This document shows, in pieces, positions 1 to 64,000 of a DNA stretch of 64,000 bases. The position numbers and the translations under genes were made by a program. The stretch is from the sequence record MN871449.1; one strand, 5' to 3'. The notes beneath the pieces were generated by a model. That model had not been told where the DNA came from. It saw nothing but the letters and a program-made list of their open reading frames with translations, and did no database searches. How positions within the stretch are numbered: position 1 is the first letter of the stretch; each line of letters opens with the position of its first letter.

Positions 1-584
1 ACGCCGTCCCCGACTGCACCAAAGTCCTCAAAAGACAACTGATCTGTAATAATCCGTTGCCAGTAGAATTCATTCCCGGCAGCAATCGTGCCGTTGTCAT
101 CCGCATTTACCCCTAAACGCGCAACGAAAATACCCCCACCCGTAACCCCGTCTTTGTAGTAACTCTTCAGCGTGACACGCTGTCCTTGGTACCATGGTTT
201 AAGCGTCCGTAATGCGTCGAAACTCTCTACTCCTTGTAACATGAATAAAGAGTTGACAATATGCGCATTCGTCGCGTAGCGAACTTGTGTCGTACTGTCT
301 GACATTAATGCAGAGTAAGTCCCGTTCCCTTGGTTTACATACCCCAAGACATAGTCTCGTGTACTGTTTTCGTAAACAAAGAAAACATTCCCCTCTGTAG
401 TTACACTGAGCCCGGCAGCAATCGTGCTGTACGCGTTCTCAAAACCTAACGTTTCTCTGAGGGTACCAATACTAACTTTTTCGGATTCGTTTCCATTCGC
501 TTCTGAGAGCGGAAGAAACGCATTCTCTGACGGATTAGAGCTGGGCGATAGTTCAGAAATTTTCAATGCAGTGATATCGGTCAT
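1..584 (-). CDS. Tailspike/depolymerase, N-terminal part (runs off window start; missing from ORF track)
   Basis: Manual translation: MTDITALKISELSPSSNPSENAFLPLSEANGNESEKVSIGTLRETLGFENAYSTIAAGLSVTTEGNVFFVYEN...SFDALRTLKPWYQGQRVTLKSYYKDGVTGGGIF...FEDFGAVG. It has the same KISEL..FENA..VFFVY anchor as the neighbouring spikes. Confidence 0.85.
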   Translation of the reverse strand, partial: MTDITALKISELSPSSNPSENAFLPLSEANGNESEKVSIGTLRETLGFENAYSTIAAGLSVTTEGNVFFVYENSTRDYVLGYVNQGNGTYSALMSDSTTQVRYATNAHIVNSLFMLQGVESFDALRTLKPWYQGQRVTLKSYYKDGVTGGGIFVARLGVNADDNGTIAAGNEFYWQRIITDQLSFEDFGAVGDG

Positions 585-614
585 TTCACGACTCCGATGT
601 AAACAAAAAATGGT

Positions 615-618
615 CATA
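615..618 (-). promoter_or_regulatory. Late promoter-like TATG (TTTTGTTTCGTATGAC)
   Basis: Same context as 4133; about 30 nt upstream of the tailspike start. Confidence 0.5.
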
Positions 619-744
619 CGAAACAAAAAAGAGAGGAGCTTTTCCGTATCCTTCTCTAGTTAATGTGCAATAAACCAAAACGTAATCTTTCAAGCTGTTA
701 ATCGTATGTACGATTGACTATTAGAGAGCTTAAGAGGCAAAATA

Positions 745-3700
745 ATGGCTGACATTTATGTTAAACTTTCTGAACTTTCTCGGCCGAGTACGCCAGTGAA
801 TGACTCAGATGTGGTGTTCATTTCCCAGTTAAACAATACAGAAAATACTTCTTCCGCAATGAGTATTTCTGATTTACGCAATTTACTCAATTTTGAAACA
901 GCTTTTGATAGTACTGTCGCAGGGTTAAGTAATACATCGGCGAATCAGATTTTCTTTGTTTACACCGATGACACCAAAACGAAAGTTCGTGCCTATGTAA
1001 ACCGGTCAGGTATTGCAGAAGTCATGAATGATGCTGACGGAAGTCCACTTTTATATCGCACGCGTAAAGGGTTAAATATTCTTGCCGGGAAAGATGAGTT
1101 AATCAATCCCGCGCAAGGGACCTCGCTGATAGCGATGGGTACAGGTGAGACAATAGCTGACGGTTTGGGCCATTGGCTCTCGGCGACAGTAGATATATTC
1201 AACATGACTGTTTCGCCTAATAAAATTAGCACTCGTGGATTTTATAAAGAAAAAGATGGCGGTGCTGGTGATTGGAACAAGACAGGCGTTGTCAATCTTT
1301 CATTGGCAGGAAAACACGTTATTACCGAGGGGAAGATCTATAACAAACTCGGGGTAGAATATCTCATTGATATCTCTAAAGGAGAAATTGACCCTTTAGC
1401 GAATGGCGCGATGGCTACTACCTACGACGAAGTGTGGTCAACAAAAGAAAACGTTGTATGTCTCGGCGATGCCATTAACGGGATTTTCAAGCAAATCCCA
1501 ATAGAAGTTTACACCTCCAATACCGCCGCCACTTATACTGGATATAAAAGATTACGAATAACGTTTTCTCCAAATCTTTATCGTATTTGTAAAAACGCGG
1601 TAAAAGTAAGGAACGGTGTGACTTATGACATGCGAGGGTCAACAATCTATGTTGTTCCTACCCCGTCTAATAGTTATCCCGTCACTGGTAAAAAGCTTAA
1701 TGGCTTCCAACATGGTTACGATGAAGTAAAAGAAAAATTCGATGCTATTAATGGGGCGAATTATTGGGGTAGCGTGAGTTGCCAAAATGTCACTTTCTTG
1801 GGCGGCGATATACGCGGTGATTTGAATGTCAGTAAAACTCCGGATCAATGTTCTTCGGGAGTTGGTATTTTAATCATTAACCCAGAATATGTTTTCCATG
1901 ACGGCGTAGCCATTTCGATGTTCACCTGGTGTGCGGTAGCGATGGCAGGTACAACGACGCAGAGCCTTTTCAATGACGGCACTGACTTTGATGACAACGT
2001 CAAAGACTATCGTTACATTCTTGATTTCATGGGGACTTCTCGTTTCGGTAATTTCTACGGGGCTAACTATGAAAACTGTCGTTTCCATTCTGGTTGGCGT
2101 GGCGTATTAAGAAGTAGCGTCGATTGGTCATATTGGAAGGGCGGGATTTGTACAAGTAACATCCATTGGCAAAACCCAAGCTCAAATAAATCCGGTACTA
2201 TCCCTTCTTACACAATGGTGGTAACTGGGACCGGATTTGATGCGAGTGGCGCTTATATATCCAATAACGGCGGGTTAGGCGTAGACTGTAACCCTTCGAA
2301 AGGGATTGTCTATACCACTGCAAAGGGACATAGCTTTACTGGCCTTTATACAGAGTGGACTTATCGTAATTTCGTTATTTCTAAATTTGGATATAACGAC
2401 GGTGTATGGAGCCGAAGCTGCTACCTTCACATTGGTGCTGTTTCACAGTATAAAAATGATAGCAAAAACTATTACATGTTGTCATTTGAAGATGGATCAT
2501 TCGGCTATTACGACAGCGTTACCCAAAAATGGGTTTGGCCAAATGACTATACCCAAGTACCCACTGCGGTTGGTGTAAGAGGTATTCAGATCGGTACGCC
2601 TGTCCGTGACGAAGGGGCTTTTCTCCATGGTGGTTACGACTTCAAATACGGGACGTATAACGTCGGAGGTGTTCTCGGGGAATTAGATTTTGACACCTTA
2701 CGAGACATCAAGCAATCAAAAGAATTTCTCAACCCTTACGGACTTTCTTTGAACAGCGGTGTCTGTTATCTACCGTTCAAAAACTTAGCGAAAGATAGTG
2801 TAGTTCATATCTGGCTTAAGGATCTTACCGGTAACTTCGATCCGAAAAAAATCTCTATTGGTCTAACGGGTAATATTGAAACAACCGTTACGAATAACAA
2901 TGATTTCGTAGCCTATGGCGAAACGGTAGTCGATTTTAAAAACGGTTATAAACTAATTACCGTTTTTAACAAACGCCCATACGGTACCGATGGAGTTGGT
3001 ACTTGGACACCGCAGGTTTCCGTTTATTTCCAGATTGATCCGGCTACGCCAATCATCTTGAAGGCGGTAGAGGCTTATACCGGTGGCGTAAGTGTTTTCC
3101 CTGGCGGTTGTGACTATACCCCGCAAGCCGATATGTTCTCGATAATGTCCTCAAATACTTACTCGGGGGTAAACAACGGAACAGGTGGTGGTATTTTTAA
3201 ACCTGGTGATATCGTCCGTCCTTTCATTCGCGTAGATAAACACGGTAATGATTTTAAGTTTTCTCCAACTATTGACTCTAACTATAGCGCGTATGATAAA
3301 ATCATTAAGAGCGGTATAACGTTAGATTCTGTTTTGAAGACAACGTTTACCGTACAAATTACATCTATCGATGTTGATAACAATCAGACACTGATCAAAG
3401 TACCTGATGCATCTGTTAAACTTGTCGTTATGGGTATCCCACTTTATATTTCTTCGGGCTCTTCCACTTCCGTAACAGGTCAACAACGACTAGTTAGACG
3501 TTTACTCAATAACGACGGTACGTATAGCACTACCTACGCGATCGATGGTATTGTAGGGAACGTTAATGATAACCTTGTTATCGATCAAAGACTACTCCCA
3601 AGTTACACGTTTTACCCATTCGAAAGTCTTTCGATTGGCGGGTCTTTATCGATGACAGCCGATAATTCGATGTTTTCTTTCAGTAACAATGGCGATTTGG

Positions 3701-4092
3701 GTTTCTTGAAAAAGAACGGTTCCCCTTCTAAATTAGCAATTGGTTCTGGGAATTCATTTAGTGTTTCGGCTTCGAACAAAACTACATTATCGGTATCTGA
3801 TACTTTAACTGATATTTTTAAAGTGGCAGCTACTGGGATCGTCACTGCTTATAACACGATTCTTCCCAGTGTAACAGGATCGTTTGATTTTGGTTCTTCT
3901 ACTGCCGGTTTTCGTAACGCTTATTTTACAGGTGCGATTACAATTAACGGTAACCCTGTCGGTGTAAAAGTTGATGTTCCAGCATCGATGACAGCAGCTG
4001 GTTCTGTTGGTCAATGGGCAGCCGATACTAGTTACTACTATGTTTGTGTTGCGCCTAATGTATGGAGACGAGTGGCTTTGAGTACATGGTAA
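745..4092 (+). CDS. Tailspike / capsule depolymerase (1115 aa)
   Basis: KLSEL..FETAF..IFFVY anchor, central Gly/Asn/aromatic beta-helix-like region, C-terminal ILPSVTGSFDFGSSTAGFRNAY and ...GQWAADTSYYYVCVAPNVWRRVALSTW fibre-tip modules. Confidence 0.85.
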   Translation: MADIYVKLSELSRPSTPVNDSDVVFISQLNNTENTSSAMSISDLRNLLNFETAFDSTVAGLSNTSANQIFFVYTDDTKTKVRAYVNRSGIAEVMNDADGSPLLYRTRKGLNILAGKDELINPAQGTSLIAMGTGETIADGLGHWLSATVDIFNMTVSPNKISTRGFYKEKDGGAGDWNKTGVVNLSLAGKHVITEGKIYNKLGVEYLIDISKGEIDPLANGAMATTYDEVWSTKENVVCLGDAINGIFKQIPIEVYTSNTAATYTGYKRLRITFSPNLYRICKNAVKVRNGVTYDMRGSTIYVVPTPSNSYPVTGKKLNGFQHGYDEVKEKFDAINGANYWGSVSCQNVTFLGGDIRGDLNVSKTPDQCSSGVGILIINPEYVFHDGVAISMFTWCAVAMAGTTTQSLFNDGTDFDDNVKDYRYILDFMGTSRFGNFYGANYENCRFHSGWRGVLRSSVDWSYWKGGICTSNIHWQNPSSNKSGTIPSYTMVVTGTGFDASGAYISNNGGLGVDCNPSKGIVYTTAKGHSFTGLYTEWTYRNFVISKFGYNDGVWSRSCYLHIGAVSQYKNDSKNYYMLSFEDGSFGYYDSVTQKWVWPNDYTQVPTAVGVRGIQIGTPVRDEGAFLHGGYDFKYGTYNVGGVLGELDFDTLRDIKQSKEFLNPYGLSLNSGVCYLPFKNLAKDSVVHIWLKDLTGNFDPKKISIGLTGNIETTVTNNNDFVAYGETVVDFKNGYKLITVFNKRPYGTDGVGTWTPQVSVYFQIDPATPIILKAVEAYTGGVSVFPGGCDYTPQADMFSIMSSNTYSGVNNGTGGGIFKPGDIVRPFIRVDKHGNDFKFSPTIDSNYSAYDKIIKSGITLDSVLKTTFTVQITSIDVDNNQTLIKVPDASVKLVVMGIPLYISSGSSTSVTGQQRLVRRLLNNDGTYSTTYAIDGIVGNVNDNLVIDQRLLPSYTFYPFESLSIGGSLSMTADNSMFSFSNNGDLGFLKKNGSPSKLAIGSGNSFSVSASNKTTLSVSDTLTDIFKVAATGIVTAYNTILPSVTGSFDFGSSTAGFRNAYFTGAITINGNPVGVKVDVPASMTAAGSVGQWAADTSYYYVCVAPNVWRRVALSTW

Positions 4093-4097
4093 TAAGT

Positions 4098-4121
4098 TGA
4101 GGGGGTCGTCAGACCCCCTCA
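4098..4121 (+). terminator. Intrinsic terminator
   Basis: TGAGGGGGTC-GTCA-GACCCCCTCA then T-rich tract. Confidence 0.8.
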
Positions 4122-4132
4122 GTTTTGTTTCG

Positions 4133-4136
4133 TATG
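4133..4136 (+). promoter_or_regulatory. Late promoter-like TATG
   Basis: T-rich-TATGA recurs at 705 (TATGT), 4133, 6178, 11223, 13494, 20591 and 21432 upstream of structural genes; the phiKZ late promoter core is TATG. Confidence 0.55.
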
Positions 4137-4162
4137 AGATTCTTTCACTTGAGGATAATATA

Positions 4163-6130
4163 ATGCCTAAGTCTTCAGATTCTATCGGAATCAAAATTTC
4201 TGAACTCGGTGACGCAGGCGTCATCAAAGAAAATGACGTTGTCCCGATTAACGCCAAAACCAGTGCGGGAGTTCCTTTCACTAAATCCACTAAAATTAAC
4301 GACCTCCGTCAAACGCTAGGCTTCGATAATGCTTTCCTGTCTGTGGATGCGGGCCTGAACGGAACCACGTCAGGGGACGTATTTTTCGTCTATGAAAGCG
4401 CGGCGAAACTCTGGGTACTGCAATACCAAAATAATGACGGAGTAGCTAACCCTATTCTGGGTTATGACAATGAACAAGTCAGGTTACCGACGAGCAGACA
4501 AATGAGAGCTGCAGCATCAGTTACAGAAAGTACCGGTATGAGCATTATTCCCATGGGTGCTGGTTCCCTGAATGACATTTCTGGCCAAACGACCTTTGAA
4601 AGCAATGGGGCGAAGGGAGACGGTATAACGGATGATACTGTTGCAGTACAAAAAACCTTAGAATTACTGAAGTTAGGTTATACTGTTCGTTCTAAAGAAT
4701 CGAATGCTCGTTACCGAATCACTTCTCAAATTACCGTCTACGCAGCTTCCGGAAAATTGATCATGGACCGTTCAAGGTTTGTGGTAGATAGTTCATTAAT
4801 GACTACCGGGTATGCTGTTCGGGTCGTAGGTGTCCCTGGCGCCACTTACAATTTAGGATCAGAGCTGGAAATTCGTTTACAAGGCCCTTACGGAGGACCT
4901 TCCGTTTCGAAACCACCTATAACACCTGTAGGGACATTAGATGGTATTGGGTTCTTCCCCGATGGTACAAACACCCAAGTGTCCACGGTGTTAGCTAAAG
5001 TGTGGGTGGAAGGATTTCGTGACAACATTTATATCGGCTCGCAGTCGACGTACCTTCTGCAATTTATACAGCCGGTTGTGGGTAAGTTCTGGCGATATGG
5101 CTGGCATTTCAATTGCGTCAACGACGCAGGGGAAAACATTTCAATCTTCGGTGGCGTAACGTATAATGGATTAAACGCTAACGGGAACGCTGCGGGCGTA
5201 TACGTTCCCAGTACCGGTCAGTATCTTGATGCGTATTTTTATTCGCACTCTTTTGACTATAGTGATCTTGTGTTTGATATCTCTACGGGAAATATTAATT
5301 TCATAGGGTGTCATTTCGAGAACAATTCCTCTAACCCGTACGGTAAGATGCTTTATACCTCTTCAAAAAGAAAACCGTTTGTCAATATCCAAAACACGTT
5401 TATTGACGGCGGAAATGACGTTGCCACCACGTATGCGAACCAAGGAACAACCGCAGGTAAACCTGTATGGTTCACTTTATCAGGTCCTTGTATTTTCCGA
5501 CTAGTGGGATGTCCTGCTGGAAAATACAATAAGATGGCGGCCGTTGATGTTGTTAAATGTACAGGTAGCGGTGCCCTCGTCAAAGTTGTCGATAATTATT
5601 TTGATATCTACGGGAATAATGACATGGTAAATATCGGCGATTATACGAACCCGCTGAGAAATTATAATTATAATACCGCAGATTTGACAGGTTGGTCTAC
5701 GATATATTCAGCAACGGGTACCGCTTTCCAACCTACGATAACTTACGATAACTCAAAATCAATTGGTGCCTCTGCGAAAGTGCTTAGCACAACAACGACC
5801 GGGGCATTGACGACGTTATTTGGCCAACGTTTACGCTGCTCGCCAGGACAAACTCTTTATTTAGCTACCACGCTTTATTGGGAAAATATTGTTTCCACAA
5901 ATGGCGGTTGTTATTTCGGTTATACATTTTACGACATTGAAGGTGTAGAAATTACCCATAACGTAATTGGGACGAATCTTTCAGGGACGACAGGTAGTGC
6001 ATCTAATGTTGTAAAATGCTCCGGATCGGTAATTGTTCCGCCTGGGGCAGCGACTGTTCACGTGGGTCTTCGTCATTATCAAACATCAGGTTCCGTTTAC
6101 TTGGGCCCTGTCAAAGCATTCCTTCAATAA
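4163..6130 (+). CDS. Tailspike / depolymerase (start corrected to MPKSS)
   Basis: SD GAGGA before ATG 4163; KISEL anchor; FESNGAKGDGITDDTVAVQ pectate-lyase-3-type entry motif; beta-helix; C-terminal CBM-like domain (...VPPGAATVHVGL). Confidence 0.85.
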   Translation: MPKSSDSIGIKISELGDAGVIKENDVVPINAKTSAGVPFTKSTKINDLRQTLGFDNAFLSVDAGLNGTTSGDVFFVYESAAKLWVLQYQNNDGVANPILGYDNEQVRLPTSRQMRAAASVTESTGMSIIPMGAGSLNDISGQTTFESNGAKGDGITDDTVAVQKTLELLKLGYTVRSKESNARYRITSQITVYAASGKLIMDRSRFVVDSSLMTTGYAVRVVGVPGATYNLGSELEIRLQGPYGGPSVSKPPITPVGTLDGIGFFPDGTNTQVSTVLAKVWVEGFRDNIYIGSQSTYLLQFIQPVVGKFWRYGWHFNCVNDAGENISIFGGVTYNGLNANGNAAGVYVPSTGQYLDAYFYSHSFDYSDLVFDISTGNINFIGCHFENNSSNPYGKMLYTSSKRKPFVNIQNTFIDGGNDVATTYANQGTTAGKPVWFTLSGPCIFRLVGCPAGKYNKMAAVDVVKCTGSGALVKVVDNYFDIYGNNDMVNIGDYTNPLRNYNYNTADLTGWSTIYSATGTAFQPTITYDNSKSIGASAKVLSTTTTGALTTLFGQRLRCSPGQTLYLATTLYWENIVSTNGGCYFGYTFYDIEGVEITHNVIGTNLSGTTGSASNVVKCSGSVIVPPGAATVHVGLRHYQTSGSVYLGPVKAFLQ

Positions 6131-6139
6131 AATAAACTC

Positions 6140-6167
6140 TAGAGAGGGGCCTTTTGGCCCCTCTCTA
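6140..6167 (+). terminator. Intrinsic terminator
   Basis: TAGAGAGGGGCC-TTTT-GGCCCCTCTCTA. Confidence 0.8.
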
Positions 6168-6177
6168 TTTGTTTTCC

Positions 6178-6181
6178 TATG
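6178..6181 (+). promoter_or_regulatory. Late promoter-like TATG
   Basis: TTTTCCTATGAC after terminator. Confidence 0.55.
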
Positions 6182-6223
6182 ACTATTTTTACAGCCCTAT
6201 TGCCGACAATGAGGTTTCTTGCA

Positions 6224-8980
6224 ATGGCCAATAACACAAGAAAAATTTCCGAACTTTCGAGTAAGGGTATTGTTCCAGAATCTGCTCTATTGCCAGTGGC
6301 AGTAGCGGGAGCAGAAAATGAAACATACCGCACCACGTTAAATAATCTTCGATCAAATCTTCTTTTTGAAAATGCTTACGAAACCCTCGCAGAAGGTATT
6401 GCGGCTACTATCAAAGATGAAATCTTTTACGTCTATACTGACGATAGCCAACTCTACGTCGCAGCGTTTATTAACGTCAACGGTGCTTCTGCCACGGCTG
6501 TCTATAAAGACAATACTCCGGTTATCTACGGCACCGGAAAAATGATGGCGGACGGTAAGTTCGGCTCCTACACGTCATATGTCAGTTACCTTTATAACAA
6601 CGGTTCTGCTAACGGTGGTGAAACGGAAATCGCATTGCCCTTCGACTGTTTCGATGTCTCAGAGATGTTCTTGAACGGTGGTCATCAGTTCAAGGGGTTG
6701 AACTACACGTTTGATCGGTTATCGAACAAAGTCAAATTAAAAGGGCCATTAACGGCGGGTGCTTTCGTTGTCTTCTACGTAAGACCTTACCCGGGTTCGC
6801 CTATCACGCCAGTAGAACCTGGTATTACCGACTACGTCAACGTAACGTGGCTATATAACGACGGCGCAGCAGTGGGTGGAGAAACGTCACTTACCCCTCC
6901 GTGGACATTCAAAACAGTCCCTGTTATTTACATCAACGGCTCAAAACAAGTCCTGAATAAGCACTATGAAGTTGATAGCACCGGATTGAAGATTAACCTT
7001 TCGAAAGCGCTGAATGCTAACGACATCGTTGAAGTCTTACTGGGTGGTTCTCGGTCGGTCATCACCGCACAGGTATCGGGAACACCGGCAGAAATTCTTT
7101 TGACGCTGGGGCAAACGACAGGTGCGGCAAAAGTCAATACCAGTTATGGTGTGAGCTTAGAGCAAGTCGTTCAAGGTGTTTACGGCGTGGAATCAGTGGA
7201 TTCACTGCGGTCTCGTCAACCGGGATTTGAAGGGGAACGTATTAAAGTAAAATCTTACGCAGTTGGTACTAAAATTGGCGGCGGGGAATTTATTGGTCAC
7301 ATCGGCGGAGGTGTAACAGAAGACTATGGTACAATCATTGTCGGTGGGAATTTCTATTGGGAGCGTGTTATCCCCAATTCAGAAATTAATGTTTCATTTT
7401 GGGGTGCGCAACCAGGGACAGATATCACGATACCTTTACAACGTGCGATCGCGTATGTCCAGAAATTAACAATAGGGACTAATTTTTACAGTCGTCCTTC
7501 GATCAGTATTTCAGCAGGGAGCTATCTGATATCTGCAACAATTGTCGCACCGACATCAATCAGTATCGTTGCGAAAGGTAATGTTAACATTGTTGCATCG
7601 TCTAACTTTACAGGGTCGTACCTGATCAAGTTCCAAAATACTGACGCCTTAACGAATGTCAATCTTTGGGAAGGTGAGAACCTTTCGGCTGATGGCGGTG
7701 TATTGCGACTGGATGGACAAGGCCGTGCTATAACTACTCTTTCTGGAATATTTATCGGTAACGAAGCAGCTAGTATGTCCAACGCCAGAAACGTTTCATT
7801 CCGTAATGTCGTTGTGACCGAATGCTATCGTGCATTGACGTTCTCTTCCATCGATACTTATCTATTCTCTGCGACTAAATGTCGTTTCGAACAAAACGGT
7901 ATTAGTTTGAATGTTCCGTCTACAACGTCCAGTAACTCCGGCGAACGTATGTCGTTTACTAACTGTACATTTGGCGGTACCAACGAACATCACGTATACC
8001 TTGCAGCACCTGGTTTTGATGTTTCGTTCATGAACTGCAGTTTTGACTTTACTAACGGTAGTATATTAGTCATTACGGGATCGTCTGGTTATAATGCAGT
8101 TAAGTTTACTGACTGTCATGCCGAAGCTTGGAATGGGTACGTATTAGATGTAGTTGGCTCGCCGTCTAACTGTGCGGTATACTTTACCAATTGCGATTTC
8201 CTTCCTCGTCTGCGTTCTGGTCAGAAATCAGACTCTACCTTAGGACTGGCCAACAGCCCATCTCGACCACTCTTTAACGGAAACCAGGTTGCAGTGTATT
8301 GGAATGGCTCTGAGATCAAACACGAAGTCAAACCATACACCGAAGATCTCTATTTACACTCTTCCGGTAAACCCGTGGCGGTTAGTGGGTATGTAAAAGA
8401 TCCCTACTATAACGTCCCGTCCGCGAACGCTATTATTAATAGCGGTTTTGATTTCAGTGCGGAAACTACTGGGACAACTGTCACGAGTACTTCCTCTACG
8501 TTAGCGAAATTTTCTGTTGGATACATCGCGGGTATGACAGGGGTAATTGCCGACAGAACAGATGTTACAGGTAAAGTTCTTGCTTTAACCGGTACAAGTT
8601 CTGCGAGTAACGTGACTTTAGTTGGAACAGAATATTTTGCCTGTAAAGCAGGAGATATGTTCGGGGTTGTTGCCGCAATGCAGCTACTGAACTCGACGGG
8701 GAATAACCGTATTACCCCATACGTTTATTTTTACAATGATCAAAAAGTATTATTATCTGGCGGCCAAGTAGTTGGTAACAATACCGCGATGGGAAGTGTA
8801 TTTTCCGACACTACCTTACCAAATTACTCCGCCGGTACAACACGATTCATCGCTTCTAGTCCGGTGAAAATAAGAGCACCTGTTGGCGCAGCGTTCGCTC
8901 GTGTTGCAGCGACTTTTTCTGACATTACAGGTACGGTAAACATATCCAGATTGTCACTATTCCGTTTTGAGACAGAGTAA
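6224..8980 (+). CDS. Branching tailspike with two XD (T4 gp10-like) docking domains plus depolymerase
   Basis: SD GAGGT before ATG 6224; KISEL anchor; two YNxGxAxGGET...G..Q...Y domains resembling CBA120 TSP4 XD domains; beta-helix; C-terminal CBM-like domain. Confidence 0.85.
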   Translation: MANNTRKISELSSKGIVPESALLPVAVAGAENETYRTTLNNLRSNLLFENAYETLAEGIAATIKDEIFYVYTDDSQLYVAAFINVNGASATAVYKDNTPVIYGTGKMMADGKFGSYTSYVSYLYNNGSANGGETEIALPFDCFDVSEMFLNGGHQFKGLNYTFDRLSNKVKLKGPLTAGAFVVFYVRPYPGSPITPVEPGITDYVNVTWLYNDGAAVGGETSLTPPWTFKTVPVIYINGSKQVLNKHYEVDSTGLKINLSKALNANDIVEVLLGGSRSVITAQVSGTPAEILLTLGQTTGAAKVNTSYGVSLEQVVQGVYGVESVDSLRSRQPGFEGERIKVKSYAVGTKIGGGEFIGHIGGGVTEDYGTIIVGGNFYWERVIPNSEINVSFWGAQPGTDITIPLQRAIAYVQKLTIGTNFYSRPSISISAGSYLISATIVAPTSISIVAKGNVNIVASSNFTGSYLIKFQNTDALTNVNLWEGENLSADGGVLRLDGQGRAITTLSGIFIGNEAASMSNARNVSFRNVVVTECYRALTFSSIDTYLFSATKCRFEQNGISLNVPSTTSSNSGERMSFTNCTFGGTNEHHVYLAAPGFDVSFMNCSFDFTNGSILVITGSSGYNAVKFTDCHAEAWNGYVLDVVGSPSNCAVYFTNCDFLPRLRSGQKSDSTLGLANSPSRPLFNGNQVAVYWNGSEIKHEVKPYTEDLYLHSSGKPVAVSGYVKDPYYNVPSANAIINSGFDFSAETTGTTVTSTSSTLAKFSVGYIAGMTGVIADRTDVTGKVLALTGTSSASNVTLVGTEYFACKAGDMFGVVAAMQLLNSTGNNRITPYVYFYNDQKVLLSGGQVVGNNTAMGSVFSDTTLPNYSAGTTRFIASSPVKIRAPVGAAFARVAATFSDITGTVNISRLSLFRFETE

Positions 8981-9018
8981 AAGGAGGAGGGGGTTCCCCT
9001 CCTTAAAAGGAAAAATAA

Positions 9019-11184
9019 ATGCAAACTAATTTTATTCAACCAACCGGAAACACCTCTATACAGTCTAGTGCAGAGGTTCTTTCTCAATTATTGAACATCC
9101 CGCAATCGACCATTGGGTCAATTGAACGGGGCGTGGATTTAACAAACCTTTCGTTTGCGGTTGACCCCGTGACTAAAGAGATTTACAACGTTACAGGTGT
9201 AATGGGTTCAGTAACGGGAATGGTAGCTTCAGGGACTACCGCAGTAGTGAGCACAGAAAACGGAAGTTTCCCCGTTAATGCATTACCAGCACAATTAATT
9301 ACAGTCAGTTTTCCGTCGATTACTGATTTAAAGAATTTCAATCCGTGGTTCGATAAACAGATCTTAAAGTTGATCAGCTATAACTTAAATGGCACTGTAG
9401 GCGGCGGGGAATTCTATTACGACGCCAATGATACGAGCACTGCTGATGACGGTATGTTCACTATTGTAACTTCATCAGGAAAACGCCTCAAACGTCTTAA
9501 TTCCGATAAGGTACTTAAAGTAGAGTGGGCTGGAGTAGAGCCCGGCGGTGATATCAGTGCGGCGTGGCAAAAGGCCATTGATTACGCGGCAGCTGTTGCT
9601 ACGAAGTCGGGTAATTTTTACCAGTGCCCATCAGTTGAGCTACCTGGTGGTAAATACACCTTAACAAAAGGTGTTGTTTCCCCACCCTTCGTTAGGACTA
9701 TTGTTAACGGGTCAATCTATATCGATTGTAAGGCCCTTAATGATACGCACATTGCTGCGTTTTGGATAAAAGGATTCAAAGGGAATTATCAACAACAAGG
9801 TATCGGTGGTTATACTCTTTCTTCTAATGGCGGTGGGATTTATTTTGAAGGACCTGGTCGCTCAACTGTTTCTTCCTTGGTCGGAATTAAAATTGGTAAT
9901 ACAGCCACTGAGAATAGTGGCAATGGATTTACTAACTGCCCGCCTAAAATCACTGGAGTAACAGTTAGACAGTTCCGCGCTGGTTTACAAATCACAGAAT
10001 ACGATGCGTATCTCATTAGCGTAGAGTATTGTGATTTTGGTAACTCTGGCTCAGCGGTTCAAATAGGTACAGGATCTAGAACGTCCCCTTGGAACGCCGG
10101 GGAACGAATTGCGTTTACCCACTGTACATTTTACGGTGGCGGAGAGTATGGCTTTATTGAGGCCATTGTTGCTGGGTTCAATATTGATTTTACAAACGTA
10201 AGTTTCGATTATACTGCGACACACGTTTTCAATTTCGGAAGTAACGCTAACGGCAATAACTTCCGCGTGACTAATTCACACACTGAAGCAGTTGGGGGTT
10301 ACATTGTGAACGACGTGGCTGGATTGAATGACAGTTACGTTACATTCATTAACAGCGATTTCATGATGACACTTGCTAGTGGTTCACAAGTAGGTAACGA
10401 TAGTAATGGAAACGCGGTATCTAACGCTATATCAAGACCACTGTTCAATAACCAGTCGGTAAATGTCTATCTTGATATTTCTGGCCCGAGCGCTGCAACG
10501 CAAACTCCTTACGATTATTATATTTTCCTTTGTACCCCAGCTTCCCGCGGCGTATCGGTAGGTAAATCGATTACTCCATATGCTAACCCACGCCCCTCTA
10601 AAATAAGCTCATTATTGAGCAAAGGTTGGAACTTCGGTAATGAAAGCGATGGTACTGCTGTCACTCAAGGAAAAGTACTTACTGATTGGACATTCCGTTT
10701 AGTTAGCGGTGGGACAGCGGCAGTGGCGACGCTGAATGCTAACGGGGATAAATGTGTTACACTTACACCGACAAACAATACATCGAACATGTATGCGTAT
10801 TGGTCTAACAATGAATTAATCGAAGTATCGCAGTTAGAAAGCTATTCTACTACCTTTGCTGTCCAGTACGGTTCCGCTGATACTACTTTGACCGCAGGTA
10901 ATCAACTAAGTTCAAACATTCGTTATACGTGGTACGATAACACCCAAACTCAGATCTCAACAGAAACTTACAGCTATGATCTTTATTCGATAATTAAAGA
11001 TACTGCTGCCCCGAACGCTGCATCGGCAACAACGAGAATTGTTCCAATCATTCCTACAAGCCGTGTGGCTCCGCCAAGAGCAAAATTCTTGCGAGTCGAA
11101 TACGGTATTGTCAGGGTTAATTATCCTTTAAAGATATGCTACAATTTTATTTACAAAGGTAATAATGTAACTGCTACAGTATAA
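9019..11184 (+). CDS. Tailspike / depolymerase with Kuttervirus-type head
   Basis: N-term MQTNFIQPTGNTS..VLSQLLNI..GVDLT resembles the CBA120 TSP1/TSP3 heads (FNQPxGST..IARxFG..GIDL); beta-helix related to that of 6224..8980. Confidence 0.85.
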   Translation: MQTNFIQPTGNTSIQSSAEVLSQLLNIPQSTIGSIERGVDLTNLSFAVDPVTKEIYNVTGVMGSVTGMVASGTTAVVSTENGSFPVNALPAQLITVSFPSITDLKNFNPWFDKQILKLISYNLNGTVGGGEFYYDANDTSTADDGMFTIVTSSGKRLKRLNSDKVLKVEWAGVEPGGDISAAWQKAIDYAAAVATKSGNFYQCPSVELPGGKYTLTKGVVSPPFVRTIVNGSIYIDCKALNDTHIAAFWIKGFKGNYQQQGIGGYTLSSNGGGIYFEGPGRSTVSSLVGIKIGNTATENSGNGFTNCPPKITGVTVRQFRAGLQITEYDAYLISVEYCDFGNSGSAVQIGTGSRTSPWNAGERIAFTHCTFYGGGEYGFIEAIVAGFNIDFTNVSFDYTATHVFNFGSNANGNNFRVTNSHTEAVGGYIVNDVAGLNDSYVTFINSDFMMTLASGSQVGNDSNGNAVSNAISRPLFNNQSVNVYLDISGPSAATQTPYDYYIFLCTPASRGVSVGKSITPYANPRPSKISSLLSKGWNFGNESDGTAVTQGKVLTDWTFRLVSGGTAAVATLNANGDKCVTLTPTNNTSNMYAYWSNNELIEVSQLESYSTTFAVQYGSADTTLTAGNQLSSNIRYTWYDNTQTQISTETYSYDLYSIIKDTAAPNAASATTRIVPIIPTSRVAPPRAKFLRVEYGIVRVNYPLKICYNFIYKGNNVTATV

Positions 11185-11187
11185 ATT

Positions 11188-11219
11188 AATTGAGAGAGGG
11201 AGTATCCCCTCTCTCAATT
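11188..11219 (+). terminator. Intrinsic terminator
   Basis: AATTGAGAGAGGG-AGTATC-CCCTCTCTCAATT. Confidence 0.8.
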
Positions 11220-11222
11220 TTC

Positions 11223-11226
11223 TATG
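11223..11226 (+). promoter_or_regulatory. Late promoter-like TATG
   Basis: TTTTCTATGAC after terminator. Confidence 0.55.
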
Positions 11227-11256
11227 ACTTCGTCTTATTCACATAGAGGTGTAATG

Positions 11257-13242
11257 ATGTTAACTGATTTTAATAAACCGCGAGGGAGTAACGGTGAATA
11301 TTCTCTTTTAACCGTGGGGTCCGTAACTGAATTAAGGGCTTTAGAGCCTTGGTTTGACGGCCAACGTGTTCTATTAAAACGAGCGGTTGTGGGCGGACCT
11401 GACGTAAACGAAATAATGACGTACAGAGCCAGTTCAACAGTCGCAGATAACGACTACAGCGTATTTAAAACAGCTAAAGGAGCTAACTGGCTCCTCGATA
11501 CAACAAAACCTATTAACGTATGGATGGCTGGTTTTTCTGTCTCTTTAAATAACCTCTCCCAGTGCATCAACAAAATAACTAGTGACATCGTCAAAATTGT
11601 TATTGGGAGAGGTTATATCGCAAATGGAACTTACCGTCTGCGCGTACCGCTATTAGATAACGCTACCGGCGAAACAGTTTATAAAATGACAGCGACAGTG
11701 CGTATCCCGCCGTTTGTTTCTGTTATTGTTGACACTAACCAGACTTGGGATTTTAGTGCCTTTACTACCGGGAATGGCGTAGAAATAACCGGTGAGTTTA
11801 CTGGACTTACTCGATCTGCAGCAAACCCCTTCACTAATAACGCGGGGAGTTCTGCCAGCTACACTGAAGTACTGGACACTAACGCACTTTTCATTTTAGG
11901 CCCCGGATACGACAAAACTACGTTCCATGGTATTTCTTTAGGAAATACAACATACCCATCTGGTGGTTTTGTCCATACTCGAGAAGTAAAAATCACTGGC
12001 GTAAAAGTTGCGCAATTTTACGGCGGAATCAGGATTGGTTCTACTGATACGTATTTAGATGTGGTGGAGAACTGCGCTTTTTATCGAAATGGATATGGTA
12101 TCGTCACCGATGCAGGCGTGAACTGCGTTAACTCCGGTGAGAACATGCGCTTCGTCAACTGCCTCATTGGTGACAACTATTTGGGCGGAGTCTACCGAAA
12201 CGATACTGTCCACATGTTTAAATATTTTGGTTGTAGTTTCGACTATAATACAAACGATGTTGTCCTCTATTCTCCAGTGAACATAGGTCAGGATACGTTG
12301 ATCGAGTGTCACGTTGAAGGCTTCCGTTATTTAGCCAATTGCCCAACTCGTACAACAGGCGCTGGCGAAAATAATTTTAAAATGATCGGCGGAAATATCT
12401 TCATGTACGCGTTTGTTAATGATCCTTACCGTGGAGTCAGGACAATTGGTTTTGCGACCACTACACGCACCGCTATCGACCTTGACAACGTAAACATTTT
12501 CTGTTACGGCCCGCACGTTAATAGCGCTTATGGGAGTTACAAGGCGTACGATCCCACTAACCAGATCAAAATAAGAATACGTTACCCTTTACGCGGACAA
12601 ACCTATCGTTTTCTGCCATCTTACGATACCTCTGACGGTTACATTTTGAATAATACAGGGCTACTGTTTAATGGTACCGCTGGCGCGGCCTTACCGACTG
12701 CCAGGGCAATTGGACAGTGGTACGTAGTTGCTAACGGTTCAACTATCGTCTATGGCTCTGCAGCAGATGCAGATTCGGATGGCCTGATCCCAGTGACAAT
12801 TACTGCTACAAGTACAACTAACTCGGTTAACCTTCTCTGGGGTACGCCAATTAATAACAGTAACAGTCAACAGAAATTTCATGTGTCCTGTTCAGTCAAA
12901 GCCGGTGCTGCAACTACTGGCAACGTTTACGTACGTGGTGTGTGTCGTTTAGTTTCATCTCAGACTTTTACTAATAACGCCACGACTAACGTAGTGTCAA
13001 TGAGCGAAAACTATAGTGGATATGCCTTGGGTCCACAGCAAGATATTTTAAACTCACTAACAAAAACTGGCATCGCCCTTACCGCAGACAATTACATGGG
13101 TACCTACATGCTTTCATGCGATACCGGTACGTCTCAGTACGGTTACGCTGGACTTAACTTTACCGGTTTCGTTGGTACCATCCAAGTTAAGCTGCCTGCG
13201 GTTTGGTTTTCCGATCAACATCCGACTTTAGGGTATTTGTGA
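11257..13242 (+). CDS. Tailspike / depolymerase (start corrected to MLTDFNKPRGS)
   Basis: SD AGAGGT; FNKPRGS short anchor; SVTELRALEPWFDGQRV domain; beta-helix (DTYL..NSGENMRF..CSFDY). Confidence 0.85.
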   Translation: MLTDFNKPRGSNGEYSLLTVGSVTELRALEPWFDGQRVLLKRAVVGGPDVNEIMTYRASSTVADNDYSVFKTAKGANWLLDTTKPINVWMAGFSVSLNNLSQCINKITSDIVKIVIGRGYIANGTYRLRVPLLDNATGETVYKMTATVRIPPFVSVIVDTNQTWDFSAFTTGNGVEITGEFTGLTRSAANPFTNNAGSSASYTEVLDTNALFILGPGYDKTTFHGISLGNTTYPSGGFVHTREVKITGVKVAQFYGGIRIGSTDTYLDVVENCAFYRNGYGIVTDAGVNCVNSGENMRFVNCLIGDNYLGGVYRNDTVHMFKYFGCSFDYNTNDVVLYSPVNIGQDTLIECHVEGFRYLANCPTRTTGAGENNFKMIGGNIFMYAFVNDPYRGVRTIGFATTTRTAIDLDNVNIFCYGPHVNSAYGSYKAYDPTNQIKIRIRYPLRGQTYRFLPSYDTSDGYILNNTGLLFNGTAGAALPTARAIGQWYVVANGSTIVYGSAADADSDGLIPVTITATSTTNSVNLLWGTPINNSNSQQKFHVSCSVKAGAATTGNVYVRGVCRLVSSQTFTNNATTNVVSMSENYSGYALGPQQDILNSLTKTGIALTADNYMGTYMLSCDTGTSQYGYAGLNFTGFVGTIQVKLPAVWFSDQHPTLGYL

Positions 13243-13436
13243 TGATTTATATCTACAAAGATACTGTGCGAGAGAACGTTTATTTTCTTTCCAGAATTGA
13301 TTTGGGGGAGGCTATCGTTTTCTTTGAAGAAGTAGAAAACTATCAGGAAGCCGCACTTGGGTTCTTATCGGAAAAGGGTCTAGATGGTTCTTTTCTTTTA
13401 GAAGACAGGACTAGCGAAGACGATTCCGGTAGTTGA
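13242..13436 (+). CDS. Small acidic protein coupled to tailspike; possible assembly chaperone (64 aa)
   Basis: ATG overlaps the tailspike TGA; MIYIYKDTVRENVYFLSRIDLGE...; followed by a terminator. Confidence 0.6.
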   Translation: MIYIYKDTVRENVYFLSRIDLGEAIVFFEEVENYQEAALGFLSEKGLDGSFLLEDRTSEDDSGS

Positions 13437-13460
13437 ATTGTTTTATAGGTTGTTCATAGC

Positions 13461-13484
13461 GAGTAGGGCCGATCGGCCCTACTC
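13461..13484 (+). terminator. Intrinsic terminator
   Basis: GAGTAGGGCC-GATC-GGCCCTACTC. Confidence 0.8.
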
Positions 13485-13493
13485 TTGTGTTTT

Positions 13494-13497
13494 TATG
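13494..13497 (+). promoter_or_regulatory. Late promoter-like TATG
   Basis: TTTTTATGAC after terminator. Confidence 0.55.
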
Positions 13498-13543
13498 ACG
13501 ATCTAGATACCCTCTTATTTACCCAGACTATACAGGTACCGAA

Positions 13544-16222
13544 ATGGATAAGTCTAGTTTAAAAATTACTGAATTACCGGCGTTGTCGGTAGCCTCTGAG
13601 AATGGGTTTATTCCCATTGCCCAAGTTAAAGAAGAAAACGACACGTATAAAACAACACTCCGTGCGTTACGTGAAAGTATCATGTTTGAGAACGCCTACT
13701 CGAGTACTGCGGCGGGTGTTTCGGCAACGGTTCCTGGCGATGTGTTCTTTGTTTACACTGACGATACTAAAGAGCATGTTCAAGGCTGGGTTAACAGTGC
13801 CGGTGGCGCCACCCCGTTATTGAATGCTAATAGTGAACAAATCACTTACGGTACTTACGCGCTGTTGAATAAAGCTCTGAAGAATAAAGGGGCGATTGTA
13901 CAGTGGGTTTATAATGGCGGGTTAAGTAACGGCGGGGAGCAAACCTTCACGGTTCCTTTAGCGGGGAATGTCGCAGTACAGGAAGTGTACGTCGATGGTT
14001 TGCGTCAGTTTAAAGACGTAGGTTTTGAATTAGTTGCTGGCGATATGTTGAGCTTTAAACTCGCTACACCAGTAAAAGAAAATCAAACCGTAGTAGCGAT
14101 CTGTTTTGGTAGCGATGACATTGAGAAAGTCAACGAAGCATTGCTCAGTCTATTTAGCGGGCCGACAGGTGCTGCAAATATCGGAATGGCAGCAGGCGGC
14201 ACCGTAGAGGCCGCCATAGGCGCGCGGGTAGCTACTGCTGATTTAAGTAGCGTCTATGGAGCAGGGCTGGTCGGTACAGGGAATTACGCTGATCTTCGCA
14301 ACTATACGGGTTATGCAAGCACGTTGTCTCTTTACGGTTACAGCACCGCCGGTGATGGTGGGGAAGGGATTTTCGATCGACAAAGCGTAGTTGGTAGTAA
14401 AACAGATGATGACTGCGTTCATCTTGTTGATAAATTAGGCAGACTTTGGAAACGTCGAATCAATGGGAACGTAGTGAAGCTCGCCTGGGCAGGCGTTAAG
14501 AGTTACGACCAAACCACCGCACCCCAAGATACCGCATTTAAAAATGCATTGAAAGCAGCCGGACAACTCTCCTCTAACGGTTACCCGCAATCGATTATTA
14601 CCGGGTTAGATAAAGGCGTGGTCTACCTTGCTCAGCGCCATTATATTCGCTGTGGAACATTCCCTGAATCTCTGTCGTGGATTCTTCCAACTAATTCCGG
14701 AGATCGTTTCGGTATTACGGGGCGTTATGCGTTAGATCAAGGGGCGGGTTGGTTTGTGGTGCAAGCGAACCGTCCGCTGTTCGATATTGAGATTGACAAC
14801 ACCTCGCTGACATTCCAGGTCAATAATTACACCACTGCACAGATTGCTGGCTTGGTGGACACTAACTACGCGTTACGACTGGAAAGTATGGTTAACGCCC
14901 CGGATATTAAGATATCGGCAGGTGCTTACGCAGGAACCGTACTTTACTCCTTAGGGAAGTCTAATTATACCGATGTAACAGCGAAGTGGCCAGATCTTAC
15001 CGTCGTCCTACCGTCCATTCAGAATCTTGGTACATTAAGGATGAATAACAAAACAGTGGGTCGCGGGTTCTATCTTCGAAACACTGGTTCAGGCTTAGGT
15101 AAAGTTGAATACCTTTGGGAGCAGAATAATTCCCAAGCTTCCGTTCTGAAAGAAATGTACGATGTAGGACTAGAACATTACGAAGACTTTGTCCCACCGC
15201 TGCTGGCGACAGGTGGATTGATTATTGATACTTGCGGAACAGTAACGATAGGAAGTCTGTTAGTAGGTTCAGGCGGCGGTCCTCACGTCAGAATTTGGGA
15301 TACTCCAGCGATCACTATCAACAAGATCTTTGGTGTCCAAGGCGGCCCGACTCTTGCCCAAACCCTCCCCGGCGCGTACTGTATTGAAATCTGTAACTCC
15401 CGTGTTTCAATCGGCCTTGTTAATGCGTATTATCCTGGCGAGTTTATTCGCATGGGCTACAATGCTTACGTTGGTATTGCCGATATTACGGGCTGGTATA
15501 TGTCAAGAGTGGTCTACGTCACTAACGATACGACCAAGTTACAATATACCGGACAACGCATTGGTCAACCTAATGATACTGGTATTGTCACAATTTCGAA
15601 AGGGATCTTCTACAATCTCGATTACTACGCTGGAGGTTACGCAGCGCAACCTGTGTTCTACGTAGACGCAACTGTTCTTTACGGGAAAATGACGCTCGAT
15701 AATATCGAATTCTATAATACCCATTCTGGGTGGACTAACCTCACCGAAGATCAGATGTACATCGTCCGTGTAGACAGTCCTAATCCCAATTTCTTCTTTA
15801 GTACTCGGAACTGTAAATGGGACGATAATAATTTTAATTACGTCATTTACCTTAAGCTACAAAGTCAACTGGCGTATTTCCAGAGCGCACAAACAAGCTA
15901 CTCACGTATTCGATATGGGGACGGGACACAATCATCTTTTGGAATGCGGGACGCTACCCATGTTGATTTGACGACAACCGCACTACCATTAACAGGCGTT
16001 GACTACGTCTATAATTATCGTCGCGCGGGTAAGTACCACGGTGATTTGACTGTCCCTTCTGGTGGTACATGCGTTATCAAAGTGAACGACCAAATATTGT
16101 ACAATTATACAGCCGCGGGTACTTACCCGTTGAACTTGGTGCTGTATTACCAAGAAAGGGTCAACATTACGATCACCGGCGCAGTCACGCTAACGAACTC
16201 GACGTGGCGTTATACGGTATAA
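13544..16222 (+). CDS. Branching tailspike with one XD docking domain plus depolymerase
   Basis: KITEL..FENAY..VFFVY anchor; QWVYNGGLSNGGEQ..VQEVYVDGLRQFKDVGF XD-like domain; beta-helix. Confidence 0.85.
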   Translation: MDKSSLKITELPALSVASENGFIPIAQVKEENDTYKTTLRALRESIMFENAYSSTAAGVSATVPGDVFFVYTDDTKEHVQGWVNSAGGATPLLNANSEQITYGTYALLNKALKNKGAIVQWVYNGGLSNGGEQTFTVPLAGNVAVQEVYVDGLRQFKDVGFELVAGDMLSFKLATPVKENQTVVAICFGSDDIEKVNEALLSLFSGPTGAANIGMAAGGTVEAAIGARVATADLSSVYGAGLVGTGNYADLRNYTGYASTLSLYGYSTAGDGGEGIFDRQSVVGSKTDDDCVHLVDKLGRLWKRRINGNVVKLAWAGVKSYDQTTAPQDTAFKNALKAAGQLSSNGYPQSIITGLDKGVVYLAQRHYIRCGTFPESLSWILPTNSGDRFGITGRYALDQGAGWFVVQANRPLFDIEIDNTSLTFQVNNYTTAQIAGLVDTNYALRLESMVNAPDIKISAGAYAGTVLYSLGKSNYTDVTAKWPDLTVVLPSIQNLGTLRMNNKTVGRGFYLRNTGSGLGKVEYLWEQNNSQASVLKEMYDVGLEHYEDFVPPLLATGGLIIDTCGTVTIGSLLVGSGGGPHVRIWDTPAITINKIFGVQGGPTLAQTLPGAYCIEICNSRVSIGLVNAYYPGEFIRMGYNAYVGIADITGWYMSRVVYVTNDTTKLQYTGQRIGQPNDTGIVTISKGIFYNLDYYAGGYAAQPVFYVDATVLYGKMTLDNIEFYNTHSGWTNLTEDQMYIVRVDSPNPNFFFSTRNCKWDDNNFNYVIYLKLQSQLAYFQSAQTSYSRIRYGDGTQSSFGMRDATHVDLTTTALPLTGVDYVYNYRRAGKYHGDLTVPSGGTCVIKVNDQILYNYTAAGTYPLNLVLYYQERVNITITGAVTLTNSTWRYTV

Positions 16223-16227
16223 TAACA

Positions 16228-16249
16228 CCAGAGAGGAATCCCTCTCTGG
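16228..16249 (+). terminator. Hairpin, weak T-tract (possible leaky terminator)
   Basis: CCAGAGAGG-AATC-CCTCTCTGG. Confidence 0.55.
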
Positions 16250-16268
16250 CTTTCTACAAGGAATAATC

Positions 16269-18092
16269 ATGTTAAATCGTTTAGTCCAACCCAACGGAAG
16301 TACAACAAAAGAGATCATTCTTCGTAACCTTTGTACTCTACTGGGATTAGAAACAAATCAAATAGCGGTACTCGAGACAAATGTCGACCTTTCCAATGTA
16401 AACGTGCTTTTTGATTTTAATACAAACAACTGTTTCGAAACAGTTTCAGCTACGGGAACGTTGCAAAGTTTCACCAGAAACCAAGATGGAACTTTAAACT
16501 TGGTAACGACAACAGGAAGTTTTAACGTTGGCTCATGGAGAGATCTTGGGGTAATTGATCAGGCTTTGAGCGTCGTTGAAAATTTGTTAGCGGAATTTAA
16601 GGGCGAAATTGATAATAAAGGAACAACTGACGGAAACGGGCCCTCTGCTTCTGACGATATTTCCGTTGAAGATCAAATGAGCGTAAAAGGTCAATACGAC
16701 GTCAACCCGGCCCCTGAAGATATTCAAGCGGTAGCTGGCATTAACTTCGGCGGAAAGAAAAATCTGGGTACCATTCTCATTGATAACCGCGGAAGACTGA
16801 AAACCTCAGCTACCGTTGACGGACACCGAACTGCAAGAAACATTCATGTACCTTTTGCTGAAGGCACAGGCTACTGGAGAGGTCCTTATCAAGACGTCAT
16901 TGCGCGATTCCCTGTAGACGGCCAAGCGGATGATGAAACCTCCCCAGCGATCATGTGGAGTTATGATAAAACCACAAATCTCCCAAGAATCTTTACTGTT
17001 TCTCCGCTCCAAACAGGGTTAGTCCCTTTCACTGACGCTGGGCGTTATCGTTGGAGTTGGGCGAACGGCACAGCTGTCAGAGAATTAGCTCAGCTTGATT
17101 CTATTGGACGGAGTCTGGCCAATTCTTACGACACCTACTTCACCGTAGACAGTGCTAATGCTAACTTCATTAATTTCGCAACCATTGTAAACCCATCCAA
17201 TCTTATCGGCGCACGTTTCTCCTGCTTAATTAATATTGGGAACGCGACAAATAGCAATGTTTTGACATATGTTCTCGATGTCAATTTACCTGATGTCGTT
17301 ACCGCGTTTACTCAATACAACATTAATAAGTACGTTCGTTTTACAGGGATTGGTTCGGGTAAGATGTTGGATAATAGCGATGTAAAAAACGCCCTCCAAC
17401 CGGTTATTGGTTTGGTTCAAGATACAACAACCGGAACGGTGAATTTCTACCTAAGAACTCCGGCGCATTCCACTTATTTGAGTTCTACTTGCGTGAACTC
17501 CGGAAATGCAAACCTGATCACATGGAATTGGAATAAATACATGGGCGGGTCACAATTGACGTCGCTCAGTGGTTCGACCCCTGCAGGGATTATTTGGGCG
17601 AACACCGCCTATACAGGGTCAAACTATCGTCGCGTGTTACTCAATGATGGTTCGAGTTTTGACGTACCAGAGGGTTATGCTGTATTGCGTTGTCATTACA
17701 ACCACCCGGCTGATTCGGTTATCAATGCCGCTCCCTTTAAGAAATTCGTTTCTTCTTTTTGTTACGCCACCAATTTTGAAAGTGGTGTTGATTCATTAAC
17801 ATGCACAATACCGAGTCTTAATTTCACGATCACAGGTGCTGATCTTGCGACAGATATGCCTTGGCAGATAAGGCTACCTCAGATACCAAATAATGCTAAC
17901 AGTTATCGATACGTTATTGGTGCAACGGATACAACTGCACATACATTTGCGTTTAGCGTTAGGCAAGTCCTTACTACTGCCACACTGAATACAACAACTA
18001 ACGCGATCACGGTAACAGAAGCGTTGAGTAGCTCCCCAGTAGATCTGGGCCCGGCAGTTTGGATAGACGTGTTGGTAAAACTCGCAAATTAA
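16269..18092 (+). CDS. Tail fibre/spike with Kuttervirus-type head
   Basis: MLNRLVQPNGSTTKEIILRNLCTLLGL..VDLS..VLFD head related to 9019 and to CBA120 TSP heads; beta-rich body. Confidence 0.75.
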   Translation: MLNRLVQPNGSTTKEIILRNLCTLLGLETNQIAVLETNVDLSNVNVLFDFNTNNCFETVSATGTLQSFTRNQDGTLNLVTTTGSFNVGSWRDLGVIDQALSVVENLLAEFKGEIDNKGTTDGNGPSASDDISVEDQMSVKGQYDVNPAPEDIQAVAGINFGGKKNLGTILIDNRGRLKTSATVDGHRTARNIHVPFAEGTGYWRGPYQDVIARFPVDGQADDETSPAIMWSYDKTTNLPRIFTVSPLQTGLVPFTDAGRYRWSWANGTAVRELAQLDSIGRSLANSYDTYFTVDSANANFINFATIVNPSNLIGARFSCLINIGNATNSNVLTYVLDVNLPDVVTAFTQYNINKYVRFTGIGSGKMLDNSDVKNALQPVIGLVQDTTTGTVNFYLRTPAHSTYLSSTCVNSGNANLITWNWNKYMGGSQLTSLSGSTPAGIIWANTAYTGSNYRRVLLNDGSSFDVPEGYAVLRCHYNHPADSVINAAPFKKFVSSFCYATNFESGVDSLTCTIPSLNFTITGADLATDMPWQIRLPQIPNNANSYRYVIGATDTTAHTFAFSVRQVLTTATLNTTTNAITVTEALSSSPVDLGPAVWIDVLVKLAN

Positions 18093-18101
18093 GAGGTTTA
18101 G

Positions 18102-19829
18102 ATGAACTATTATTACATTGATCCTACCGTATCAGTGAACGGTACAGGGACAAAAGACTCACCATTTAAAACGTTTTCTGCATTGATTGCACAAGGTTTC
18201 AGTCACCCTTGTACTATTGCACTAAAAGCAGGGACAACTATTTATGAGAACGTTAATTTTGGCTTAACCTCTTTGTACAACACAACGGGGACCATGTCTT
18301 ATATTACAAGTTATGGGACTGGACCAAAACCAAAATGGATTAACACAGACTATTTTAAAGCTGCCACTGCGCTCGATGGGTATAGCTATCGTGCAATGCA
18401 TTTGACCGCACGTAAGGTACAAAGCGTTACCGTCAGCGGAATAGAGTTTTATACCCGAAACAATCTTGTTTCGGTCGATAATAACAGTAGCTGTTTTATT
18501 TGGTTTGAATTGCCACCGGTAACTGTGGAAACTGATGTCGACGTATGGATTGATAATTGTAAATTTATTAGCGATCCGATTGGCAGAAGCGGAAATCATA
18601 AAGACTATGATTCCGCCGTCAATATACGTTTAGATGGTGCCGCCACAAATAGGGCGAATGTTTTTGGTGTCAGAAATTCTTCATTTTTCAATGTAGCGAG
18701 ATCCATTAACATCGTAGGGAACCATTGGAAAGCAGATGATATTACTGACAACTCTAAAGGGACGTATTATTCTCGCGGGGTCAAAGTAGAGAATATTGAG
18801 ATGACAGGAATCTCAAAAGGAGGCTGTCAGTTTGCTGGCGTGGAGTCTTTAAACTCCGCCTACGTTGTGGACAAATATCAGTCAGTCATGCGGAATATTA
18901 CGTATTCAAAATACCGATGGGATAACGCGTTAGAGAACACTGAAACGCTATATGCCGATGCGGGGTTTTGGACATGGCGTTGTAATCGAATCATGATTGA
19001 AAATATTTTCGGCGGTGGTATGCACCCTTCGGTTACAGATAATGAAATCATTGATTTTGATTACTGTACGTGGGATTCTGTGGCAAGAAATATCATTGGC
19101 TTCAATAATGGCGCCTCAATTCTATTTATGGGCAATTCTTCTACAAGTGTACAAGGTGGAGCACGAGCGGCGTACGCCCCCTATTCGGGCACTTATACAC
19201 AGGCGCAATGGTTCTACGATCGAAGGAATGGCCAAGGTAACAATGTTGTTGAGTTTTCGTTCTTTTTCAATGACGGTATTCAACGATTACCATATCCTTC
19301 TTCCGGTTACGACTATTGCACCAACATTCGTTCTGGTAACATTAATTACAACAATGTGGTCAGGAACTGCGTCTTTATTGACACCGTTTCTCGAACCAGT
19401 AAATATCTCGCTAGTAATAATAATTTCCCGTTGTTACAGGGTGAAGTTCCTCGATTAGTTATTCAGGACTCGGTCTATTACGCCAGATATAATGACGGTT
19501 TAAATATTCTTAAACCTATAACAGACACGGTCAATTACAGTAAAGCAGCCACTGTTTTAACTAACGTTGTTGCTTTTTCACAAGTATGGTCAGCAGCTGA
19601 CATTACAGCCGCCGCTGCCGCCGTGCAATTAGCAGGAACGTGCACCAATGTTAATATTACCGATCCTAAAATCGGTTATATTCCATCTCAACCACCAGTG
19701 TCCGTTGCAAGTGCAAGAAAGATTAAAACTATGCCAGGTACTGTTTTGAAAGGGTCGGGATCTAATACTACCACCACCGATATCGATGGGAATTTTATTA
19801 ATGATATTTGGTGGATGAAAATTACTTAA
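18102..19829 (+). CDS. Anchorless right-handed beta-helix (polysaccharide lyase-like) protein
   Basis: Begins directly with YYIDPTVSVNGTGTKDSPFKT (Pel9/DUF1565-like entry motif); DNEIIDFD and FNN beta-helix repeats. Confidence 0.75.
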   Translation: MNYYYIDPTVSVNGTGTKDSPFKTFSALIAQGFSHPCTIALKAGTTIYENVNFGLTSLYNTTGTMSYITSYGTGPKPKWINTDYFKAATALDGYSYRAMHLTARKVQSVTVSGIEFYTRNNLVSVDNNSSCFIWFELPPVTVETDVDVWIDNCKFISDPIGRSGNHKDYDSAVNIRLDGAATNRANVFGVRNSSFFNVARSINIVGNHWKADDITDNSKGTYYSRGVKVENIEMTGISKGGCQFAGVESLNSAYVVDKYQSVMRNITYSKYRWDNALENTETLYADAGFWTWRCNRIMIENIFGGGMHPSVTDNEIIDFDYCTWDSVARNIIGFNNGASILFMGNSSTSVQGGARAAYAPYSGTYTQAQWFYDRRNGQGNNVVEFSFFFNDGIQRLPYPSSGYDYCTNIRSGNINYNNVVRNCVFIDTVSRTSKYLASNNNFPLLQGEVPRLVIQDSVYYARYNDGLNILKPITDTVNYSKAATVLTNVVAFSQVWSAADITAAAAAVQLAGTCTNVNITDPKIGYIPSQPPVSVASARKIKTMPGTVLKGSGSNTTTTDIDGNFINDIWWMKIT

Positions 19830-19847
19830 TCTCGATTCTTTTTCACA

Positions 19848-19857
19848 TCTATATTAC
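19848..19857 (+). promoter_or_regulatory. Early promoter-like motif TCTATATTAC
   Basis: Matches the phiKZ early consensus TATATTAC; one of 7 intergenic copies. Confidence 0.65.
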
Positions 19858-19869
19858 AATTGTGAAGAG

Positions 19870-19982
19870 GAAATAAGACACCCTCCGATTACTCCTATTT
19901 AACCGTTTCTCACAGTGCCGGTTAATAACGAGACATTCATTTTAATTTATAAGTTCGGGGACTTCGGTCCCTGTCTTATTTC
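19870..19982 (+). ncRNA. Candidate structured RNA / 5' leader (three-stem)
   Basis: P1 GAAATAAGACA(19870-80)/TGTCTTATTTC(19972-82); P2 TTAACCG(19899-905)/CGGTTAA(19919-25); P3 GGGAC-TTCG-GTCCC; directly after an early promoter motif. Confidence 0.4.
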
Positions 19983-19999
19983 ACCTTTAAGGGTCAACT

Positions 20000-20245
20000 A
20001 TGTTTACTCCCCGTATAGCGCTCTTAGAGAGCCTACAAGAGACAATCTCATTCGTCCCTGACGAGAACCTACCTTTATTAAACGAAGCCGCACTGTTGCT
20101 CTCAGAGCTTCTCCCGCCGTGGGACAATAAAGCCGCTTACATCACCCCCGTAGAAAACGCACTCACTGGCGCCCATCAATTCGGTAAAATCGTAGAAGAT
20201 CATTTCTACCCTGCCGAAGACATCCTGAAAAACAATATAGACTAG
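20000..20245 (+). CDS. Hypothetical protein (81 aa), probably early
   Basis: Downstream of a TCTATATTAC motif and structured leader; SD AAGGG; ends at a terminator. Confidence 0.65.
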   Translation: MFTPRIALLESLQETISFVPDENLPLLNEAALLLSELLPPWDNKAAYITPVENALTGAHQFGKIVEDHFYPAEDILKNNID

Positions 20246-20276
20246 AAAGGAAAGGGGACTAACCCCTTTCCTTTCT
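20244..20276. terminator. Bidirectional terminator between convergent genes
   Basis: AGAAAGGAAAGGGG-ACTAA-CCCCTTTCCTTTCT. Confidence 0.75.
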
Positions 20277-20284
20277 GTGTTCTT

Positions 20285-20497
20285 TTAAGCGTCGATCGTG
20301 TCTACTACGTGCAGGAAACCGTCGGTGTCTTTGGCCAGAAAACGACCGATTGCTGGTTTATGTTTCTGGACAAACCAATCCAGAAATGTTTCGTTTGCCC
20401 CGTCTTCGAAAATGAGCGTGACCGCATTCGGGTCAATTTTACTGCGGGTAATCTCAACAATCTTTTGCGCTGTGGTGGGAATGATTGAATAGTTCAT
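20285..20497 (-). CDS. Hypothetical protein (70 aa)
   Basis: Converges with 20000..20245 on a shared bidirectional hairpin; AAGG upstream; WFVQKHKPAIG motif typical of small phage proteins. Confidence 0.6.
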   Translation of the reverse strand: MNYSIIPTTAQKIVEITRSKIDPNAVTLIFEDGANETFLDWFVQKHKPAIGRFLAKDTDGFLHVVDTIDA

Positions 20498-20618
20498 CGC
20501 TACTTATGCCTTGTTCATTTTAGGTGTTAACATAGCAATATACCGCCTGTTTTTCTTGACTACCCCAAATCTATTTTTAAGTAAACTTTCTATGATAACG
20601 ACCAATAAGGAAGACAAG

Positions 20619-20948
20619 ATGCAGGTTATTACAAGAGAAACGATTCTCAATGTGTTAATGAAAGAATGGCAAGAAAAGGTGGGTCGAGTACTCTTTAAAC
20701 TCCGCGACACTTACCCTGGTAACAACTGCGATTTACTGGGACGACAACTCATTGTTGCACTCAATCTGAAAACCGGCACATCCGGAATGTACAACGGTGT
20801 TCTTTACAACGTGGTTGGAAAACTCACCAACGACACAACTCTGACGCTTTACTTTATACAACCCCATGCGGCGACTGAGCTGATCCCTGTCGATCTGACT
20901 GTCGTTGACGCACTCTTTATTAAACGCACCCAGGAGGACTGGAAATGA
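20619..20948 (+). CDS. Hypothetical protein (start corrected to MQVITRE)
   Basis: SD AAGGAAG; TATG motif at 20591; stop overlaps the next start. Confidence 0.7.
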   Translation: MQVITRETILNVLMKEWQEKVGRVLFKLRDTYPGNNCDLLGRQLIVALNLKTGTSGMYNGVLYNVVGKLTNDTTLTLYFIQPHAATELIPVDLTVVDALFIKRTQEDWK

Positions 20949-21352
20949 CAAATCGCACTATCCTGAAATTCAGTACCGACGAAGAGACTTTCGAAGTCAT
21001 CGACAACGACGGTCGTCCGGTTGACCCACTCGACCTTTCTGAAACATTAGAAAGTGTCAACGAACAGTTAGGGTTTGAACTCTATAAAACGGATGTCAAC
21101 GATAAGACCGCTGACGGCGAAGAACTCACGGTGGTTGCCGTTACTGAGAATGACTCAGGGGCGGTGACCGAAACGCTGATCGAAGAAGGGAACAACGTCT
21201 TTGCTGCTACACTGGCTGAGAAAGGCTGGTTCATGGAAGAAGCTGACAACAAGATCATCGATGAACTTGACGACAGCGAGGAAGAGGATTGGGACGACTA
21301 CGACGATGACGATTACCAATCTGTACCGGAAGACTTCGAAGACGATGAATAA
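20945..21352 (+). CDS. Highly acidic protein (46 D/E in 135 aa)
   Basis: Counted 46 D/E versus 7 K/R; acidic C-terminal tail. Confidence 0.8.
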   Translation: MTNRTILKFSTDEETFEVIDNDGRPVDPLDLSETLESVNEQLGFELYKTDVNDKTADGEELTVVAVTENDSGAVTETLIEEGNNVFAATLAEKGWFMEEADNKIIDELDDSEEEDWDDYDDDDYQSVPEDFEDDE

Positions 21353-21356
21353 TTCC

Positions 21357-21388
21357 CAGGAGAAGAGAGCAGACGCTCTCTTCTCCTG
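21357..21388 (+). terminator. Intrinsic terminator
   Basis: CAGGAGAAGAGAGC-AGAC-GCTCTCTTCTCCTG. Confidence 0.8.
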
Positions 21389-21460
21389 TTGTCTCCTTCT
21401 CGCGCTTTTCTTTTTTGTCCCAAAACCTTTCTATGACTCGTACTTTAACCGCCCCGTATA

Positions 21461-23521
21461 ATGAGGGATGAATTGAAAATGGTTGATTTAAAACAGACCC
21501 CAAAACAGATTGCCGTTGACCTGATTAACGAAGCAAACGGGACAATGTACACGACTTCGTCAATCTCGTTAGGTACACCCGCAGTTAACACCACCGTCGT
21601 TAACGGATTGAATACGACGATTAACGTCACTAACGGCTCGTCCCTACAATCGCTCGGTGTAACATTACAGTATAATCGCCTGAGCTTTAAAACGCTATTG
21701 GCCCGACCTTATTGTCAACTGGAAGACTATAACCTTTCTCGTATCGTTGATTTAATTCCGTACCTGAACGAGAAATACCAACTCGCCCTAACTACCACTG
21801 ATCTTGTAGATGGCCCGTATCGCCCCGACGACATTGCCACTGGCGTCAGAAAGATCACAGTCAGCGTGGTAGATAACCACCTCGTGTACACCGGTAGCGT
21901 AACTATCTATCTCGGCAAACAAGAGGCGGTTTACCAGTATTTCAATGCGTTACAGTTTACCGTGGGAAGTGACTATAACACCCTCAGCTTTTTAGGCGGT
22001 CACTGGAAACTGGCTGGGAAAGACATCGTTGACGTCAGCCGTACTATTTCGCAACGTTCCGGGTTAACTGCGCTTTATCTTTCTCCTACTGGGAATATTA
22101 TCCCGGCAATCGACTATCACCCAAACAGCAAGAACACGTTGATAGGACGCTTCCGCAATGGTCGTCTACTGGAGACCTTAGGAGTCAACGGTGAAACGTC
22201 TTACGACGCCACGGGTAACTTGCTTCCTAAAGTGCCGATGTTACCGTCTCAACTTGCAGTGATCCCTGAAACGTTAGGATTGACAGCGTCCTTGAATGAA
22301 GGGACGTTGACCTACTCTTTGGGCTTCGACGTCACCAGTAAACGTGCCGGTACAGGTACAGTGGTCTTCGTTGATATTAAAGACGGTTCCGATACCAATG
22401 ACGGTTCGACCGCAGCGACCGCGTTCAAAACCTTCCGTCGTGCGATAAACAGATTACCTGCTGCCAGAGTTATTCGCGTAAAAGGTTACGCGGATCTTTA
22501 CTACGACGCCGATTCTGGCTGGACACAGACTATCCGCCAACGTACAGTTGACATTATTGGTTACGGGGACGTTAACCCTATCTTTACCTCCACCCGTCAA
22601 AGTACCGATTGGTCAGGGTACGATGCCAACACTTGGTACAGTAAAATCAGTGACATTGCTGCCGTGGTAGACAAAACGGTATACAGTGATGCCGGGTACG
22701 GGAGAATGACTGCTAAGACCTCGATTGCTGACTGTGCGAACACCCCGCACTCTTATTACATCGACAACACCAATAATCGGGTCTACGTTCGATTAACCGA
22801 TAGCCGCAAACCAGACAGTAATGTTTACCTGATTGCAAAAACTCTCTCAGGGTCAGTCGCCGATGCGGGTAACGTGTTCATGGAGAAATGTAATTTTGAT
22901 CTCTCCTACAACGGCTTTATCGCGGACATGACCACACCGAGAACCTACGGATATCTGTACATGAACGCCTGTCGGTTCGGGTGGACGTTCAAGGGTCCAT
23001 CCTTCGGAAGCTACGGTTATAACGTTGCACATCAAGACTGTGTTGCACAATTTGGTTTCAGTGGCGGATTCAGTTACAACAGTGACCGTGTATTACCTGC
23101 GATGAACAGTAAGTATTGGATCGTGGAGAATAGAGCAACGGTCAGCTACTGTGGCTTTGACAGTAACCATACCTCTGCGGCCTCCGGTCTCTCTGCATAC
23201 GGGACAATCCTGCGTCTGAACTCCGTATACAGCCATTGTGACGGTTCTCACGTCAAAGACTCCGGTGAAGGAACGTTCTCGGTGAATATCGCTTGCCAGT
23301 CCAATAACGTGACGAACACGTTGAGTAATCTGGCGCACTTTACCACCGGCGCGAATGCGACGACCACTGCATCGGCTCAGTACTGGAGTTGTAAAGGGGA
23401 TAACTCGGCGTTCTCGTTCATTCCAAACGGAGTAGGGAAAATCGCCCTGTTCGATACCGACATTGGCACTAAACCGGCCACGCAGCTTCTGACCCCGTAT
23501 CAATTCATTTATACCGCTTAA
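21461..23521 (+). CDS. Virion fibre/spike: jumbo-phage N-terminal domain plus beta-helix (paralog A)
   Basis: N-term ..NTTINVT..LQYNRLSF..L typical of phiKZ-like tail-associated paralogs; VFVDIKDGSDTNDGSTAATAFKT beta-helix entry motif. Confidence 0.75.
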   Translation: MRDELKMVDLKQTPKQIAVDLINEANGTMYTTSSISLGTPAVNTTVVNGLNTTINVTNGSSLQSLGVTLQYNRLSFKTLLARPYCQLEDYNLSRIVDLIPYLNEKYQLALTTTDLVDGPYRPDDIATGVRKITVSVVDNHLVYTGSVTIYLGKQEAVYQYFNALQFTVGSDYNTLSFLGGHWKLAGKDIVDVSRTISQRSGLTALYLSPTGNIIPAIDYHPNSKNTLIGRFRNGRLLETLGVNGETSYDATGNLLPKVPMLPSQLAVIPETLGLTASLNEGTLTYSLGFDVTSKRAGTGTVVFVDIKDGSDTNDGSTAATAFKTFRRAINRLPAARVIRVKGYADLYYDADSGWTQTIRQRTVDIIGYGDVNPIFTSTRQSTDWSGYDANTWYSKISDIAAVVDKTVYSDAGYGRMTAKTSIADCANTPHSYYIDNTNNRVYVRLTDSRKPDSNVYLIAKTLSGSVADAGNVFMEKCNFDLSYNGFIADMTTPRTYGYLYMNACRFGWTFKGPSFGSYGYNVAHQDCVAQFGFSGGFSYNSDRVLPAMNSKYWIVENRATVSYCGFDSNHTSAASGLSAYGTILRLNSVYSHCDGSHVKDSGEGTFSVNIACQSNNVTNTLSNLAHFTTGANATTTASAQYWSCKGDNSAFSFIPNGVGKIALFDTDIGTKPATQLLTPYQFIYTA

Positions 23522-23537
23522 CTGGGGCGAATTTAAA

Positions 23538-25607
23538 ATGACAGATTTCTCGTTAAAAAGTAAAGCGCTTCTGGTTCGTCAGCTGAACACGCAGTACGAC
23601 GCCTTTTTTAAAGAAAGCGATTTGGATTTCATCAACCTCACTGCCCTGACGACCGGGAATTTTAACACGCGTATCACCGCGGTAGCGACCGATGCAGGTG
23701 ACTACCGTGATTCAGCAGTCTTTGATTACAACCGGGTCAATCTCAATAAAGTCCTGACCGAGCCCGTGGTGTTCATGTCTACCGCCGGAATATTCACGAC
23801 TGAAGATATTGTTGACCGTTTGAATACGTTGTACGGTCTACAGCTGGACATGACCGATATCAAAATGGAAACCTTCATTCCCACTGCGTTGACGACCACA
23901 ATCGGTGTCTATACATTGAAAGCCGTTGCCAGTTCATTGATGTACATCGGGACACTCGAAGTTTATTTCGGTCAGGAAACCACGATTCGCGATTGGCTCC
24001 GCACCCCGTACCAACTTTATCAGTCAGACGGTAAAATCTTTACGCTCTCCGGGAAGAGCCGAGTTAACGGTGAAAACTTTGTGGTTGGGAAACAAGGGAG
24101 TTTCTCACCGACTACCTCGAATACTGGGGTTATTTTAGGGAATGACGGGTCGTTGTCAATGACTCAAAGTTCGCTACAATCGGGTAATACAGTGGCGCGT
24201 TTCCGCGCTGGGCAATTACTGGAACTGACCGGCCCTTCTTACGAGACCAGTTACGACAGTGCAAATAACTGTTTGCCGGTGGTTCCTAAACTCCCTGCGG
24301 TTTTTGATCCACTCGCTGCGGTCTTCCCTTACGAGGGAGCGTTGGCCCAGGGACTGATGCGATTCTCAACCGACTTTGATCTGAGCGAATGGTACTTCCC
24401 CTACGGGATGGTCTACTACGTTGACTCTGATCTCGGTGCAGACGGGAATGACGGAAGTGAAGCTAAACCACTGAAAACCCTTAACGCTGCGATTGATAAA
24501 TCACCTATTGCCACCAGTATCGTCGTGAAGGGCTCTAAACCGTTCTTCGTTCAACGTACAGTGAATGACCGTAAGATCGGTATCTATGGCACCGGTGGCA
24601 CCGTACCGACCTTTACGGGCGATCTGGGGATCACTAACTGGTCGCTTTACTCCGACTCTAACGTTGTCTATCAATATTTAGCAACGGGTCTAAGTATCGC
24701 CGGTGTCTTTGATTACGGTACGTTAGACAGTAACGGGTTACCTAAACGCTTAGTGGAAGTAGACGGTCCTGCTGCGGTAGTGGCCACAGTAGGAAGCTAC
24801 TGCGTGACGTCCACTGCGATTATTGTTCAGACGTCGAATAGCCGTAAACCTGACAGTAACGTTAAAGTCGTTGTGAGGAACACGGGGCTGAATTTCACTG
24901 GGAACAGTACAATTTACGTCTCCAATGTGAAAGTCTCTGATACCGACATTGGTTTGGGTGCTGAGTCTGTGGCGATCAATGCGAAACCGTCTTTATGGTT
25001 GAAGGGCGTGGAGGTTACCGGAACCTGTTCAACGGCGTGCCTGAACAACTACGGGGCTGAGGTCTTCTCTCAAGATTGCCATTTCAGTAACGGCGGGACT
25101 TACGGTACCTATCACGGCAGTGACCGTCAGACAATTCCGTTGGGGGTACAAGGCACGTTCCTCGAAGTCAGTTGCGTATCCGAGAATCACTTCGGTTCGG
25201 GTAATGGACAAAAACGTGGGTCGTTAGTAGGGCCGGGTGTAATCGGGATTCGATTCAAATCGACTTACCGAAATGTAGACGGTTACCCTATCGAAGAGTA
25301 CGGACTGAATACCTTCGTGGCTCACCTCGAAACGATCGCCAGCGGCAACCAAAGCACCGACAGCATTAAAGGTGCATTGTATGTCGTCGGGAAAGATACG
25401 GTAGGTTCTAACGTTTACGGTAGAGGGGCGTCTTACTTCTACAGCTGTAGTTACGACAACGGCGTGAAGTCCAGCTTCCAAACGTACGGAAGCGGCGAGA
25501 TTCATCTCTACAATACGCCGATCGGTGCGGCAGCACAGTACAGCAAACCTAACCCTTACCGGTTCATTTACACCAGTCGTCAGATTACTGATTACGAAAC
25601 CGCTTAA
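23538..25607 (+). CDS. Virion fibre/spike: jumbo-phage N-terminal domain plus beta-helix (paralog B)
   Basis: NTRIT..FDYNRVNL N-term; YYVDSDLGADGNDGSEAKPLKTLNAAI; shares RFRxGxLLE..ETSYD..LPxVPxLP and SRKPDSNV with 21461. Confidence 0.75.
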   Translation: MTDFSLKSKALLVRQLNTQYDAFFKESDLDFINLTALTTGNFNTRITAVATDAGDYRDSAVFDYNRVNLNKVLTEPVVFMSTAGIFTTEDIVDRLNTLYGLQLDMTDIKMETFIPTALTTTIGVYTLKAVASSLMYIGTLEVYFGQETTIRDWLRTPYQLYQSDGKIFTLSGKSRVNGENFVVGKQGSFSPTTSNTGVILGNDGSLSMTQSSLQSGNTVARFRAGQLLELTGPSYETSYDSANNCLPVVPKLPAVFDPLAAVFPYEGALAQGLMRFSTDFDLSEWYFPYGMVYYVDSDLGADGNDGSEAKPLKTLNAAIDKSPIATSIVVKGSKPFFVQRTVNDRKIGIYGTGGTVPTFTGDLGITNWSLYSDSNVVYQYLATGLSIAGVFDYGTLDSNGLPKRLVEVDGPAAVVATVGSYCVTSTAIIVQTSNSRKPDSNVKVVVRNTGLNFTGNSTIYVSNVKVSDTDIGLGAESVAINAKPSLWLKGVEVTGTCSTACLNNYGAEVFSQDCHFSNGGTYGTYHGSDRQTIPLGVQGTFLEVSCVSENHFGSGNGQKRGSLVGPGVIGIRFKSTYRNVDGYPIEEYGLNTFVAHLETIASGNQSTDSIKGALYVVGKDTVGSNVYGRGASYFYSCSYDNGVKSSFQTYGSGEIHLYNTPIGAAAQYSKPNPYRFIYTSRQITDYETA

Positions 25608-25614
25608 TAGTTTA

Positions 25615-25638
25615 GGGAGAGGGCTACGGCTCTCTCCC
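25615..25638 (+). terminator. Intrinsic terminator
   Basis: GGGAGAGGGC-TACG-GCTCTCTCCC. Confidence 0.7.
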
Positions 25639-25707
25639 GGCTATATTTTTCAACGGCATGCCGACTTTGTTTGATTAATCACCGTAATAACCTAAGAGAG
25701 TTTAAAA

Positions 25708-26295
25708 ATGTCTGAGCCAAAAGAAATCCTGAATTATTTTAAGACCGAAACAGGGGCTATCGTACACCACTCCCAGCTGGGATCTACCGTTGATACTGTT
25801 CAGCGTTTTCATATCGCGGACCCGGATCCGCGTCAGTTCATCCCGGCAGAAATTATCTACCATGACTCGCGCTACGAGACCGAATGGGGTAAACTGGGCT
25901 ACGCGACCCCGGGTTCTGCTGCAGTTGATCTGCGAGCGGCAATCGATGAGCCTCTTGTACTGAATCCGGGAGAATGCAAGATGATTTCCTCCGGTGTTGC
26001 TATTCACCTGAATAACCCGAACTTCATGTTGAATACCCATCCGCGCTCCGGGTTAGGGTACAAGAACGGAATTGTTTTGGGTAACCTGACAGGCATTATC
26101 GACAGCGACTACCAAAATATCATCGGTATTCCCGCCTGGAACCGTTCTGACGTTCCGTTCACTATCAACCCCGGTGACCGTATCGCGCAACTGATCGTAG
26201 TACCGATCTGGCACCTGGACTTGAAAGAGGTGACCGCGTTCAGCGCATCGTCAGAACGCGGAACTAACGGCTTTGGTTCCTCAGGCGTTAAATAA
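25708..26295 (+). CDS. dut: Trimeric dUTPase
   Basis: Motifs GSAAVDL, HPRSGLG, TGIIDSDYQ, GDRIAQL, RGTNGFGSSG. Confidence 0.97.
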   Translation: MSEPKEILNYFKTETGAIVHHSQLGSTVDTVQRFHIADPDPRQFIPAEIIYHDSRYETEWGKLGYATPGSAAVDLRAAIDEPLVLNPGECKMISSGVAIHLNNPNFMLNTHPRSGLGYKNGIVLGNLTGIIDSDYQNIIGIPAWNRSDVPFTINPGDRIAQLIVVPIWHLDLKEVTAFSASSERGTNGFGSSGVK

Positions 26296-26316
26296 GTTCT
26301 AAAGAGGACATTCCTT

Positions 26317-26745
26317 TTGGAAAAAAATAAAAGAGGGCCTTCGGGCCCTCAATTTTATTACATCGAAAGAAAATTCTTTCGAGCGATTGAACATCCAGAT
26401 GTAAAGGGGAGTTGGGTTGTCGTGAATATCAACGGCGCAGTCATTTCTTCTAATGAACTTCCGTTGTGTTATCCGGGGCCGAACGGAAACCTAGCCGATG
26501 CATTAGGTTGTCAGGAATTATTCGCTTATCGTTTTAAAGAAGGTGCAGAAAAAGAAGCAGAGCGTTTAAACAATCGTGTTATTACGGGTTTTGAAATAGG
26601 CTTTGGTAACACTCGATGGAACCAAGCAAAAGTCGTTTTCAATCAAAGCCCGGTATTACAAGTCGCGGCGGGAATGATATTAGCAGGGTTTCTTTTTTCT
26701 GTCGGTTTTCTCATTCAACAGGGGATAACGGTATGGTGGAAATAA
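26317..26745 (+). CDS. Hypothetical protein, C-terminal TM (paralog of next); start uncertain
   Basis: W.V...G..IS.N.LPL.Y motif shared with 26733; the TTG start lies upstream of a terminator hairpin. Confidence 0.6.
   Translation: MEKNKRGPSGPQFYYIERKFFRAIEHPDVKGSWVVVNINGAVISSNELPLCYPGPNGNLADALGCQELFAYRFKEGAEKEAERLNNRVITGFEIGFGNTRWNQAKVVFNQSPVLQVAAGMILAGFLFSVGFLIQQGITVWWK
26333..26350 (+). terminator. Terminator after dut
   Basis: GAGGGCC-TTCG-GGCCCTC-AATTTT. Confidence 0.7.
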
Positions 26746-27137
26746 TAGGTGGGGATATAAAGATAGAAGAGAGTAAGGAACCTAAGTTTTTTGTTCTCGA
26801 AGCAAAACGAAGTCCCGATATTAAACTGTTTCCGCGTACTAGTCCTTCCATTGAACCGAAATGGGCAGTGATAAAAAACAGTGACGGTTATATTCTATCA
26901 CGTAACCTTCTACCGTTAAGATATAAAATGGACGGTTCACTTTACGACGAGAAGGGTATTTCTGACCGGTATGAAAATTACTATTACGAAGTAGAGACGA
27001 TCGTAAGGCGACTCAATGATGGGAAGCCAGCCTTTTCAGCGGGAAAAACAAAAGGAAGTTTTCTACACGATAAATGGGTATTAACCTTCATTATTGCTGC
27101 GTTGGTGGTATTGGGGTCTATCTTTTACTGGTGCTAG
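26733..27137 (+). CDS. Hypothetical protein, C-terminal TM
   Basis: KWAVIKNSDGYILSRNLLPLRY; hydrophobic C-terminus. Confidence 0.65.
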   Translation: MVEIIGGDIKIEESKEPKFFVLEAKRSPDIKLFPRTSPSIEPKWAVIKNSDGYILSRNLLPLRYKMDGSLYDEKGISDRYENYYYEVETIVRRLNDGKPAFSAGKTKGSFLHDKWVLTFIIAALVVLGSIFYWC

Positions 27138-27148
27138 GGAGTAAGAAA

Positions 27149-27376
27149 ATGAACCTTTACTCAACCACTGTTGTCGGGGAGTGGATGTTGCTTTTTGCTG
27201 CTTTACTATTTGCCCTTATGATACTGTCTTTTATTCTTGATCTATTTCGAAGATTACCCCTAAAGAAAAAAATAAACAATTTCGCATTTGTTTTGGGAAC
27301 GACTCTACTGCTGTGGCCGACATTTTTTCGTATCTACGAAGAAGTTTGGTTTTGGATAACTACACCGGGGTTCTAA
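27149..27376 (+). CDS. Small membrane protein
   Basis: SD GGGAG; two hydrophobic segments. Confidence 0.65.
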   Translation: MNLYSTTVVGEWMLLFAALLFALMILSFILDLFRRLPLKKKINNFAFVLGTTLLLWPTFFRIYEEVWFWITTPGF

Positions 27377-27377
27377 A

Positions 27378-27656
27378 ATGGCGATAGATAACAGCGATTT
27401 GAATAACTTGTTGAATCAAGTTCTGATTAAAGTCATATGGACAAATAAAAGAAAAATCGTTAAAGCCCGTAAATTGATGACCCCTGTGTTATTATTCCTC
27501 GATACAGCGGAAAGACGGTTCAACTATACGATTAAACAACTTCATTTAATCTATCGTATCAAAAATAATTATTGGGGCCCGATGAAAAAACATATTCTCC
27601 GAAAAACTTACGCGTACAGGAAGGTAGCACCTGATGACTTTGAACCCAAACAATGA
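27378..27656 (+). CDS. Hypothetical basic protein
   Basis: Coupled ORF in operon. Confidence 0.6.
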   Translation: MAIDNSDLNNLLNQVLIKVIWTNKRKIVKARKLMTPVLLFLDTAERRFNYTIKQLHLIYRIKNNYWGPMKKHILRKTYAYRKVAPDDFEPKQ

Positions 27657-28128
27657 CGGTATTGACCACATCAACATTTACTCTAAGTCCAAGAACCGTC
27701 TCGGGTTCTTTCTCTCTCACTTTCCAAAGACACCTTTCATTCACCCTGAGTACGGAAACTTTGAAAGTATGGAAGGGTTTTGGTATTACGCAAAAACCGG
27801 TTTTAAACACCAATACCTCAGAGGCTTGTACGGTAACGAGGCGAAAGCATTTGGGAAGAAACTGGAAGTGGTTCATCATCCCGATTTCCTCTCGATTATC
27901 AAAGCTGCTAATCTGGCGAAATTGAATACTTACAAACACCAATACCAAGCGCTGGTCAATTCAACCCTACCTTTTACCCATTACTACGTTTTCGGTAATT
28001 GGCGAATGGAGAAAGGGGCGCGTGTCTGGGAAGACGACGTTAAAGTTGTTACGCCTAAAAGCGGAGAATGGTTAGTGGAGTTTTGGGAAGAAACTCGACG
28101 GCTTTTAAAATCTATATCACCTGAGTGA
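27634..28128 (+). CDS. NADAR-like (T4 gp30.3-type) protein
   Basis: LSHF..TPF......FESMEGF...K.....L.GLYG.EAK.FGK parallels the T4 30.3/YbiA NADAR pattern LSNF..PF...F.S.E.F...K...G..AK..G (recalled, not searched). Confidence 0.6.
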   Translation: MTLNPNNDGIDHINIYSKSKNRLGFFLSHFPKTPFIHPEYGNFESMEGFWYYAKTGFKHQYLRGLYGNEAKAFGKKLEVVHHPDFLSIIKAANLAKLNTYKHQYQALVNSTLPFTHYYVFGNWRMEKGARVWEDDVKVVTPKSGEWLVEFWEETRRLLKSISPE

Positions 28129-28134
28129 AGGTAA
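28111..28134 (+). promoter_or_regulatory. Early promoter-like motif TCTATATCACCTGAGTGAAGGTAA (before sspB)
   Basis: 22/23 identical to 57963-57985. Confidence 0.7.
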
Positions 28135-28158
28135 TTAAATAACAATCGGGAGTAACAC

Positions 28159-28587
28159 ATGTCTTCTTTAAATAAAGCGTTGTTTGATGCAGGTTATAGC
28201 TGGCTTATCGATAATGGCAGTCGTATTTACATCACGGTCTTTGGTACCGAAATCACCGTGAATCCCATTCTTCGTCAATATGTCAAACCGGTACCTAACA
28301 TGCAGGGTTATCACGTATTGACACTGAATGTTTCTCCGCATTCCTGTCAGCTTTCTTCACTGGACGAAGGGTTGTTCTTCGAAGGGCGTTTCGGGGGTAA
28401 ACTCGCCTCAGACACTTTCCCGTGGGGGTCCGTCATTCAGATGTTTAACCCTGATAACCCGGAACAGATGATTCAACTCCCGCAAAAACTCATCACTGCT
28501 GACGGGCGTTCTGACGAACCCGCTGAACCGGTAAAAGAAACTAAGAAACCAAACCCATTTTCGGTTATCTCCGGAGGGAAGGAATAA
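28159..28587 (+). CDS. sspB: ClpXP specificity-enhancing adaptor SspB homolog
   Basis: YSWLIDNG..IYI, LNVSP, F.GRFGG...FPW.SV core; linker ending KKPNPFSVISGGKE (XB-like tail). Confidence 0.85.
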   Translation: MSSLNKALFDAGYSWLIDNGSRIYITVFGTEITVNPILRQYVKPVPNMQGYHVLTLNVSPHSCQLSSLDEGLFFEGRFGGKLASDTFPWGSVIQMFNPDNPEQMIQLPQKLITADGRSDEPAEPVKETKKPNPFSVISGGKE

Positions 28588-28877
28588 TGTCGGCAAAGAA
28601 AGTCAAGCAGTCTCCAACTGTCGCCTATGACCGCAATCCAAATTACCCTTACATCGGCGACATCGTAAGTGAAACTGATTTACATCTACTCGCGCGCGAT
28701 GAAGATCTGTTCTCCGCCAGCATCGGGTTGATTGAGAAACATCCCGATGAATTCACTGCGGTGGTCGGAACACCGACAGGAACCATTATCGCCAATGCGT
28801 GTGGGTCAATCGAACTTCCGATCCGCACCCTCAAACTGGGACAGAAACTTTCCTTGAGGAAGAATCTTAATGACTAA
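28587..28877 (+). CDS. Hypothetical protein
   Basis: Coupled to sspB. Confidence 0.65.
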   Translation: MSAKKVKQSPTVAYDRNPNYPYIGDIVSETDLHLLARDEDLFSASIGLIEKHPDEFTAVVGTPTGTIIANACGSIELPIRTLKLGQKLSLRKNLND

Positions 28878-29496
28878 AATGATTCATGAAGGTGACTACA
28901 GTCGAGTAGATATCCGCGATTACGACATTCGCGATGATAAGGTTATTCAGTTAAAGAGCGGGCAGTACGAGTTTGATATCGACTCTGCTCGCAAATTGGC
29001 CATGGATATCCTCGCGTCGTGTCAATTAGCCGAATCTCATTTCCGTAAAGAGGAAGGCTACGCTGATGACGAAGTACTCACTGAAGAACAAAGAGCAACC
29101 CTCCCGGCTATTTGCGTACACGAGCCGTCACCAGGTATCTTTGTTCAGGTCCGTATCGTTTCAGCGGCAAATATCTGGGGAACAGTGAAACCGAATGAAA
29201 GACTCGGAGAAGCACTGGGGTTAAAAGAAGAAGAGCCTTTGGTCATTCCTTCTTCGCGCCACGGTTCGCTTCTACAGCATATCCTCGGCGATGAGATCAA
29301 ACGCCTCCGAGCAAAGGCAGGTGAAGAACCTGTCAATTTCCCGCACGGTAGCGGACAAGGGTTTATCGATCAATGGGATCGTTATTGGAATCGAGAAGAC
29401 GCGTTTGTCATTGCGAAACACGCCGGACAAATTAACGCCACACGTCCCAACGTTATCATTATTAACAACGAACTTTATTCCGAAAACTTATATTGA
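28870..29496 (+). CDS. Hypothetical protein with conserved phage C-terminal domain (QGFIDQ..RY..R.EA..IA...LYSE.LY)
   Basis: Motif recognised from phage hypotheticals; followed by a terminator. Confidence 0.7.
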   Translation: MTKMIHEGDYSRVDIRDYDIRDDKVIQLKSGQYEFDIDSARKLAMDILASCQLAESHFRKEEGYADDEVLTEEQRATLPAICVHEPSPGIFVQVRIVSAANIWGTVKPNERLGEALGLKEEEPLVIPSSRHGSLLQHILGDEIKRLRAKAGEEPVNFPHGSGQGFIDQWDRYWNREDAFVIAKHAGQINATRPNVIIINNELYSENLY

Positions 29497-29499
29497 CCG

Positions 29500-29529
29500 A
29501 CTGAGAGAGGGATAATGCCCTCTCTCAGT
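29500..29529 (+). terminator. Intrinsic terminator
   Basis: ACTGAGAGAGGG-ATAATG-CCCTCTCTCAGT. Confidence 0.8.
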
Positions 29530-29558
29530 TATTATTTCTTAAATACCGGAGGTGTACT

Positions 29559-29684
29559 ATGCCAGTAGAATGGAAAATCGTTATCTTCGTAATCTTCTGT
29601 TACGGTGGTGCTTGGTACATCTCCGGTGCGATACTTAAGGTACTGTTTGCTATTGGTAAGAAGCTCTATGATTCACTAGAATAA
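29559..29684 (+). CDS. 41-aa membrane peptide (not in ORF track)
   Basis: SD GGAGGT; MPVEWKIVIFVIFCYGGAWYISGAILKVLFAIGKKLYDSLE*. Confidence 0.65.
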   Translation: MPVEWKIVIFVIFCYGGAWYISGAILKVLFAIGKKLYDSLE

Positions 29685-29693
29685 GGAGACGCT

Positions 29694-29954
29694 ATGGCCT
29701 TGAAAAAATGTTTGAAAATACAGAGAGGGAAACTGAAAAGAAGTTCCGTTACCGCTAACCATATTTTCCTCATTAAAGTATCCAAACCCTATTTTGATGA
29801 TTTAGACAGTAATCTCACAATTTCAGCGCCACGCCGGATGGGGAAAACGTTACTTGCGACCAGGCTGAAAAAATGTGCTGAGATGGGCCATCTATTGAAA
29901 AACCGCGTTCATTATCGGCACGGGTTAAAAATGTTCTCAACCGAGGGGCTCTAA
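29694..29954 (+). CDS. Small protein with Walker-A-like APRRMGKT
   Basis: SD AAGGAG; no Walker B seen. Confidence 0.55.
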   Translation: MALKKCLKIQRGKLKRSSVTANHIFLIKVSKPYFDDLDSNLTISAPRRMGKTLLATRLKKCAEMGHLLKNRVHYRHGLKMFSTEGL

Positions 29955-30448
29955 TGCTTATTAAATTTTTTGGTAAAGTCTTTGCGACAGGTGTGGATAA
30001 GGTAACGATGGAAAATCAGAAACAATTTAGCGGCATCGGTAATGGAACAGCGCTGAGTAATCTTGCTCCCGGAAACGCGACCTATGAAGAGTCGGACCCT
30101 TTCGTTCTCTGGTTAAACTCGCTTCACCCGTTAACCAGGGCCATCAACTGGCCCTCGGCGGGCAATGACCCGTTTAAAGAAATCGGCCTAAGAAAACTAA
30201 TCATGGACTTTGACACCTACGCAAAGCAAGGTTGGTTTTCTCTTTGCCCTGTTACAAACACCTGTGATCTCCTCGGCATTACGCGTTCACTTAAAGGTGA
30301 TCTCGCTTATGAAAAACTCCGGGCTATCCACTGTGCCGATTTCAAGATTATGGATATCCTAGTTATCAGACAAATACCAAAGCTCTGTAACGACATTCTC
30401 GACGGGGTTAAGCACGGCAACGAATTCTTTCGATCCTTTAATAACTAA
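29954..30448 (+). CDS. Hypothetical protein
   Basis: Coupled ORF, 164 aa. Confidence 0.7.
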   Translation: MLIKFFGKVFATGVDKVTMENQKQFSGIGNGTALSNLAPGNATYEESDPFVLWLNSLHPLTRAINWPSAGNDPFKEIGLRKLIMDFDTYAKQGWFSLCPVTNTCDLLGITRSLKGDLAYEKLRAIHCADFKIMDILVIRQIPKLCNDILDGVKHGNEFFRSFNN

Positions 30449-30465
30449 CGATAAAGAGGTGAATC

Positions 30466-30780
30466 ATGTTAACACACGTGATTGAACTGAAATATGTGGA
30501 ACTCCCTATTGTTCCGACTGAGTACAACGGGTTCTTACGTATCCTGGCAGGCGACCCCGCCGCTGATATCCTGAATGAACCACCAGTCACGCCACGGCTT
30601 CCTGAACAAGACGCGTTAGATTACGCGACCTTGAATTTCGTGTACGACGGAAATCACACCGCAGTTCTTTATCCCGGTGATTTGATTCTGATTCACGACA
30701 ACAGTCGGTTCAGTGTTGTACTCAACCCGGATGCGGATTACCTGCGAACCCTCCTTTTAACGGTAGGTGTGAAGTCATGA
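30466..30780 (+). CDS. Hypothetical protein
   Basis: SD GAGGTG. Confidence 0.7.
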   Translation: MLTHVIELKYVELPIVPTEYNGFLRILAGDPAADILNEPPVTPRLPEQDALDYATLNFVYDGNHTAVLYPGDLILIHDNSRFSVVLNPDADYLRTLLLTVGVKS

Positions 30781-31019
30781 GTACAGCGGGAATGTTGATA
30801 TCTGCCGGCGGGGCGCTCTGGGCGGTTGTGTTTCTGATGATTGTTTGGAAACCAATTGTTAACCCCAAGTATCGCCGCGTCGTCCTCCGTATGGAGATCT
30901 GGAAGGTTTTGACAATTGGTATTGCATGGCCTTTTATCTGCATCGGAATATTCGTCGGGTTGGTTTGGTACTTGAACATCTATAACCCGTTCAAGAAAGA
31001 CAACAACGATATACGATAG
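30777..31019 (+). CDS. Small two-TM membrane protein
   Basis: Hydrophobic segments; coupled. Confidence 0.65.
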   Translation: MSTAGMLISAGGALWAVVFLMIVWKPIVNPKYRRVVLRMEIWKVLTIGIAWPFICIGIFVGLVWYLNIYNPFKKDNNDIR

Positions 31020-31032
31020 GAGAAGAAAATTA

Positions 31033-31425
31033 ATGGCGTTAATGAAAACACTATCAGCAATATTGTTTTCTGGGGCAGGGATCAGTTTGAGCTATTACCT
31101 CCCATGGGCGGAGAAGCGTTTGTTTCTGATGAAGTTAAACGCTAATCGGAAAAGTCTCCGTCACGCCAGTTACCACGACCAGGTGTTCGCTAAACGCGCA
31201 GTGAAACTGCTCTATCGGAATCTCCGTTCCGCTGAAAAGAAAAGTCTGCCGTTCTCGGCGTTTGTTTCTTTAGCGGAGGTGTACCAGTACGAACCCGCAC
31301 ACCTGGTTGTTTTTCTCACCCCAACGGCAACGAGTTTAACTGTAGAGGTTTATATCCGTAGCCGTCGTTTTGATAACCGTAAATACAAAGTCCGTACATG
31401 GACTTTCTGTCCCTGGACCGAATAA
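31033..31425 (+). CDS. Hypothetical protein
   Basis: SD AGGAG. Confidence 0.65.
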   Translation: MALMKTLSAILFSGAGISLSYYLPWAEKRLFLMKLNANRKSLRHASYHDQVFAKRAVKLLYRNLRSAEKKSLPFSAFVSLAEVYQYEPAHLVVFLTPTATSLTVEVYIRSRRFDNRKYKVRTWTFCPWTE

Positions 31426-31438
31426 AGGAAACTAAAAC

Positions 31439-31753
31439 ATGTTGAATCAGATTATTGAAATTTGTGGTTTAGATGCCGATGAAGAAGCAGATATGGCGTA
31501 CGCTGCCGAGTTAGAGAAAACCGTGACGATGTTACTCGAGCGGAACGACGTTGGCCATGTTATCGGTACCATGAACCAGCTGATTGTAGATGGTCCGGTC
31601 TACGATGGCGATATTCATTCTAAGTCAGGGCGGGATTTCCTTCTGATGGAAGACTACGCCGTCAAGGTGGTGGTCAAGAATGAGCAGGGATTCAATGCGA
31701 TGAATCATAAGGGCTGGGACTTGCATCGTCTTTATCACCATTTCGTAGGCTAA
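31439..31753 (+). CDS. Hypothetical conserved phage protein (GP.YDGDI.SKSGRD motif)
   Basis: SD AAGGA; directly upstream of nadR. Confidence 0.7.
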   Translation: MLNQIIEICGLDADEEADMAYAAELEKTVTMLLERNDVGHVIGTMNQLIVDGPVYDGDIHSKSGRDFLLMEDYAVKVVVKNEQGFNAMNHKGWDLHRLYHHFVG

Positions 31754-31771
31754 TAAGGAAGGGTATATCAG

Positions 31772-32983
31772 ATGTTTGACTTAGGCGTAGTAATCGGTAA
31801 ATTCGCGCCCCTTACGTTGGGGCACATCAACTTAATCACAGAGGCTGCTGTGCAGTCTAAGCATGTCCTCGTCATTCTTTCCCACGACCAACGTTGGCTG
31901 GATAAACAATCGCCACGAGACCAAAAGGTACTCAACTTCAAAAATCGTCTGCGCTGGCTGCAACAAACTTACGCGGATACAGAACACGTCACGATCGATT
32001 TCATTGACGAGGCTTCTGTACCGGAATACCCTAACGGTTGGAAAGAATATGCTGCTCTGCTCGGCGCTAAGATTTTCAACGAGGCGGGTAGATTGGCAGC
32101 TAACCACAGTCAGGCGCAGAGCATTGCTATTTTCAGTAGCGAGCTGGATTACGATGAAAAATACAAAACGCACCTTGGTTTTGTAGAACACGTTATCGTT
32201 GACAGCAATCGTACCCGCGTCCCCATCTCTGCGACCATGATCCGTGAAAACCTTTACGACCATTGGGAATATCTCCCGAGTATTGTTCGTAAAGATTATT
32301 GTTTGCGGGTGGTCGTATTAGGTGTTGAGAGTTCTGGGAAAAGTTCCCTCGTCAAGAACCTCGCCAAACTCTACAATACCAGCTGGGTTGAAGAGTACGG
32401 TCGTACGTACTGTGAAACGGTCTTAGCTGGTTCGGAAGCGACTCTCCGTAGTTCTGACTACCCGTTGATTGCGTATCGTCACAAAGAGCTGGAGGAGGAA
32501 GCATTACGTACTTCTAATCGACTCTGTTTCATCGATACGAACGCCTTCATTACGGAATATTACCATCGGCTGTACGAGGGTAAACCTAACCCTATTGTTT
32601 CTGCTATCGCGGCTGAAGAGCATTACGATCTCGTGTTGATTCTTTCGCCGGAAGTACCATGGGTCGATGATGGTCTGCGGCTGAATCCTGACCGCGAGAA
32701 AACAGAGAGTCTCTTCCAACAAATGCTTTGGGAATTTAAAAACCAAACACCATGGGGGCGCACTGTATTCATTAAAGGGGACTCTTACAAAGGTCGTTTA
32801 GATCAATCACGTGAAGCGGTTGATAACTTGTTATCCGGTAACGGCACTGCCGGCCAGAGCGCTCCAGAAATTCCAAATAAGTTCCCTCCTGCTGCCAGCG
32901 GTGGTAACTTTGATAAAGATTGGAGTATGGTAGAAAGCATCGAGGCTGGTTCTCATCAGAACCCCGCTGATTGGGGTGGATGA
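31772..32983 (+). CDS. nadR: NadR-type NMN adenylyltransferase / ribosylnicotinamide kinase (no HTH)
   Basis: GKFAPLTLGH (HxGH-like), ISATMIR, Walker A GVESSGKS, EYGR, DT-containing kinase motif, WVDDGLR. Confidence 0.93.
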   Translation: MFDLGVVIGKFAPLTLGHINLITEAAVQSKHVLVILSHDQRWLDKQSPRDQKVLNFKNRLRWLQQTYADTEHVTIDFIDEASVPEYPNGWKEYAALLGAKIFNEAGRLAANHSQAQSIAIFSSELDYDEKYKTHLGFVEHVIVDSNRTRVPISATMIRENLYDHWEYLPSIVRKDYCLRVVVLGVESSGKSSLVKNLAKLYNTSWVEEYGRTYCETVLAGSEATLRSSDYPLIAYRHKELEEEALRTSNRLCFIDTNAFITEYYHRLYEGKPNPIVSAIAAEEHYDLVLILSPEVPWVDDGLRLNPDREKTESLFQQMLWEFKNQTPWGRTVFIKGDSYKGRLDQSREAVDNLLSGNGTAGQSAPEIPNKFPPAASGGNFDKDWSMVESIEAGSHQNPADWGG

Positions 32984-32987
32984 TTTC

Positions 32988-33131
32988 ATGACTCAACAAC
33001 GGCGTACGCAACGCAAAATAAAGCGGATGTTAGGCGATAACTATCGCTTTTACCACGCTGTATTTGGCGACAAACTTAATCTGAGATCCGCAAGTTACAT
33101 CTCAACTTTTCTCGAAGGATTTAATAGATGA
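32988..33131 (+). CDS. 47-aa basic protein between nadR and pnuC (not in ORF track)
   Basis: MTQQRRTQRKIKRMLGDNYRFYHAVFGDKLNLRSASYISTFLEGFNR*; ATGA overlap with the pnuC start. Confidence 0.55.
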   Translation: MTQQRRTQRKIKRMLGDNYRFYHAVFGDKLNLRSASYISTFLEGFNR

Positions 33132-33817
33132 ACTCATTGGTAATGAAAACTTTCACTGACTTTGCGCACTGGAAGAAAGTCGAATACTTTTGGCTGATCG
33201 TAGCGTTAATCGTCGTCGGATTAGGGAGCTGGCAAGCCAGTCCGTTAGAATTCACGGCAGCGCTGACTAACGTCGTCTGCGTGATTCTGGTGGCGAAGGG
33301 TCGCGTCTCTAATTATTACTGGGGGACGATTGGCGTAATTACCTACGGTATTGTTTCGTACAATACCGGCCTTTATGCCAATGCGGCGTTGAACGCTATT
33401 TACCTTCCCATGCAGTTTATCGGTATTTATTACTGGACGAAAGACCTGGGCAAAACTCCAGCCAAAGCTGACGTAGCGGTTAAAACGATCACTTTACGTG
33501 ACGTGATAACTTATCTGGTTGTTGGGGTTATCTTCTGGTATGGCCTGACCGAATACCTGAAAACTACGCAGGATCCGTTTCCTGCATTAGACGCGTTCTG
33601 CTTAGTCGCATCGCTCATCGCCATGTGGATGATGATCAAGCAGCAGCCAGAGCAATGGATTCTCTGGATCATTATCAACTGCGTCACGATTTATCTGTGG
33701 GTGATCCCGGCGCTTAATCAACCGGGTTCATGGGCGCAGGTGGCACAGTGGGCAGTATTCTTGATGAATGCTTTCTACGGCCTTTGGAAGTGGTATATCA
33801 CCAAAACCAACAAATAA
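33128..33817 (+). CDS. pnuC: Nicotinamide riboside transporter PnuC
   Basis: LEFTAALTNVVCVILVAKG..NY.WG, GLYA..L, G.YYW, P.LDA...SLIA.W.M.....E.W.LW. Confidence 0.92.
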   Translation: MNSLVMKTFTDFAHWKKVEYFWLIVALIVVGLGSWQASPLEFTAALTNVVCVILVAKGRVSNYYWGTIGVITYGIVSYNTGLYANAALNAIYLPMQFIGIYYWTKDLGKTPAKADVAVKTITLRDVITYLVVGVIFWYGLTEYLKTTQDPFPALDAFCLVASLIAMWMMIKQQPEQWILWIIINCVTIYLWVIPALNQPGSWAQVAQWAVFLMNAFYGLWKWYITKTNK

Positions 33818-33847
33818 GTTTACTGGTTTAAAAAATAGGAAATAGAA

Positions 33848-34288
33848 ATGAATCGTTACGCTGATAATGATTTCGACGTAAAGTCGTTATTAAAGAAGGT
33901 GGGTAAATGGGCGGCCATCGGCATTGTTGCGTTTATAGTGCTGCTGATGGCGGGGTGCCCGTACTACAATGTTTGGCAGCAGGGGATGGCGGGGAAAGCC
34001 GCTCTGATGAAAGCCACGCAGGATCGTCAGATCGCCGTACAGGAAGCAGAGGCTAAGAAAGAGTCCGCTAAAAGTTTGGCGGAGGCAGAGGTTATTCGTG
34101 CAGGCGGTGTCGCCAAGGCGAACAAGATCATTGGTGACAGCTTGAAGAACAACGAAGCGTATCTCCGTTACCTTTGGGTAGATAGCTTACAGCAAACTAA
34201 GAACCAAGTGATCTACGTCCCGACAGAAGCGAATCTCCCGGTGATGGAAGCGAACCGTTTTAATAACGGCCTACCGCCTGAAAAATAG
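33848..34288 (+). CDS. Membrane-anchored SPFH/band-7 C-terminal-like protein
   Basis: Single TM, AEA-rich coiled coil, ANKIIGDSL..YLRYLW..VIYVPTE. Confidence 0.7.
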   Translation: MNRYADNDFDVKSLLKKVGKWAAIGIVAFIVLLMAGCPYYNVWQQGMAGKAALMKATQDRQIAVQEAEAKKESAKSLAEAEVIRAGGVAKANKIIGDSLKNNEAYLRYLWVDSLQQTKNQVIYVPTEANLPVMEANRFNNGLPPEK

Positions 34289-34300
34289 CCAGAGGTGTAA

Positions 34301-34588
34301 ATGAGCGATTCTGATTCCGTAGAAAAAATAGGAATTCTTGAAAGTTATGAACATTCCGGGAAGTGGATCGAAATGGTCATAGACGGTAAAGAAAGTTCCA
34401 TGAAGTACGGTTACTTGCGTGTTTTGGCTTTTACTTTGCCTGATCGTCTTTGGTATCATGAAGTTGAAGAGATTACAAAAGTAATTCCCAGATGGCCAGA
34501 AGGGGCGCGCGTTAAACATGTTCATGGGGAAATTGTTGCTATCTGGATTCCAACTAAGAATCTTTGGATACGGCAAAAAAGACATTAA
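34301..34588 (+). CDS. Hypothetical protein
   Basis: SD GAGGT; terminator follows. Confidence 0.65.
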   Translation: MSDSDSVEKIGILESYEHSGKWIEMVIDGKESSMKYGYLRVLAFTLPDRLWYHEVEEITKVIPRWPEGARVKHVHGEIVAIWIPTKNLWIRQKRH

Positions 34589-34593
34589 ATGAG

Positions 34594-34615
34594 AGGAGAG
34601 GCTTTTGCCTCTCCT
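34594..34615 (+). terminator. Terminator ending the nadR-pnuC operon
   Basis: AGGAGAGGC-TTTT-GCCTCTCCT-TTTTT. Confidence 0.85.
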
Positions 34616-34662
34616 TTTTTATTTTCTCGTCAATTGCTCTGAATGAAAGGAGGGTTTAATTT

Positions 34663-35019
34663 ATGCGCGAAGCAATTATGGTGTTAAAATCCAACGTTGG
34701 CGATGTCAACTTTTACCCCGTGGAAGGCGGTCCGTCCGGAATGGAAATAGGGAAAGTTTACCTGTTATCCCGTTTAAAGGACCCTCTTTCGATAGGAGTT
34801 TACATCAATCCGATGTTTTGTGACGAAGACCTTGAAATGCCCTTTATGGCGCGAGTGTTAAAATATATCAACGAGTCTGATTCGGAATATATTTTCACAT
34901 GGGTTCGGGTCACGGATAAAGACGAAACAACGGTGACGCTAGACGCCTTATTCAATAATGACCCACCTATCAAGATGCGGTATAGGTTGACCGAAGAAGA
35001 TAAAAGAAAACTGCACTGA
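34663..35019 (+). CDS. Hypothetical protein
   Basis: SD AGGAGG. Confidence 0.7.
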   Translation: MREAIMVLKSNVGDVNFYPVEGGPSGMEIGKVYLLSRLKDPLSIGVYINPMFCDEDLEMPFMARVLKYINESDSEYIFTWVRVTDKDETTVTLDALFNNDPPIKMRYRLTEEDKRKLH

Positions 35020-35029
35020 GGAAAAAAAG

Positions 35030-35947
35030 ATGGAAAGTATTGAAATTAAATATGGCAATATCCGTGGCAAAAATCCAATTATTCCATTGCTGGAAACGCC
35101 AACTTTCGAACTAAAAGAGGATTGGGGAGATAATTCCCCCATTATTCTTAACGGAGTGGAAACAGTTTTAGACGATGCTAAGCAGTACTTCCTTTACGAC
35201 GTTCTCGGTTTTTGCGGCTGCGGTATGCCTTTCGAGGCACAGGTATTTTGGTTAGCTCAGATTAATGCTGTTGTGTCAGGGACAAAAATGGATTACATGG
35301 GGTACCCTGGTGGCGTGGAGTTTTTCACGGAAACAGCGATTCGTCAGGGTATTATTACCCCCGAAGGGAACTTAACAAATTTGGGTAAACTCACGATACT
35401 TTTTGTCGAAAAATATATTGAGATCTGTCCGGACGGCGACGACGAAGTCCCCGGGGATTTCACCCCGACTCTCAGTATCCCAGACGCCGCTAAACGTAAT
35501 AGTAAGTGGTTCTTATTCAAATTCATGACTCATCTCGCCTTGCGTAAACGTGCTGTCTCCCCTACTAAAACGGATACAACAGACCTTTATGAAAAACGAG
35601 GGGAGATCTGGGCGAGATTACCTCAGCCGGTTTATTTTTGGGTGGCTTATCAGCTCGGTAATTTAGATTGGGAGGAACATGGCGGGTCAGCGGGCGGGTG
35701 GTTATCTGTAAAAGGCTATGAAGTATTCTGGGCTTTGGTTGATGAATTCGGCGTAGGTGAAATAGAAGTGTTTGATCTCTTAGAGAAGGGATACCTTTTT
35801 AAAGATGACGACCTTTTAAAAGTAGAGCTACAGAAACGCCGTAGTGCATTTATTGCAGTACGACCCGATTTAGATTGGGATGTAATCATTCCTCCCCCAA
35901 CCATCGATATTCGTACTGCCATACAACAATCTTTTGGAGGAGAATAA
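35030..35947 (+). CDS. Hypothetical protein (FCGCG..P and EHGGS.GGWL..KG motifs)
   Basis: 305-aa ORF in operon. Confidence 0.75.
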   Translation: MESIEIKYGNIRGKNPIIPLLETPTFELKEDWGDNSPIILNGVETVLDDAKQYFLYDVLGFCGCGMPFEAQVFWLAQINAVVSGTKMDYMGYPGGVEFFTETAIRQGIITPEGNLTNLGKLTILFVEKYIEICPDGDDEVPGDFTPTLSIPDAAKRNSKWFLFKFMTHLALRKRAVSPTKTDTTDLYEKRGEIWARLPQPVYFWVAYQLGNLDWEEHGGSAGGWLSVKGYEVFWALVDEFGVGEIEVFDLLEKGYLFKDDDLLKVELQKRRSAFIAVRPDLDWDVIIPPPTIDIRTAIQQSFGGE

Positions 35948-36353
35948 AATGGAATTGAATCCTAACGAAGTCCCTCTCAATGACAAAGGCGAGCAAGCCA
36001 ATCTCGTCTTAAAATTTGGTAATGAACTCATCCCCTTCTGGATCGCCAGTGATCGCTTCACTCATTTAGTTCCCGGTGAACGTTATCTGGCCGTTTTCAT
36101 GGACAATGAAGAGGCTGTAGGCGATAACGTTTGGTTCTTGTCGTCTAATCGTGAATTGGATACCGTTGAATGGGAAAGTATTGATTTAACGATCCAAAGT
36201 CAGAACGAGAAAAGTGGCGTTGTAGATATCACCCAAAATGACGCAACAACGACAGTTCTGCACTACGCTTTCCGCGAAGATCTGGGAAACATTTCTTTGG
36301 CGCACGACACAGACCCCGAGAAAGCCTCGGTGGTAGTAAAAGACAAGCACTAA
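35934..36353 (+). CDS. Hypothetical protein
   Basis: Likely start MELNP at 35949 (SD GGAG). Confidence 0.7.
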   Translation: MEENKMELNPNEVPLNDKGEQANLVLKFGNELIPFWIASDRFTHLVPGERYLAVFMDNEEAVGDNVWFLSSNRELDTVEWESIDLTIQSQNEKSGVVDITQNDATTTVLHYAFREDLGNISLAHDTDPEKASVVVKDKH

Positions 36354-36370
36354 TTCCGGAGGGGACGAAA

Positions 36371-36859
36371 GTGGACTTTATTGGAATAACAATGGTAGTA
36401 TTACTAGCAATTATTGTTATCTCAAAAGGATTGCTTATTTATCGAAAACGTACATCCTCTACAAAACGCAATATATCCGAAGAATATATTACCACGTTAA
36501 CTAATGCAATTGTCGAAGAAGCTTCTAATCAAACATTTTCCATTTTAATCGCGATAAAAGCGGTCAAAACCGGAGCAGTTAATAACGTCACAATGAGGAA
36601 GAATAATACTCGTATTGAGAAAGATCCTTATGGGAAAGTAAGGGTAAAGATAGAACGCAAAAGATTGATCTTAACTTCCCAAGACGTAAAGGATCAAGTC
36701 GTAAAACAACTCAGGGGTGGCTTACCCAGAGTTAATTTGGAATTTATAAACTTAGTAGTGATAAAAGCCTTAGGTAATGATGTATCAATGGCAGCAGGGC
36801 ATTTACTGGTTCTTCTGTCATCAACATTGGATGAAAACACAATCATAGAGGAAATTTAA
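36371..36859 (+). CDS. N-terminally anchored membrane protein
   Basis: GTG start; TM at N-terminus. Confidence 0.65.
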   Translation: MDFIGITMVVLLAIIVISKGLLIYRKRTSSTKRNISEEYITTLTNAIVEEASNQTFSILIAIKAVKTGAVNNVTMRKNNTRIEKDPYGKVRVKIERKRLILTSQDVKDQVVKQLRGGLPRVNLEFINLVVIKALGNDVSMAAGHLLVLLSSTLDENTIIEEI

Positions 36860-36860
36860 C

Positions 36861-37052
36861 ATGTCTAAAGTCTATCTGCCCGATAATGATCCTGCTGATG
36901 TTTTTCATCAGCGTCAGTTATTAGCCGAGGCATTATACGATGTCCTCGTCGCAGCCGGTATGTTAAATACCGATACTCAACCGAACGGTGCTGAGCTGAT
37001 TCAGTTCGCAGGTGAATTCGTTGAATTCTCAAAGGGTAAAGTAAATGGCTGA
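36861..37052 (+). CDS. Small hypothetical protein
   Basis: SD GAGGA; coupled. Confidence 0.65.
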   Translation: MSKVYLPDNDPADVFHQRQLLAEALYDVLVAAGMLNTDTQPNGAELIQFAGEFVEFSKGKVNG

Positions 37053-38250
37053 AATTCTTTTTGCGTTAGGGCTCTTGGCATTAATTGGTGCCGGCGTGAC
37101 TTCGATCTATTTTGTTTTAGTAAAAAATAAAGGAAAGTCTTCTCTTTCTTACTCGGTGATTGATGACAATTTGGTCAAGGAGAAAGTAAACGAAATCCAA
37201 GAAGAAATGGCAAAACAACTTTATCCCGGCGAAGAGTCTTTAACTTTGTTACGTAAGTTGTTATCGAGTAATCAAAATATGCTTGTTCAAACGACGGAGG
37301 AAGGAATCTTACTGAGAAATAAAGCGGACTCAATATTCCCAGAAAACAGTGTAAAGTTTTCATTGACGCGGGATTTCATGGGTCTGTGGCGTATTACGGT
37401 AGAAATCCCTACGTTTGGATGGGAATGGGAAGATGCGATTAGGTTTCAACTTACTCAGTCTTTCCCGGGTCTGAATGGTTCGGATATCCGAACCATTATT
37501 CGATCGTCTATTAACGATCAGAATAGCTCTGTCATTGAATGGCATTGGAAAAAGTGGATAATGGATACGTTATCTAATGATCTTGGGTATGTTACCCTTA
37601 ATTCCCCCTGGGACATTTTTTCCAGCAGAGACGAAAAGTCCGAGGAAATCGTCTTTTGTTTACCTGATGCTGACGTAAATAAATTCTCGGTAAAAGGAAA
37701 ACCGGTAGAGGTTTATCATCAGCTTTTGTCATTCACCAACGAAATGAAGAGGAAGTTGGAAAAAGAGTACATCGATAGCATCGGCTTTTTCTCACGGAAA
37801 ATCTCGGACTACATTTCCGAGACAACGTTACAGAACATTTCCGTTATGGAGTTAAAAGGTCAATCGATTATCGATTTAACAATGGATCAATCTTTTGTAC
37901 TAGAAGCTTCTTTAACGCTGGACAAAAATGACTTTGTTCTTAACCTTAGATTAACGATACCAGAAGTTGAACTAGACATAACTCGTTTGATCGAGCGTCT
38001 CGAAGTCAATCTCCGTGGTTTCTTTTCTGACTACGGTAAAGACGTAGAAATCTTTGACGAAAGCTTTTTGTCTATGGGTTTGATTCCTAACGTGACTGAC
38101 TCTTTCGACCGTGATCATCTCCGGAGATTTGGCAGAAAGATCAGTTATTGCTACTCGTTTATCATGAGGATAAAGGAAAAAGATGGGAACGTTCATTTTG
38201 GGGATTCCGGAGAGACTCTCGATGGGTTTGCGGAAGATCAAGGATCCTGA
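37045..38250 (+). CDS. N-terminally anchored membrane protein (401 aa)
   Basis: TM at N-terminus; long ORF. Confidence 0.75.
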   Translation: MAEILFALGLLALIGAGVTSIYFVLVKNKGKSSLSYSVIDDNLVKEKVNEIQEEMAKQLYPGEESLTLLRKLLSSNQNMLVQTTEEGILLRNKADSIFPENSVKFSLTRDFMGLWRITVEIPTFGWEWEDAIRFQLTQSFPGLNGSDIRTIIRSSINDQNSSVIEWHWKKWIMDTLSNDLGYVTLNSPWDIFSSRDEKSEEIVFCLPDADVNKFSVKGKPVEVYHQLLSFTNEMKRKLEKEYIDSIGFFSRKISDYISETTLQNISVMELKGQSIIDLTMDQSFVLEASLTLDKNDFVLNLRLTIPEVELDITRLIERLEVNLRGFFSDYGKDVEIFDESFLSMGLIPNVTDSFDRDHLRRFGRKISYCYSFIMRIKEKDGNVHFGDSGETLDGFAEDQGS

Positions 38251-38611
38251 TGACCGCATTTACGTCATGACAGCCCTTTTCTGGGCGGTCATTCTTACCG
38301 CTGAAAACGCAGATTCAAAGTATGCTGGGAAAATTTTACATCAGGCGTTTTCAGAGCAAGCCTACCACCAATTTATCGAGCCCTGTTACCCAGACAGCGC
38401 TGAGGATCCCCCGCCTACTGACAACCCAGATAGGTTATACGAGGTCTTTGAGAAGTTCTCTCAGCATATCGATGTTTATTGCGGGTGGCCAACGATCTAT
38501 CGATTTTTCTTTGAGAAAATTGATCTTGGGAGTTACATCTCAGATGACGATGTTCAGTTTGAACTAGAAGTCAATCCACATCAAAACTTTTTGCAAATAG
38601 AGGTATTTTAA
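38183..38611 (+). CDS. Hypothetical protein (start uncertain)
   Basis: Fills the gap between coupled ORFs. Confidence 0.6.
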   Translation: MGTFILGIPERLSMGLRKIKDPDDRIYVMTALFWAVILTAENADSKYAGKILHQAFSEQAYHQFIEPCYPDSAEDPPPTDNPDRLYEVFEKFSQHIDVYCGWPTIYRFFFEKIDLGSYISDDDVQFELEVNPHQNFLQIEVF

Positions 38612-39163
38612 ATGGAAAACACAGAAACTTCTTTAATTGAGAATTACCGTGCAGGGTTAAAACTTCTCGAATCCGAGTTGGCATCAGTGATGTATGACGA
38701 GAAAAGTGGAGAGTTTCTTTTTGTTCAACGGGATAACGATCCAGCGTGGGAAATTCTGGGAGATCTTCACGGTGTTGGTTCGCCCTCTTCTGAAGTTCCG
38801 GTTAAAGAGCTGATAGAAAAAATTAACAAAGGCGGCGAGTTCTCTGTTATTCATATCGATCTGTTACGGGAATACCTTCGGTTTTTCTGGCTACTCTCCG
38901 CGAACGTTATTGATTTTTGTTTTGCTGAACCTGGCGAACAAGAAGACGTTACTGATTATTCAATCTACACCGATTTTGATGGGCAAAGAATTTATCTTCT
39001 TTTCCGGAACGATTGCTCCGCAGAAAGTCCCATCGGCAAACGTACTTATAGCAAACGCGGACTTAAAGATGTTTATATCGGCGGTGGTCTGAGTGAACTC
39101 GTCAGTAACGAATGCGCTTTTAAAGGCATCCCCGAACCCGCCTTCAATATCGAAATCATTTAA
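38612..39163 (+). CDS. Hypothetical acidic protein
   Basis: SD GAGGT. Confidence 0.7.
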   Translation: MENTETSLIENYRAGLKLLESELASVMYDEKSGEFLFVQRDNDPAWEILGDLHGVGSPSSEVPVKELIEKINKGGEFSVIHIDLLREYLRFFWLLSANVIDFCFAEPGEQEDVTDYSIYTDFDGQRIYLLFRNDCSAESPIGKRTYSKRGLKDVYIGGGLSELVSNECAFKGIPEPAFNIEII

Positions 39164-39165
39164 CA

Positions 39166-39175
39166 TCTATATCAC
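39166..39175 (+). promoter_or_regulatory. Early promoter-like motif TCTATATCAC
   Basis: Intergenic repeat of motif. Confidence 0.65.
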
Positions 39176-39247
39176 TTGATTGCATATACGACAGATAAGT
39201 CACTTTAAAATCATTTAACAACAACCTTTAACTAAGCGAGTAATAAA

Positions 39248-39652
39248 ATGTCCCAGAACACTATTGAAACAGAAATCCAATACCAAAACGCGAACGGTTA
39301 CACTTTCTTCAAGAAAGGCACTAAGCCTCAGCTGATGACGCCGTTCTTCATGCTTTTCATCATTTTCTCACAGCCGATCTTCACTGCGATTCAGGTCGCC
39401 TTACCAACCATCGGCTGGCTGATCTCACTGATACTGTTTACGGGTTGGTTCATCACCGACCGTGAAATGCTGAAGAAAGAAGGGGCCTTTGTCCCATCGG
39501 GTTGGTGGTGGCTGCTCTCTCCGGTTTATGTCTATAAGCGCCAGAATCGCAACGGTAACTCCCGCCTGTGGTTTGTCTGGTACATTCTCTCCGGCATTGT
39601 TTCGATCTTCGTTGCAGTGATTGTAGCGGCGGCCATGGGTCAGCAACTATAG
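39248..39652 (+). CDS. Membrane protein in monocistronic early unit (PSGWWWLLSPVYVYKR)
   Basis: Own TCTATATCAC motif and cUUCGg terminator; paralog of 56119. Confidence 0.8.
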   Translation: MSQNTIETEIQYQNANGYTFFKKGTKPQLMTPFFMLFIIFSQPIFTAIQVALPTIGWLISLILFTGWFITDREMLKKEGAFVPSGWWWLLSPVYVYKRQNRNGNSRLWFVWYILSGIVSIFVAVIVAAAMGQQL

Positions 39653-39659
39653 TTTGACG

Positions 39660-39687
39660 CTTCCTCTCTCCTTCGGGAGAGAGGAAG
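39660..39687 (+). terminator. Intrinsic terminator
   Basis: CTTCCTCTCTCC-TTCG-GGAGAGAGGAAG. Confidence 0.8.
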
Positions 39688-39725
39688 GTTCTATGTTCTC
39701 TTTTTCTTTTGGATTTGTTTTCAAG

Positions 39726-39735
39726 TCTATATCAC
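39726..39735 (+). promoter_or_regulatory. Early promoter-like motif TCTATATCAC
   Basis: After terminator, before operon. Confidence 0.65.
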
Positions 39736-39768
39736 TTAGATGTAGAGGAAAAATAAAAGGAGAAATAA

Positions 39769-40218
39769 ATGTCCATCGAAAAAATTAAAGAAATCTTGAA
39801 AAGGGATATTTCTGATAAAGTAAAAGTTTTCGAGATCAATAGACTGTTGAATGAAGAAATAACCCTTAACCTATTCGGACCTAAACTCGACTACGCTGAT
39901 CTCATCGTTGATAAAGACAAGATTTACAAGCTTAGAGACCAACTTCCTGTCGACAGAAAAATAACCCGTCTAGAGATTCTATCAATTTGCTATCGTGGGG
40001 TAGACTGTCAATTGCCGGAGAATTGTTTGTTTGTTAATCCCGATAACGATCTCATTTCGAATAATGTCTGTCGCACTACGTATTGTGAAGAGCAGGCTAT
40101 AGATTTCAAATTGATTTTCGGCTTTAATATCAAAGCTATTCGCATCCTTTTACTCAATGAAGACGAGATCACTGATTATCCCGTCTTTAAAATTCGTTTT
40201 CACCTCGAGGATAAATAA
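39769..40218 (+). CDS. Hypothetical early protein
   Basis: After promoter motif; SD AAGGAG. Confidence 0.7.
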   Translation: MSIEKIKEILKRDISDKVKVFEINRLLNEEITLNLFGPKLDYADLIVDKDKIYKLRDQLPVDRKITRLEILSICYRGVDCQLPENCLFVNPDNDLISNNVCRTTYCEEQAIDFKLIFGFNIKAIRILLLNEDEITDYPVFKIRFHLEDK

Positions 40219-40934
40219 TGGATTTCATCGAACGTTTTCTGAATCATAAACCAGAGTTCACTTTCTTCATCCAACGTCTTAAACGGGACGAATTTTATCT
40301 CCGTAAATTTTGGTCTGATGAAGATTGGGCTCCTCCGGGTACCTTTAAGCCCTACGGCTGGGTGGCAGGGATCGCTACCAGTGAATTCGTTTCTTACCTC
40401 GTTAATCACGGCGTAGACCCCCGTTTCTTCTGTCTGCTGAATAAATGGTTTCCGATGATCATGGTCCGGTCAGATGAAGCCGATACCGCGGTACTGATTG
40501 ATAAACTCACCGACAAACTCTCGGCAGTACCTGAAGCGTTGATTGCGACGTATTGCGATCGGGTAGAAGAGTATTGTCAGGATGCCGTTAAACTGTATCG
40601 CGGCCCGACGGATTCCTCTAACGGCGAAATGAATATTCTCCCGTTTAAAGGGACAGTTGAGTCCTTCTTAAACAACCCATTAATCAACCCAGACAAACTA
40701 AAGGCAGTCGGAGAGAAAGCAGGGTGTCGGGTCTATTACAATATCGCCATTAATCGGCTCTCTGCGGAAGTGAACGCTGACCATACATTCTTTATCGTCT
40801 TCGCTCCTGGCGAGAACGAATATTACATCAACATGCACCCCAGCTGGCCGCTTACTCTCCCAGACAATGAGGCGGTGAGCAAAACGTTGGTGGCAGTAAA
40901 CAACGCGTATAACGAGGTTAAAAATGCACAGTGA
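40218..40934 (+). CDS. Hypothetical protein
   Basis: Coupled ORF. Confidence 0.7.
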   Translation: MDFIERFLNHKPEFTFFIQRLKRDEFYLRKFWSDEDWAPPGTFKPYGWVAGIATSEFVSYLVNHGVDPRFFCLLNKWFPMIMVRSDEADTAVLIDKLTDKLSAVPEALIATYCDRVEEYCQDAVKLYRGPTDSSNGEMNILPFKGTVESFLNNPLINPDKLKAVGEKAGCRVYYNIAINRLSAEVNADHTFFIVFAPGENEYYINMHPSWPLTLPDNEAVSKTLVAVNNAYNEVKNAQ

Positions 40935-41652
40935 GTTCTCAGTCTTCTGGGATAATTACGGACTGAAGGAAATGAACCCGATCTGGGGACGTTGTTTCTT
41001 CAATGACTACAATGGGATCATTCGCTGGGTAGAAGAACACAACGCAGGGCGACCGTACCACTCCACACGCCATTTAATTGGCGTAGGTGTACTGACAGGT
41101 TATCTTCTTTCCAATCTTGAGCCATCAAATTACGGGCTCTCTGAGAAGGATTTTGAATCAGCCGTCATCGCAGGACTAGTTCACGATTTCTGTCACTTAG
41201 GAGAGAAAGATGACTGGAAGAATATTGAGTACACTTTACAGCAACTTGAGCAATTAGGTTTCTGGCGTGAGTTTCCTACGGCTAACAAAGCGATGATCAC
41301 TTTATTAGTCGGATTCACGCATTATAACTTCGACGACCCTTTTCCGCAGTATCCCGGCGGTACCGGTATGCGTTATTTATTCGGCATTATCCGGGACGCC
41401 GATCAACTCTACGCGATGTCTTATCTCGATGAAGACATCTTCAACGGACTTTACCAAGAGATCGGTATTCGCTTCGGTCAGTCACGAGAAGAGTTTACGA
41501 AAAGAAACATTGACTACATCAGCAATCTCAAGTTTTACACTGCGTTAGGCGCGGCACACGCGAAAAAATACCGAGTTGTTGCGCAAGGTAGTTGTCATTA
41601 TTTTGGCCTAACTGCACAGGGGAATAACAATGAAACTGTTTCTGGCGAGTGA
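40924..41652 (+). CDS. HD-domain phosphohydrolase
   Basis: YHSTRH...AGLVHDFCH...IIRDAD metal-binding H..HD..D pattern. Confidence 0.85.
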   Translation: MHSEFSVFWDNYGLKEMNPIWGRCFFNDYNGIIRWVEEHNAGRPYHSTRHLIGVGVLTGYLLSNLEPSNYGLSEKDFESAVIAGLVHDFCHLGEKDDWKNIEYTLQQLEQLGFWREFPTANKAMITLLVGFTHYNFDDPFPQYPGGTGMRYLFGIIRDADQLYAMSYLDEDIFNGLYQEIGIRFGQSREEFTKRNIDYISNLKFYTALGAAHAKKYRVVAQGSCHYFGLTAQGNNNETVSGE

Positions 41653-42157
41653 GAAGTTTTACGATCTCCCTGAATCTAAAGAAGCGACAGTGTTATTAAT
41701 CGCCGCTGAAAATAAAGAAGCTGCGTTCCGCAATGCAACGTTCAGTGTTTGCCCGGACGAACCCCGCTCTGTTCTGACACCCATGTTCGATATTTGGGAA
41801 TTAGGGGATTTTATCCCCCTACCCGCTATTTGGGATGGACTCCAGCGCTACCCGGAGAATTCAACGGGTGGTGTGACGATTCTTTCTGGGTATGAGCCAG
41901 TGGAATATACTGAAATCGAAGCGCAATACCGTAAATGGCTTTATGCGAAATATAAAGCAGAAGCGACCGACCACAAAATGTTTGCCTATTACGATAACCT
42001 TAAAAAGAGCAGAGATAACTTCTTCTCTTTCACCGAGAAGAAAGGCTGGTTATACCGTGAAGAAGAACATCTTGGGTTCAAAGTACCCGTTTGGGTAGAT
42101 CCTATTTGGGATCAATTGATCGAAGTTTACGGCGCAGGTTATACGCTCCAAGGGTAA
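41630..42157 (+). CDS. Hypothetical protein
   Basis: Coupled ORF. Confidence 0.65.
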   Translation: MKLFLASEKFYDLPESKEATVLLIAAENKEAAFRNATFSVCPDEPRSVLTPMFDIWELGDFIPLPAIWDGLQRYPENSTGGVTILSGYEPVEYTEIEAQYRKWLYAKYKAEATDHKMFAYYDNLKKSRDNFFSFTEKKGWLYREEEHLGFKVPVWVDPIWDQLIEVYGAGYTLQG

Positions 42158-42161
42158 TAAT

Positions 42162-42725
42162 TTGAACGATCCAATTAAGTTATCAAAAACACTGTGTTTC
42201 ATTTTACGCCATCGGCCTCAGGCTTTGAAATTAACGCCTGATGAACTTGGCTATGTCAGACTCGACGACCTGATTGCAGCATTCTCTGAACAGAATAAGG
42301 TAGTTACGTTACAGGAAATCATGCACGTTGTAGAGACGGACGATAAGAAACGATTTGGGTTATCCGATGATTTTTCTTCCATCCGTGCTGTACAAGGACA
42401 TTCATTCCCAGTAAATGAAATGGCCTTCAATGAAGAGGTACCGCCTGAGGTACTTTACCACGGCACTGCATCGGGGAATTTAGAGAGCATTTTTCAGGAA
42501 GGGTTAACGCCGGGGTCACGTCAGTTCGTTCATTTAACTGACCACATTGAGACAGCGCGTTTAGTGGGGTTACGGTACGCTAAGAAAGGGTCGCTCGTAG
42601 TCTTGAGTATTGACACCCAGAAACTTTTGGAACGCGGCTACGTGTTCTACAAAGCGATTAACGGCGTGTGGTTAGTGAAACACGTCCCGGTAGGTTGTTT
42701 CAAAATAGAGGAAAAGAAAGAATGA
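42162..42725 (+). CDS. kptA: NAD-dependent RNA 2'-phosphotransferase Tpt1/KptA
   Basis: LSK.L..ILRH, DDKKRF, IRAVQGHS, LYHGT, I..EGL.P..RQFVHL. Confidence 0.95.
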   Translation: MNDPIKLSKTLCFILRHRPQALKLTPDELGYVRLDDLIAAFSEQNKVVTLQEIMHVVETDDKKRFGLSDDFSSIRAVQGHSFPVNEMAFNEEVPPEVLYHGTASGNLESIFQEGLTPGSRQFVHLTDHIETARLVGLRYAKKGSLVVLSIDTQKLLERGYVFYKAINGVWLVKHVPVGCFKIEEKKE

Positions 42726-43267
42726 AATTTAAGTTTGAACGGGGCGCTTACGCGGCTGACGTCTATGGTTTAGTGGAAGGAGAGAAGGTCGCTCTCGGTA
42801 AAAATGCCGCAGGGGAAACTGTTCTCATACCGGCCCTTGCAGAAATGATTCATGAAGCCATAGCAGGGAAAGAATTGGAGATCCTTGATCACGGCTCTAT
42901 GTACCAACCGGGGTATCTCAAATGGGAGCAATATCAAAATCCTTATCGTTTTCGAGGGGAGGCGATAGTAGCCGCAGACGGAATTGTCTGGCAGTGGCCG
43001 CTGCGTGGTCACGACAGGGAAACGTATAAAGATTATCTCGAACGGTTAGCGGATAAACCGCGCAAACTGGTCAGTCATTTCAGATGCCAAAAAGCAATTA
43101 CCTTCGAAATTCCGCTTGGCGCCGTGGCTTATACCCTCAAGCGATTATTATCTACCGGGTTAGTTGTCAATTTACTCGATATGAAAGATATCGAAGGGAT
43201 CGACGATCTCCCCTCGGGAATCCATGCTATTTCATTTTACGACGTTTATTGGGTTTTTACAAAATGA
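42722..43267 (+). CDS. Hypothetical protein (start corrected to MKFKF)
   Basis: ATGA overlap with kptA. Confidence 0.65.
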   Translation: MKFKFERGAYAADVYGLVEGEKVALGKNAAGETVLIPALAEMIHEAIAGKELEILDHGSMYQPGYLKWEQYQNPYRFRGEAIVAADGIVWQWPLRGHDRETYKDYLERLADKPRKLVSHFRCQKAITFEIPLGAVAYTLKRLLSTGLVVNLLDMKDIEGIDDLPSGIHAISFYDVYWVFTK

Positions 43268-43626
43268 AACGAATCCAGTCCATTAAAGTGTTAGGAACCT
43301 TCAACGAATCCGCGATGTTGCATTATTCCGCTTTCATTGCGAATAACCTGATGAAGGGTAAGACCGTAAAGGTATACGGTGACCCGCGAACTCGCGCGAA
43401 ATTCAAAGAGGTCATTGCTGACTACCTCGGACCGAAATTGATCGCTTCGATCAAGGTCACTCCGTTACCGAACACCTTAGCAATGGCGCAGCGGATAAAT
43501 CGTGGTCAAGTAGACTGCGCGTGTTTATTCATCAGTTCGGAAGGTAAATTCTTCCCTACGTTAAAAGAGTCGCTTACGCCAGTCCGTTCGATGTCGGCGT
43601 TGTTTGTAGACGCGGTCATTTGTTAA
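43264..43626 (+). CDS. Hypothetical protein (start corrected to MKRIQ)
   Basis: ATGA overlap; terminator follows. Confidence 0.65.
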   Translation: MKRIQSIKVLGTFNESAMLHYSAFIANNLMKGKTVKVYGDPRTRAKFKEVIADYLGPKLIASIKVTPLPNTLAMAQRINRGQVDCACLFISSEGKFFPTLKESLTPVRSMSALFVDAVIC

Positions 43627-43678
43627 TTTATCAGGCGGGGGTTATTCCTCCGTCTTTTTATTTTTCAAGGAGTAGTGA

Positions 43679-44092
43679 ATGTCCTTTATCAAAGTCCCTT
43701 ATTCACAAGTGAAAGATATTCACCGGGAACGCAGTTATCACGTAGAGTACGTACGCCTCTCTCGGGATTCCGATTGTTCTTTATCGAAAACATTTTTGAA
43801 TCAATTTGACATTGGCGACGATACGATTGATTTTGAATACAATACTGAAACAGGTCATTTTCGTTTTCAGGTTGGCCCTTATTTCGATCGTCCGCTGTCA
43901 GGGAGTGGTACGTTTCTTCTCCCGACAACGGTATTACGTACAATCTGGAATAAACAACTCTTGACAGACGGCCAACACGCAAAAGGTTTCGCCAGACGAT
44001 CGGCGTACTTTAAACCCGTGTTAAAAGAAGACGGATGGTGGTACGGCGAATTCAAAAGTTTTATTCGCCCGATTGACACTTGGGTTAAATAA
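43679..44092 (+). CDS. Hypothetical protein, dispersed paralog family
   Basis: Shares YxR..C.LS..F..EFEY..FRFxVG..GWxxGEF with 45282. Confidence 0.7.
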   Translation: MSFIKVPYSQVKDIHRERSYHVEYVRLSRDSDCSLSKTFLNQFDIGDDTIDFEYNTETGHFRFQVGPYFDRPLSGSGTFLLPTTVLRTIWNKQLLTDGQHAKGFARRSAYFKPVLKEDGWWYGEFKSFIRPIDTWVK

Positions 44093-44111
44093 GTAACTAG
44101 GGGGAAAATAT

Positions 44112-44591
44112 ATGGCATCCAGTGACCCGCTCGCTAAATTATTTCAGGCACTTGAAGAACCGAAACAAGAAGAAAAGGTTTTTTCGGAAGGGGAATTGAT
44201 TTTAGTAATCTCAAAAGTAATCGATGAGGTTACTGAGTATTTACGAAGCAACGCAGAAAGTACCACTTTCCAAGAAAAACTGAAGAAGGGTATCGGAGAG
44301 AAAGGGGAAGTTAAGGTTACTACGCCACTACTTTCTATCAACTTCCAACTGGCCATTCGAACTAATTCCGAAGGAGAAATCCGAGTAAGGTTGGAAAGCG
44401 ACTACGTGATTAACGAGAAGTCCGAAAAAGTTCTTGGCCTTTACCGGAAAAGGAAGATAACGAATACGCATTACATTTCTGACGTGCTTCTTCTCACCTC
44501 AAAAGCAGGGGTTAAGTTAACGATTGAAATCGTCTATCGCAACTACAAGAAAAAGTCAATGCTTCCATTCCCTAATTTCTTCTTTTATTAA
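44112..44591 (+). CDS. Hypothetical protein
   Basis: SD AGGGG. Confidence 0.65.
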   Translation: MASSDPLAKLFQALEEPKQEEKVFSEGELILVISKVIDEVTEYLRSNAESTTFQEKLKKGIGEKGEVKVTTPLLSINFQLAIRTNSEGEIRVRLESDYVINEKSEKVLGLYRKRKITNTHYISDVLLLTSKAGVKLTIEIVYRNYKKKSMLPFPNFFFY

Positions 44592-44606
44592 AGAGGTAAC
44601 CAAAAA

Positions 44607-45203
44607 ATGTTTAATCTGAAGATAGTTGATTTATCTGGCTTTGATAGCTGGCCAAATTTTGAAAAGCGGGATTTCAGAACGATGGTCCCGGGTAAGGATT
44701 ACGACTGCATTATTACACCCGGCAATTCGTTTGGTATTATGGACGGTGGTTTTGACAAAGTAGTAAGGGACAAGTTTCCTCGCTCCCAAGAAACTGTCCA
44801 AACGGCCATCAAACAATTCTGGGGTAAAGAAATGCCAGTGGGGCAGGCTATCACCGTTTCACTGAGTGAAGTAGTTCAATTGTGCTATGCACCGACGATG
44901 CGATTCCCTGGCCCGACAAAAAGTAAAGACACTGCATATCACGCGGCGCTGGCTGCTTTTTGCCAGATAAAATATTTCAACCGTATTTCTCCAGGCCGGG
45001 CGATAAAAAACGTCGTTATGCCGTTATTCTGTACAGCGACAGGTGGGATGCCTGTAGAGGTTTCTTACGAGCAAATTATGTATGCCTACCAGAGAGCTAC
45101 ATCTGGTGATAACTCTCCCGAGAAAAATTGGGGTGATTTATTGGTTCATCGAGATAATTTGAAACGATTGTCTTCTTGGACAAATAAGCGTACAGGTAGA
45201 TAA
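44607..45203 (+). CDS. Macrodomain (ADP-ribose processing) protein
   Basis: DCIITPGNSFGIMDGGFDKVV, APTM, PLFCTATG. Confidence 0.9.
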   Translation: MFNLKIVDLSGFDSWPNFEKRDFRTMVPGKDYDCIITPGNSFGIMDGGFDKVVRDKFPRSQETVQTAIKQFWGKEMPVGQAITVSLSEVVQLCYAPTMRFPGPTKSKDTAYHAALAAFCQIKYFNRISPGRAIKNVVMPLFCTATGGMPVEVSYEQIMYAYQRATSGDNSPEKNWGDLLVHRDNLKRLSSWTNKRTGR

Positions 45204-45205
45204 AT

Positions 45206-45234
45206 AAAGAGAGAGGGTACTCCCCTCTCTCTTT
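45206..45234 (+). terminator. Intrinsic terminator
   Basis: AAAGAGAGAGGG-TACTC-CCCTCTCTCTTT. Confidence 0.8.
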
Positions 45235-45281
45235 TTATTCCGTCTTGATTTTATTTGATTAAATTAATAAGAGAGAACAAA

Positions 45282-45674
45282 ATGGCCTTTGAAAAGTTTG
45301 TTCCGAAGACCAATAAACTTCCTAACCTAAAACCGGTCTATCTCCGTATTGCACCAGGCGGGAGTTGTTACCTCTCCGCAGGGTTCAGGGACTTACAGCC
45401 TGAACCTTATTCGTCGCTCGAATTCGAATACGACCCTATCACGTTAGAGTTTCGTTTTCGGGTAGGGAAAGATTACCTGTATAAAGTGCTCTCTGGTGCG
45501 TTTTCGCTTCCGGCCGAATTAACCCGGCTGATTACTTCCCGGAGCGGAACGAGGTATAACCGGATGTTCTATTACCGTATCATTGAGCAATCGGAAGGTT
45601 GGTTTACCGGGGAATTCGTAAGTGTGAATAAAGCCCCTAAACACTATAAAATCGCTAAAGAGGAAAAAGAATAG
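45282..45674 (+). CDS. Hypothetical protein, dispersed paralog family
   Basis: MAFEKF start; paralog of 43679 and 62745. Confidence 0.7.
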   Translation: MAFEKFVPKTNKLPNLKPVYLRIAPGGSCYLSAGFRDLQPEPYSSLEFEYDPITLEFRFRVGKDYLYKVLSGAFSLPAELTRLITSRSGTRYNRMFYYRIIEQSEGWFTGEFVSVNKAPKHYKIAKEEKE

Positions 45675-47053
45675 TGAAACAGTATCTCGATCTACTACGT
45701 GAAATTATCGAAACCGGTCGTCAGCGAGGAGACAGGACGGGAACGGGGACGATTTCTATTTTTGATGCGAAACTGAAGTACGACCTTTCGACCGGGGAAT
45801 TCCCTCTGCTCACCACGAAGTTCGTTCCGCGTAAATCTGCGTGGTTTGAGTACAAGGCAATGTTAAACGGGGAACTCCACCTCGATACCATGGTGGAGAA
45901 TAATGTCAAGTTCTGGGACCCGTGGCGTTTAGAAGCTGACGTGGTGAAAGAAGTTCCTCTGGAAAACTACGAGCGCCTGAAGTGGCTTGAAGAGAACAAC
46001 AAAGAAGCTCACATCGAGTTTTACAGCAAAGGGATCTCCATTCAGCCTGTTGAAGACGGCCATCGTTGGCTAGATGAAAAAGGTGTACCGCGTACTCGCC
46101 AGGTCACCGTGAACAAAGCGGGTGACCTTAATGCCCCTTACGGGTCAGCATGGCGAAACTTCTCCGAGAATCCATTAGAGAAGAAGGGCGTTGACCAAAT
46201 CGCGTATGCGCTCGATCTCCTACGGAACAATCCGGAATCGCGTCGTATCCTGATCTCGGCGTGGAACCCGCTTTGGATGCCGGAAGAAACGAAAGAAGTT
46301 ACTCTCAGTAGTGACGAGATGTGGGAACATTTAAAAACTCACAGTCCGGACCTTTATGCTATTTTCTGGCCGCGCCTGGAATATCATGGCAAGACCGATA
46401 ACTGCGAAGAGTTCTTAGCAAGTCATGGTGTACCACGCACTAAGACCGTTAAGGTTACGCCGCAGGAAAATATTGTGGAGGGTAAACCATGCCTTACCCC
46501 GTGTCATTTCCTGGTAGAGTTCTACGTAGAAGAGATGACATTGAGCGAGCGGTTAAAATGGTGCAGGAACAATGCTAACCCGTACTTCCAGGATCTTTGG
46601 GAAGACCATATGTCGGACTGCTACAGCGAAGAACATTGTGACCAGCCGAAAATGTCCCCTGAGCGTAAAGCGGAATGGTTGACGGAGAACCACGTACCGA
46701 CGCAGTGGCTGAGTTTGAAATACAGTATGCGGAGCTGTGACACAATGACCGGTGAGCCCTTTAACCAGGCTTTCTACGCCTTCATGTTGCTGTCATTTGC
46801 TCATGAGCTCGGTATGGCGCCCAATAAGCTGGTTGGTAATCTGACTAACGTCCATATCTACAATAATCAGTTAGAGGAAGCTAAGTTACAGTTAACTCGC
46901 GAGCCTTACAAACCGGTTGAGTGTTACGTTCGCTCTGAGCACTACTATAACTCAGAGATGCCGAAGAAAGGGTTGTTTGAACTCACCTATGAAGATTTCG
47001 TCTTCACTGAGTACAAGCATCACCCAGCCATTAAATTACAGGTGTCGGTATGA
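45674..47053 (+). CDS. thyA: Thymidylate synthase with three large insertions
   Basis: DRTGTGT, FPLLTTK, YG..WR, DQI, SRR..SAWNP, PCH, RSCD..G.PFN, HIY. Confidence 0.96.
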   Translation: MKQYLDLLREIIETGRQRGDRTGTGTISIFDAKLKYDLSTGEFPLLTTKFVPRKSAWFEYKAMLNGELHLDTMVENNVKFWDPWRLEADVVKEVPLENYERLKWLEENNKEAHIEFYSKGISIQPVEDGHRWLDEKGVPRTRQVTVNKAGDLNAPYGSAWRNFSENPLEKKGVDQIAYALDLLRNNPESRRILISAWNPLWMPEETKEVTLSSDEMWEHLKTHSPDLYAIFWPRLEYHGKTDNCEEFLASHGVPRTKTVKVTPQENIVEGKPCLTPCHFLVEFYVEEMTLSERLKWCRNNANPYFQDLWEDHMSDCYSEEHCDQPKMSPERKAEWLTENHVPTQWLSLKYSMRSCDTMTGEPFNQAFYAFMLLSFAHELGMAPNKLVGNLTNVHIYNNQLEEAKLQLTREPYKPVECYVRSEHYYNSEMPKKGLFELTYEDFVFTEYKHHPAIKLQVSV

Positions 47054-47364
47054 CAACGTGCGTTTTAGAAACGTGTCTGGTAGTTGGTCACGCTCGTCAC
47101 TCCGGTGTTACTTCGACGGAGTTTAATGATTCCGTAGAATTGTTACAGGGACTACCTAAACATCGTTCGGAATCGCTTTCTCCGTCATTTGCTTTTACGA
47201 ATGAAGAAACAGCGATTATTGAGAAGCTCTTCGTTATTTTCGAAAGGGAGATTTATTTCTACGCGTACGGCGGAGAAATAGGAATCTGGCGGAGTCTCTC
47301 ATTTGATGAAACTGGCGGTGACGATTTATCGATTAAACTCGAACTCCGTATCAGGCAAAAATAA
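47050..47364 (+). CDS. Hypothetical protein
   Basis: Coupled to thyA; terminator follows. Confidence 0.6.
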   Translation: MTTCVLETCLVVGHARHSGVTSTEFNDSVELLQGLPKHRSESLSPSFAFTNEETAIIEKLFVIFEREIYFYAYGGEIGIWRSLSFDETGGDDLSIKLELRIRQK

Positions 47365-47370
47365 GGTAAA

Positions 47371-47397
47371 AAGGTGAGGGGTCTTTCCTCTCACCTT
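47371..47397 (+). terminator. Terminator after thyA operon
   Basis: AAGGTGAGGGG-TCTTT-CCTCTCACCTT. Confidence 0.7.
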
Positions 47398-47418
47398 GTG
47401 TTTAATAAGGGGATACTA

Positions 47419-47742
47419 ATGAAAATTTATTTAGCAGTTATTTACACTCGAATGGACTTACTGGACAGAAAAGTCGCGGCGGTTACAGTAACACCAGAAG
47501 ATCGGGAAGTTACAACTATTAACTATAGGCTATCTATCGGTGTCGCCAATCTGATGTCTCAACTTAAAGAGTGGATGAATGAGACCGACAACGACACTCT
47601 CTTCAGTCTTCTCAAACGTCTACAAGGAGTCACTGCCTCAGAAGAAGGGCTCCCTGTAAACGATAATTGCTGGCACAGTCTCTCTTTGATACATCCTTTC
47701 GAATACGGTCTTACTCTTTACTACAAGGTAGAGGAAAAATAG
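47419..47742 (+). CDS. Hypothetical protein (start corrected to MKIYL)
   Basis: SD AAGGGG. Confidence 0.65.
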   Translation: MKIYLAVIYTRMDLLDRKVAAVTVTPEDREVTTINYRLSIGVANLMSQLKEWMNETDNDTLFSLLKRLQGVTASEEGLPVNDNCWHSLSLIHPFEYGLTLYYKVEEK

Positions 47743-47743
47743 A

Positions 47744-48148
47744 ATGGGCGCTTACATTTACGGGCGGTTTGAAAAGAAAAATAAAAATGGGAAGTGGGAA
47801 AGAATCTCTGGCGGTGTAGATTGGTTTGATTTCCAATCTTATTTCATTTACGGTTGGTTTGCTGATGTCCGGAACCACGCCGGAGTCCCTCCGTTACCTT
47901 ACAAGTGGGAAAAGGCAGGGGAGCCAATTAATTACGACTGCGACTATAATTACACGCTGGAAACAAAATATCTGTTCGAGTTTGATTACGATCAGTTAGT
48001 GGAGGATCGCCGAGACGGTCACGATACTCTACCTGAGGGACAAGGGACAACAGCGACTTGGCGAGAACATCTTGGAGAAGAGTGGTTTGAGAAATTAAAT
48101 ATTCTTAAATCAAAAGGCGTTGAGCGTTTAGTGTTTAATTTCAATTAG
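47744..48148 (+). CDS. Conserved phage hypothetical (QSY..FGWFADVRN motif)
   Basis: Recognisable small phage family. Confidence 0.7.
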   Translation: MGAYIYGRFEKKNKNGKWERISGGVDWFDFQSYFIYGWFADVRNHAGVPPLPYKWEKAGEPINYDCDYNYTLETKYLFEFDYDQLVEDRRDGHDTLPEGQGTTATWREHLGEEWFEKLNILKSKGVERLVFNFN

Positions 48149-48158
48149 GGGATAGGTT

Positions 48159-48764
48159 ATGTCAAGAACAAAACTCGGTTTTCTTAAAGAGCCGTTAAAT
48201 CAGGAAGAAAGGGACTTAATCACTAATGATTATTACCCGGTTTTTATTCGTTCAAATCAAACATTTTTATTCAAGTCATTAACAGATAAAATCGAAAATT
48301 TCAACCGAGAGCACTATGGTGACGAGATTATTTCCGAGGAGGTATTAACATTCGCTTTACAAAATGGGCCTTTAGCCAATTGGAAAAAGGAAGTCATCGA
48401 ACGATGTGGCGATCACCCTGTTATTAATACATTTTCGATTTCCGTCCAATTTAGCTATAGGGATGACTACCCAGGTCGCAGTATTGATGTTTTGTTTTCA
48501 GAGAGCCTCAAGTTACTCGCAAAGGGAGAATTACAAAACTTCAACACGCCGGAAAGATTTTCTCCAGAGTATTATATTCGTCATTGGAATAATGACTACG
48601 CCGAATCAAAAGAATTTCTCTCCAGCCCAGCTGGTAAAATCAACGCCTTAATCTCTAAATATGTCGATGATCAAATAAGACGTTCAGAGATCGGTAGCGA
48701 TAAATTAGAGGATCATTCCGAATTCGTTACTGAAATAGCCAAACTACTACAGGAGTCAAATTAA
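48159..48764 (+). CDS. Hypothetical protein
   Basis: In operon. Confidence 0.7.
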   Translation: MSRTKLGFLKEPLNQEERDLITNDYYPVFIRSNQTFLFKSLTDKIENFNREHYGDEIISEEVLTFALQNGPLANWKKEVIERCGDHPVINTFSISVQFSYRDDYPGRSIDVLFSESLKLLAKGELQNFNTPERFSPEYYIRHWNNDYAESKEFLSSPAGKINALISKYVDDQIRRSEIGSDKLEDHSEFVTEIAKLLQESN

Positions 48765-49378
48765 TGCATACGTCTTCAAGTCCCATTTTTATTATCACTA
48801 ACAAGTTCGGTACCGCCGTGCACCTGACTTTAGTCCAAGCGGTACAGCTCGCACAGTTCATTGGTTTCAGACGCGGGCAGCCTCTGGAGCCAGGTGCCTA
48901 TCGTTACGACTCTGAGACGGCGCAAACTTATCGCAACCGCACTGTCGCCGAGAATGGACTGTACGGTTATTATTCTCGTTTTATCATCGACTGGCATCGT
49001 AATCTGGACGGTCATGACGTCAAGATTATTTTCCGTTTTGGCGATGAAGAAGAACGACTGACAGTGAGCGAACTGGGTAAAATTTATACCGCTCTGATTC
49101 GTTTTATCGCTGCGCACGTTAAAGGGTTGAAATTCCCAGGCTGGCGAAATCTCTCTTTTCATTCTCATGTAAAGTTGAAATTCTCAGGGTTTGGCTTTTC
49201 CCAAGAACACCCAGGTAAACTCGTCGAATACAACAAAGGGAAAATAGTTAACAAGTCATTAGTTTCCCATAATGCCCACATGGACAACGTTAATCTTCCT
49301 CGTCCTGACTACGTTAAGAAACTTTGTTTTGGCGGGCGAGAATACCGTCTCGAAGATTGTAAGTTTATCATCAATTAA
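48764..49378 (+). CDS. Hypothetical protein
   Basis: Coupled ORF. Confidence 0.7.
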   Translation: MHTSSSPIFIITNKFGTAVHLTLVQAVQLAQFIGFRRGQPLEPGAYRYDSETAQTYRNRTVAENGLYGYYSRFIIDWHRNLDGHDVKIIFRFGDEEERLTVSELGKIYTALIRFIAAHVKGLKFPGWRNLSFHSHVKLKFSGFGFSQEHPGKLVEYNKGKIVNKSLVSHNAHMDNVNLPRPDYVKKLCFGGREYRLEDCKFIIN

Positions 49379-49396
49379 ATACGGAGAGTTTGGGCA

Positions 49397-49870
49397 ATGA
49401 CCTATACCGAAATTAAAGGGGATTTGATTGAGGCTTTCTTTAATAAGGAAGTCGACGTCATTGCCCACCAAGTAAATTGTTTTGGGATTGCAAAGAGCGG
49501 TATCGCCGTTAAGATCTTCGAAGCTTTTCCCTGGATAGCTGAGCCTTACTTTGCTGACAAACGCCCTGTCAAAAACAGATTGGGGAAATTAACGGCCGCC
49601 AAAAAGGATGAGCAGTGGGGTTTCAATCTTTGTGGCCAATTTCACCACGACCATTCAGATCCGGGATATAAAACGCATTATAGCGCACAGTATCTGGCAA
49701 TGAAGATAATGTCCTCAATTCTCAAAAAGGAAGAGAAACCATTAAGAGTTGGTTTTCCTTTAATCGGTTGCGGGTTGGCCGGTGGTGATTGGGAAATGGT
49801 CCGCCAAAATATTGAGCGGGCTTTTAAGGATACCAATCTTGAAATCATTGTTTATCGGTTCGAGGGTTAA
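49397..49870 (+). CDS. Macrodomain (Poa1p / T4 tk.4-like) protein
   Basis: IKGDL..DVIAHQVNC.G..KSGIA..I...FP; PLIGCGLAGGDW. Confidence 0.92.
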   Translation: MTYTEIKGDLIEAFFNKEVDVIAHQVNCFGIAKSGIAVKIFEAFPWIAEPYFADKRPVKNRLGKLTAAKKDEQWGFNLCGQFHHDHSDPGYKTHYSAQYLAMKIMSSILKKEEKPLRVGFPLIGCGLAGGDWEMVRQNIERAFKDTNLEIIVYRFEG

Positions 49871-49873
49871 ACT

Positions 49874-50239
49874 ATGTTTGTTGAACTGAGGGAATTTCAG
49901 CGTGACTGTGTGATACCCGAAAAGATAGACAACTACGAAACAGAAGCAGGGAAAACACGGCAATACTTAACCTACGGACATAACCTTGGTCCGGTGTTAA
50001 CGGTGCGTGGAATCAGCGGAAAAAGCGCGGAGTCTTTCCATAAACTGGTACAGGCCAAGTATAATTTCCCTCGACCCGGAATTCATTTTGTTTTAACGGG
50101 TGATGAGATCAGGGAACTGTTGGATACTTGGATAGTAGAGGGTTCTTCCGACATTATTGATTCTTGGATTGAGTTAGATACCTTCTGGTGCATCGCTGAC
50201 TTCGATTCAATCTTAACTTATTTTTGGGGAGGGGAATAG
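49874..50239 (+). CDS. Hypothetical protein
   Basis: SD GAGGG. Confidence 0.65.
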   Translation: MFVELREFQRDCVIPEKIDNYETEAGKTRQYLTYGHNLGPVLTVRGISGKSAESFHKLVQAKYNFPRPGIHFVLTGDEIRELLDTWIVEGSSDIIDSWIELDTFWCIADFDSILTYFWGGE

Positions 50240-50623
50240 ATGGGATTTTTTCTCACGTTTTATTCGGTCGATAAAGACACGGTATTGGAACCGGTTACAG
50301 GTGAAGGTGGTGTAGGGAAAACATTTGAATACGATGAAGTTTTTAACAATGATGCTGTCTCACCAAAGAGAATAGCATCTTGGAAGAATCAACATACATT
50401 AGCCGAAATTTTGGCTGCCGCGAACCTCTGCTCTAACGATGACTTGGGACCGTGGGTTATTACTAAGGATGATATCCCATTAATCATCTCTGAGATTACT
50501 GCGCGTAACAACGAGCAAAACGACGACCGATGGAACGATTACGAAGGATTAAAACTCTTTTTAATTCTTAAAAATAAATCATTTGATTTTGATAAAGACT
50601 GGTTTATTTTTACTGCGGGATAA
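50240..50623 (+). CDS. Hypothetical protein
   Basis: SD GGAGG. Confidence 0.65.
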   Translation: MGFFLTFYSVDKDTVLEPVTGEGGVGKTFEYDEVFNNDAVSPKRIASWKNQHTLAEILAAANLCSNDDLGPWVITKDDIPLIISEITARNNEQNDDRWNDYEGLKLFLILKNKSFDFDKDWFIFTAG

Positions 50624-50681
50624 AAATGCATTATTTTCAAGTCCGTCCTCGATTACCTAATTTAACTCGAGGACTCAAATC

Positions 50682-50846
50682 ATGGCAAGAACCAAACGCG
50701 GTTCTAAGGCTCAAAGTCAAGAATTCTGGAGCGCCCGGCCAGGTAATCCAACAATCCCCGGTCCATACTCTAAACTCTTGACTCACCGCGCTGAACGTCG
50801 TATCAGTAAAAAGATCGTACGTCAGGAACTCAACGATTTAGACTAA
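50682..50846 (+). CDS. 54-aa basic protein (not in ORF track)
   Basis: MARTKRGSKAQSQEFWSARPGNPTIPGPYSKLLTHRAERRISKKIVRQELNDLD*; SD GAGGA; terminator follows. Confidence 0.75.
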   Translation: MARTKRGSKAQSQEFWSARPGNPTIPGPYSKLLTHRAERRISKKIVRQELNDLD

Positions 50847-50849
50847 GCT

Positions 50850-50877
50850 AAAAGAGGAGGGGTTTCCCTCCTCTTTT
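50850..50877 (+). terminator. Intrinsic terminator
   Basis: AAAAGAGGAGGG-GTTT-CCCTCCTCTTTT. Confidence 0.85.
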
Positions 50878-50943
50878 TTTTTGCTTTTTACGGCAGAGAG
50901 TAAGAATATGGTGCGACTATAATTACCATAACGGGGAATAATA

Positions 50944-52323
50944 ATGCTCGAACAACTAATGTCATTTTACGACCATATTCTTTCTAACTTTAAAGACTAC
51001 CCTATGGCACAGAATGCAATTGTCGCCGCGAGTTCCATTGCGGTGTCAGGGGCGATTGGTTGGGGGTTAATCAAAACGCCCAAGGCGGTAGCACAATGGG
51101 TCAAACGTCAGTTTGTTACTAGTTTGGTTTTTAACACCTCTGGAACCAACTGGAGTAATTATAACTCCGAACAATATGGGGCATTCCTGAAATGGTTTGC
51201 TAAGAATAGTTGGTTCCATTGGAGTAGGACGATAACTATTGATGGCGACGTGAATGGAGAGTCCGCCGCAGTGGGGCCTGGTGTGGGGTCACATTTCTTT
51301 CTTCATAAGGGCACTGTGTTTGTTTTCTCTATCACGGAAATTGATGCTAACGCTGCGAGTAATTCGAAATACCGTCTTAGCATTAGTAAATTCGGTCGCA
51401 GCCATAAACCTATCTTAAACCTGATGGATGAGTTTATGCTGAAAGACACGGGTAAAGACAACATACGGACATTTGTCAATACTACCGACAGTTGGAATTA
51501 TTTGTGCCGACTGAAGAAAAGAGACCTTAAAACCATAGTCGTTACGGATAAAGTCCAGCGCGAGTTAATCGACCCTATCTTCGATTTTAATAAGAGTAAA
51601 GACTGGTACGAATCACGAGGACTGGCTTATAAGTTCACAGTGTTGTTATACGGTTTACCAGGCACCGGAAAGAGCAGTTTGATTTCGGCATTAGCGGCCG
51701 CGTTAGGGCGCGATATTCATATCCTCAAACCCGCCGGTGGATTACAATACCAAGCGCTTTTCCAACGAGCAGCTGGCGGGGTTGTGATTATCGAGGATAT
51801 TGATACGTATTCGTTCACGAAAGCGCGGAGTAAAGAAAAGGTTATCATTGACTTAAAAGAGGGAAACAAACCGGAAAACCCAGAAGAACTCAAAAATACC
51901 CCTTTCGTCGTTGAAGAACAAAGTTCTGACGATAAAGCAATGGACGAGTACCTAAACGGTAGCTTGTCAGATTTCCTCAACGCGTTAGACGGCGTCTTGC
52001 GGTTGAATGATGTTATCGTTTTCCTGACGACTAACCGCCCTGAGAAACTTGACGATGCGCTGCTGCGGGACGGGAGAATAGACGTCAGGGCTGAAGTAGA
52101 AGTATTAGGCGATAAAGAAATTCGTCAGTTCTTCAAAATGGCATTCCCTGATACGGAACCTAGTAATAACCTTCCTTTCTCTCCTTTACCCGGTGCATCT
52201 GTTCAAGCGCTTTTCATGCTGAACAAACATGACCCGGTAGCCTATGAAAACGCGCTACGGACGTACGACGTCACTAAACCTGTCGAAGCAGTAAGTTATA
52301 ACGTCTTAAAAGCTGTAAGTTAA
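50944..52323 (+). CDS. BCS1-like AAA+ ATPase
   Basis: N-terminal TM and BCS1_N-like region; WY..RG..YK..LLYG.PGTGKSS; IEDID; LNALDG; TTN.PEKLD.ALLR.GRID. Confidence 0.9.
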   Translation: MLEQLMSFYDHILSNFKDYPMAQNAIVAASSIAVSGAIGWGLIKTPKAVAQWVKRQFVTSLVFNTSGTNWSNYNSEQYGAFLKWFAKNSWFHWSRTITIDGDVNGESAAVGPGVGSHFFLHKGTVFVFSITEIDANAASNSKYRLSISKFGRSHKPILNLMDEFMLKDTGKDNIRTFVNTTDSWNYLCRLKKRDLKTIVVTDKVQRELIDPIFDFNKSKDWYESRGLAYKFTVLLYGLPGTGKSSLISALAAALGRDIHILKPAGGLQYQALFQRAAGGVVIIEDIDTYSFTKARSKEKVIIDLKEGNKPENPEELKNTPFVVEEQSSDDKAMDEYLNGSLSDFLNALDGVLRLNDVIVFLTTNRPEKLDDALLRDGRIDVRAEVEVLGDKEIRQFFKMAFPDTEPSNNLPFSPLPGASVQALFMLNKHDPVAYENALRTYDVTKPVEAVSYNVLKAVS

Positions 52324-52335
52324 ACGTACTATGGG

Positions 52336-52358
52336 AACAGGGTCAACTCGACCCTGTT
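52336..52358 (+). terminator. Intrinsic terminator
   Basis: AACAGGGTC-AACTC-GACCCTGTT. Confidence 0.7.
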
Positions 52359-52363
52359 TCACA

Positions 52364-52373
52364 CCTATATCAC
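52364..52373 (+). promoter_or_regulatory. Early promoter-like motif CCTATATCAC
   Basis: After terminator, before operon. Confidence 0.65.
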
Positions 52374-52419
52374 CCTAGTGAAAGAACGTAAACAAAATCG
52401 TTTATAAGGAGTTCCTACC

Positions 52420-52665
52420 GTGACCGACGAAGAAATTAAAAGTGTTATTATCAACGATCATGTCATTGACTTTGGCGAATTGGTACATGTTACTCCGCCT
52501 ATTTCAAAACTCAATACAAACTGGGGCGGCGCTAAACCTTCAATTGGGCTGCTCTATACGTCTAACCCAAGCAAGATGGGTTGGTTGGTATTTCATGACC
52601 AAGAAACGGCCATTGAGAAATACGAAGAAATTATCGTGCAATGGAACCTGAGGAAAATGAAATAA
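52420..52665 (+). CDS. Hypothetical early protein
   Basis: GTG start after promoter motif; SD AAGGAG. Confidence 0.65.
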   Translation: MTDEEIKSVIINDHVIDFGELVHVTPPISKLNTNWGGAKPSIGLLYTSNPSKMGWLVFHDQETAIEKYEEIIVQWNLRKMK

Positions 52666-53177
52666 TGATTCTGGCCTCTTTCGTCTCTAGCGAACACGGT
52701 AAAATGTTAATTGTTGGTAATCGAACACTTTACCGTCGCGGAATTTCTCCAGCGGCCTCATTCGCTTCTGAAAACGGTAAAGTCTTACTGATCGAAACCA
52801 CAGGGATTTATTTTGCCTGGGGAAGTAAATGCCGCTGGGAAATAAACTTCAAAGAGAAATGGATAGGGAGCATTACTGAAGAATATTCCCCTATTGGGGG
52901 ACCTGAAGAGATCACCACCGGAAGAGGCCGATTTGTTGTTCAAGAGGTTCAACTTCACGAAGGAAAACGTTTCGGGAAGAAAAAGAAATCGGAAGCGAGG
53001 TGGTGGGAGATATTAGACGTCCCTGAAACGGATGCTGAGTGGTTTGACCGTCACCGAGAAACCGTGTCTCGATTACGGGCAGATAACCCGCTAGAAGCGA
53101 TTGAGGGCCTTTATACGCTAAAGCCTTTGTTGGATGAAATCGAAGCGATTGGAAGGAAATTGCGAAATGAAAAATAA
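52641..53177 (+). CDS. Hypothetical protein
   Basis: In operon. Confidence 0.65.
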   Translation: MEPEENEIMILASFVSSEHGKMLIVGNRTLYRRGISPAASFASENGKVLLIETTGIYFAWGSKCRWEINFKEKWIGSITEEYSPIGGPEEITTGRGRFVVQEVQLHEGKRFGKKKKSEARWWEILDVPETDAEWFDRHRETVSRLRADNPLEAIEGLYTLKPLLDEIEAIGRKLRNEK

Positions 53178-53436
53178 TTTGTTCTCGGGAGATAAATTGT
53201 TCTTCTTAGTTGCTACTCACGGACTGCCCTTAGATATTGCAGTAGGTAAGATATTTAACGCAGGATTCACTATTGATTGGACGGGGTTCATTGATGCCGC
53301 GTTAACAGGAGGGTGGCAGCCAAGAAGAATTCTTACGGCTATCGAATGTTCTGCTTTAGAAGCGATCTCCGATGAAGAATATTGCCAGGAAGTCATCGTC
53401 CGAGTGAAATTGTACTTGATTAATAAGGTGCTCTGA
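53167..53436 (+). CDS. Small protein resembling the alanyl-tRNA synthetase helical segment
   Basis: SGDKLFFLVATHGLPLDI...GFTIDWTGF resembles AlaRS G..AF.LYDTYGFP.DL...VD..GF. Confidence 0.55.
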   Translation: MKNNLFSGDKLFFLVATHGLPLDIAVGKIFNAGFTIDWTGFIDAALTGGWQPRRILTAIECSALEAISDEEYCQEVIVRVKLYLINKVL

Positions 53437-53438
53437 AA

Positions 53439-54005
53439 ATGTCTAACGATAAAGTGGTTGTACTCACCCGTGAAGTAGTAGATGAGATTCTAAGTGAACT
53501 GTGTGAGCATACCGAGCGTTATGATCTCACCGGCAAGATTCGTGAGCAAATGAACCGGAAAGACGAATCACTTTTCAATTCCCCAACCTTTGCCGAAGAG
53601 CCGCTGACACTCGCAACGCTCAAGAAAGTCGTAAGTCAATATATTAGCTCACGTCAATTTACCTTCGTAGACTTCGCGTTTATGGCGGATAACGGATACG
53701 ACGAATCTGGTCCGTGGGTGAAGACTTTCTGGGATACAGGAGCGTATTTTGAGGGCAGCGAAAACGCTTATCGGTATCCCTCTAGTTCCGGGACTTTCTG
53801 GGACCAAGAATCACAGACGGGAATCTTCTATTTGCAACTGACTCAACATGAGATTGTTTTTAATCTCGATCTTTCCGTTATCAAAGTGCGTAAAGATTGT
53901 TCTTTGTTAAACGAGGTTCAGCCTTGGACAGAATGGACGGATGAAACGAACTGGTTGAGCAGTAGCGTAGGCGACCTGGAAAGGGTTATTGAAGATTGGT
54001 TTTAA
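53439..54005 (+). CDS. Hypothetical protein
   Basis: SD AAGGTG. Confidence 0.7.
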   Translation: MSNDKVVVLTREVVDEILSELCEHTERYDLTGKIREQMNRKDESLFNSPTFAEEPLTLATLKKVVSQYISSRQFTFVDFAFMADNGYDESGPWVKTFWDTGAYFEGSENAYRYPSSSGTFWDQESQTGIFYLQLTQHEIVFNLDLSVIKVRKDCSLLNEVQPWTEWTDETNWLSSSVGDLERVIEDWF

Positions 54006-54024
54006 CTAATTAAAGGGGTAGTAA

Positions 54025-55353
54025 ATGCCAGGTGATACTCTGGATAAAATGCACATTGCATTAGTGGGTGAGTTTAGTCGGTTCAGTCGTGAACAGTACG
54101 CTAACCGTATTGAAGCACTAGGCGGGGTTATTTGCGAACCGTGTAACGGTATCGATTATATCTTTTACGGTAAATTACCGAAAGAAGAAATTGAAGAGTA
54201 TAAATACGGAATAGACACCGTATTTGGCACTTACAACGAAATCGCTTTATTGGACAAACTGACCGAGGTTGAAATGGACAAGCAAGATCAACTCCCCCTG
54301 AGCCGTATCGAATATTATCAAACTCTTCCTACTCAACCTGACGGCTGTACGGTATTCATGTACGAAGTACGGCGTATGGCTCAGGAATTGGCTGAACTTC
54401 GTCGTCAATCGGTTATTGAACCCAATAAACCTAGGCGGGAGATTCACGAGATAATCGAATGGGATTTTGGGCTTCAGGAACCAGGGATGACTAAACCCTA
54501 TCCGAAAGCGCAGTTTAGCAAAGACGTTGAAACAGAAATCCGGGCGCTGTATGAAACCCTAAGCGGTTCTGATTATAACGGCCCTATCAATAATGTCCGC
54601 GTCCAGAACGACAACAATACCGTGTTGATCACTTTCCGTAATGGCCGGAACAACCTGCTCGGTTTTAACCTGAAACCAGTCCCTGACGTCAACGATCGTT
54701 TCGCTATCCCCGTCACTGAAACGTCTGATGAACTTCAGGCTTTTATCCGCGCCGAATTAGCGAAAAAGGTAAACATTGAGTTACCCGCATCCGGGACATC
54801 AGTTACACTAAAAACCCCGAGTACCGATGAAATTAAAAACCTCGGTTTTAAAGAGACCTTCACCAATGGCGCTAATACCATCGATGAGCACAACGAGTTA
54901 GTACGCGACGCGTTACGTTGGCGTGGCCTGATGGCCTCTCCGGCTATTCGTTTATTCGGCTCTGCTGGGCTTAAAGACGGGGACGTTAAGAAGAGCGGCT
55001 ATGCGCATTTTGGCGGGGAATTCTGGACCATCCACAGCGGGCGTGTATCGAGTTCTGAGGAGACAGTGCGTAATCGTAAACTGATTACTCAATACGCGGA
55101 TATCATGGCGGAGAATGAAGTACGTAAAGCAGATCAATGGATTATGCTCAACGTCGAAGAGAATCTCAGTGCGGATGCTATTACAGAGGTCTACTTCGAA
55201 GGGGAAGAGCTGCGTATGACTATTCCTGCTAATGAAGTCGTTCCTAAAAACGGCGACCTTTCTGATCAAGTAGTGATTTTACAAAATGCGCAGATTGCCG
55301 CACGCGAACGTGGTATCTGGCAACCCTGCACATTAGTAATGAAAGGTAAGTGA
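54025..55353 (+). CDS. Mosaic protein with N-terminal BRCT-like domain
   Basis: IALVGEFSRFSREQYANRIEALGG......DYIFYG matches the ligase-type BRCT pattern. Confidence 0.7.
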   Translation: MPGDTLDKMHIALVGEFSRFSREQYANRIEALGGVICEPCNGIDYIFYGKLPKEEIEEYKYGIDTVFGTYNEIALLDKLTEVEMDKQDQLPLSRIEYYQTLPTQPDGCTVFMYEVRRMAQELAELRRQSVIEPNKPRREIHEIIEWDFGLQEPGMTKPYPKAQFSKDVETEIRALYETLSGSDYNGPINNVRVQNDNNTVLITFRNGRNNLLGFNLKPVPDVNDRFAIPVTETSDELQAFIRAELAKKVNIELPASGTSVTLKTPSTDEIKNLGFKETFTNGANTIDEHNELVRDALRWRGLMASPAIRLFGSAGLKDGDVKKSGYAHFGGEFWTIHSGRVSSSEETVRNRKLITQYADIMAENEVRKADQWIMLNVEENLSADAITEVYFEGEELRMTIPANEVVPKNGDLSDQVVILQNAQIAARERGIWQPCTLVMKGK

Positions 55354-55655
55354 TGAAACAACTTCCGTATTATCACGCGATAGAAGGACTGCCTGAATGG
55401 GCAGTCTCTATTAATTCCTTGTTCGGTGTTCTCCCGCTTAAAGGTTATTTCACGTTAGACGGGAAACCGACAGGAGCGCCGTTCTTGATTAATACTGCAA
55501 TCGAGTCTATCAAGAAACGTATCGATTATCTGAACAAGTTCGATTACCACTTACCAGAGAAACTGGTGCTTGAAGTCGCCTGTTCAGGAAAAGCAAGAGC
55601 AAAATTGAAGCACTTGAAAATACCTGTGCGTTTTGAAATCAGACTCATCTTTTAA
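55350..55655 (+). CDS. Hypothetical protein
   Basis: Coupled ORF. Confidence 0.6.
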   Translation: MMKQLPYYHAIEGLPEWAVSINSLFGVLPLKGYFTLDGKPTGAPFLINTAIESIKKRIDYLNKFDYHLPEKLVLEVACSGKARAKLKHLKIPVRFEIRLIF

Positions 55656-56122
55656 TGGTAAAAGAAAACGCAATGGAATTTAAACTCAACACTCCGCTTA
55701 GTCGGTCTTTAAAAGACATCTACGATTTAGATCTTCCTTGGCTAAGGACTGATCTTTACTTGCAGGCGCTAGAGCGCACCGCGTATTCTCTTTTCGACGT
55801 TAACGATATTACCAAAGCCAATTACGTCGATCCGTGGAGTTCGGCTAAAGTCTACCGTATTCCCGATTCCAATAACCAAGGGATTATGCGAAAGAATAAT
55901 TTCAGTATTCATATCCCGCTGAAGTTACCCAAAGTACCCCCTAGCCGGTTGGTCGGTTTACGACTAGTTATTAAAGTAGAAGGTTATTCTAGTTATGTTG
56001 ACTGTCGTAGCATTGAAATGCAGTTTTTTAAAGACGGCCCATGGGAGGAATTAAAAGGAAAATATAACCTTAAACAGCTCAAGGCTCTAATCTCAACCTA
56101 CAGTACGGATATGCTACAATGA
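55655..56122 (+). CDS. Hypothetical protein
   Basis: Coupled ORF. Confidence 0.65.
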   Translation: MVKENAMEFKLNTPLSRSLKDIYDLDLPWLRTDLYLQALERTAYSLFDVNDITKANYVDPWSSAKVYRIPDSNNQGIMRKNNFSIHIPLKLPKVPPSRLVGLRLVIKVEGYSSYVDCRSIEMQFFKDGPWEELKGKYNLKQLKALISTYSTDMLQ

Positions 56123-56472
56123 AAATAGCGTGGTGGTTAATCGGTTATCTACTTACCTTCGGCTATTACTCGATTTGCTTTTCCCAGTCAGAAAATCATT
56201 CGTTCCCGTTTGATAACCTTTGGGTAATCAGTTTCCTTTATATCGTCTGGTTGTTCTTCTCGATCTTCCTGGATAAATTCCAATTAAGTACCGGGAAAAA
56301 TGATCAATCGCCCAGTTACTGGTGGCTAATATTCTATCCGGGTTACCTTTTTAAGCGTTATCAATTTAAGAAGGAACCGGAGGTATTAGTAGCGGCGGTG
56401 TTATTGACCTTTTATTTTATCGTTTGGTGCTCTGTTCATCTCGGACTGATCAGCTACGACTGGTTTCATTAA
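56119..56472 (+). CDS. Membrane protein (PSYWWLIFYPGYLFKR), paralog of 39248
   Basis: Multiple TMs; shared motif. Confidence 0.7.
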   Translation: MKIAWWLIGYLLTFGYYSICFSQSENHSFPFDNLWVISFLYIVWLFFSIFLDKFQLSTGKNDQSPSYWWLIFYPGYLFKRYQFKKEPEVLVAAVLLTFYFIVWCSVHLGLISYDWFH

Positions 56473-56474
56473 TC

Positions 56475-56498
56475 GAGAGGAGGCAAACGCCTCCTCTC
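56475..56498 (+). terminator. Intrinsic terminator
   Basis: GAGAGGAGGC-AAAC-GCCTCCTCTC. Confidence 0.8.
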
Positions 56499-56522
56499 TC
56501 CTGTTTTCTAAAAGTTTTAAGA

Positions 56523-56532
56523 TCTATATCAC
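56523..56532 (+). promoter_or_regulatory. Early promoter-like motif TCTATATCAC (before AAA ATPase)
   Basis: After terminator. Confidence 0.65.
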
Positions 56533-56581
56533 GTCATTGAAATAAACTCACCCTGATACAAACAACGTTAAGGAACTTTAA

Positions 56582-57898
56582 ATGGACAAGCACGCTTTTT
56601 TCTCTGGATCTCTCTCTGATAACGCACCTATTAAATCATTGAATGATATCTTCGAATCGTTCGGCGAAGCTTACGGGAGCTACGCACGTTTCGTAGGCAA
56701 TAACGAGGAAGAAATTCGCGTCAATAAAATGGTACGTCATTTCCTGACTGCAAATCGACTCCCTATCTTCAACATCGATACCGATCGAATGTTCGATCAG
56801 AATAAATACTACTTCGAATCCACGCAGTGGTTAACTGCGTTCCTGGAAAAACATCGCTTCTTCCAGCACGACGATGACCAGTTCATTGGACTGGATAAAT
56901 ACAATCGTCCGATCGCCTGTATTCGTATTCAAAGCGACATCAGGTCTAACCTCTCTATCGAAGGTATGATGGCGAAAGATATCTACGACGATCTGTTGAT
57001 TCAGATCCAAGAAAATATCAAAATCGATCACCGTACTGACGAAACGAAAGAGGAATTTTATTATTCTGAAGTCGTTATTCGGAAAACGCCAATGGGTGAA
57101 ATGACTCACCTTGAACCCAGAGTCATGCGTCATAGCGGCGAAACGAAGAAGGAATTCTATCCGTTCCTGAACGGCGGTGTGGAAGCGCTCATCGAAGACT
57201 TTATTCAGTCTGATGAATCGGTTCTGATTCTCATGGGTGAACCCGGTACCGGGAAATCGACCGCCATTTCCGCTGCCTGCGTGGCGCTGAACCTTTTCCC
57301 GATCTACGCGAAGAAAACTGAGGTCCTCGAAAACCCAGAATTCATCTCTAAGATCTTCGCGTTCAGCGACGACAAAATGGAAAGGGTTGAAATCTCCAGT
57401 GGTGAAAATGCGCGTTATGAACTTTTCAAAGACCGTTCGCATTTTGAAAATACCCGTAATATGCTGACGCTGCCAAACAGCCACGATGCGAAAACCCGTA
57501 AAGAGCCTACCTTCCCAATCGTGATTGTGGAAGATGGGGATATCCTCTTACGTCCGCGTGCTGACGGTAACACGATGATGTCAGAATTGCTGAACGAAAC
57601 CGACGGCGTAGGGAGCGCCACTACGCGTAAAATCATTATCACGACTAACCTGACCGACAAATCGAAAATCGAACCGGCACTGATGCGCGATGGCCGTCAC
57701 TATCTTGGCGAGCCGTTACACTTCCGTATGCTGACCCCGATGGAGGCCGTTGAAGCTCGCGCGGCGGCGGGTTTACCGAAGTTTGATGTCGTTCCTAAGA
57801 GCGATATCCCGCTGGCAACGGCGCTGCGTAAGCCGCGCAAGAAAATCTACCTGAAAGAAGGCGAAGTCGTCGTTCAAACAGGGCGTTCTCTGAACTAA
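56582..57898 (+). CDS. AAA+ ATPase, monocistronic early unit
   Basis: GEPGTGKST; IIVEDGD; LLNETDG; IIITTN; PALMRDGR. Confidence 0.9.
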   Translation: MDKHAFFSGSLSDNAPIKSLNDIFESFGEAYGSYARFVGNNEEEIRVNKMVRHFLTANRLPIFNIDTDRMFDQNKYYFESTQWLTAFLEKHRFFQHDDDQFIGLDKYNRPIACIRIQSDIRSNLSIEGMMAKDIYDDLLIQIQENIKIDHRTDETKEEFYYSEVVIRKTPMGEMTHLEPRVMRHSGETKKEFYPFLNGGVEALIEDFIQSDESVLILMGEPGTGKSTAISAACVALNLFPIYAKKTEVLENPEFISKIFAFSDDKMERVEISSGENARYELFKDRSHFENTRNMLTLPNSHDAKTRKEPTFPIVIVEDGDILLRPRADGNTMMSELLNETDGVGSATTRKIIITTNLTDKSKIEPALMRDGRHYLGEPLHFRMLTPMEAVEARAAAGLPKFDVVPKSDIPLATALRKPRKKIYLKEGEVVVQTGRSLN

Positions 57899-57905
57899 GG
57901 CTAAT

Positions 57906-57937
57906 AAAAGAAAGAGGGGTCATTCCCTCTTTCTTTT
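57906..57937 (+). terminator. Intrinsic terminator
   Basis: AAAAGAAAGAGGG-GTCATT-CCCTCTTTCTTTT. Confidence 0.85.
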
Positions 57938-57961
57938 TTTTTGTTTCGATTCGTTTTAAAG

Positions 57962-57985
57962 CCTATATCACTTGAGTGAAGGTAA
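57962..57985 (+). promoter_or_regulatory. Early promoter-like motif CCTATATCACTTGAGTGAAGGTAA
   Basis: After terminator; heads the operon containing the AcrVA2-like gene. Confidence 0.7.
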
Positions 57986-58035
57986 CAAAAATTACTTGGT
58001 CTTTAAATAGTTTGTACTTAACACGGAGATAAAAA

Positions 58036-58536
58036 ATGTCCACTGAATTTCGTTCTGCTGCGGTTTTAAAAACCTTTGTTTCTTCTGAAGTCGCTTTCAA
58101 TGCGATTATGTCCCATGTTAAAGGACAAAAAGAAGCCGTAGAGAAAATGAAAAACAACGTTGTTCATTTAGTCAAAGAACACGTCAATCTTGTCCTTTCG
58201 CTTCTTGAGAAATGTAACAAGACGGGGGAGATCCCTGAGGAGTTCCATATTCATAATTCAGGCAATAATAACTACCGCTTCCAGTTGGACTATGAAAGAG
58301 ACAACGTCAGCGTCATGGCGTGTGTCGATGCTGACTGTGACCTTGTCATGAAGCTCACACTTGACTCGACCGCCACTAAAGAAATCACTGGCGGTATTTG
58401 TCCTTGTGTGAGGGGAGACATCGATATTGAGAAAGTGATGGCAGATGCCTTAGACGAATTGTACCCTGCGGAAAGCAAAGTGATGGTCTCCATCGAGGGT
58501 TCTTTCTTCCGCTTTGAGAACAGCTATGGCAGTTAA
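58036..58536 (+). CDS. Hypothetical early protein
   Basis: First gene after promoter 57962; SD GGAG. Confidence 0.7.
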   Translation: MSTEFRSAAVLKTFVSSEVAFNAIMSHVKGQKEAVEKMKNNVVHLVKEHVNLVLSLLEKCNKTGEIPEEFHIHNSGNNNYRFQLDYERDNVSVMACVDADCDLVMKLTLDSTATKEITGGICPCVRGDIDIEKVMADALDELYPAESKVMVSIEGSFFRFENSYGS

Positions 58537-58867
58537 AGAATATCGTATCCCCACGTTAGAGGAATCTGCTCCTCTTAGCAATTGGTTAGAAGCGGTCATT
58601 GAGGGGCGGTCTCTGGCCGCCCCTAACACCCATCCTGTTCAAATTTGTATCGAGAGTTTGGTCGGGAAAAACGCCGTTGCTATTCTGGGATGGAGTCGAA
58701 TAACCAAAAGAGACTTTGTTACTTTACTTTCTACCCTCTCTCACCTGCGTTTCGTCGGAGAGACTGGGATTCGAGTACGCACCTTTGGGGTTTCTGCTCA
58801 GCGCTATAAAATCAACAACGTTAAATCGATTAATGTTCCCTTAGTTAAGGTAAGAAAACATGCCTAA
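58514..58867 (+). CDS. Hypothetical protein
   Basis: In operon. Confidence 0.6.
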   Translation: MRTAMAVKEYRIPTLEESAPLSNWLEAVIEGRSLAAPNTHPVQICIESLVGKNAVAILGWSRITKRDFVTLLSTLSHLRFVGETGIRVRTFGVSAQRYKINNVKSINVPLVKVRKHA

Positions 58868-59120
58868 GTTTAGTATCGTAGGTAATAAAGTCATTGTTGA
58901 TGATAATGATAAGAATTATATCTTCTTTCTTCGTGATGTCAGAAATGTTCGCAAGGAAGAAGAGTGCCGTAAATTAAAAGGGATACTTGGCGATGTCCCT
59001 TTTATCAAGTTAACGATTGAGTTCTACGGAACGCAGAAACCGATTGTTATCAGCCGAGGAAAAATCATCGCCGACCAGGTCGGTTTACTTTACATGGCAC
59101 TCAGAGAGAAACTCGCATGA
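58860..59120 (+). CDS. Hypothetical protein
   Basis: Coupled ORF. Confidence 0.6.
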   Translation: MPKFSIVGNKVIVDDNDKNYIFFLRDVRNVRKEEECRKLKGILGDVPFIKLTIEFYGTQKPIVISRGKIIADQVGLLYMALREKLA

Positions 59121-59383
59121 AAAAATTGATATATGTTCTTCTTGGTCTGGTTATTCTAATGTTGTTGGCAACGCCTTATTTTCTTTCTAAAAAGAAAGAA
59201 TACGATTTAGAGCAGTGTAAACTAACGAAACGGCTTTATTCACAAGTGGAAGTCATTTATAGCGATGGCTGCTACATCAATTTCGGTAACGGCGTTTTTA
59301 TCTCATCTACGGGTTTTGATAACCAACTCTACACCCGTGAACAGATCCTCAAGAAAAGCGACAACGCCATCATTATCCAATAA
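59117..59383 (+). CDS. Small signal-anchored protein
   Basis: MKKLIYVLLGLVILMLL N-terminus. Confidence 0.65.
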   Translation: MKKLIYVLLGLVILMLLATPYFLSKKKEYDLEQCKLTKRLYSQVEVIYSDGCYINFGNGVFISSTGFDNQLYTREQILKKSDNAIIIQ

Positions 59384-59397
59384 CAGAGAACCAAACA

Positions 59398-59586
59398 ATG
59401 AAAGAATCACTACGTAAGAAAATCGATAACCTGGTCACCTACGATCTGTCTACCTGCATGACCACGGTAAAAAGCGCAAAGCGTCGAGTCGCAAGAAAGT
59501 ACCGTATTCCTGCACGACAGGCAGCGAAAGTTGTCAAAGAGCTGGACGGCCTGGCTACTTGGTGGAATCCCACTTTAGATATTTAA
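59398..59586 (+). CDS. Small basic protein
   Basis: In operon. Confidence 0.6.
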   Translation: MKESLRKKIDNLVTYDLSTCMTTVKSAKRRVARKYRIPARQAAKVVKELDGLATWWNPTLDI

Positions 59587-59619
59587 TTATTTTTTCTTAA
59601 AACGCAAAAGGTAAACAAA

Positions 59620-59994
59620 ATGAACACGCTGAAAAACGTCGATGAAAAATTATTCTCTGCTTTTAAACAATCAGATTACGTTATTGGGTTTCTTGTTGGG
59701 AATATCTCGGCGACGCTGCAGAACCCAAAAGCATCTCCGAAATTACATAGTGCTCTTACAGTTGCTGCTGTGCGCGATTTATCTAAAATCGAAGCTTTCG
59801 CTTACGTTTACAAGGAAGAGATTTTGGCGCGAGCCAAAGCTTATTCAACTTCATTAACGAAAATAGAGTATGAAACGCTCGACGAACTTTACCACGCGCT
59901 TGAAAAAGAGTTGAAAGGGGAAGATTTTAGTAATTCAATCTCAAAAATGTTCTCTGGCTTAGAGAAAGTCAGTCTGAAAAACTTAGTTAATTAA
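59620..59994 (+). CDS. Hypothetical protein
   Basis: SD AAGGT. Confidence 0.65.
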   Translation: MNTLKNVDEKLFSAFKQSDYVIGFLVGNISATLQNPKASPKLHSALTVAAVRDLSKIEAFAYVYKEEILARAKAYSTSLTKIEYETLDELYHALEKELKGEDFSNSISKMFSGLEKVSLKNLVN

Positions 59995-59997
59995 CCG

Positions 59998-60603
59998 GTG
60001 AGCGAAATGGAAAACAGCATCGCAGAAAAGGTCATCGCGTTAGAGATCGAATACGGCAAATGGGCAAGAGAAAATCTTTTACGTCAAGATAATTCGATTA
60101 TTGCCTTTGTCTATTCGGTTAAGATGGGCCGTAAAATCTACGAATATGACCACAGTGAAAATATGAACGGGGTTCAGGTCGACTTCCGCCCGACCACGCA
60201 GGAAGAGATGTACAACTGCATCCGCGACTGGACGCATCTTAACCCGAAAGATGCATATTGGTTCATCCCTGTGAACATGTGGTGGACGGTTGTTAGCCCC
60301 CGTACTAAAGAGCACCCGCTACTCGTACCGACTGACAAACTTTTGGTTGGTCACGGTGCGATGGGGTTGGTCTTTACCGAGGGACGGAAGGTCTGTAAAT
60401 CCTACGGTCATGACGTCAAGACGCTTAAATTGACAAAACAAACGTTCACTGCACGTTTAGCAAACAAAGCGGTTTACGACGTTCACGTGCAGGCCAATAA
60501 CCCCTTCCGGCCGCAATCGCTACGAGAGGCGCTTTTCTCTGTCTTTTGCAGTAACGTTGAGAAAGGGATGGAATTGTTTTATAAGGGGATTACGGGTGAA
60601 TGA
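59998..60603 (+). CDS. Hypothetical protein
   Basis: In operon. Confidence 0.65.
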   Translation: MSEMENSIAEKVIALEIEYGKWARENLLRQDNSIIAFVYSVKMGRKIYEYDHSENMNGVQVDFRPTTQEEMYNCIRDWTHLNPKDAYWFIPVNMWWTVVSPRTKEHPLLVPTDKLLVGHGAMGLVFTEGRKVCKSYGHDVKTLKLTKQTFTARLANKAVYDVHVQANNPFRPQSLREALFSVFCSNVEKGMELFYKGITGE

Positions 60604-60859
60604 AGACCTAGAGAAACTCAAGGCGAATATTCCGCGTGTCATTGAGATCTTGACGAATAAGAACATTACGCCGATTGATCAAAGTACCCTGATCATTTTC
60701 ATGACGCTAGAGGCGCTGGGTAAGAACCACTTACTCAAACCCTATAACGAGGCCGTCTCTGAGCATTTAGAGGAGCTGAACAGTAAAGGTACGTTAGACT
60801 ATCAAATCGTCTTTAACGGAAACGGGAACCTGGGAACACGCGAGTCTGAGGAGAGCTAA
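60557..60859 (+). CDS. Hypothetical protein (start uncertain)
   Basis: Abuts the next gene. Confidence 0.6.
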   Translation: MRKGWNCFIRGLRVNEDLEKLKANIPRVIEILTNKNITPIDQSTLIIFMTLEALGKNHLLKPYNEAVSEHLEELNSKGTLDYQIVFNGNGNLGTRESEES

Positions 60860-61834
60860 ATGAAAATACTGGAGACAGTGGAGAAAACGCTCTTACCCCG
60901 TTTACGGGCATGGGACGCGAAGGATTTCTTCAATCGTATCCTCACGGAAAAGAAAGGGGAGGTTCCACCGTATTTCTACCCTATCGAAATATGGGGAGAG
61001 AATCGTAACTGGAACAATAAGATCGATTTAACTAACCCGTATTATCGTGAAATCTTTTGGCATATGAGCATGGCGTATTGCTGGCAAATTACTAAACCTG
61101 AATATCAGATCCCTACTGAATTATTACCCGATGTATTGGACTCTGAATTCAACGGTAAATTGCCGCTCAGTGTTTTGAAAACTATCCCTCATTGGACCGG
61201 GTACGTCGACCTTTCAGCGTGCCCTATCAAACACCCTCTCCCGGAGGAACCGACTATCGAAGGGATTTTCCTTTCTACGGTTACACACTGGAGCGGGAAA
61301 GAGGGTCTAACGATCGTTTACCCGTATAATGATAACGGCTTCCCGCAAACGTTATTCTTCCCGTTTGATGAAGGTTTGACACTGGAGGAGGTCATTGCTT
61401 CTGACCCTACTATTGTACGGGCTGCAAAAGAATACAATATCGATACGGTTAAAGCTGTCGATATTCTAATGCGTGACGGGTACCGTGAAACGTACACTAA
61501 GCTACTCAACGTGGCATTGTTTGTTGCGCAGGAATACGAGTTGCAAGACCGCGCTGACTTCCGTAATACCTTTCGACTTACCCAGATGAAACGGTCGGGT
61601 AAACACTATAGCCTACGGTTCCTGAACGCACACCGTAAGTTTCCGGTAGGGGTCGATTACCTCGAAGAAATCGAGAAGCGAAAGAAAGGACAGAAGACGA
61701 CCGGGCGAGCAGCGCATATCAGACGGGCACACTGGCACGGCTATTGGACCGGTGCTCGTAATAGCCCTAATCGCCAACTGAAAATAAAGTGGATTCGTAC
61801 TAGCGTAGTTTCCGGGAGCAGTAAGGAAGACTGA
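60860..61834 (+). CDS. AcrVA2/FinQ-family-like protein (324 aa)
   Basis: Recalled AcrVA2 motifs: W.....Y.....L.........P..V...P.W..YVD.S and C-terminal HIRRxHWHGYW.G.......W....V; similar length (~320 aa). Confidence 0.7.
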   Translation: MKILETVEKTLLPRLRAWDAKDFFNRILTEKKGEVPPYFYPIEIWGENRNWNNKIDLTNPYYREIFWHMSMAYCWQITKPEYQIPTELLPDVLDSEFNGKLPLSVLKTIPHWTGYVDLSACPIKHPLPEEPTIEGIFLSTVTHWSGKEGLTIVYPYNDNGFPQTLFFPFDEGLTLEEVIASDPTIVRAAKEYNIDTVKAVDILMRDGYRETYTKLLNVALFVAQEYELQDRADFRNTFRLTQMKRSGKHYSLRFLNAHRKFPVGVDYLEEIEKRKKGQKTTGRAAHIRRAHWHGYWTGARNSPNRQLKIKWIRTSVVSGSSKED

Positions 61835-61862
61835 TGTATAAAATTCAGAAAGAGGTGAAAAT

Positions 61863-62162
61863 ATGACAAAAGAAAAACAGGAAGAAATGGAAATCCATCA
61901 ACTTTGGATGAAAGGATACGATCAACTTTTTACCGCGAGACACCACGGGACTGACTTACCTCATTACTTTATTCAGTTCCGAGAAAACGGTTTAGACGAC
62001 GAGACCATTGCCGCCGCTTTTTCTGTTCCGGTAGATGATGTCGATCATGATATTAAAATTTATACCGAGGCCACCGAGATTATGAAAAAATCTGATAAGT
62101 TAGCGGAGGCTTGGATCTCTAAAAACGGACATAGCCCGCTATTAGAAGGGTACGATGAGTAG
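61863..62162 (+). CDS. HTH-like small protein (paralog of next)
   Basis: GLDDETIAAAFSVPVDDVDHDI. Confidence 0.65.
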   Translation: MTKEKQEEMEIHQLWMKGYDQLFTARHHGTDLPHYFIQFRENGLDDETIAAAFSVPVDDVDHDIKIYTEATEIMKKSDKLAEAWISKNGHSPLLEGYDE

Positions 62163-62194
62163 TTTGACCCGCCACAGTAAAAAGGTACCTAAGG

Positions 62195-62428
62195 ATGCAA
62201 CGTGACAAATATCTGGCTTACCTGGCCGAGTTTGACGAACTGATGTCACAACTCGAAAATCCGCAGATCGCCCGAACGATGGAGAACGCTGCCAATCATG
62301 GTATGCGAGTAGAAGAGATCGCTTTCTTTTACAACATCCCGGTGGCCTCGGTCGAAAAAGACATTGCGACCCTGAATAAAGTCAGGAATCTAACCACGAT
62401 GATTACTGGAGATTTAAACGAATGCTAA
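62195..62428 (+). CDS. HTH-like small protein
   Basis: GMRVEEIAFFYNIPVASVEKDI. Confidence 0.65.
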   Translation: MQRDKYLAYLAEFDELMSQLENPQIARTMENAANHGMRVEEIAFFYNIPVASVEKDIATLNKVRNLTTMITGDLNEC

Positions 62429-62748
62429 AGAAAATCAAAGACATTTTGTTTGGTGAGTTACGTTACAGCGAACAGTTTGTACGTTTAGTGGTGGTTCAGA
62501 GTAACAAAGGCCCTTTGCATCTCTATCTGAAACAACCCGTCACGTCTCGAAAACGCTTCTCTAAGAAGCGGAAAAACGGTAACCGTTTCTGGGAGCTACA
62601 AAATACCATCGCTAATCCCTTTTTCGGGAGAAGTCAACAAGAAACTCCTGCAAGTGCTCTGAACGAGATCTTAAAAGAAATAGGGTTACCCTTCCTGGTT
62701 AACTGGCATCGCAACGAAGGAACTTTTTCGATTACCTTTACCGATTGA
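62422..62748 (+). CDS. Hypothetical protein
   Basis: Coupled ORF. Confidence 0.6.
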   Translation: MLKKIKDILFGELRYSEQFVRLVVVQSNKGPLHLYLKQPVTSRKRFSKKRKNGNRFWELQNTIANPFFGRSQQETPASALNEILKEIGLPFLVNWHRNEGTFSITFTD

Positions 62749-63095
62749 CAGGTATTAACATGAAACTTGATTTGGATAATTTGCGTTTTCTTTCTGTCCC
62801 TAAAAATGTAGGTAATTCCAGACAAACCAGTCGGGCAGGGTGTCTTTACAAAAGCGGCTATTTTCGCTTTACGTCCGCAGTAGACGAATTAGAAGATGGT
62901 CATTTCCTGGACATCGCGTTTGACCCGGGGAAGCATCGGTTCTCTTTCCGTTTGAACGGGGACGATGTTGAAATTATCCGGCGTGGGTTTTGGGTCGGTA
63001 CTAAGGTCTACCAAGAGTTCGCTAAACGCAATAAAACTGTCGCGTTTAAATTCCCCGAGAAACCAGACGAAAACGGATGGTTCCATTCTTTGTAA
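62745..63095 (+). CDS. Hypothetical protein, distant member of the 43679/45282 family
   Basis: LDIAFDP..HRFSFRL...ENGWF. Confidence 0.6.
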   Translation: MTGINMKLDLDNLRFLSVPKNVGNSRQTSRAGCLYKSGYFRFTSAVDELEDGHFLDIAFDPGKHRFSFRLNGDDVEIIRRGFWVGTKVYQEFAKRNKTVAFKFPEKPDENGWFHSL

Positions 63096-63125
63096 ACGTT
63101 AAAACGTTAAAAGGTTAAAGACGTC

Positions 63126-63599
63126 ATGGCTAAGAAAGTTGATTTCGAATTGATAGCGCAGACACTAGAGAAAACGTTGATTTCTGAGACCTCGGAAATG
63201 GCGAAACGAATTGATTGGCGACGTGGTACCATTCTCCGCGAATGTCGGACAATCGGGTTTAAAATACCGCGTCAAACCGGTAAGACGAAATGGGTACTCG
63301 ATCGAGTGAAGAAAAACCCTAAGTACTCGATGGTCTTTCTCCCGACAGAAACGCTTCTGGATGACTTTGAGGCGCGTCTCTACGGTGACGCTAATCCACC
63401 GACGGAAAAGGTCAGGGCTATTGCTGGGAAACCGTATGAGCGCGGTTACACTCAGTTTTACCGCGAAGCGCCGATTACGCACGTCTACATTGACGAAGCG
63501 TATTTCTACTTTACGCGCGTTCGCAAAGAAAAGTTCTACGACGCGTTACTGACCAACTTTACATTGTCAGAAGATGTGATCATCTATTTCGTTAATTGA
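63126..63599 (+). CDS. Small P-loop NTPase-fold protein (terminase-ATPase-like motifs)
   Basis: IPRQTGKT Walker A and HVYIDEA Walker B in only 157 aa. Confidence 0.7.
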   Translation: MAKKVDFELIAQTLEKTLISETSEMAKRIDWRRGTILRECRTIGFKIPRQTGKTKWVLDRVKKNPKYSMVFLPTETLLDDFEARLYGDANPPTEKVRAIAGKPYERGYTQFYREAPITHVYIDEAYFYFTRVRKEKFYDALLTNFTLSEDVIIYFVN

Positions 63600-63608
63600 C
63601 ATTGAAGA

Positions 63609-63629
63609 GAGAGGGGTTCGTCCCCTCTC
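63609..63629 (+). terminator. Intrinsic terminator
   Basis: GAGAGGGG-TTCGT-CCCCTCTC then T-rich tract. Confidence 0.75.
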
Positions 63630-63694
63630 ATTATTTTTTAGGCGCGTGACGTATCTGTGAACAGAATCCTCTAACGCCTCTGGAGAACGCCACC

Positions 63695-64000
63695 GTGAAA
63701 GAACGGGTAAAGAATACACTCTCTGCGCGCGTTCAGGGACATGCTCTTCATCACACCATGTTCCGTGATGCCGTAGATCCAAAGACATCCACTATCAATT
63801 TCGATATCCTTGCAGACATTTTTAAGAAACACTTTCCGTTATTAAAAGTAAAAGCAAAGAATATCGAAATCACTGTACTTAATCGTATTCTGGATGAGAA
63901 TGGGAAAACGATTGATCATGAGATCGAACGACTGGAAGCAATCCGTGTTTCTAAACACGCTAAAGGTCGGATGGTGACAAAGAAGAAAGTGCGCAGTAAA
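63695..64000 (+). CDS. Partial hypothetical protein running off window end
   Basis: SD GGAGA then GTG: MKERVKNTLSARVQGHALHHTMFRDAVDPKTSTINFDILADIFKKHF...; open to 64000. Confidence 0.6.
   Translation, partial: MKERVKNTLSARVQGHALHHTMFRDAVDPKTSTINFDILADIFKKHFPLLKVKAKNIEITVLNRILDENGKTIDHEIERLEAIRVSKHAKGRMVTKKKVRSK

Follow-up and report, generated by a model that had tools for sequence, protein, structure and literature searches.

Predicted two-tier arrangement of anchored and docked spikes in the receptor-binding cluster of a phiKp24-type Klebsiella jumbo phage

To our knowledge, no other described Klebsiella phages have as many kinds of capsule-degrading spikes as those of the phiKp24 type, and the question addressed here is the layout of twelve or more trimers on a single baseplate. 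phiKp24 (vB_KpM_FBKp24), described by Ouyang et al. in 2022, belongs to the same clade as KpXa_1, the phage analysed here, and has the same gene order. In its published model the fibres are ranked by N-terminal length, with gp306 as the sole primary fibre (PMC9700779). T4gp10-like docks of gp306 and gp301 have already been published, at the same residues as found here; the supplement gives T4gp10 an HHpred probability of 42-47% and places the T4gp10-like domain of gp301 at residues 61-194 (PMC9700779).

Spikes that dock on other spikes are known from several other phages, each with its own distinctive features. The Kuttervirus CBA120, with its spikes TSP1-4, combines an anchored XD carrier with head-bearing spikes, as KpXa_1 does; the XDs of KpXa_1 match those of TSP4 and TSP2, and its heads match those of TSP3 and TSP1. 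In CBA120, XD3 binds TD1, while the XD2 domains bind each other and not heads (PMC11414711). However, CBA120 has one anchored protein, with an unrelated anchor, and an XD2-XD2 pairing, whereas KpXa_1 has eight anchored spikes, of which only two are XD carriers. The closest XD sequences and the best PDB matches come from the gp66/gp63.1 pair of the N4-like phage G7C and the Gp49/Gp48 pair of Shigella phage B2 (9d83, 9d84), with 40% identity over both XDs. As in KpXa_1, the gene of the partner spike adjoins that of the XD carrier and encodes the same type of head, and the B2 gp48/gp49 complex has been co-purified (9d84; PMC11654681). Unlike KpXa_1, G7C and B2 are podophages with two XDs and a single partner gene, and the N-terminal part that precedes their XDs, which has no relation to the KISEL anchor of KpXa_1, attaches to a podophage tail. 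In KP32-type podophages, a branching domain binds the first 29 residues of RBP2, with predicted contacts at L2, D3, F5 and N6 (PMC13352976). RBP2 has a short peptide without a head domain, as does one of the KpXa_1 spikes, but these phages have one dock, one peptide and a T7-like anchor. The Alcyoneusvirus phages RaK2 and phiK64-1 are also jumbo Klebsiella phages, with about ten fibre proteins carrying D1-like heads and TSP4-like XDs; they belong to another clade, and the KISEL anchor is not reported for them (PMC10253068).

The window, which is the whole 64,000-nucleotide stretch analysed here, is 100% identical to KpXa_1 (GenBank MN871449.1), an unannotated record. It contains a cluster of receptor-binding genes from a Klebsiella jumbo myophage of the phiKp24 type. 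Its conserved parts have about 86% nucleotide identity to phiKp24 in the same gene order, and the N-terminal modules are 78-96% identical, while several spike bodies differ. The hyperbranched fibres of phiKp24 had been cited as a parallel in the original prediction; the comparison is more than an analogy, since KpXa_1 is a relative of phiKp24. The orthologues of g6224, g13544, g9019, g11257 and g16269 are gp306, gp301, gp304, gp303 and gp300, respectively. The features of the cluster are listed in Table 1. Each spike is built from two parts, an address module at the N-terminus and behind it an enzymatic body that can be exchanged, and the bodies recombine directly behind the address modules. 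HMM scans of the genome pieces give three XDs, three heads, eight anchored spikes and one small anchor-only protein for the whole KpXa_1 genome.

Table 1. Features of the KpXa_1 receptor-binding cluster (nucleotide positions in the window; negative positions lie upstream of it)
Feature	Position	Strand	Parts	Basis
Anchored spike gene, 5' part, first 194 codons	1..584	-		anchor HMM, E 6e-41
Full gene of the same spike	-1461 to 584	-	anchor about nt 270-584	translation
g745, anchored spike/fibre, 1115 aa	745..4092	+	anchor aa 1-106, nt 745-1062	anchor HMM, E 8e-41
g4163, anchored spike, 655 aa	4163..6130	+	anchor about aa 6-108	anchor HMM, E 8e-40
g6224, two-XD anchored spike, 918 aa	6224..8980	+	anchor nt 6224-6535	HMMs
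XDa of g6224	6560-6799	+	aa 113-192	HMM envelope
XDb of g6224	6818-7063	+	aa 199-280	HMM envelope
g9019, secondary spike, 721 aa	9019..11184	+	MQTNFIQP position-1 peptide and D1-type head, aa 1-95, nt 9019-9303	head profile
g11257, secondary spike, 661 aa	11257..13242	+	MLTDFNKPRGS peptide only, about aa 1-15, nt 11257-11301	sequence comparison
Small acidic ORF, 64 aa, overlapping the g11257 stop codon	13242..13436	+		translation
g13544, one-XD anchored spike, 892 aa	13544..16222	+	anchor nt 13544-13858	HMMs
XD of g13544	13874-14119	+	aa 112-192	HMM envelope
g16269, secondary spike, 607 aa	16269..18092	+	MLNRLVQP position-3 peptide and D1-type head, aa 1-95, nt 16269-16553	head profile
g18102, adaptor-less spike-like protein, 575 aa	18102..19829	+	starts 9 nt past the preceding gene end	PHROG
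Paralogue of g18102	-7891..-6215		likewise behind a homologous body	
g21461 and g23538, paralogous spike-like proteins, 686 and 689 aa	21461..25607	+	DUF7941 N-terminal domain	Pfam, E 2e-18 and 9e-19; PHROG

A two-tier arrangement, in which anchored spikes would form the first tier and spikes with a head or docking peptide would sit on XD trimers as the second, is plausible, as originally predicted, and we hold it with slightly better than even confidence. An anchor that is specific to the clade and about 105 residues long would set eight spikes on the virion. Two of these have XDs after the anchor (g6224 has two, g13544 has one), and g9019, g11257 and g16269, which start with a docking peptide of some 11 residues, would hang on the XD trimers.

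The KISEL anchor, which is common to five window proteins, is N-terminal, and an alignment of the five N-termini has 15-16 invariant columns at 24-42% identity. Exactly seven ORFs in the span from -18000 to 64000 match an HMM trained on these same anchor sequences (E 4e-45 to 8e-40; the next ORF has E 0.46). Five of them are the window genes that start at 584 (minus strand), 745, 4163, 6224 and 13544, just as had been read from the sequence, and two lie upstream; over the genome, the five proteins of the original prediction grow to the eight spikes and one small protein counted above. The anchors fall into six orthologous core types, with about one of each per genome, although some are duplicated within a genome. 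The family, which counts 137 representatives, is confined to one clade of Klebsiella, Serratia and Pectobacterium jumbo phages, and RaK2/phiK64-1-type phages are absent from the anchor search matches. The structure model of the anchor is confident (pLDDT 88), but its fold search against the PDB gives no match (best E 0.5), the anchor profile reaches only E 0.17 against PDB sequences, and the fold matches in BFVD come from its own clade only. A BLAST hint between g9019 and an anchored spike had raised the candidate of a D1/TD1-like or TSP4-anchor-like fold, but this was rejected, as the anchor has no PDB match by sequence or by fold.

The spike at 584 is 98% identical to its orthologues in KpLz-2_45 and KpZh_1. 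The body of g745 belongs to the tail-fibre family phrog_15695 (PHROG match, 2e-263), and only its first 108 or so residues and its last 78 are conserved among relatives. In g4163 the first 125 or so residues of the protein are kept across relatives and the body is swapped. The kept N-terminal part is longer in the two XD carriers, about 400 residues in g6224 (nine relatives) and about 235 in g13544.

Serratia phage Moabite also has eight anchored spikes, but a scan of 90 kb around its cluster detected neither XDs nor heads. The anchor therefore functions independently of XDs, as would be expected of a first-tier attachment. In KpXa_1, it most likely fixes its eight spikes directly to the virion. 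The published phiKp24 model, in which gp306, the orthologue of g6224, is the sole fibre in contact with the baseplate (PMC9700779), agrees with the fact that no other spike has as long a conserved N-terminal module or as many XDs as g6224. However, length alone underlies that ranking, and the anchor of g6224 is the same as on seven other spikes, so that it does not mark a special attachment. Only three XDs are available in the genome for more than 12 other spikes, and the spikes of Moabite are anchored with no XD in the cluster. A single primary fibre is very unlikely on these grounds.

The original prediction placed XD-like domains twice in g6224 and once in g13544, and HMM envelopes and PDB matches locate them there. 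The g6224 matches are 9d80_D (E 6e-28), 9d83_D (1e-27), 7rfo_A (3e-11) and 6w4q_A; the g13544 XD profile matches 9d83_D (1e-15), 9d80_D, 7rfo_A (2e-7) and 7xy1_A. The solved XDs among them are those of Shigella phage B2 Gp49, Moo19 gp82 and CBA120 TSP4/TSP2. Over 96% of the XD pair, g6224 shares 40.6% identity with a tail fibre protein of G7C (E 5e-31). The order of domains in both spikes, from HMM envelopes, is anchor, XD or XDs, neck and beta-helix; in g6224 the neck and beta-helix follow XDb. The AlphaFold model of g13544 residues 1-235 is poor (pLDDT 58), and the top fold match of this low-confidence model, accordingly weak, is the 69-residue Gp49 XD in 9d84 (E 6e-3, probability 0.99, target TM 0.56). 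By their sequence matches, these segments are genuine XD domains. T4 gp10 itself was never returned by any sequence or fold search, and the link of XDs to gp10 comes from the literature. The genome-wide count was made by HMM, since tblastn is too insensitive and overlooked even the g13544 XD; a window-XD HMM and a broader 80-sequence XD HMM found no hidden XDs in the long g745 or in other ORFs.

The XDs are mutually homologous. g13544 is 33% identical to g6224 over residues 1-184 (E 6e-28), and the nearest relative of its XD is XDa. Both of these align to TSP4 residues 245-333, the last XD of the TSP4 fragment, which is read here as the head-docking XD3 and not as XD2. XDb aligns to residues 187-286 of 7xy1_A, a segment of a Klebsiella phage tail fibre that we infer to be a KP32-type branching domain. 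Given that TSP2 and TSP4 of CBA120 join via their XD2 domains (PMC11414711), the XD of g13544 might instead bind an XD of g6224, joining the two spikes and leaving fewer than three XDs free for heads; the homology among all XDs and the closeness of the g13544 XD to XDa would fit such a joint. Against it, g6224 and g13544 each have their own anchor, so that neither needs the other, the TSP4 segment matched is the one read as XD3, and the three distinct, conserved head classes match three docks. We consider XD-XD pairing quite unlikely.

In the second tier, three proteins had been predicted to share a second type of head. Two of them, g9019 and g16269, do have a D1-type head, homologous over the first 90 or so residues to solved heads, while the third, g11257, keeps only a peptide. 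The head profile, which was made solely from phiKp24-family heads, matches CBA120 TSP3 from residue 1 (6nw9/5w6f, E 8e-10, residues 1-86), TSP1 (4oj5, 1e-7), G7C gp63.1 (4qnl, 2e-7) and B2 Gp48 (9d84_A, 5e-7). Residues 1-91 of g16269 also have a PHROG tail-spike head match. Profiles were required for such matches, single-sequence PDB searches of g9019, g11257, g16269 and g13544 being uninformative. The proposed likeness to the CBA120 and G7C docking pairs is a true homology, which extends to B2 Gp49/Gp48 and probably to KP32 RBP1 and the RBP2 peptide.

No D1 head is present in g11257, in which a peptide of 11-15 residues is directly followed by the neck motif, nor in any of the nine distinct sequences of its DFNKP class. 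Its start codon is backed by a GAGG 7 nt upstream and a hairpin at 11188-11219. The N-terminus fits the "conserved peptide" type, and its L2, F5 and N6 coincide with predicted contact positions of KP32gp38, in a match too short for statistics. The three head-peptide classes are distinct: identity within a class is 75-90% over residues 1-11 but 33-47% over residues 12-95, and in the g11257 class the values are 90% and 33%. The class of g9019 is kept in 10 relatives, and all three classes are tied to gene position across 10 genomes. The head of one contig (L013) was considered as a hybrid, with an LVQP peptide on a position-1 D1, but its nearest relatives are other LVQP heads.

As had been proposed, second-class genes adjoin the XD genes on the downstream side: g9019 starts 39 nt past the end of g6224, and g16269 starts 47 nt past the end of g13544. 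Gene adjacency may also come from shared inheritance and not from contact. The most likely placement in the two-tier arrangement would be g9019 and g11257 on g6224, and g16269 on g13544. A finer guess would put g9019 on XDa, g11257 on XDb and g16269 on the g13544 XD, because XDa and the g13544 XD resemble XD3 of CBA120 TSP4, the docker of D1 heads, and XDb resembles the 7xy1 branching domain, a type on which KP32-type podophages dock a bare peptide.

In all 10 relatives compared, the two-XD gene is followed by two head genes, and in eight of nine the one-XD gene is followed by one head gene. The exception is MJ359, in which both spikes behind the single-XD gene are LVQP-headed, giving four heads for three XDs. 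XDs and heads co-occur, both being found in the Klebsiella clade and neither in the scanned 90 kb of Moabite. The original prediction of three docks for three heads agrees with the genome count, but one dock per head is no rule: apart from MJ359, N4-like phages have two XDs per single head gene, and the XD2 domains of CBA120 do not bind heads. Shared docks, with any head on any XD, mixed virions and adjacency that reflects inheritance and not a fixed pairing, would account for the surplus head of MJ359. Different phages place the same body behind different heads, as in g11257, whose body (residues 16-661) is 90.6% identical to that of an MJ359 spike with another head type; some anchor types are duplicated within one genome; and a non-cognate branching domain still works in KP32 and K11 (PMC13352976). 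However, the peptide classes are distinct and position-tied in 10 genomes, with the first 11 residues far more conserved, and the two LVQP heads of MJ359 belong to the same class and could share one dock type. Promiscuous docking appears unlikely, and we favour the two-tier pairing. The small ORF that overlaps the end of g11257 has equivalents behind the same body in phiKp24 and also in MJ359, where that body has a different head, and it is probably a factor specific to the preceding spike body.

As a full inventory, the originally predicted wiring falls short, since it omits at least five spike-like proteins with neither anchor nor head. These have other N-termini or none, and comprise g18102, its upstream paralogue, g21461, g23538 and an off-cluster spike. 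The N-terminal DUF7941 domain of g21461 and g23538, two proteins with 27% identity, represents another class of adaptor. The off-cluster spike has a KP32gp38-like body; its start peptide looks similar to that of the heads, but its N-terminal domain is of the P22 tailspike type (1lkt, 7sg7), and it was rejected as a fourth head. Proteins with DUF7941 lie on the flanks of the cluster in jumbo phages of Klebsiella and of Serratia alike. Tentatively, the anchors might serve as position labels: at least six anchor types and three peptide classes would add up to nine or more conserved addresses, each for one fixed site on a multi-socket scaffold, which may include the DUF7941 proteins.

While the XD docks were already known from phiKp24, no description of the anchor family or of the three head classes turned up in the literature examined, and the shared anchor, its six types and the three head-peptide classes are absent from the text and supplement searched for phiKp24 (PMC9700779). 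The analysis defines an anchor family that has no solved relative and provides a parts list, with the address module of each spike, the number of docks and the points at which bodies recombine. Homologies, counts, gene order and the modular swapping of bodies are shown by the sequences. The coarse published cartoon is refined into specific contacts, all of which we infer here and which are checkable in virion structures and by proteomics. If the anchors and peptides do act as position labels, the N-termini alone could reveal how a particle with more than 12 spike types is built.

Window positions 1-20000 correspond to MN871449.1 124001-144000 with 100% identity. The genes of this region are all intact, and the findings involve neither a toxin nor a virus of animals, people or crops. 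The record is titled "Serratia phage KpXa_1", flagged UNVERIFIED_ORG and unannotated; its host field reads Klebsiella pneumoniae and its close relatives all infect Klebsiella. Conserved stretches share 84-96% identity with other Klebsiella jumbo phages, among them vB_KpM_FBKp24 (phiKp24), and the region is syntenic with annotated regions of phiKp24 and KpLz-2_45. Because of this identity and synteny, the receptor-binding cluster in the window belongs to a relative of phiKp24, KpXa_1 being truly related to that phage and not merely similar to it.

The N-terminal anchor (KISEL domain) that the original prediction ascribed to five spike proteins is indeed shared by them, with 15-16 invariant columns in the alignment. 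With an HMM derived from the anchor sequences, exactly seven ORFs are detected between window -18000 and +64000 (E 4e-45 to 8e-40; E 0.46 for the runner-up), two of which lie upstream of the window on the minus strand. A piecewise scan of the remaining genome adds a further anchored spike and a small anchor-only protein, both also carried by phiKp24. The latter, a conserved protein of about 207 residues, consists of the anchor and a tail of about 100 residues without a spike body; comparable short proteins occur in Serratia phages. The family is small: among 1.84 billion representative proteins, searched exhaustively with a profile, there are only 137 members, nearly all with the anchor at residues 1-108 and a length of 570-1350 residues. 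Among phage records, the anchor occurs in 23 genomes, mostly in 6-9 copies, all of them Klebsiella phiKp24-like, Serratia Moabite-like or Pectobacterium jumbo phages. Anchors from 10 genomes or contigs fall into six core orthologous types, with about one of each, occasionally two, per genome. The sequence profile has no match in the PDB, and the confident AlphaFold model (pLDDT 88) has none among solved structures (best E 0.5); among predicted viral structures it matches only its own clade. Each half of the profile (positions ~2-45 and ~47-96) weakly matches unrelated long metagenome proteins as an internal tandem repeat of 3-6 copies, and the anchor may be built from two repeat-type sub-modules.

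Spike genes and their proteins are named here by window start position. The two XD docking domains (T4 gp10-like) predicted in g6224 both match Moo19 gp82 (9d80_D) and B2 Gp49 (9d83_D) with E about 1e-27, the proteins in 9d80-9d84 being identified from PMC11654681. Both also match a Kuttervirus TSP2-type chain (6w4q_A), the first resembles residues 245-332 of the CBA120 TSP4 N-terminal fragment (7rfo_A), and the second resembles a Klebsiella phage tail fibre (7xy1_A). The pair is 40.6% identical to the G7C tail fibre protein over 96% of its length. The single XD claimed for g13544 finds no match as a lone sequence; it is recovered by a profile of eight orthologues, which matches 9d83_D (1e-15), 9d80_D, 7rfo_A (residues 264-333) and 7xy1_A. 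A further match is PHROG family 12242, and the best fold match of a low-confidence AlphaFold model of residues 1-235 is the 69-residue Gp49 XD from the Gp48/Gp49 complex. A whole-genome scan detects no additional XD in KpXa_1 at HMM level. The phiKp24 supplement places the same domain in gp301, residues 61-194; according to the main text, the docks are carried by gp306 and gp301.

Three partner spikes had been expected to carry Kuttervirus-type heads. Full heads are present in g9019 and g16269, but g11257 keeps only the first 11-15 residues and, like its entire class, passes from this peptide directly into the neck; it is closer to the "conserved peptide" of KP32-type RBP2 (PMC13352976) than to the full Kuttervirus head. 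A profile of phiKp24-family g9019- and g16269-type sequences alone matches CBA120 TSP3 from residue 1 (E 8e-10), and further TSP1, G7C gp63.1 and B2 Gp48. Natural N4-like and Kuttervirus spikes encoded beside XD genes have the same N-terminal start. Gene position goes with the three address peptide classes (g9019, g11257 and the LVQP class of g16269), within which residues 1-11 are 75-90% identical, against 33-47% for residues 12-95. No further head or peptide was found in a whole-genome scan of KpXa_1.

Behind the two-XD gene come one first-class and one second-class peptide gene in 10 of 10 genomes or contigs, one contig having an anchored gene inserted between the two. A single gene of the LVQP class follows the one-XD gene in eight of nine relatives, MJ359 having two. 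Bodies are exchanged directly behind the address modules: that of g11257 (residues 16-661) shares 90.6% identity with an MJ359 spike of the other head type, and conservation among relatives ends at residue ~400 in g6224, 235 in g13544, 125 in g4163 and 108 in g745. Serratia phage Moabite has eight anchored spike genes in a row, as many as the tblastn places in its whole record, and no XD or head within the 90 kb scanned; XDs and heads therefore co-occur, and the anchor is independent of both. Since PhuZ tubulin and nuclear shell protein are annotated in the Moabite record (L022, Moabite 1-50000), at least one nucleus-forming-type phage carries the anchor family.

The sequence observation behind the predicted wiring is correct, far beyond chance. 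Anchored spikes on the virion, with head-bearing spikes hung on their XDs, is the best available reading, and homology, counts and gene order make it somewhat probable that the three head-bearing spikes attach through XDs; the exact XD-head pairing is less secure than that attachment. One dock for one head is limited as a rule by MJ359, with four heads for three XDs, by N4-like phages, in which two XDs go with one partner gene (PMC11654681), and by CBA120, whose XD2 domains bind each other (PMC11414711). Published cryo-ET resolves no contacts. In addition, at least five spike-like proteins lie outside the scheme: two adaptor-less, two DUF7941-headed paralogues and one off-cluster P22-type.

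Positions of additional features (negative, upstream of the window; L, numbered sequence pieces)
Feature	Position	Strand	Remark
Adaptor-less spike-like pair	window 18102-19829; window -7891..-6215 (L003 10109-11785)		30% identical to each other
Acidic 64-aa ORF	window 13242-13436		ATG overlaps g11257 stop codon
DUF7941-headed spike-like paralogues, 686/689 aa	window 21461-25607		one cluster flank
Stand-alone DUF7941 protein, 188 aa	window -8506..-7943 (L003 9494-10057)		opposite cluster flank
Off-cluster spike	MN871449.1 196162-198411 (L018 9162-11411)	minus	P22 tailspike-type N-terminal particle-binding domain
Anchor-only protein, ~207 aa	MN871449.1 226338-226958 (L018 39338-39958)		phiKp24 counterpart MOC16_gp260 (L010 24603-25226)
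Strong G+C-rich hairpins, 10-14 bp stems	window 4094-4125, 6140-6167, 11188-11219, 13461-13484, 19956-19973		between most spike genes
Metagenome proteins with tandem repeats like anchor halves	P0109, P0172, P0175, P0177, P0180

Both adaptor-less genes begin no more than ~12 nt behind a spike gene, always one with a particular body type. Of the two spikes upstream of them, g16269 has a head and the gene at -6218..-4224 an anchor as address module, but their bodies are homologous (26% identity). The pair is also present in phiKp24, KpLz-2_45 and KpZh_1 and missing where the corresponding body is missing, which suggests a body-plus-partner cassette or an extra branching mode. The acidic ORF has an equivalent in MJ359 behind the same body despite a different head and therefore travels with the body, as a body-specific assembly factor would. 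Moabite has the same DUF7941 arrangement, and these proteins are possible scaffold components for anchored spikes. The body of the off-cluster spike matches KP32gp38 (6tku, E 9e-36), and its N-terminus brings the kinds of attachment module in this genome to four. Places equivalent to the hairpins are annotated as terminators in phiKp24; the hairpins may divide the cluster into several transcription units or else lie at recombination boundaries.

The XD-dock part of the scheme is already published for phiKp24. We found no literature description of the anchor family or of this clade's head classes, and DepoCatalog removed N-termini ahead of analysis. The novelty lies in the anchor family and the orthologous types into which it divides, in the three classes of address peptide, and in XDs and heads occurring together.

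Follow-up and report, generated by a model that had tools for sequence, protein, structure and literature searches.

Phages are known to act on NAD+ and ADP-ribose in several ways. In NARP3, an NAD+ reconstitution pathway made up of the NadR-like Bas30_86 and the PnuC-like Bas30_87, the prototype restored NAD+ that had been depleted by Sir2-HerA and rescued phage growth (Yan et al., Sci Adv 2026, PMC13464706). Two orphan proteins counter DarT toxins: AdfN (T4 gp30.3), a NADAR that is an anti-DarT1 factor (PMC11257639; PMC11125620, which also describe the catalytic residues of NADARs and their His-type clade), and AdfM (PhiKZ gp104), an anti-DarT2, DarG2-like macrodomain of chimalliviruses (PMC13309987). 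SCO6735-type macrodomains cleave thymidine-ADP-ribose, SCO6735 itself preferring DNA (PMC9411070), and a clean-up of RNA ends by KptA and Macro proteins, with or without HD, has been predicted in group 1 jumbo phages (PMC7824862, PMC9503650). Published surveys, along with the studies of NARP1-3, AdfN and AdfM, have already dealt with the NAD+/ADP-ribose theme in phages, and the genes described here are new members of kinds already known.

The window, a stretch of 64,000 nucleotides from record MN871449.1, shows 100% identity to KpXa_1, a Klebsiella jumbo phage of the Siatvirus group with a 304 kb genome. Nucleus formation, as in the chimalliviruses, is assigned to this group from the annotation of a relative. 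The six genes named in the original prediction are all present with the starts predicted, on the + strand, as are the other ORFs of the window described below. NadR, PnuC and Tpt1 lie above curated thresholds (Pfam; NCBIfam), and the ORFs at 27634, 44607 and 49397 fall below Pfam cut-offs, their identities being confirmed by deeper tests (profiles, hhalign and AF2 models). The gene identities and the replenishment of NAD+ survive from that prediction; the integration of the genes into one kit does not. The region would be part of a long accessory arm of a nucleus-forming phage, and it is reasonably probable that this arm picked up, one by one, at least four independent modules of familiar kinds that deal with NAD+/ADP-ribose: NadR with PnuC (module A), the NADAR (B), Tpt1 with a Macro_2-type macrodomain (C) and a SCO6735-type macrodomain (D). 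These modules have NAD+/ADP-ribose as a common currency and are not co-inherited as a unit; an early expression programme is probably common to them.

The NADAR-superfamily protein and the SCO6735-type macrodomain

The ORF at 27634..28128 encodes a NADAR-superfamily protein of 164 aa, from a divergent phage clade that has T4 gp30.3/AdfN as a relative. It has no Pfam match, neither PF08010 nor PF08719 picking up the sequence. The profile of its family, which numbers 2194 cluster representatives, matches the NADAR structures 8BAU (2.7e-4), 2B3W (0.019) and 8BAT (0.89) in the PDB. T4 AdfN aligns with the family by hhalign (93.9%, E=1.5e-7), placing E47 and K54 opposite the catalytic E36 and K43 of AdfN; the K54 column holds Lys or Arg in only 15 of the 27 aligned family members. 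The fold originally proposed is borne out by the AlphaFold (AF2) model (pLDDT 97.0), whose matches in the PDB are confined to NADAR folds: the top three Foldseek matches are YbiA, PnNADAR and GlNADAR (DarG1-NADAR), and the rest have TM<=0.17. Many proteins annotated NADAR are among the BFVD matches, and the orthologue in Serratia phage Moabite carries the annotation N-glycosidase. As judged from profiles and model, the protein is a NADAR.

Like AdfN, this is a small stand-alone protein from a large lytic phage with a NADAR fold and counterparts of the essential E36 and K43, and a near-invariant His in its family falls no more than one column away from the His of gp30.3. As the C-terminal half of the family aligns poorly with known NADARs, H116 is a putative catalytic residue of the last strand, placed to within one alignment column. 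The protein differs from AdfN in being ~23% identical over 90 columns with its C-terminal half unaligned, in an extra beta-hairpin region (residues 123-139) of its model, and in that its family is often fused in relatives to DUF4326 and SLOG domains (YAcAr, YpsA, DprA-like), and also to Macro domains. The fold and the two catalytic residues suggest that it is most likely an N-glycosidase, which would strip ADP-ribose from DNA guanine (DarT1-type damage) or a related adduct.

The ORF at 49397..49870 encodes a macrodomain of the ALC1/TARG1 class, SCO6735/BT1257 subtype. Its Macro score of 20.2 bits is under the Pfam cut-off of 22, and its profile matches 2FG1 (BT1257; 7.7e-25), 5E3B (SCO6735; 1.8e-23), TARG1 (4.6e-18) and DarG (~2e-14) in the PDB. 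As in SCO6735, the catalytic Gln is kept (the invariant Q81 of the family aligns with Gln85) and the TARG1 Lys/Asp dyad is missing (PMC9411070); unlike SCO6735, the protein comes from a phage, with an identity of roughly 30% by eye, and its homologues are extremely widespread in phages. It belongs to the same macrodomain class as AdfM (hhalign 97.3% for the 49397 family), and its host phage is also a nucleus-forming jumbo phage, but it lacks the Lys-containing motif common to AdfM and a third macrodomain, kpMJ359_103, which is encoded outside the window and shows 36% identity to AdfM. The 49397 protein scores 44 bits on the DarG model of NCBIfam, where AdfM reaches 138 and kpMJ359_103 127, and it carries a Gln at the position of the catalytic Lys of DarG. 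On these grounds, and with the AdfM-like gene lying outside the window, it was rejected as a DarG2/AdfM orthologue. The subtype and the catalytic Gln suggest a protein that could in principle strip ADP-ribose linked to thymidine or to Glu/Asp. The DarG2-like gene of this phage group is the third macrodomain.

It has been argued for phage Macro, NADAR and SLOG domains (Iyer et al. 2022) that the main targets of such proteins are small immune signals or toxins derived from ADP-ribose (cyclic ADP-ribose isomers, ADP-ribose 1''-phosphate, ADPr>P), which they would degrade, rather than ADP-ribosylated DNA in need of repair. The fusions of the 27634 family to SLOG, DUF4326 and Macro domains are in keeping with this, as is the stand-alone DprA-like/SLOG protein annotated in the phage group. 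However, all NADARs assayed so far, including gp30.3, hydrolyse guanine-ADP-ribose on DNA (PMC11257639, PMC11125620), SCO6735 prefers DNA (PMC9411070), and small-molecule activity is not on record for these NADAR and macrodomain clades, making such a role for the NADAR and macrodomains of the window unlikely.

Arrangement and distribution of the six genes

The original prediction saw in the six genes a single counter-defence kit, refilling NAD+ and erasing ADP-ribose from guanine, thymine and proteins. In its favour, all six identities hold. The genes all point the same way and are closely packed (~96% coding, largest gap 320 bp), and their order is kept in two genera, Siatvirus and Maaswegvirus, such that their co-regulation as a programme is possible. 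Six of the ten NAD/ADPr genes in the genome fall inside 22.3 kb, a clustering beyond that expected (P ~0.002) from a uniform null that takes no account of how phage genomes are built from modules. Furthermore, AdfN and AdfM show that an anti-DarT role is possible for NADARs and macrodomains of phages, and thymidine-ADP-ribose is cleaved by macrodomains of the SCO6735 type (PMC9411070).

Against this, the six genes are interspersed among ~40 unrelated ORFs, and the phage distributions of their families differ widely, homologue counts being 2801 phage records for the 49397 family (T4 Tk.4 among them), just 98 for Tpt1, and 738, 516 and 45 for other families. In Moabite the backbone and the NADAR are retained, and the other five genes are absent from the syntenic 36 kb, which implies that the set is a mosaic and not a unit. 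In addition, the DarG2/AdfM orthologue is a separate gene outside the window, and the Macro_2-type macrodomain keeps company with Tpt1, in a setting of RNA repair. We consequently regard a single kit as quite improbable. Outside the window the phage also has a candidate NARP1 pair, Prs-like and NAMPT-like.

NadR and PnuC

The gene at 31772..32983 encodes a NadR-like bifunctional NMN adenylyltransferase/ribosylnicotinamide kinase, matching Pfam CTP_transf_like and AAA_28 (1.7e-30 for the latter). It covers positions 65-408 of the 411 in the NCBIfam NadR model, and this start at position 65 indicates that the N-terminal HTH is absent. The structure of Bas30_86 with NAD+ (PDB 9X6F) matches it at E=2.8e-142 across aa 2-354. 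A PnuC-type nicotinamide riboside transporter follows at 33128..33817 (Pfam NMN_transporter 3.1e-43; phrog_1880), with 121.9 bits on NCBIfam TIGR01528 (cut-off 42.45). A 51-aa ORF from the ORF list (32976..33131) bridges the two genes, overlapping both at its ends; gp136 of FBKp24 is an ORF of like size in the equivalent place, and different ORFs, two extra and inserted, lie between NadR and PnuC in MJ359.

The resemblance to NARP3 lies in an HTH-less NadR with NMNAT and RNK domains and a near full-length match to the solved Bas30_86, and in a PnuC-type transporter directly downstream. The NadR is ~62% identical to homologues in Salmonella and Escherichia phages of ~110-125 kb, and has ~49 C-terminal residues additional to those of Bas30_86. 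The prototype phage, a T5-like coliphage, contrasts with the carrier here, a 304-kb nucleus-forming Klebsiella jumbo phage in which the 51-aa ORF bridges both genes and whose genome also contains the candidate NARP1 pair. By analogy with Bas30_86/87, PnuC would take up nicotinamide riboside, and NadR would phosphorylate and then adenylate it to NAD+, refilling a pool drained by host NADase defences (SIR2-HerA, Thoeris, DSR). The claim that the phage replenishes NAD+ is supported because NadR and PnuC together correspond to the validated NARP3 pathway.

A role in metabolic housekeeping, with NadR and PnuC (plus the Prs-like/NAMPT-like pair) feeding the phage's own NAD+ consumers, such as Tpt1, while the macrodomains and the NADAR clear ADP-ribose by-products, seems distinctly improbable. 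Tpt1 (PF01885) does consume NAD+, surveys point to an NAD+ requirement of phage replication and RNA repair and to NAD+ synthesis genes in many jumbo phages, and the nearest solved relative of the Macro_2-type protein is a by-product phosphatase. However, the NARP3 prototype to which the NadR is so closely matched rescued growth after depletion of NAD+ by Sir2-HerA, and DNA adducts are the substrates of the nearest characterised proteins related to the NADAR and to the SCO6735-type macrodomain.

Tpt1, the Macro_2-type macrodomain and their neighbours

The gene at 42162..42725 encodes a Tpt1/KptA RNA 2'-phosphotransferase (Pfam PF01885, PTS_2-RNA, 1.2e-42), matched by PDB 7KW8 at 1e-40 in an alignment that pairs the conserved motif contexts (Arg-His, Arg and Arg). 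Tpt1 consumes NAD+, as had been noted, but is not itself a countermeasure to NAD depletion. The macrodomain at 44607..45203 is of the Macro_2 type (yeast YMR087W/Ymx7 ADP-ribose-1''-monophosphatase type). Its Macro_2 score of 23.3 bits is under the Pfam cut-off of 27; 1NJR (yeast YMR087W) matches at 1.3e-5 with the single sequence and 8.3e-12 with the profile, and is also the best Foldseek match of the AF2 model (pLDDT 94.2), DarG coming next. The ADP-ribose-binding loops are invariant in the family, homologues of which bear PF14519 or PF01661. The two macrodomains are hence of different subtypes, as predicted, Macro_2 against SCO6735/BT1257. The 44607 protein is not obviously a de-ADP-ribosylase of DNA or protein; in the distant contig L016 its counterpart and that of Tpt1 lie among RNA-repair genes.

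Several neighbouring ORFs have counterparts in L016. The protein at 40924..41652, a weakly called HD-like phosphohydrolase (phrog_16069 'phosphohydrolase', 2.3e-21; weak PDB matches to HD-type phosphodiesterases and SAMHD1), is 39% identical to the N-terminal part of a 398-aa L016 protein with a weak Pfam HD match, and so appears as the first half of a protein fused in this relative. Directly upstream of Tpt1, a 175-aa ORF (41630..42157) has an MJ359 orthologue matching the C-terminal half of the same fusion (tblastn, 41% over 164 aa); the window's ORF has no direct match to the L016 protein at E<1e-3, nor any in Pfam or NCBIfam. Small conserved ORFs lie between Tpt1 and Macro_2 (43264..43626; phrog_12807), with a 38% identical orthologue at the equivalent place in L016, and after Macro_2 (45280..45674), with no family match and a 32% identical L016 orthologue that also follows Macro_2.

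The Tpt1-Macro_2 linkage is kept in FBKp24 and in L016, where the pair is flanked by RlaP (5.4e-10) and an RNA ligase (8.7e-6). Conserved Tpt1 motifs and the persistent link to Macro_2 are shared with the KptA/Tpt1-2H-Macro branch (PMC7824862, PMC9503650), and the sequence and fold of 44607 match best those of the yeast Ymx7/Poa1-type Appr-1''-pases (1NJR). Unlike that branch, the phage has no detectable 2H phosphoesterase, RNA ligase or RlaP, and the HD-like enzyme is linked instead; no RNA ligase or RlaP homologue was detectable in the window or the whole MJ359 genome, leaving module C without an enzyme that creates or seals Tpt1 substrates. From the linkage and the context in L016, the one distant relative from which the RNA-repair reading is drawn, we infer that module C, with its HD-like phosphohydrolase, may be an NAD+-dependent branch of RNA end-healing, in which Tpt1 would strip RNA 2'-phosphates using NAD+. 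The Macro_2 protein is best read as Tpt1's partner, disposing of ADP-ribose 1''-phosphate.

ADP-ribose capping of RNA ends is reversed by macrodomains. A ligase-independent writer-eraser pair for the capping of 5'-phosphorylated RNA or DNA ends, as might be suggested by the ADP-ribosylation of RNA ends by TRPT1/Tpt1 enzymes (PMC9458441) and by the conservation of the linkage in a phage group where RNA ligase and RlaP are undetectable, is very improbable given the position of the L016 pair beside both of these genes and the small-molecule phosphatase that is the nearest solved relative of Macro_2. The phage's annotation also lists a polynucleotide kinase, at a distance of ~70 kb across the ends of the record.

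The phage and the six-gene region

The stretch from 27000 to 50000 is 100% identical to MN871449 (KpXa_1, a 304-kb record with the host Klebsiella pneumoniae), 99% identical to Klebsiella phage KpLz-2_45 (genus Siatvirus) and, in part only, approximately 80% identical to phiKp24 (FBKp24, genus Maaswegvirus). The record is unannotated, flagged UNVERIFIED_ORG and titled 'Serratia phage KpXa_1' with K. pneumoniae as the listed host, a mismatch shared by several sister records. Going by the annotation of MJ359, the best-annotated relative, the group consists of nucleus-forming jumbo phages (chimalliviruses): a nuclear shell protein and a PhuZ tubulin (L010:3437-5338 and L009:44273-45241, in two stretches of that genome) are annotated, as are multi-subunit RNA polymerases. 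Several RNA polymerase beta-like subunits are found in the same annotation. Reliance on sigma-70 promoters would not be expected of a phage that encodes such polymerases itself.

The six ORFs are all present at the starts given in the original prediction; NadR, PnuC and Tpt1 clear curated thresholds, and the other three score below the Pfam cut-offs. They are situated in a long co-directional accessory arm of approximately 50 tightly packed genes, which is approximately 96% coding and has no gap larger than 320 bp. Almost all of the approximately 45 neighbouring ORFs scanned against Pfam, and the ten scanned against PHROGs, are of unknown type, so no additional NAD/ADPr gene is indicated within the span of the six.

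Several features of the surrounding sequence can also be recorded. Judging by the annotation of MJ359, a battery of tail fibre, tail spike, depolymerase-type and virion structural genes is found in the first 25 kb (1-25700). The ORF at 50944-52323 encodes an AAA ATPase of 459 aa that carries a BCS1_N domain and is conserved in FBKp24 and in Serratia phage Moabite (28% identity); more ATPase genes are annotated elsewhere in MJ359. The thymidylate synthase ORF at 45674-47053 also encodes 459 aa, of which only aa 1-82 and 346-459 align with the 284-aa Moabite ThyA; as the alignment covers both ends alone, an extra internal segment of approximately 175 aa is likely. The thyA gene of L016, a distant metagenomic relative, is interrupted by a NUMOD3/I-TevI-like homing endonuclease gene.

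NADAR and macrodomain proteins predicted to remove ADP-ribose

Searches of Pfam, NCBIfam and the PDB with the single sequence of ORF 27634 returned nothing useful, and family profiles and a structure model were needed to classify it. The window protein has no Pfam hit, and hence does not reach the gathering scores of PF08719 (NADAR) or PF08010 (gp30.3), while its relatives give only weak Pfam matches (NADAR, 0.0089 and 0.078; Phage_30_3, 0.0011). Approaching Pfam NADAR through named relatives failed, the Pel53 homologue ('DUF1768') and the Moabite orthologue ('N-glycosidase') both being without a match to it. The latter protein, syntenic and 53% identical, was annotated as an N-glycosidase by its depositors on the basis of an HHpred match to YbiA.

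The profile of the family (78 sequences) matches 8BAU (2.7e-4), YbiA (2B3W; 0.019) and the G. lovleyi DarG1-NADAR (8BAT; 0.89) in the PDB, and hhalign pairs the family with T4 gp30.3 (AdfN) at 93.9% and E=1.5e-7. E36 and K43 of AdfN, at which mutation abolished its activity (PMC11257639), are paired in this alignment with E47 and K54. E47 is essentially invariant in the family (invariant in A1-A3, at least 90% in A4), and the K54 position is occupied by Lys or Arg in 15 of the 27 members aligned. When the AlphaFold model (pLDDT 97.0, pTM 0.90) was compared to the PDB with Foldseek, the matches were 2B3W (TM 0.63), 8BAU (prob 1.00, rmsd 2.9 A over 111 columns) and 8BAT (TM 0.47), with every match other than these three NADAR structures at a TM of at most 0.17; in a viral structure library, same-family proteins came first, followed by many annotated NADARs. 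A model without the NADAR fold was to count against the original prediction, which withstands this comparison because the only meaningful PDB matches are NADAR structures.

With the YbiA fold in the model and the catalytic Glu and Lys in the alignment, ORF 27634 can be classified as a NADAR, correcting the label 'hypothetical protein' in annotated relatives. Its predicted activity is that of the superfamily, hydrolysis of guanine-linked ADP-ribose. The charged catalytic residue on the last strand is His in phage gp30.3-type NADARs, Glu in YbiA and Asp in DarG1 (PMC11125620). The near-invariant H116 of ORF 27634, one alignment column off the gp30.3 His and in a C-terminal half that falls outside the hhalign match, is suggestive of such a catalytic His.

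The family is a large one, with 2194 cluster representatives and homologues in 516 phage records. Fusion to DUF4326, SLOG (YAcAr, YpsA, DprA-like), DUF488-N3a or Macro domains is common among its members, and Iyer et al. described the same set of fusions for viral NADARs. The MJ359 gene kpMJ359_001 (L009:68-571) encodes a stand-alone 167-aa 'DprA-like' protein with no NCBIfam match, which may be a SLOG domain like those joined to NADARs in relatives.

The family profile of ORF 49397 matches BT1257 (2FG1; 7.7e-25) and Streptomyces coelicolor SCO6735 (5E3B; 1.8e-23) ahead of TARG1 (4.6e-18) and DarG (1.7e-14). SCO6735 is without the catalytic Lys of TARG1 and DarG, and Gln85 is essential to it instead. 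Its substrates are thymidine-linked ADP-ribose on DNA and also ADP-ribose linked to Glu/Asp of proteins, and it neutralises DarT (PMC9411070). This Gln85 pairs with the invariant Q81 of the 49397 family if the 5E3B chain is assumed to have 20 extra N-terminal residues, an offset supported by Val25 also being in register under it. The position of DarG K80 is likewise an invariant Gln in the family, and K84 and D125 of TARG1 are unmatched in the TARG1 alignment. The subclass has a longer mobile loop, the basic residues of which serve DNA binding; in length, the corresponding 49397 loop aligns gap-free to 5E3B and 2FG1, with TARG1 shorter there. On its profile matches and the invariant Gln, ORF 49397 is assigned to the ALC1/TARG1-like macrodomain class and its SCO6735/BT1257 subclass, which sharpens the 'hypothetical protein' or 'phosphatase' labels of its relatives. 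Homologues are found in 2801 phage records, T4 Tk.4 among them.

An alternative, that ORF 49397 is the orthologue of AdfM (PhiKZ gp104), was rejected: the catalytic Lys is absent, the score against the NCBIfam DarG model is low (44 bits, against 138 for AdfM and 127 for the MJ359 macrodomain kpMJ359_103), and it is kpMJ359_103 that AdfM matches instead (36% identity, E=9e-23, with a Lys-containing motif common to both). ORF 49397 and kpMJ359_103 are only 18% identical (E=0.11). This third macrodomain, of the DarG2/AdfM type, is encoded far outside the window (MJ359, L010:25293-25736). Homologues occur in 322 phage records, of which ten are at least 95% identical; as this equals the number of Siatvirus-group records, KpXa_1 probably carries this gene too.

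NAD+ synthesis genes and the Tpt1-Macro_2 pair

The NadR gene (31772-32983, + strand) encodes 403 aa, with CTP_transf_like at aa 7-159 and AAA_28 at aa 179-323 in Pfam. The protein therefore carries the NMNAT and ribosylnicotinamide kinase domains but not the N-terminal HTH, as the first 64 of the 411 positions of the NCBIfam NadR model are unmatched. The closest solved structure is 9X6F (E=2.8e-142 over aa 2-354), which is Bas30_86 bound to NAD+ according to the paper describing NARP3, the NAD+ reconstitution pathway formed by NadR and PnuC (PMC13464706). The approximately 49 C-terminal residues run past the end of this alignment, and no domain was detected in them. PnuC (33128-33817, + strand) scores 3.1e-43 against PF04973 and 121.9 bits against TIGR01528, the cut-off of which is 42.45. 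It starts 145 bases past the NadR stop, with a 51-aa ORF overlapping both genes. This junction varies between phages: the window and FBKp24 have the 51-aa bridging ORF (32976-33131 in the window), and MJ359 has two inserted ORFs of 133 and 156 aa (L001:8765-9649).

Yan et al. report that a NadR/PnuC-type pair imports nicotinamide riboside, makes NAD+ and restores it after depletion by Sir2-HerA (PMC13464706), a pathway predicted earlier by Osterman et al. An HTH-less NadR with both domains and an adjoining PnuC, the gene content of NARP3, are present in the window, and from homology to Bas30_86/87 we infer that the two proteins would take up nicotinamide riboside, synthesise NAD+ and restore it following depletion by host defences. 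For these two genes the finding is not new. NadR homologues are present in 738 phage records; the closest outside the clade are in Salmonella and Escherichia phages of approximately 110-125 kb, at approximately 62% identity.

A second candidate route lies approximately 11 kb beyond the window end, at 199131-201787 of the KpXa_1 record, where a Prs-like gene (L008:11131-12009) adjoins a Nampt-like gene (L008:12006-13787) with an overlap of 4 bases. The Prs-like protein clears only the subfamily model (130.9 bits) and falls far under every equivalog cut-off, a pattern compatible with a divergent clade, though not decisive. The pair is a candidate NARP1 (Adps and Namat) when judged by adjacency, as Osterman et al. 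did. Co-occurrence of NARP1 and NARP3 in one genome is not reported in the accessible text of the NARP3 paper or the NARP1/2 preprint.

Tpt1/KptA (42162-42725, + strand) scores 146.4 bits against PF01885, well over the cut-off of 26, and its alignment to 7KW8 retains the R-H, R..GHS and R..VHL contexts. These we take to hold the residues of the Arg-His-Arg-Arg tetrad of Tpt1. ORF 44607 does not reach the gathering score of PF14519 (23.3 bits; cut-off 27), and several orthologues at 42-70% identity have a precomputed match to that model. Its family profile matches the yeast ADP-ribose-1''-monophosphatase YMR087W/Ymx7 (1NJR) at 8.3e-12, and 1NJR is also the best Foldseek match (8.2e-8) of its structure model (pLDDT 94.2). 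Across 22 family members, the loop N-x-F-G-I-M-D-G-G-x-D is invariant (the residue after N being Ser in at least 90%) and a Gly is kept in the second macrodomain ligand loop; the first ligand loop aligns with the corresponding loop of 1NJR. Profile and model together identify ORF 44607 as a Macro_2 macrodomain, closest to the 1NJR type, in place of the labels 'hypothetical protein' or 'tail protein' in annotated relatives. The latter was rejected as an artefact of PHROG labelling, both profile and fold being those of a macrodomain.

Both families are rare in phages (98 records for Tpt1, 45 for Macro_2 of this type), and the two genes lie 1.9 kb apart in the window and in FBKp24. They are neighbours again in the 264-kb L016 (54% and 42% identity, respectively), with two nearby small ORFs kept. 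A 398-aa L016 protein with a weak HD match spans the HD-like ORF at 40924-41652 and the ORF directly upstream of Tpt1, the latter matched via its MJ359 orthologue only. Two ORFs in the window (40924-42157) against this single protein indicate that a gene was split or fused, and that the two parts would have a common function beside Tpt1. The Tpt1 neighbourhood of Erwinia phage Simmy50 is uninformative.

A role for these genes in RNA repair has been proposed by Iyer et al., in which KptA of some group 1 jumbo phages strips 2'-phosphates from RNA ends, the resulting ADP-ribose cyclic phosphate is processed by Macro domains, and in some cases HD-like enzymes act as phosphatases (PMC7824862, PMC9503650). 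The L016 pair has RlaP, a nucleotidyltransferase (5.4e-10), on one side and an RNA ligase (8.7e-6, slightly short of the Pfam cut-off) on the other. However, neither has a tblastn match (E<1e-3) in the window, the KpXa_1 stretch L008 beyond its end or the whole MJ359 genome, a search that could miss a very divergent ligase, and neither is annotated in MJ359. A phage RNA-repair system, in the sense of a phage-encoded RNA ligase with RlaP, is thus not detected by tblastn or annotation, and this absence is a serious caveat to the RNA-repair reading of Tpt1-Macro_2. The ORFs flanking Tpt1 contain no 2H (paired H-x-T/S) motifs and no tRNA genes were found in the window; a polynucleotide kinase and approximately 11 tRNAs are annotated elsewhere in MJ359.

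Proposed layered counter-defence and its assembly

In concept, nothing here is new. Iyer et al. (2021, 2022) surveyed the theme; the key activities have been shown for NARP1-3, AdfN, AdfM and SCO6735, and jumbo phages with genes for NAD+ synthesis, with Macro/NADAR/SLOG erasers and with RNA repair based on KptA have been published (PMC7824862, PMC9503650, PMC11662467). The additions are a Pfam-invisible NADAR clade, the sorting of the macrodomains of one chimallivirus into three subtypes and a Tpt1-Macro_2-HD sub-module that is conserved and has no ligase. One therapeutic-class Klebsiella jumbo phage would layer several published counter-defence strategies: it would rebuild NAD+, erase ADP-ribose with NADAR and macrodomain proteins and clean up RNA ends in an NAD+-dependent manner. 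With three macrodomain subtypes in a single genome, it is a natural setting in which to study why one phage should need them all.

A more ambitious reading seems improbable as a whole: that a nucleus-forming jumbo phage stacks two NAD+ routes (NARP3 and NARP1-like) with four types of ADP-ribose hydrolase (NADAR, DarG2/AdfM-type, SCO6735-type and Macro_2), and that its ligase-less, conserved Tpt1-Macro_2-HD module is a stand-alone system, either for both writing and erasing ADP-ribose at the ends of nucleic acids or for detoxifying ADP-ribose phosphate toxins made by the host, rather than one for classical tRNA repair.

The original prediction held that the six genes form one integrated kit, restoring NAD+ and erasing ADP-ribosylation to counter NAD-based immunity. 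Under a uniform null, which is blind to the sharing of one accessory arm, the NAD/ADPr genes are clustered, with six of ten within 22.3 kb (P ~0.002) and eight of ten within 50 kb (P ~0.0009). An integrated kit is nevertheless not borne out by the distribution of the genes between phages. The syntenic region of Moabite shares the backbone (dUTPase, NADAR, an SspB-like protein, a weak ThyA match and the AAA ATPase) and keeps NADAR without the other five, NadR, PnuC, Tpt1 and both macrodomains being absent there along with the HD-like protein. This gene content and the wide differences between the six families in their distribution across phages point to piecemeal acquisition, and among the six genes only NadR-PnuC and Tpt1-Macro_2 behave as units.

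What the first reader, a model, noticed from the sequence alone, without database searches (positions are those of the whole stretch)
60860..62428. AcrVA2/FinQ-like gene followed by two HTH paralogs in an early operon of a jumbo phage
Seen: a 324-aa protein with YCWQITKPEYQIPTELLPDVLDSEFNGKLPLSVLKTIPHWTGYVDLS and C-terminal AHIRRAHWHGYWTG...KIKWIRTSVVSG. It is followed by two small paralogs with HTH-like cores (GLDDETIAAAFSVPVDDVDHDI / GMRVEEIAFFYNIPVASVEKDI), with no terminator seen between them and the early promoter motif at 57962. Knowledge (recalled): AcrVA2 (~320 aa, contains ..LPDWCVYVDIS.. and RPHIRRGHWHGYW.G..VRW) blocks Cas12a biogenesis by co-translational recognition and mRNA destruction, and FinQ is a relative. 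acr genes are often flanked by HTH aca genes. Inference: enterobacterial hosts rarely carry Cas12a and phiKZ-like nuclei already shield DNA, so this homolog probably silences a different host protein (a defence protein or conjugation factor). That would make it a candidate new translation-coupled anti-defence module.
Basis: partly seen in the sequence, partly recalled or inferred. Interest (0 to 1): 0.82.

Follow-up and report, generated by a model that had tools for sequence, protein, structure and literature searches.

The report
AcrVA2/FinQ-family gene in jumbo phage
A Klebsiella nucleus-forming jumbo phage carries, in an early-type operon, a well-conserved member of the known AcrVA2/FinQ protein family (proteins that destroy the mRNA of one chosen target while it is being translated); its target here is unknown and almost certainly not Cas12a, and the two small genes after it are acidic distant paralogs rather than typical DNA-binding regulators.

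Summary
ORF 60860-61834 (+, 324 aa) is a true AcrVA2/FinQ-family protein. It carries Pfam PF26125 'AcrVA2-like'. Its family profile matches the AcrVA2 crystal-structure sequence at E 1.6e-33, and Foldseek finds only AcrVA2 (probability 1.0). tblastn hits annotated finQ genes on 539 plasmid records. It keeps W79 and the H286/R288/H291 motif needed for AcrVA2 activity, but has Pro at the D89 position. The window is 100% identical to Klebsiella jumbo phage KpXa_1, which encodes a nuclear-shell protein. The gene sits between strong terminators, behind a recurrent motif that resembles phiKZ-type early promoters. It is under strong purifying selection (dN/dS 0.06). The N-terminal and middle parts are specific to this phage clade; the C-terminal module is shared family-wide. 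The two downstream small ORFs are distant paralogs sharing a 37-column core with weak sigma-region-4/LuxR-like resemblance. They are strongly acidic, no operator-like repeat is present, and they are absent beside AcrVA2 homologs outside this clade, so an Aca-like role is unlikely. The idea of a non-Cas12a target is already published for this family, including on 'megaphages'. Verdict: a new member of a known kind and a reasonable experimental lead, but not a new system.

The parts
57906..57937 (+). Strong intrinsic terminator ending the upstream AAA-ATPase unit (14-bp stem plus T run)
   Evidence: inverted repeat I1; a terminator is annotated at the orthologous place in FBKp24
57955..57971 (+). 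Phage promoter-like motif (TTTAAAGCC TATATCAC), one of six copies in the window, all on the + strand and 35-75 nt upstream of ORF starts; resembles the phiKZ-group early-promoter consensus
   Evidence: consensus table in PMC7058600; conserved at the orthologous operon start in FBKp24, MJ359 and L006
58036..60859 (+). Eight tightly packed small ORFs of unknown function upstream in the same unit (166, 113, 86, 88, 62, 124, 201 and 87-100 aa); several are replaced by divergent alleles in phage MJ359
60860..61834 (+). AcrVA2/FinQ-family gene (324 aa; Pfam PF26125 AcrVA2-like; PHROG 6160)
60860..61669 (+). Codons 1-270: N-terminal and middle domains, conserved inside the jumbo-phage clade (35-93% identity per block) but only 11-23% identical to outside members; presumed target-recognition part. 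Contains W75 (= AcrVA2 W79) and Pro85 at the AcrVA2 D89 position
   Evidence: inference from 10.1101/2022.11.29.518452
61670..61831 (+). Codons 271-324: C-terminal module conserved across the whole family; presumed ribosome-association/effector part
   Evidence: review PMC13728456
61715..61738 (+). Codons 286-293: H-x-R-R-x-H-W-H motif; H286, R288 and H291 match the residues whose mutation abolishes AcrVA2 activity
   Evidence: residues
61863..62162 (+). 99-aa acidic four-helix protein (pI 4.8, net -11); its core at residues 36-72 is shared with the 77-aa protein; weak sigma-region-4/LuxR-like resemblance
62195..62428 (+). 77-aa acidic protein (pI 4.6, net -5), distant paralog of the 99-aa protein; sub-threshold hits to ECF sigma region 4; homologs lie next to or near the AcrVA2-like gene in FBKp24, L005 and L006
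62422..63599 (+). Three further ORFs of the unit (108, 111-116 and 157 aa), function unknown; syntenic in FBKp24
63609..63629 (+). Strong intrinsic terminator closing the transcription unit

Best explanation
The 324-aa ORF is a functional member of the AcrVA2/FinQ family. It is made early in infection from a phage-specific promoter of the phiKZ-group early type, as part of a unit of about 5.7 kb holding 14 small genes. Its mRNA is translated in the host cytoplasm. By analogy with AcrVA2, the conserved C-terminal module (H286/R288/H291) would dock the protein on translating ribosomes. The clade-specific N-terminal and middle domains would recognise the nascent N-terminus of one particular protein, whose mRNA would then be degraded by a recruited host RNase. 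The target is most likely not Cas12a but a host or competing-element protein that must be newly synthesised during infection. Shown here: family membership, motif retention, purifying selection, operon anatomy and phage type. Inferred: early timing, ribosome-coupled mRNA decay, and the nature of the target. The two downstream small acidic proteins are distant paralogs that recur beside this gene within the clade. They are more likely protein-binding early proteins than DNA-binding Aca-type repressors.
For: Homology: E 1.6e-33 to the AcrVA2 sequence in the PDB; Foldseek, only AcrVA2; PF26125 AcrVA2-like; finQ genes on plasmids. Functional residues: W75 156/156, H286 154/156, R288 155/156 and H291 155/156 across 156 family members, all present in the query; their roles come. 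Mechanism of the prototype. Modularity: the C-terminal block is 35-43% identical to outside members against 11-23% elsewhere, while the clade keeps the N-terminus at 42-80%. Constraint: dN/dS 0.06 with dS 1.9 against FBKp24, and 85% aa identity against 32-61% for most neighbours. Operon and promoter. None of the six motif sites lies in the tail-fibre/structural block at 1-25.6 kb. Nucleus-type phage. Small ORFs.
Against: No expression, binding or RNA data exist for this protein, so the mechanism is transferred from a homolog that is only about 16% identical in the structural alignment. The AcrVA2 D89 position is Pro here, where 110 of 156 members have Asp. TM-score to AcrVA2 is only about 0.5, so domain arrangement may differ. 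Blocking new synthesis does nothing against proteins already present, a limitation the AcrVA2 authors state, and this makes the benefit to a strictly lytic phage unclear. 'Early' rests on motif resemblance, not on transcript data. Gene linkage with the small ORFs may simply reflect inherited synteny.
Confidence: 0.55

Rival explanations
1. It is a genuine anti-Cas12a anti-CRISPR, like AcrVA2 itself.
For: Homology to AcrVA2 with the activity motif retained. AcrVA2 acts on divergent Cas12a orthologs.
Against: Family members typically occur where Cas12a is absent. The N-terminal and middle domains are only 11-23% identical to non-clade members. The phage encodes a nuclear shell, which shields DNA from DNA-targeting CRISPR nucleases according to the literature cited. 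From my own knowledge, not tested here, Klebsiella pneumoniae CRISPR systems are type I-E or IV, not V-A.
Confidence: 0.06
2. It works like FinQ in conflict between mobile elements: it lowers expression of genes of a resident conjugative plasmid, prophage or co-infecting phage rather than of a chromosomal defence gene.
For: Direct tblastn hits to annotated finQ genes (E down to 1e-10), with 485 of 539 matching plasmids conjugative. FinQ decreases F transfer-gene mRNA. The authors propose a role in conflict between mobile elements.
Against: Identity to FinQ is only 22-28% and excludes the N-terminus (query residues 69/75 onward). No obvious benefit for a lytic jumbo phage is shown.
Confidence: 0.15
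3. It regulates the phage's own programme or contributes to general host shut-off, for example by removing particular early phage or abundant host mRNAs, rather than counteracting a defence.
For: It lies in a block of early-type small genes. It is very highly conserved relative to its neighbours, as expected for a core regulatory function.
Against: It is absent from the related nucleus-forming Serratia phages that share the shell protein: compare the organisms (PCH45, 2050HW, Moabite) with those. It is therefore accessory, not core. The family spreads widely across plasmids and unrelated phages.
Confidence: 0.1
4. The two small ORFs are Aca-type HTH repressors that bind the operon promoter and auto-regulate the AcrVA2-like gene.
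For: They lie directly downstream in the same unit. The core pattern and sub-threshold hits point to sigma-region-4/LuxR-type HTH. They recur beside the gene in clade relatives.
Against: Net charges are -11 and -5, and the putative recognition helix of the 99-aa protein is -5. No HTH family reaches its threshold. Foldseek gives no hit at E <= 0.001. The promoter region has no inverted-repeat operator. The promoter lies 2.9 kb upstream and serves 14 genes. No counterpart lies next to the homolog in Yoloswag or L007.
Confidence: 0.1

Closest known systems
AcrVA2 (Moraxella bovoculi prophage; PDB 7CI1/7CI2; Marino et al., 10.1101/2022.11.29.518452)
   Same: Same length class (324 vs about 322 aa), same Pfam family PF26125, and co-linear homology over nearly the full length. 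The same fold is the only significant structural match. W79 and the H286/R288/H291 motif are retained at identical numbering.
   Different: About 16% identity in the structural alignment, TM about 0.5. Pro at the D89 position. Divergent N-terminal and middle domains. Carried by a strictly lytic nucleus-forming jumbo phage of Klebsiella rather than a Moraxella prophage. No acrVA1-like partner was seen. The target is presumably not Cas12a.
FinQ (fertility-inhibition protein of IncI/F-like conjugative plasmids)
   Same: Homologous: tblastn E 1e-10 to 1e-5 to genes annotated finQ. Same family. Both occur in enterobacteria that lack Cas12a.
   Different: The match covers only residues 69/75-312 at 22-28% identity. 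It is phage-borne, not plasmid-borne. FinQ's known phenotype, inhibition of F transfer, has no evident meaning for this phage.
AcrVA2-like proteins of huge phages and other phages (PHROG 6160; Al-Shayeb 2020 PMC7162821; Shewanella phage Y11, PMC10846135)
   Same: Phage-borne, uncharacterised family members. Erwinia and Dickeya jumbo phages (Yoloswag, Y3, Alexandra, RisingSun, JA13) have homologs at 22-28% identity.
   Different: The Klebsiella clade (Siatvirus, Maaswegvirus and three metagenomic relatives) forms its own subgroup with a shared N-terminus and its own flanking small acidic proteins.
Aca (anti-CRISPR-associated) HTH repressors
   Same: Small genes directly downstream of an acr-family gene in one operon, with a helix-turn-helix-like core.
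   Different: Acidic rather than basic, no recognised HTH family, no operator repeats, and the promoter is far upstream and of the phage-RNAP type.
Early promoters of phiKZ-like (nucleus-forming) phages
   Same: TTT..A... plus a TATATCAC core followed by ..GTG, compared with TTTRARR_BTATATTACDWHDGTG for 201phi2-1 and TATATTAC for phiKZ (PMC7058600 Table 2). It is placed after terminators at operon starts.
   Different: C instead of T at one core position. No transcript mapping exists for this phage group.

Membership tests
AcrVA2/FinQ family (Pfam PF26125 AcrVA2-like) | Significant sequence/profile match to the family and to AcrVA2 itself | tested here: met
   PF26125 is precomputed on the identical protein P0001 and named. 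phmmer vs the PDB gives E 2.8e-7 and the profile gives E 1.6e-33. The family has 4527 representatives at E <= 1e-3. The local Pfam copy lacks this model (0 hits).
AcrVA2/FinQ family (Pfam PF26125 AcrVA2-like) | Three-domain fold of about 320 aa like PDB 7CI1 | tested here: met
   AF2 model pLDDT 81.3, pTM 0.82. Foldseek vs the PDB: the only hits at E <= 0.001 are 7ci2_A, 7ci1_B and 7ci1_A, probability 1.0, TM 0.46-0.54. The moderate TM suggests a different domain orientation.
AcrVA2/FinQ family (Pfam PF26125 AcrVA2-like) | C-terminal H286 / R288 / H291 motif required for mRNA down-regulation | tested here: met
   All three are present at the same numbering and are 154-155 of 156 conserved in the family.
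AcrVA2/FinQ family (Pfam PF26125 AcrVA2-like) | W79 and D89 (moderate-effect residues) | tested here: inconclusive
   The W79 equivalent W75 is present (156/156). The D89 equivalent is Pro85, where 110 of 156 members have Asp and 8 have Pro.
AcrVA2 proper (anti-Cas12a function) | Recognition of the Cas12a N-terminal motif and inhibition of Cas12a | not testable with these tools
The divergent N-terminal and middle domains and the published absence of Cas12a near most homologs argue against it.
AcrVA2 proper (anti-Cas12a function) | Ribosome/polysome association and translation-dependent decay of the target mRNA | not testable with these tools
   Known for AcrVA2 only.
FinQ proper | Encoded on an IncI/F-like conjugative plasmid and inhibits F transfer | tested here: not met
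   The gene lies in a lytic jumbo-phage genome. The plasmid finQ genes are only 22-28% identical. The transfer phenotype is not testable here.
Aca-type regulators (for the 99-aa and 77-aa ORFs) | Recognised HTH DNA-binding domain | tested here: not met
   Pfam and NCBIfam hits are below threshold (Sigma70_ECF E 0.027; TIGR02999 E 0.0019). PDB profile hits are E 0.87-0.95. Foldseek best is E 1.4.
Aca-type regulators (for the 99-aa and 77-aa ORFs) | Operator (inverted repeat) in the promoter of the acr operon | tested here: not met
   Only the terminator hairpin and an 8-nt A/T-rich pair were found at 57900-58060, and none at 61800-62220.
Aca-type regulators (for the 99-aa and 77-aa ORFs) | Positively charged DNA-contacting surface | tested here: not met
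   Net charges are -11 and -5, and homologs range from -7 to -14. The putative recognition helix of the 99-aa protein is -5.
phiKZ-like (chimallin) nucleus-forming jumbo phages (context) | Nuclear shell protein, PhuZ tubulin and split multisubunit RNAP genes | tested here: met
   FBKp24 gp083 matches PHROG 'nuclear shell protein' at E 4e-44 and gp094 matches PhuZ at E 9e-81. An 80%-identical shell homolog is in KpXa_1, the window's own genome. RNAP beta-subunit genes appear. Nucleus formation itself has not been observed for this phage.

The most novel reading that the evidence does not exclude
In this Klebsiella jumbo-phage clade the AcrVA2-like protein has been retargeted to a host protein that must be newly synthesised on infection, for example an induced RNA-targeting or abortive-infection defence factor, the kind of immunity a phage nucleus cannot block. 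The recurrent small acidic sigma-region-4-like paralogs next to it would be working partners (adaptors, decoys or inhibitors of a host transcription or translation factor). Together they would form a new early counter-defence module.
Probability: 0.15. Interest if true: 0.75.

Novelty: new member of a known kind. Interest (0 to 1): 0.4.

Why it matters
AcrVA2 is the only prokaryotic protein known to destroy a specific mRNA after reading the nascent peptide. Thousands of homologs exist without Cas12a, and none of their targets is known. This copy is a clean case to study. It sits in cultured, sequenced, strictly lytic Klebsiella phages, is strongly constrained, is probably expressed early, and has a clade-specific recognition region. 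Finding its target would show whether the family is a general, reprogrammable 'nascent-chain-guided' silencing tool, and what a nucleus-forming phage still needs to suppress in the cytoplasm. As it stands it adds a well-documented member and a context description, not a new principle.

Tried and rejected
- **Libraries with no hit for the 324-aa protein:** the local Pfam-A, NCBIfam and PADLOC scans found nothing. The local Pfam copy predates PF26125, so this is not evidence against membership.
- **BLASTP between the two small ORFs:** it found nothing. Shuffle statistics and profile methods were needed.
- **Deep homolog searches for the small ORFs:** they returned only 2 and 4 clusters, so the profiles stayed shallow. 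PDB profile searches gave only sub-threshold hits, including a designed repeat protein, sigma-E region 4 and ArsR.
- **Structure job for the 77-aa protein:** The last job went to the 99-aa protein instead, so the 77-aa protein has no model.
- **Sigma-70 promoter scan:** matches were at chance level, 11 against 10.9 expected, so host-type promoters were rejected as the explanation.
- **FBKp24 annotated 'promoter' features:** these are sigma-70-style predictions and do not correspond to the motif.
- **Other scans:** tRNA and Rfam scans found nothing. A literature search for 'PF26125' found nothing.
- **Weak fold resemblances:** Foldseek hits of the AcrVA2-like model to DnaK substrate-binding domains and ribosomal protein uS10 (E 0.2-4) were considered and rejected as non-significant.
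Full report
**1. What is there**

The three ORFs exist exactly as described: 60860-61834 (+, 324 aa), 61863-62162 (+, 99 aa) and 62195-62428 (+, 77 aa). The quoted peptides are in their translations.

The window is 100% identical to Klebsiella jumbo phage KpXa_1 (304 kb) and 98.5% identical to KpLz-2_45, genus Siatvirus. All genes in this block are annotated 'hypothetical protein' in the public records.

**2. The 324-aa protein is a true AcrVA2/FinQ-family member**

- A plain phmmer search of the PDB returns one hit, AcrVA2 (7ci1_A, 323 aa), at E 2.8e-7 with two co-linear stretches.
- A profile of nine homologs raises this to E 1.6e-33, covering residues 20-178 and 204-320.
- An AlphaFold2 model (pLDDT 81.3, pTM 0.82) finds only the AcrVA2 crystal structures at E <= 0.001 (7ci2_A at E 2.2e-10, probability 1.0, TM about 0.5). 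No enzyme fold appears.
- In the viral structure library it matches uncharacterised proteins of the Erwinia and Dickeya jumbo phages Yoloswag, JA13 and RisingSun.
- The identical protein in the large database carries Pfam PF26125, named 'AcrVA2-like'. PHROG 6160, of unknown function, matches at E 2e-36.
- tblastn against plasmids hits 539 records, 485 of them conjugative, at genes annotated finQ (E 1e-10 to 1e-5).
- The family is very large: 4527 representatives at 50% identity with E <= 1e-3.

**3. Functional residues**

Marino et al. (10.1101/2022.11.29.518452) showed two classes of AcrVA2 mutant. H286A, R288A and H291A abolish Cas12a mRNA down-regulation while still binding Cas12a. W79A and D89A have moderate effects.

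The alignment with the PDB chain, which is offset by one residue, gives this mapping:

| AcrVA2 residue | Query residue |
|---|---|
| W79 | W75 |
| H286 | H286 |
| R288 | R288 |
| H291 | H291 |
| D89 | Pro85 |

Across 156 diverse family members, W75 is 156/156, H286 is 154, R288 is 155, H291 is 155 and H293 is 154. Position 85 is Asp in 110 members and Pro in 8.

A 2026 review reports that AcrVA2 associates with ribosomes and polysomes through its C-terminal part. It recruits a cellular RNase rather than cutting the mRNA itself (PMC13728456).

**4. Modularity and constraint**

Block-wise identity shows two different patterns:

| Comparison | N-terminal and middle blocks (1-270) | C-terminal block (271-324) |
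|---|---|---|
| Five closest relatives (45-84% overall) | 42-80% in residues 1-60; 35-93% across all four blocks | 46-72% |
| More distant family members | 11-23% | 35-43% |

This fits a conserved effector or docking module joined to a lineage-specific recognition part, as proposed for AcrVA2 versus FinQ.

Against the sister genus phage FBKp24 the gene has dN/dS 0.06 with saturated dS of 1.9, and 85% aa identity. Most neighbouring ORFs are only 32-61% identical; one 62-aa ORF is 94%.

In phage MJ359 the ORFs on both sides are replaced by alleles of 37-49% identity, including the 99-aa ORF at 49.5%. The AcrVA2-like gene and the 77-aa ORF stay at 97-99%. The gene is therefore a stable, constrained element inside a mosaic block.

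**5. Transcription unit**

- Strong intrinsic terminators lie at 57906-57937, after an AAA-ATPase gene, and at 63609-63629. Between them only weak, chance-level terminator-like matches occur (13 found against 8.4 +/- 2.6 expected in the 8-kb scan).
- The motif TTTAAAGCCTATATCAC at 57955-57971 has five relatives in the window with at most 3 mismatches. All are on the + strand, against 0.13 expected by chance.
- All six sites lie 35-75 nt upstream of ORF starts. Three of them, including this one, directly follow a terminator or hairpin. None lies in the tail-fibre/structural block at 1-25.6 kb.
- The motif closely resembles the early-promoter consensus compiled for phiKZ-like phages: TTTRARR_BTATATTACDWHDGTG for 201phi2-1 and TATATTAC for phiKZ (PMC7058600 Table 2).
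- It is conserved at the orthologous operon start in FBKp24, MJ359 and a metagenomic relative whose AcrVA2-like protein is only 50% identical.
- Sigma-70-type matches are at chance level.

'Early operon' is therefore well supported by analogy, but it has not been shown by transcript data.

**6. Phage type**

- FBKp24 was reported to encode tubulin and nucleus-shell proteins (10.1101/2021.03.02.433402).
- Its gp083 matches PHROG 'nuclear shell protein' at E 4e-44, and gp094 matches PhuZ at E 9e-81.
- It carries several split RNAP beta-subunit genes.
- KpXa_1, the window's own genome, has an 80%-identical shell homolog.
- Related shell-encoding Serratia phages (PCH45, 2050HW, Moabite) are not among the phages with an AcrVA2-like gene. 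The gene is therefore accessory.

**7. The two small ORFs**

*Relationship to each other*

- BLASTP sees no similarity.
- The 23-residue cores align with SW score 43 against 23.3 +/- 4.2 for shuffles; 4 of 2000 shuffles reach it.
- hhalign of the two small family alignments gives E 5e-5 (probability 67%) over 37 columns.
- Each family HMM has the other ORF as its only hit below E 0.01 among 648 six-frame segments of the window.
- They are distant paralogs that share one module, not full-length paralogs.

*Is it an HTH?*

- The 99-aa protein folds confidently (pLDDT 92.9) into four helices. The shared core forms a short helix, a turn and a long helix.
- No database hit is significant. The 77-aa protein gives Sigma70_ECF at E 0.027 and TIGR02999 at E 0.0019. 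The 99-aa profile gives sigma-E region 4 at E 0.87.
- The Foldseek top list (E 1.4-3) is dominated by LuxR and sigma-region-4 domains.
- This is a consistent trend, not proof.

*Against a DNA-binding role*

- Net charges are -11 (pI 4.8) and -5 (pI 4.6). Homologs range from -7 to -14.
- The putative recognition helix of the 99-aa protein has net charge -5.
- No operator-like inverted repeat is present.

*Linkage to the AcrVA2-like gene*

- Both families are confined to this phage clade.
- In L005 (AcrVA2-like at 53% identity) the 99-aa homolog lies directly upstream and the 77-aa homolog directly downstream.
- In L006 (50% identity) the directly downstream ORF matches the 77-aa profile at E 8e-6.
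- In FBKp24 the 77-aa homolog lies three genes downstream.
- L007 and Yoloswag have no counterpart.
- The linkage is recurrent, but it may reflect inherited synteny, since other operon genes are also shared.

**8. Interpretation**

- **Shown:** family membership, retention of the activity motif, strong constraint, early-type operon placement, and a nucleus-type lytic phage.
- **Inferred:** the protein acts in the cytoplasm on translating ribosomes and causes decay of the mRNA of one specific nascent protein.
- **The target:** it is unlikely to be Cas12a and is otherwise unknown. Candidates are an infection-induced host defence factor, or a gene of a resident plasmid, prophage or competing phage, as with FinQ. 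Suppressing biogenesis is ineffective against proteins already present, so a newly synthesised or rapidly turned-over target is the logical expectation.
- **The acr-aca reading** of the small ORFs is not supported.

**9. Novelty**

The literature already states that AcrVA2 homologs are widespread on plasmids and 'megaphages', mostly without Cas12a, and may act on other targets. It also states that huge phages encode proteins clustering with AcrVA2 (PMC7162821). A Pfam family exists.

The finding is therefore a new, well-characterised member of a known kind. What this analysis adds:

- the early-promoter context;
- the nucleus-forming host phage;
- the strong constraint within a mosaic block;
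- the Pro at the D89 position;
- the recurrent small acidic paralogs.

Noticed in passing
window 31772-32983 and 33128-33817 (+): Adjacent genes for a nicotinamide-nucleotide adenylyltransferase (PHROG 3462, E 5e-125) and a PnuC-like NMN transporter (PHROG 1880, E 4e-56). This is a phage NAD+ salvage pair that could counter NAD+-depleting defences.
   Followed up: no
window 45674-47053 (+): A 459-aa thymidylate synthase whose PHROG matches split into residues 1-200 and 344-459, leaving an unmatched insert of about 140 aa in the middle. It may be an intein or an inserted domain.
   Followed up: no
window 745-19829 (+): A run of eight large tail-fibre, tail-spike or EPS-depolymerase-like genes sharing an N-terminal module (PHROG 27731). 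This fits the branched tail-fibre apparatus described for the relative phiKp24.
   Followed up: partly
window 50944-52323 and 56582-57898 (+): Two AAA-ATPase paralogs (PHROGs 7485 and 35110). Copies of the early-type promoter motif lie at 52357 and 56516. The second ATPase directly precedes the AcrVA2-like operon, and this arrangement is conserved in FBKp24, MJ359 and L006.
   Followed up: partly
window 63126-63599 (+); L004 5297-5770: The 157-aa last ORF of the unit is annotated 'terminase large subunit' in phage MJ359. It has only a sub-threshold GpA_ATPase hit (E 0.019) and belongs to PHROG 2586 of unknown function, so this is probably a mis-annotation.
   Followed up: partly
L004 (MJ359) 2076-3014 and 4004-4309 compared with window 59620-60603 and 61863-62162: Allelic replacement of the ORFs on both sides of the AcrVA2-like gene (37-49% aa identity with saturated dS), while the gene itself and the rest of the block are 92-100% identical. 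This looks like a local recombination mosaic.
   Followed up: partly
window 60860-61834 (model m7717d66d499d): Below significance (E 0.2-4), the Foldseek list is populated by DnaK/Hsp70 substrate-binding domains and ribosomal protein uS10. This is thematically suggestive for a nascent-chain and ribosome binder, but it is statistically meaningless as it stands.
   Followed up: no
Erwinia phage RisingSun MF459646 128209-129135 (hit H33): The AcrVA2-family homolog in this record is annotated 'putative mycothiosynthase', which is probably an annotation error.
   Followed up: no
L007 2729-3070 (+) and 3123-3488 (-): In the most distant clade relative, an HTH_3-type gene (weak Pfam hit) preceded by a TATATTAC-type motif, and a BubE-family gene, lie just upstream of the AcrVA2-like gene. 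This is a different neighbourhood from the Klebsiella phages.
   Followed up: no
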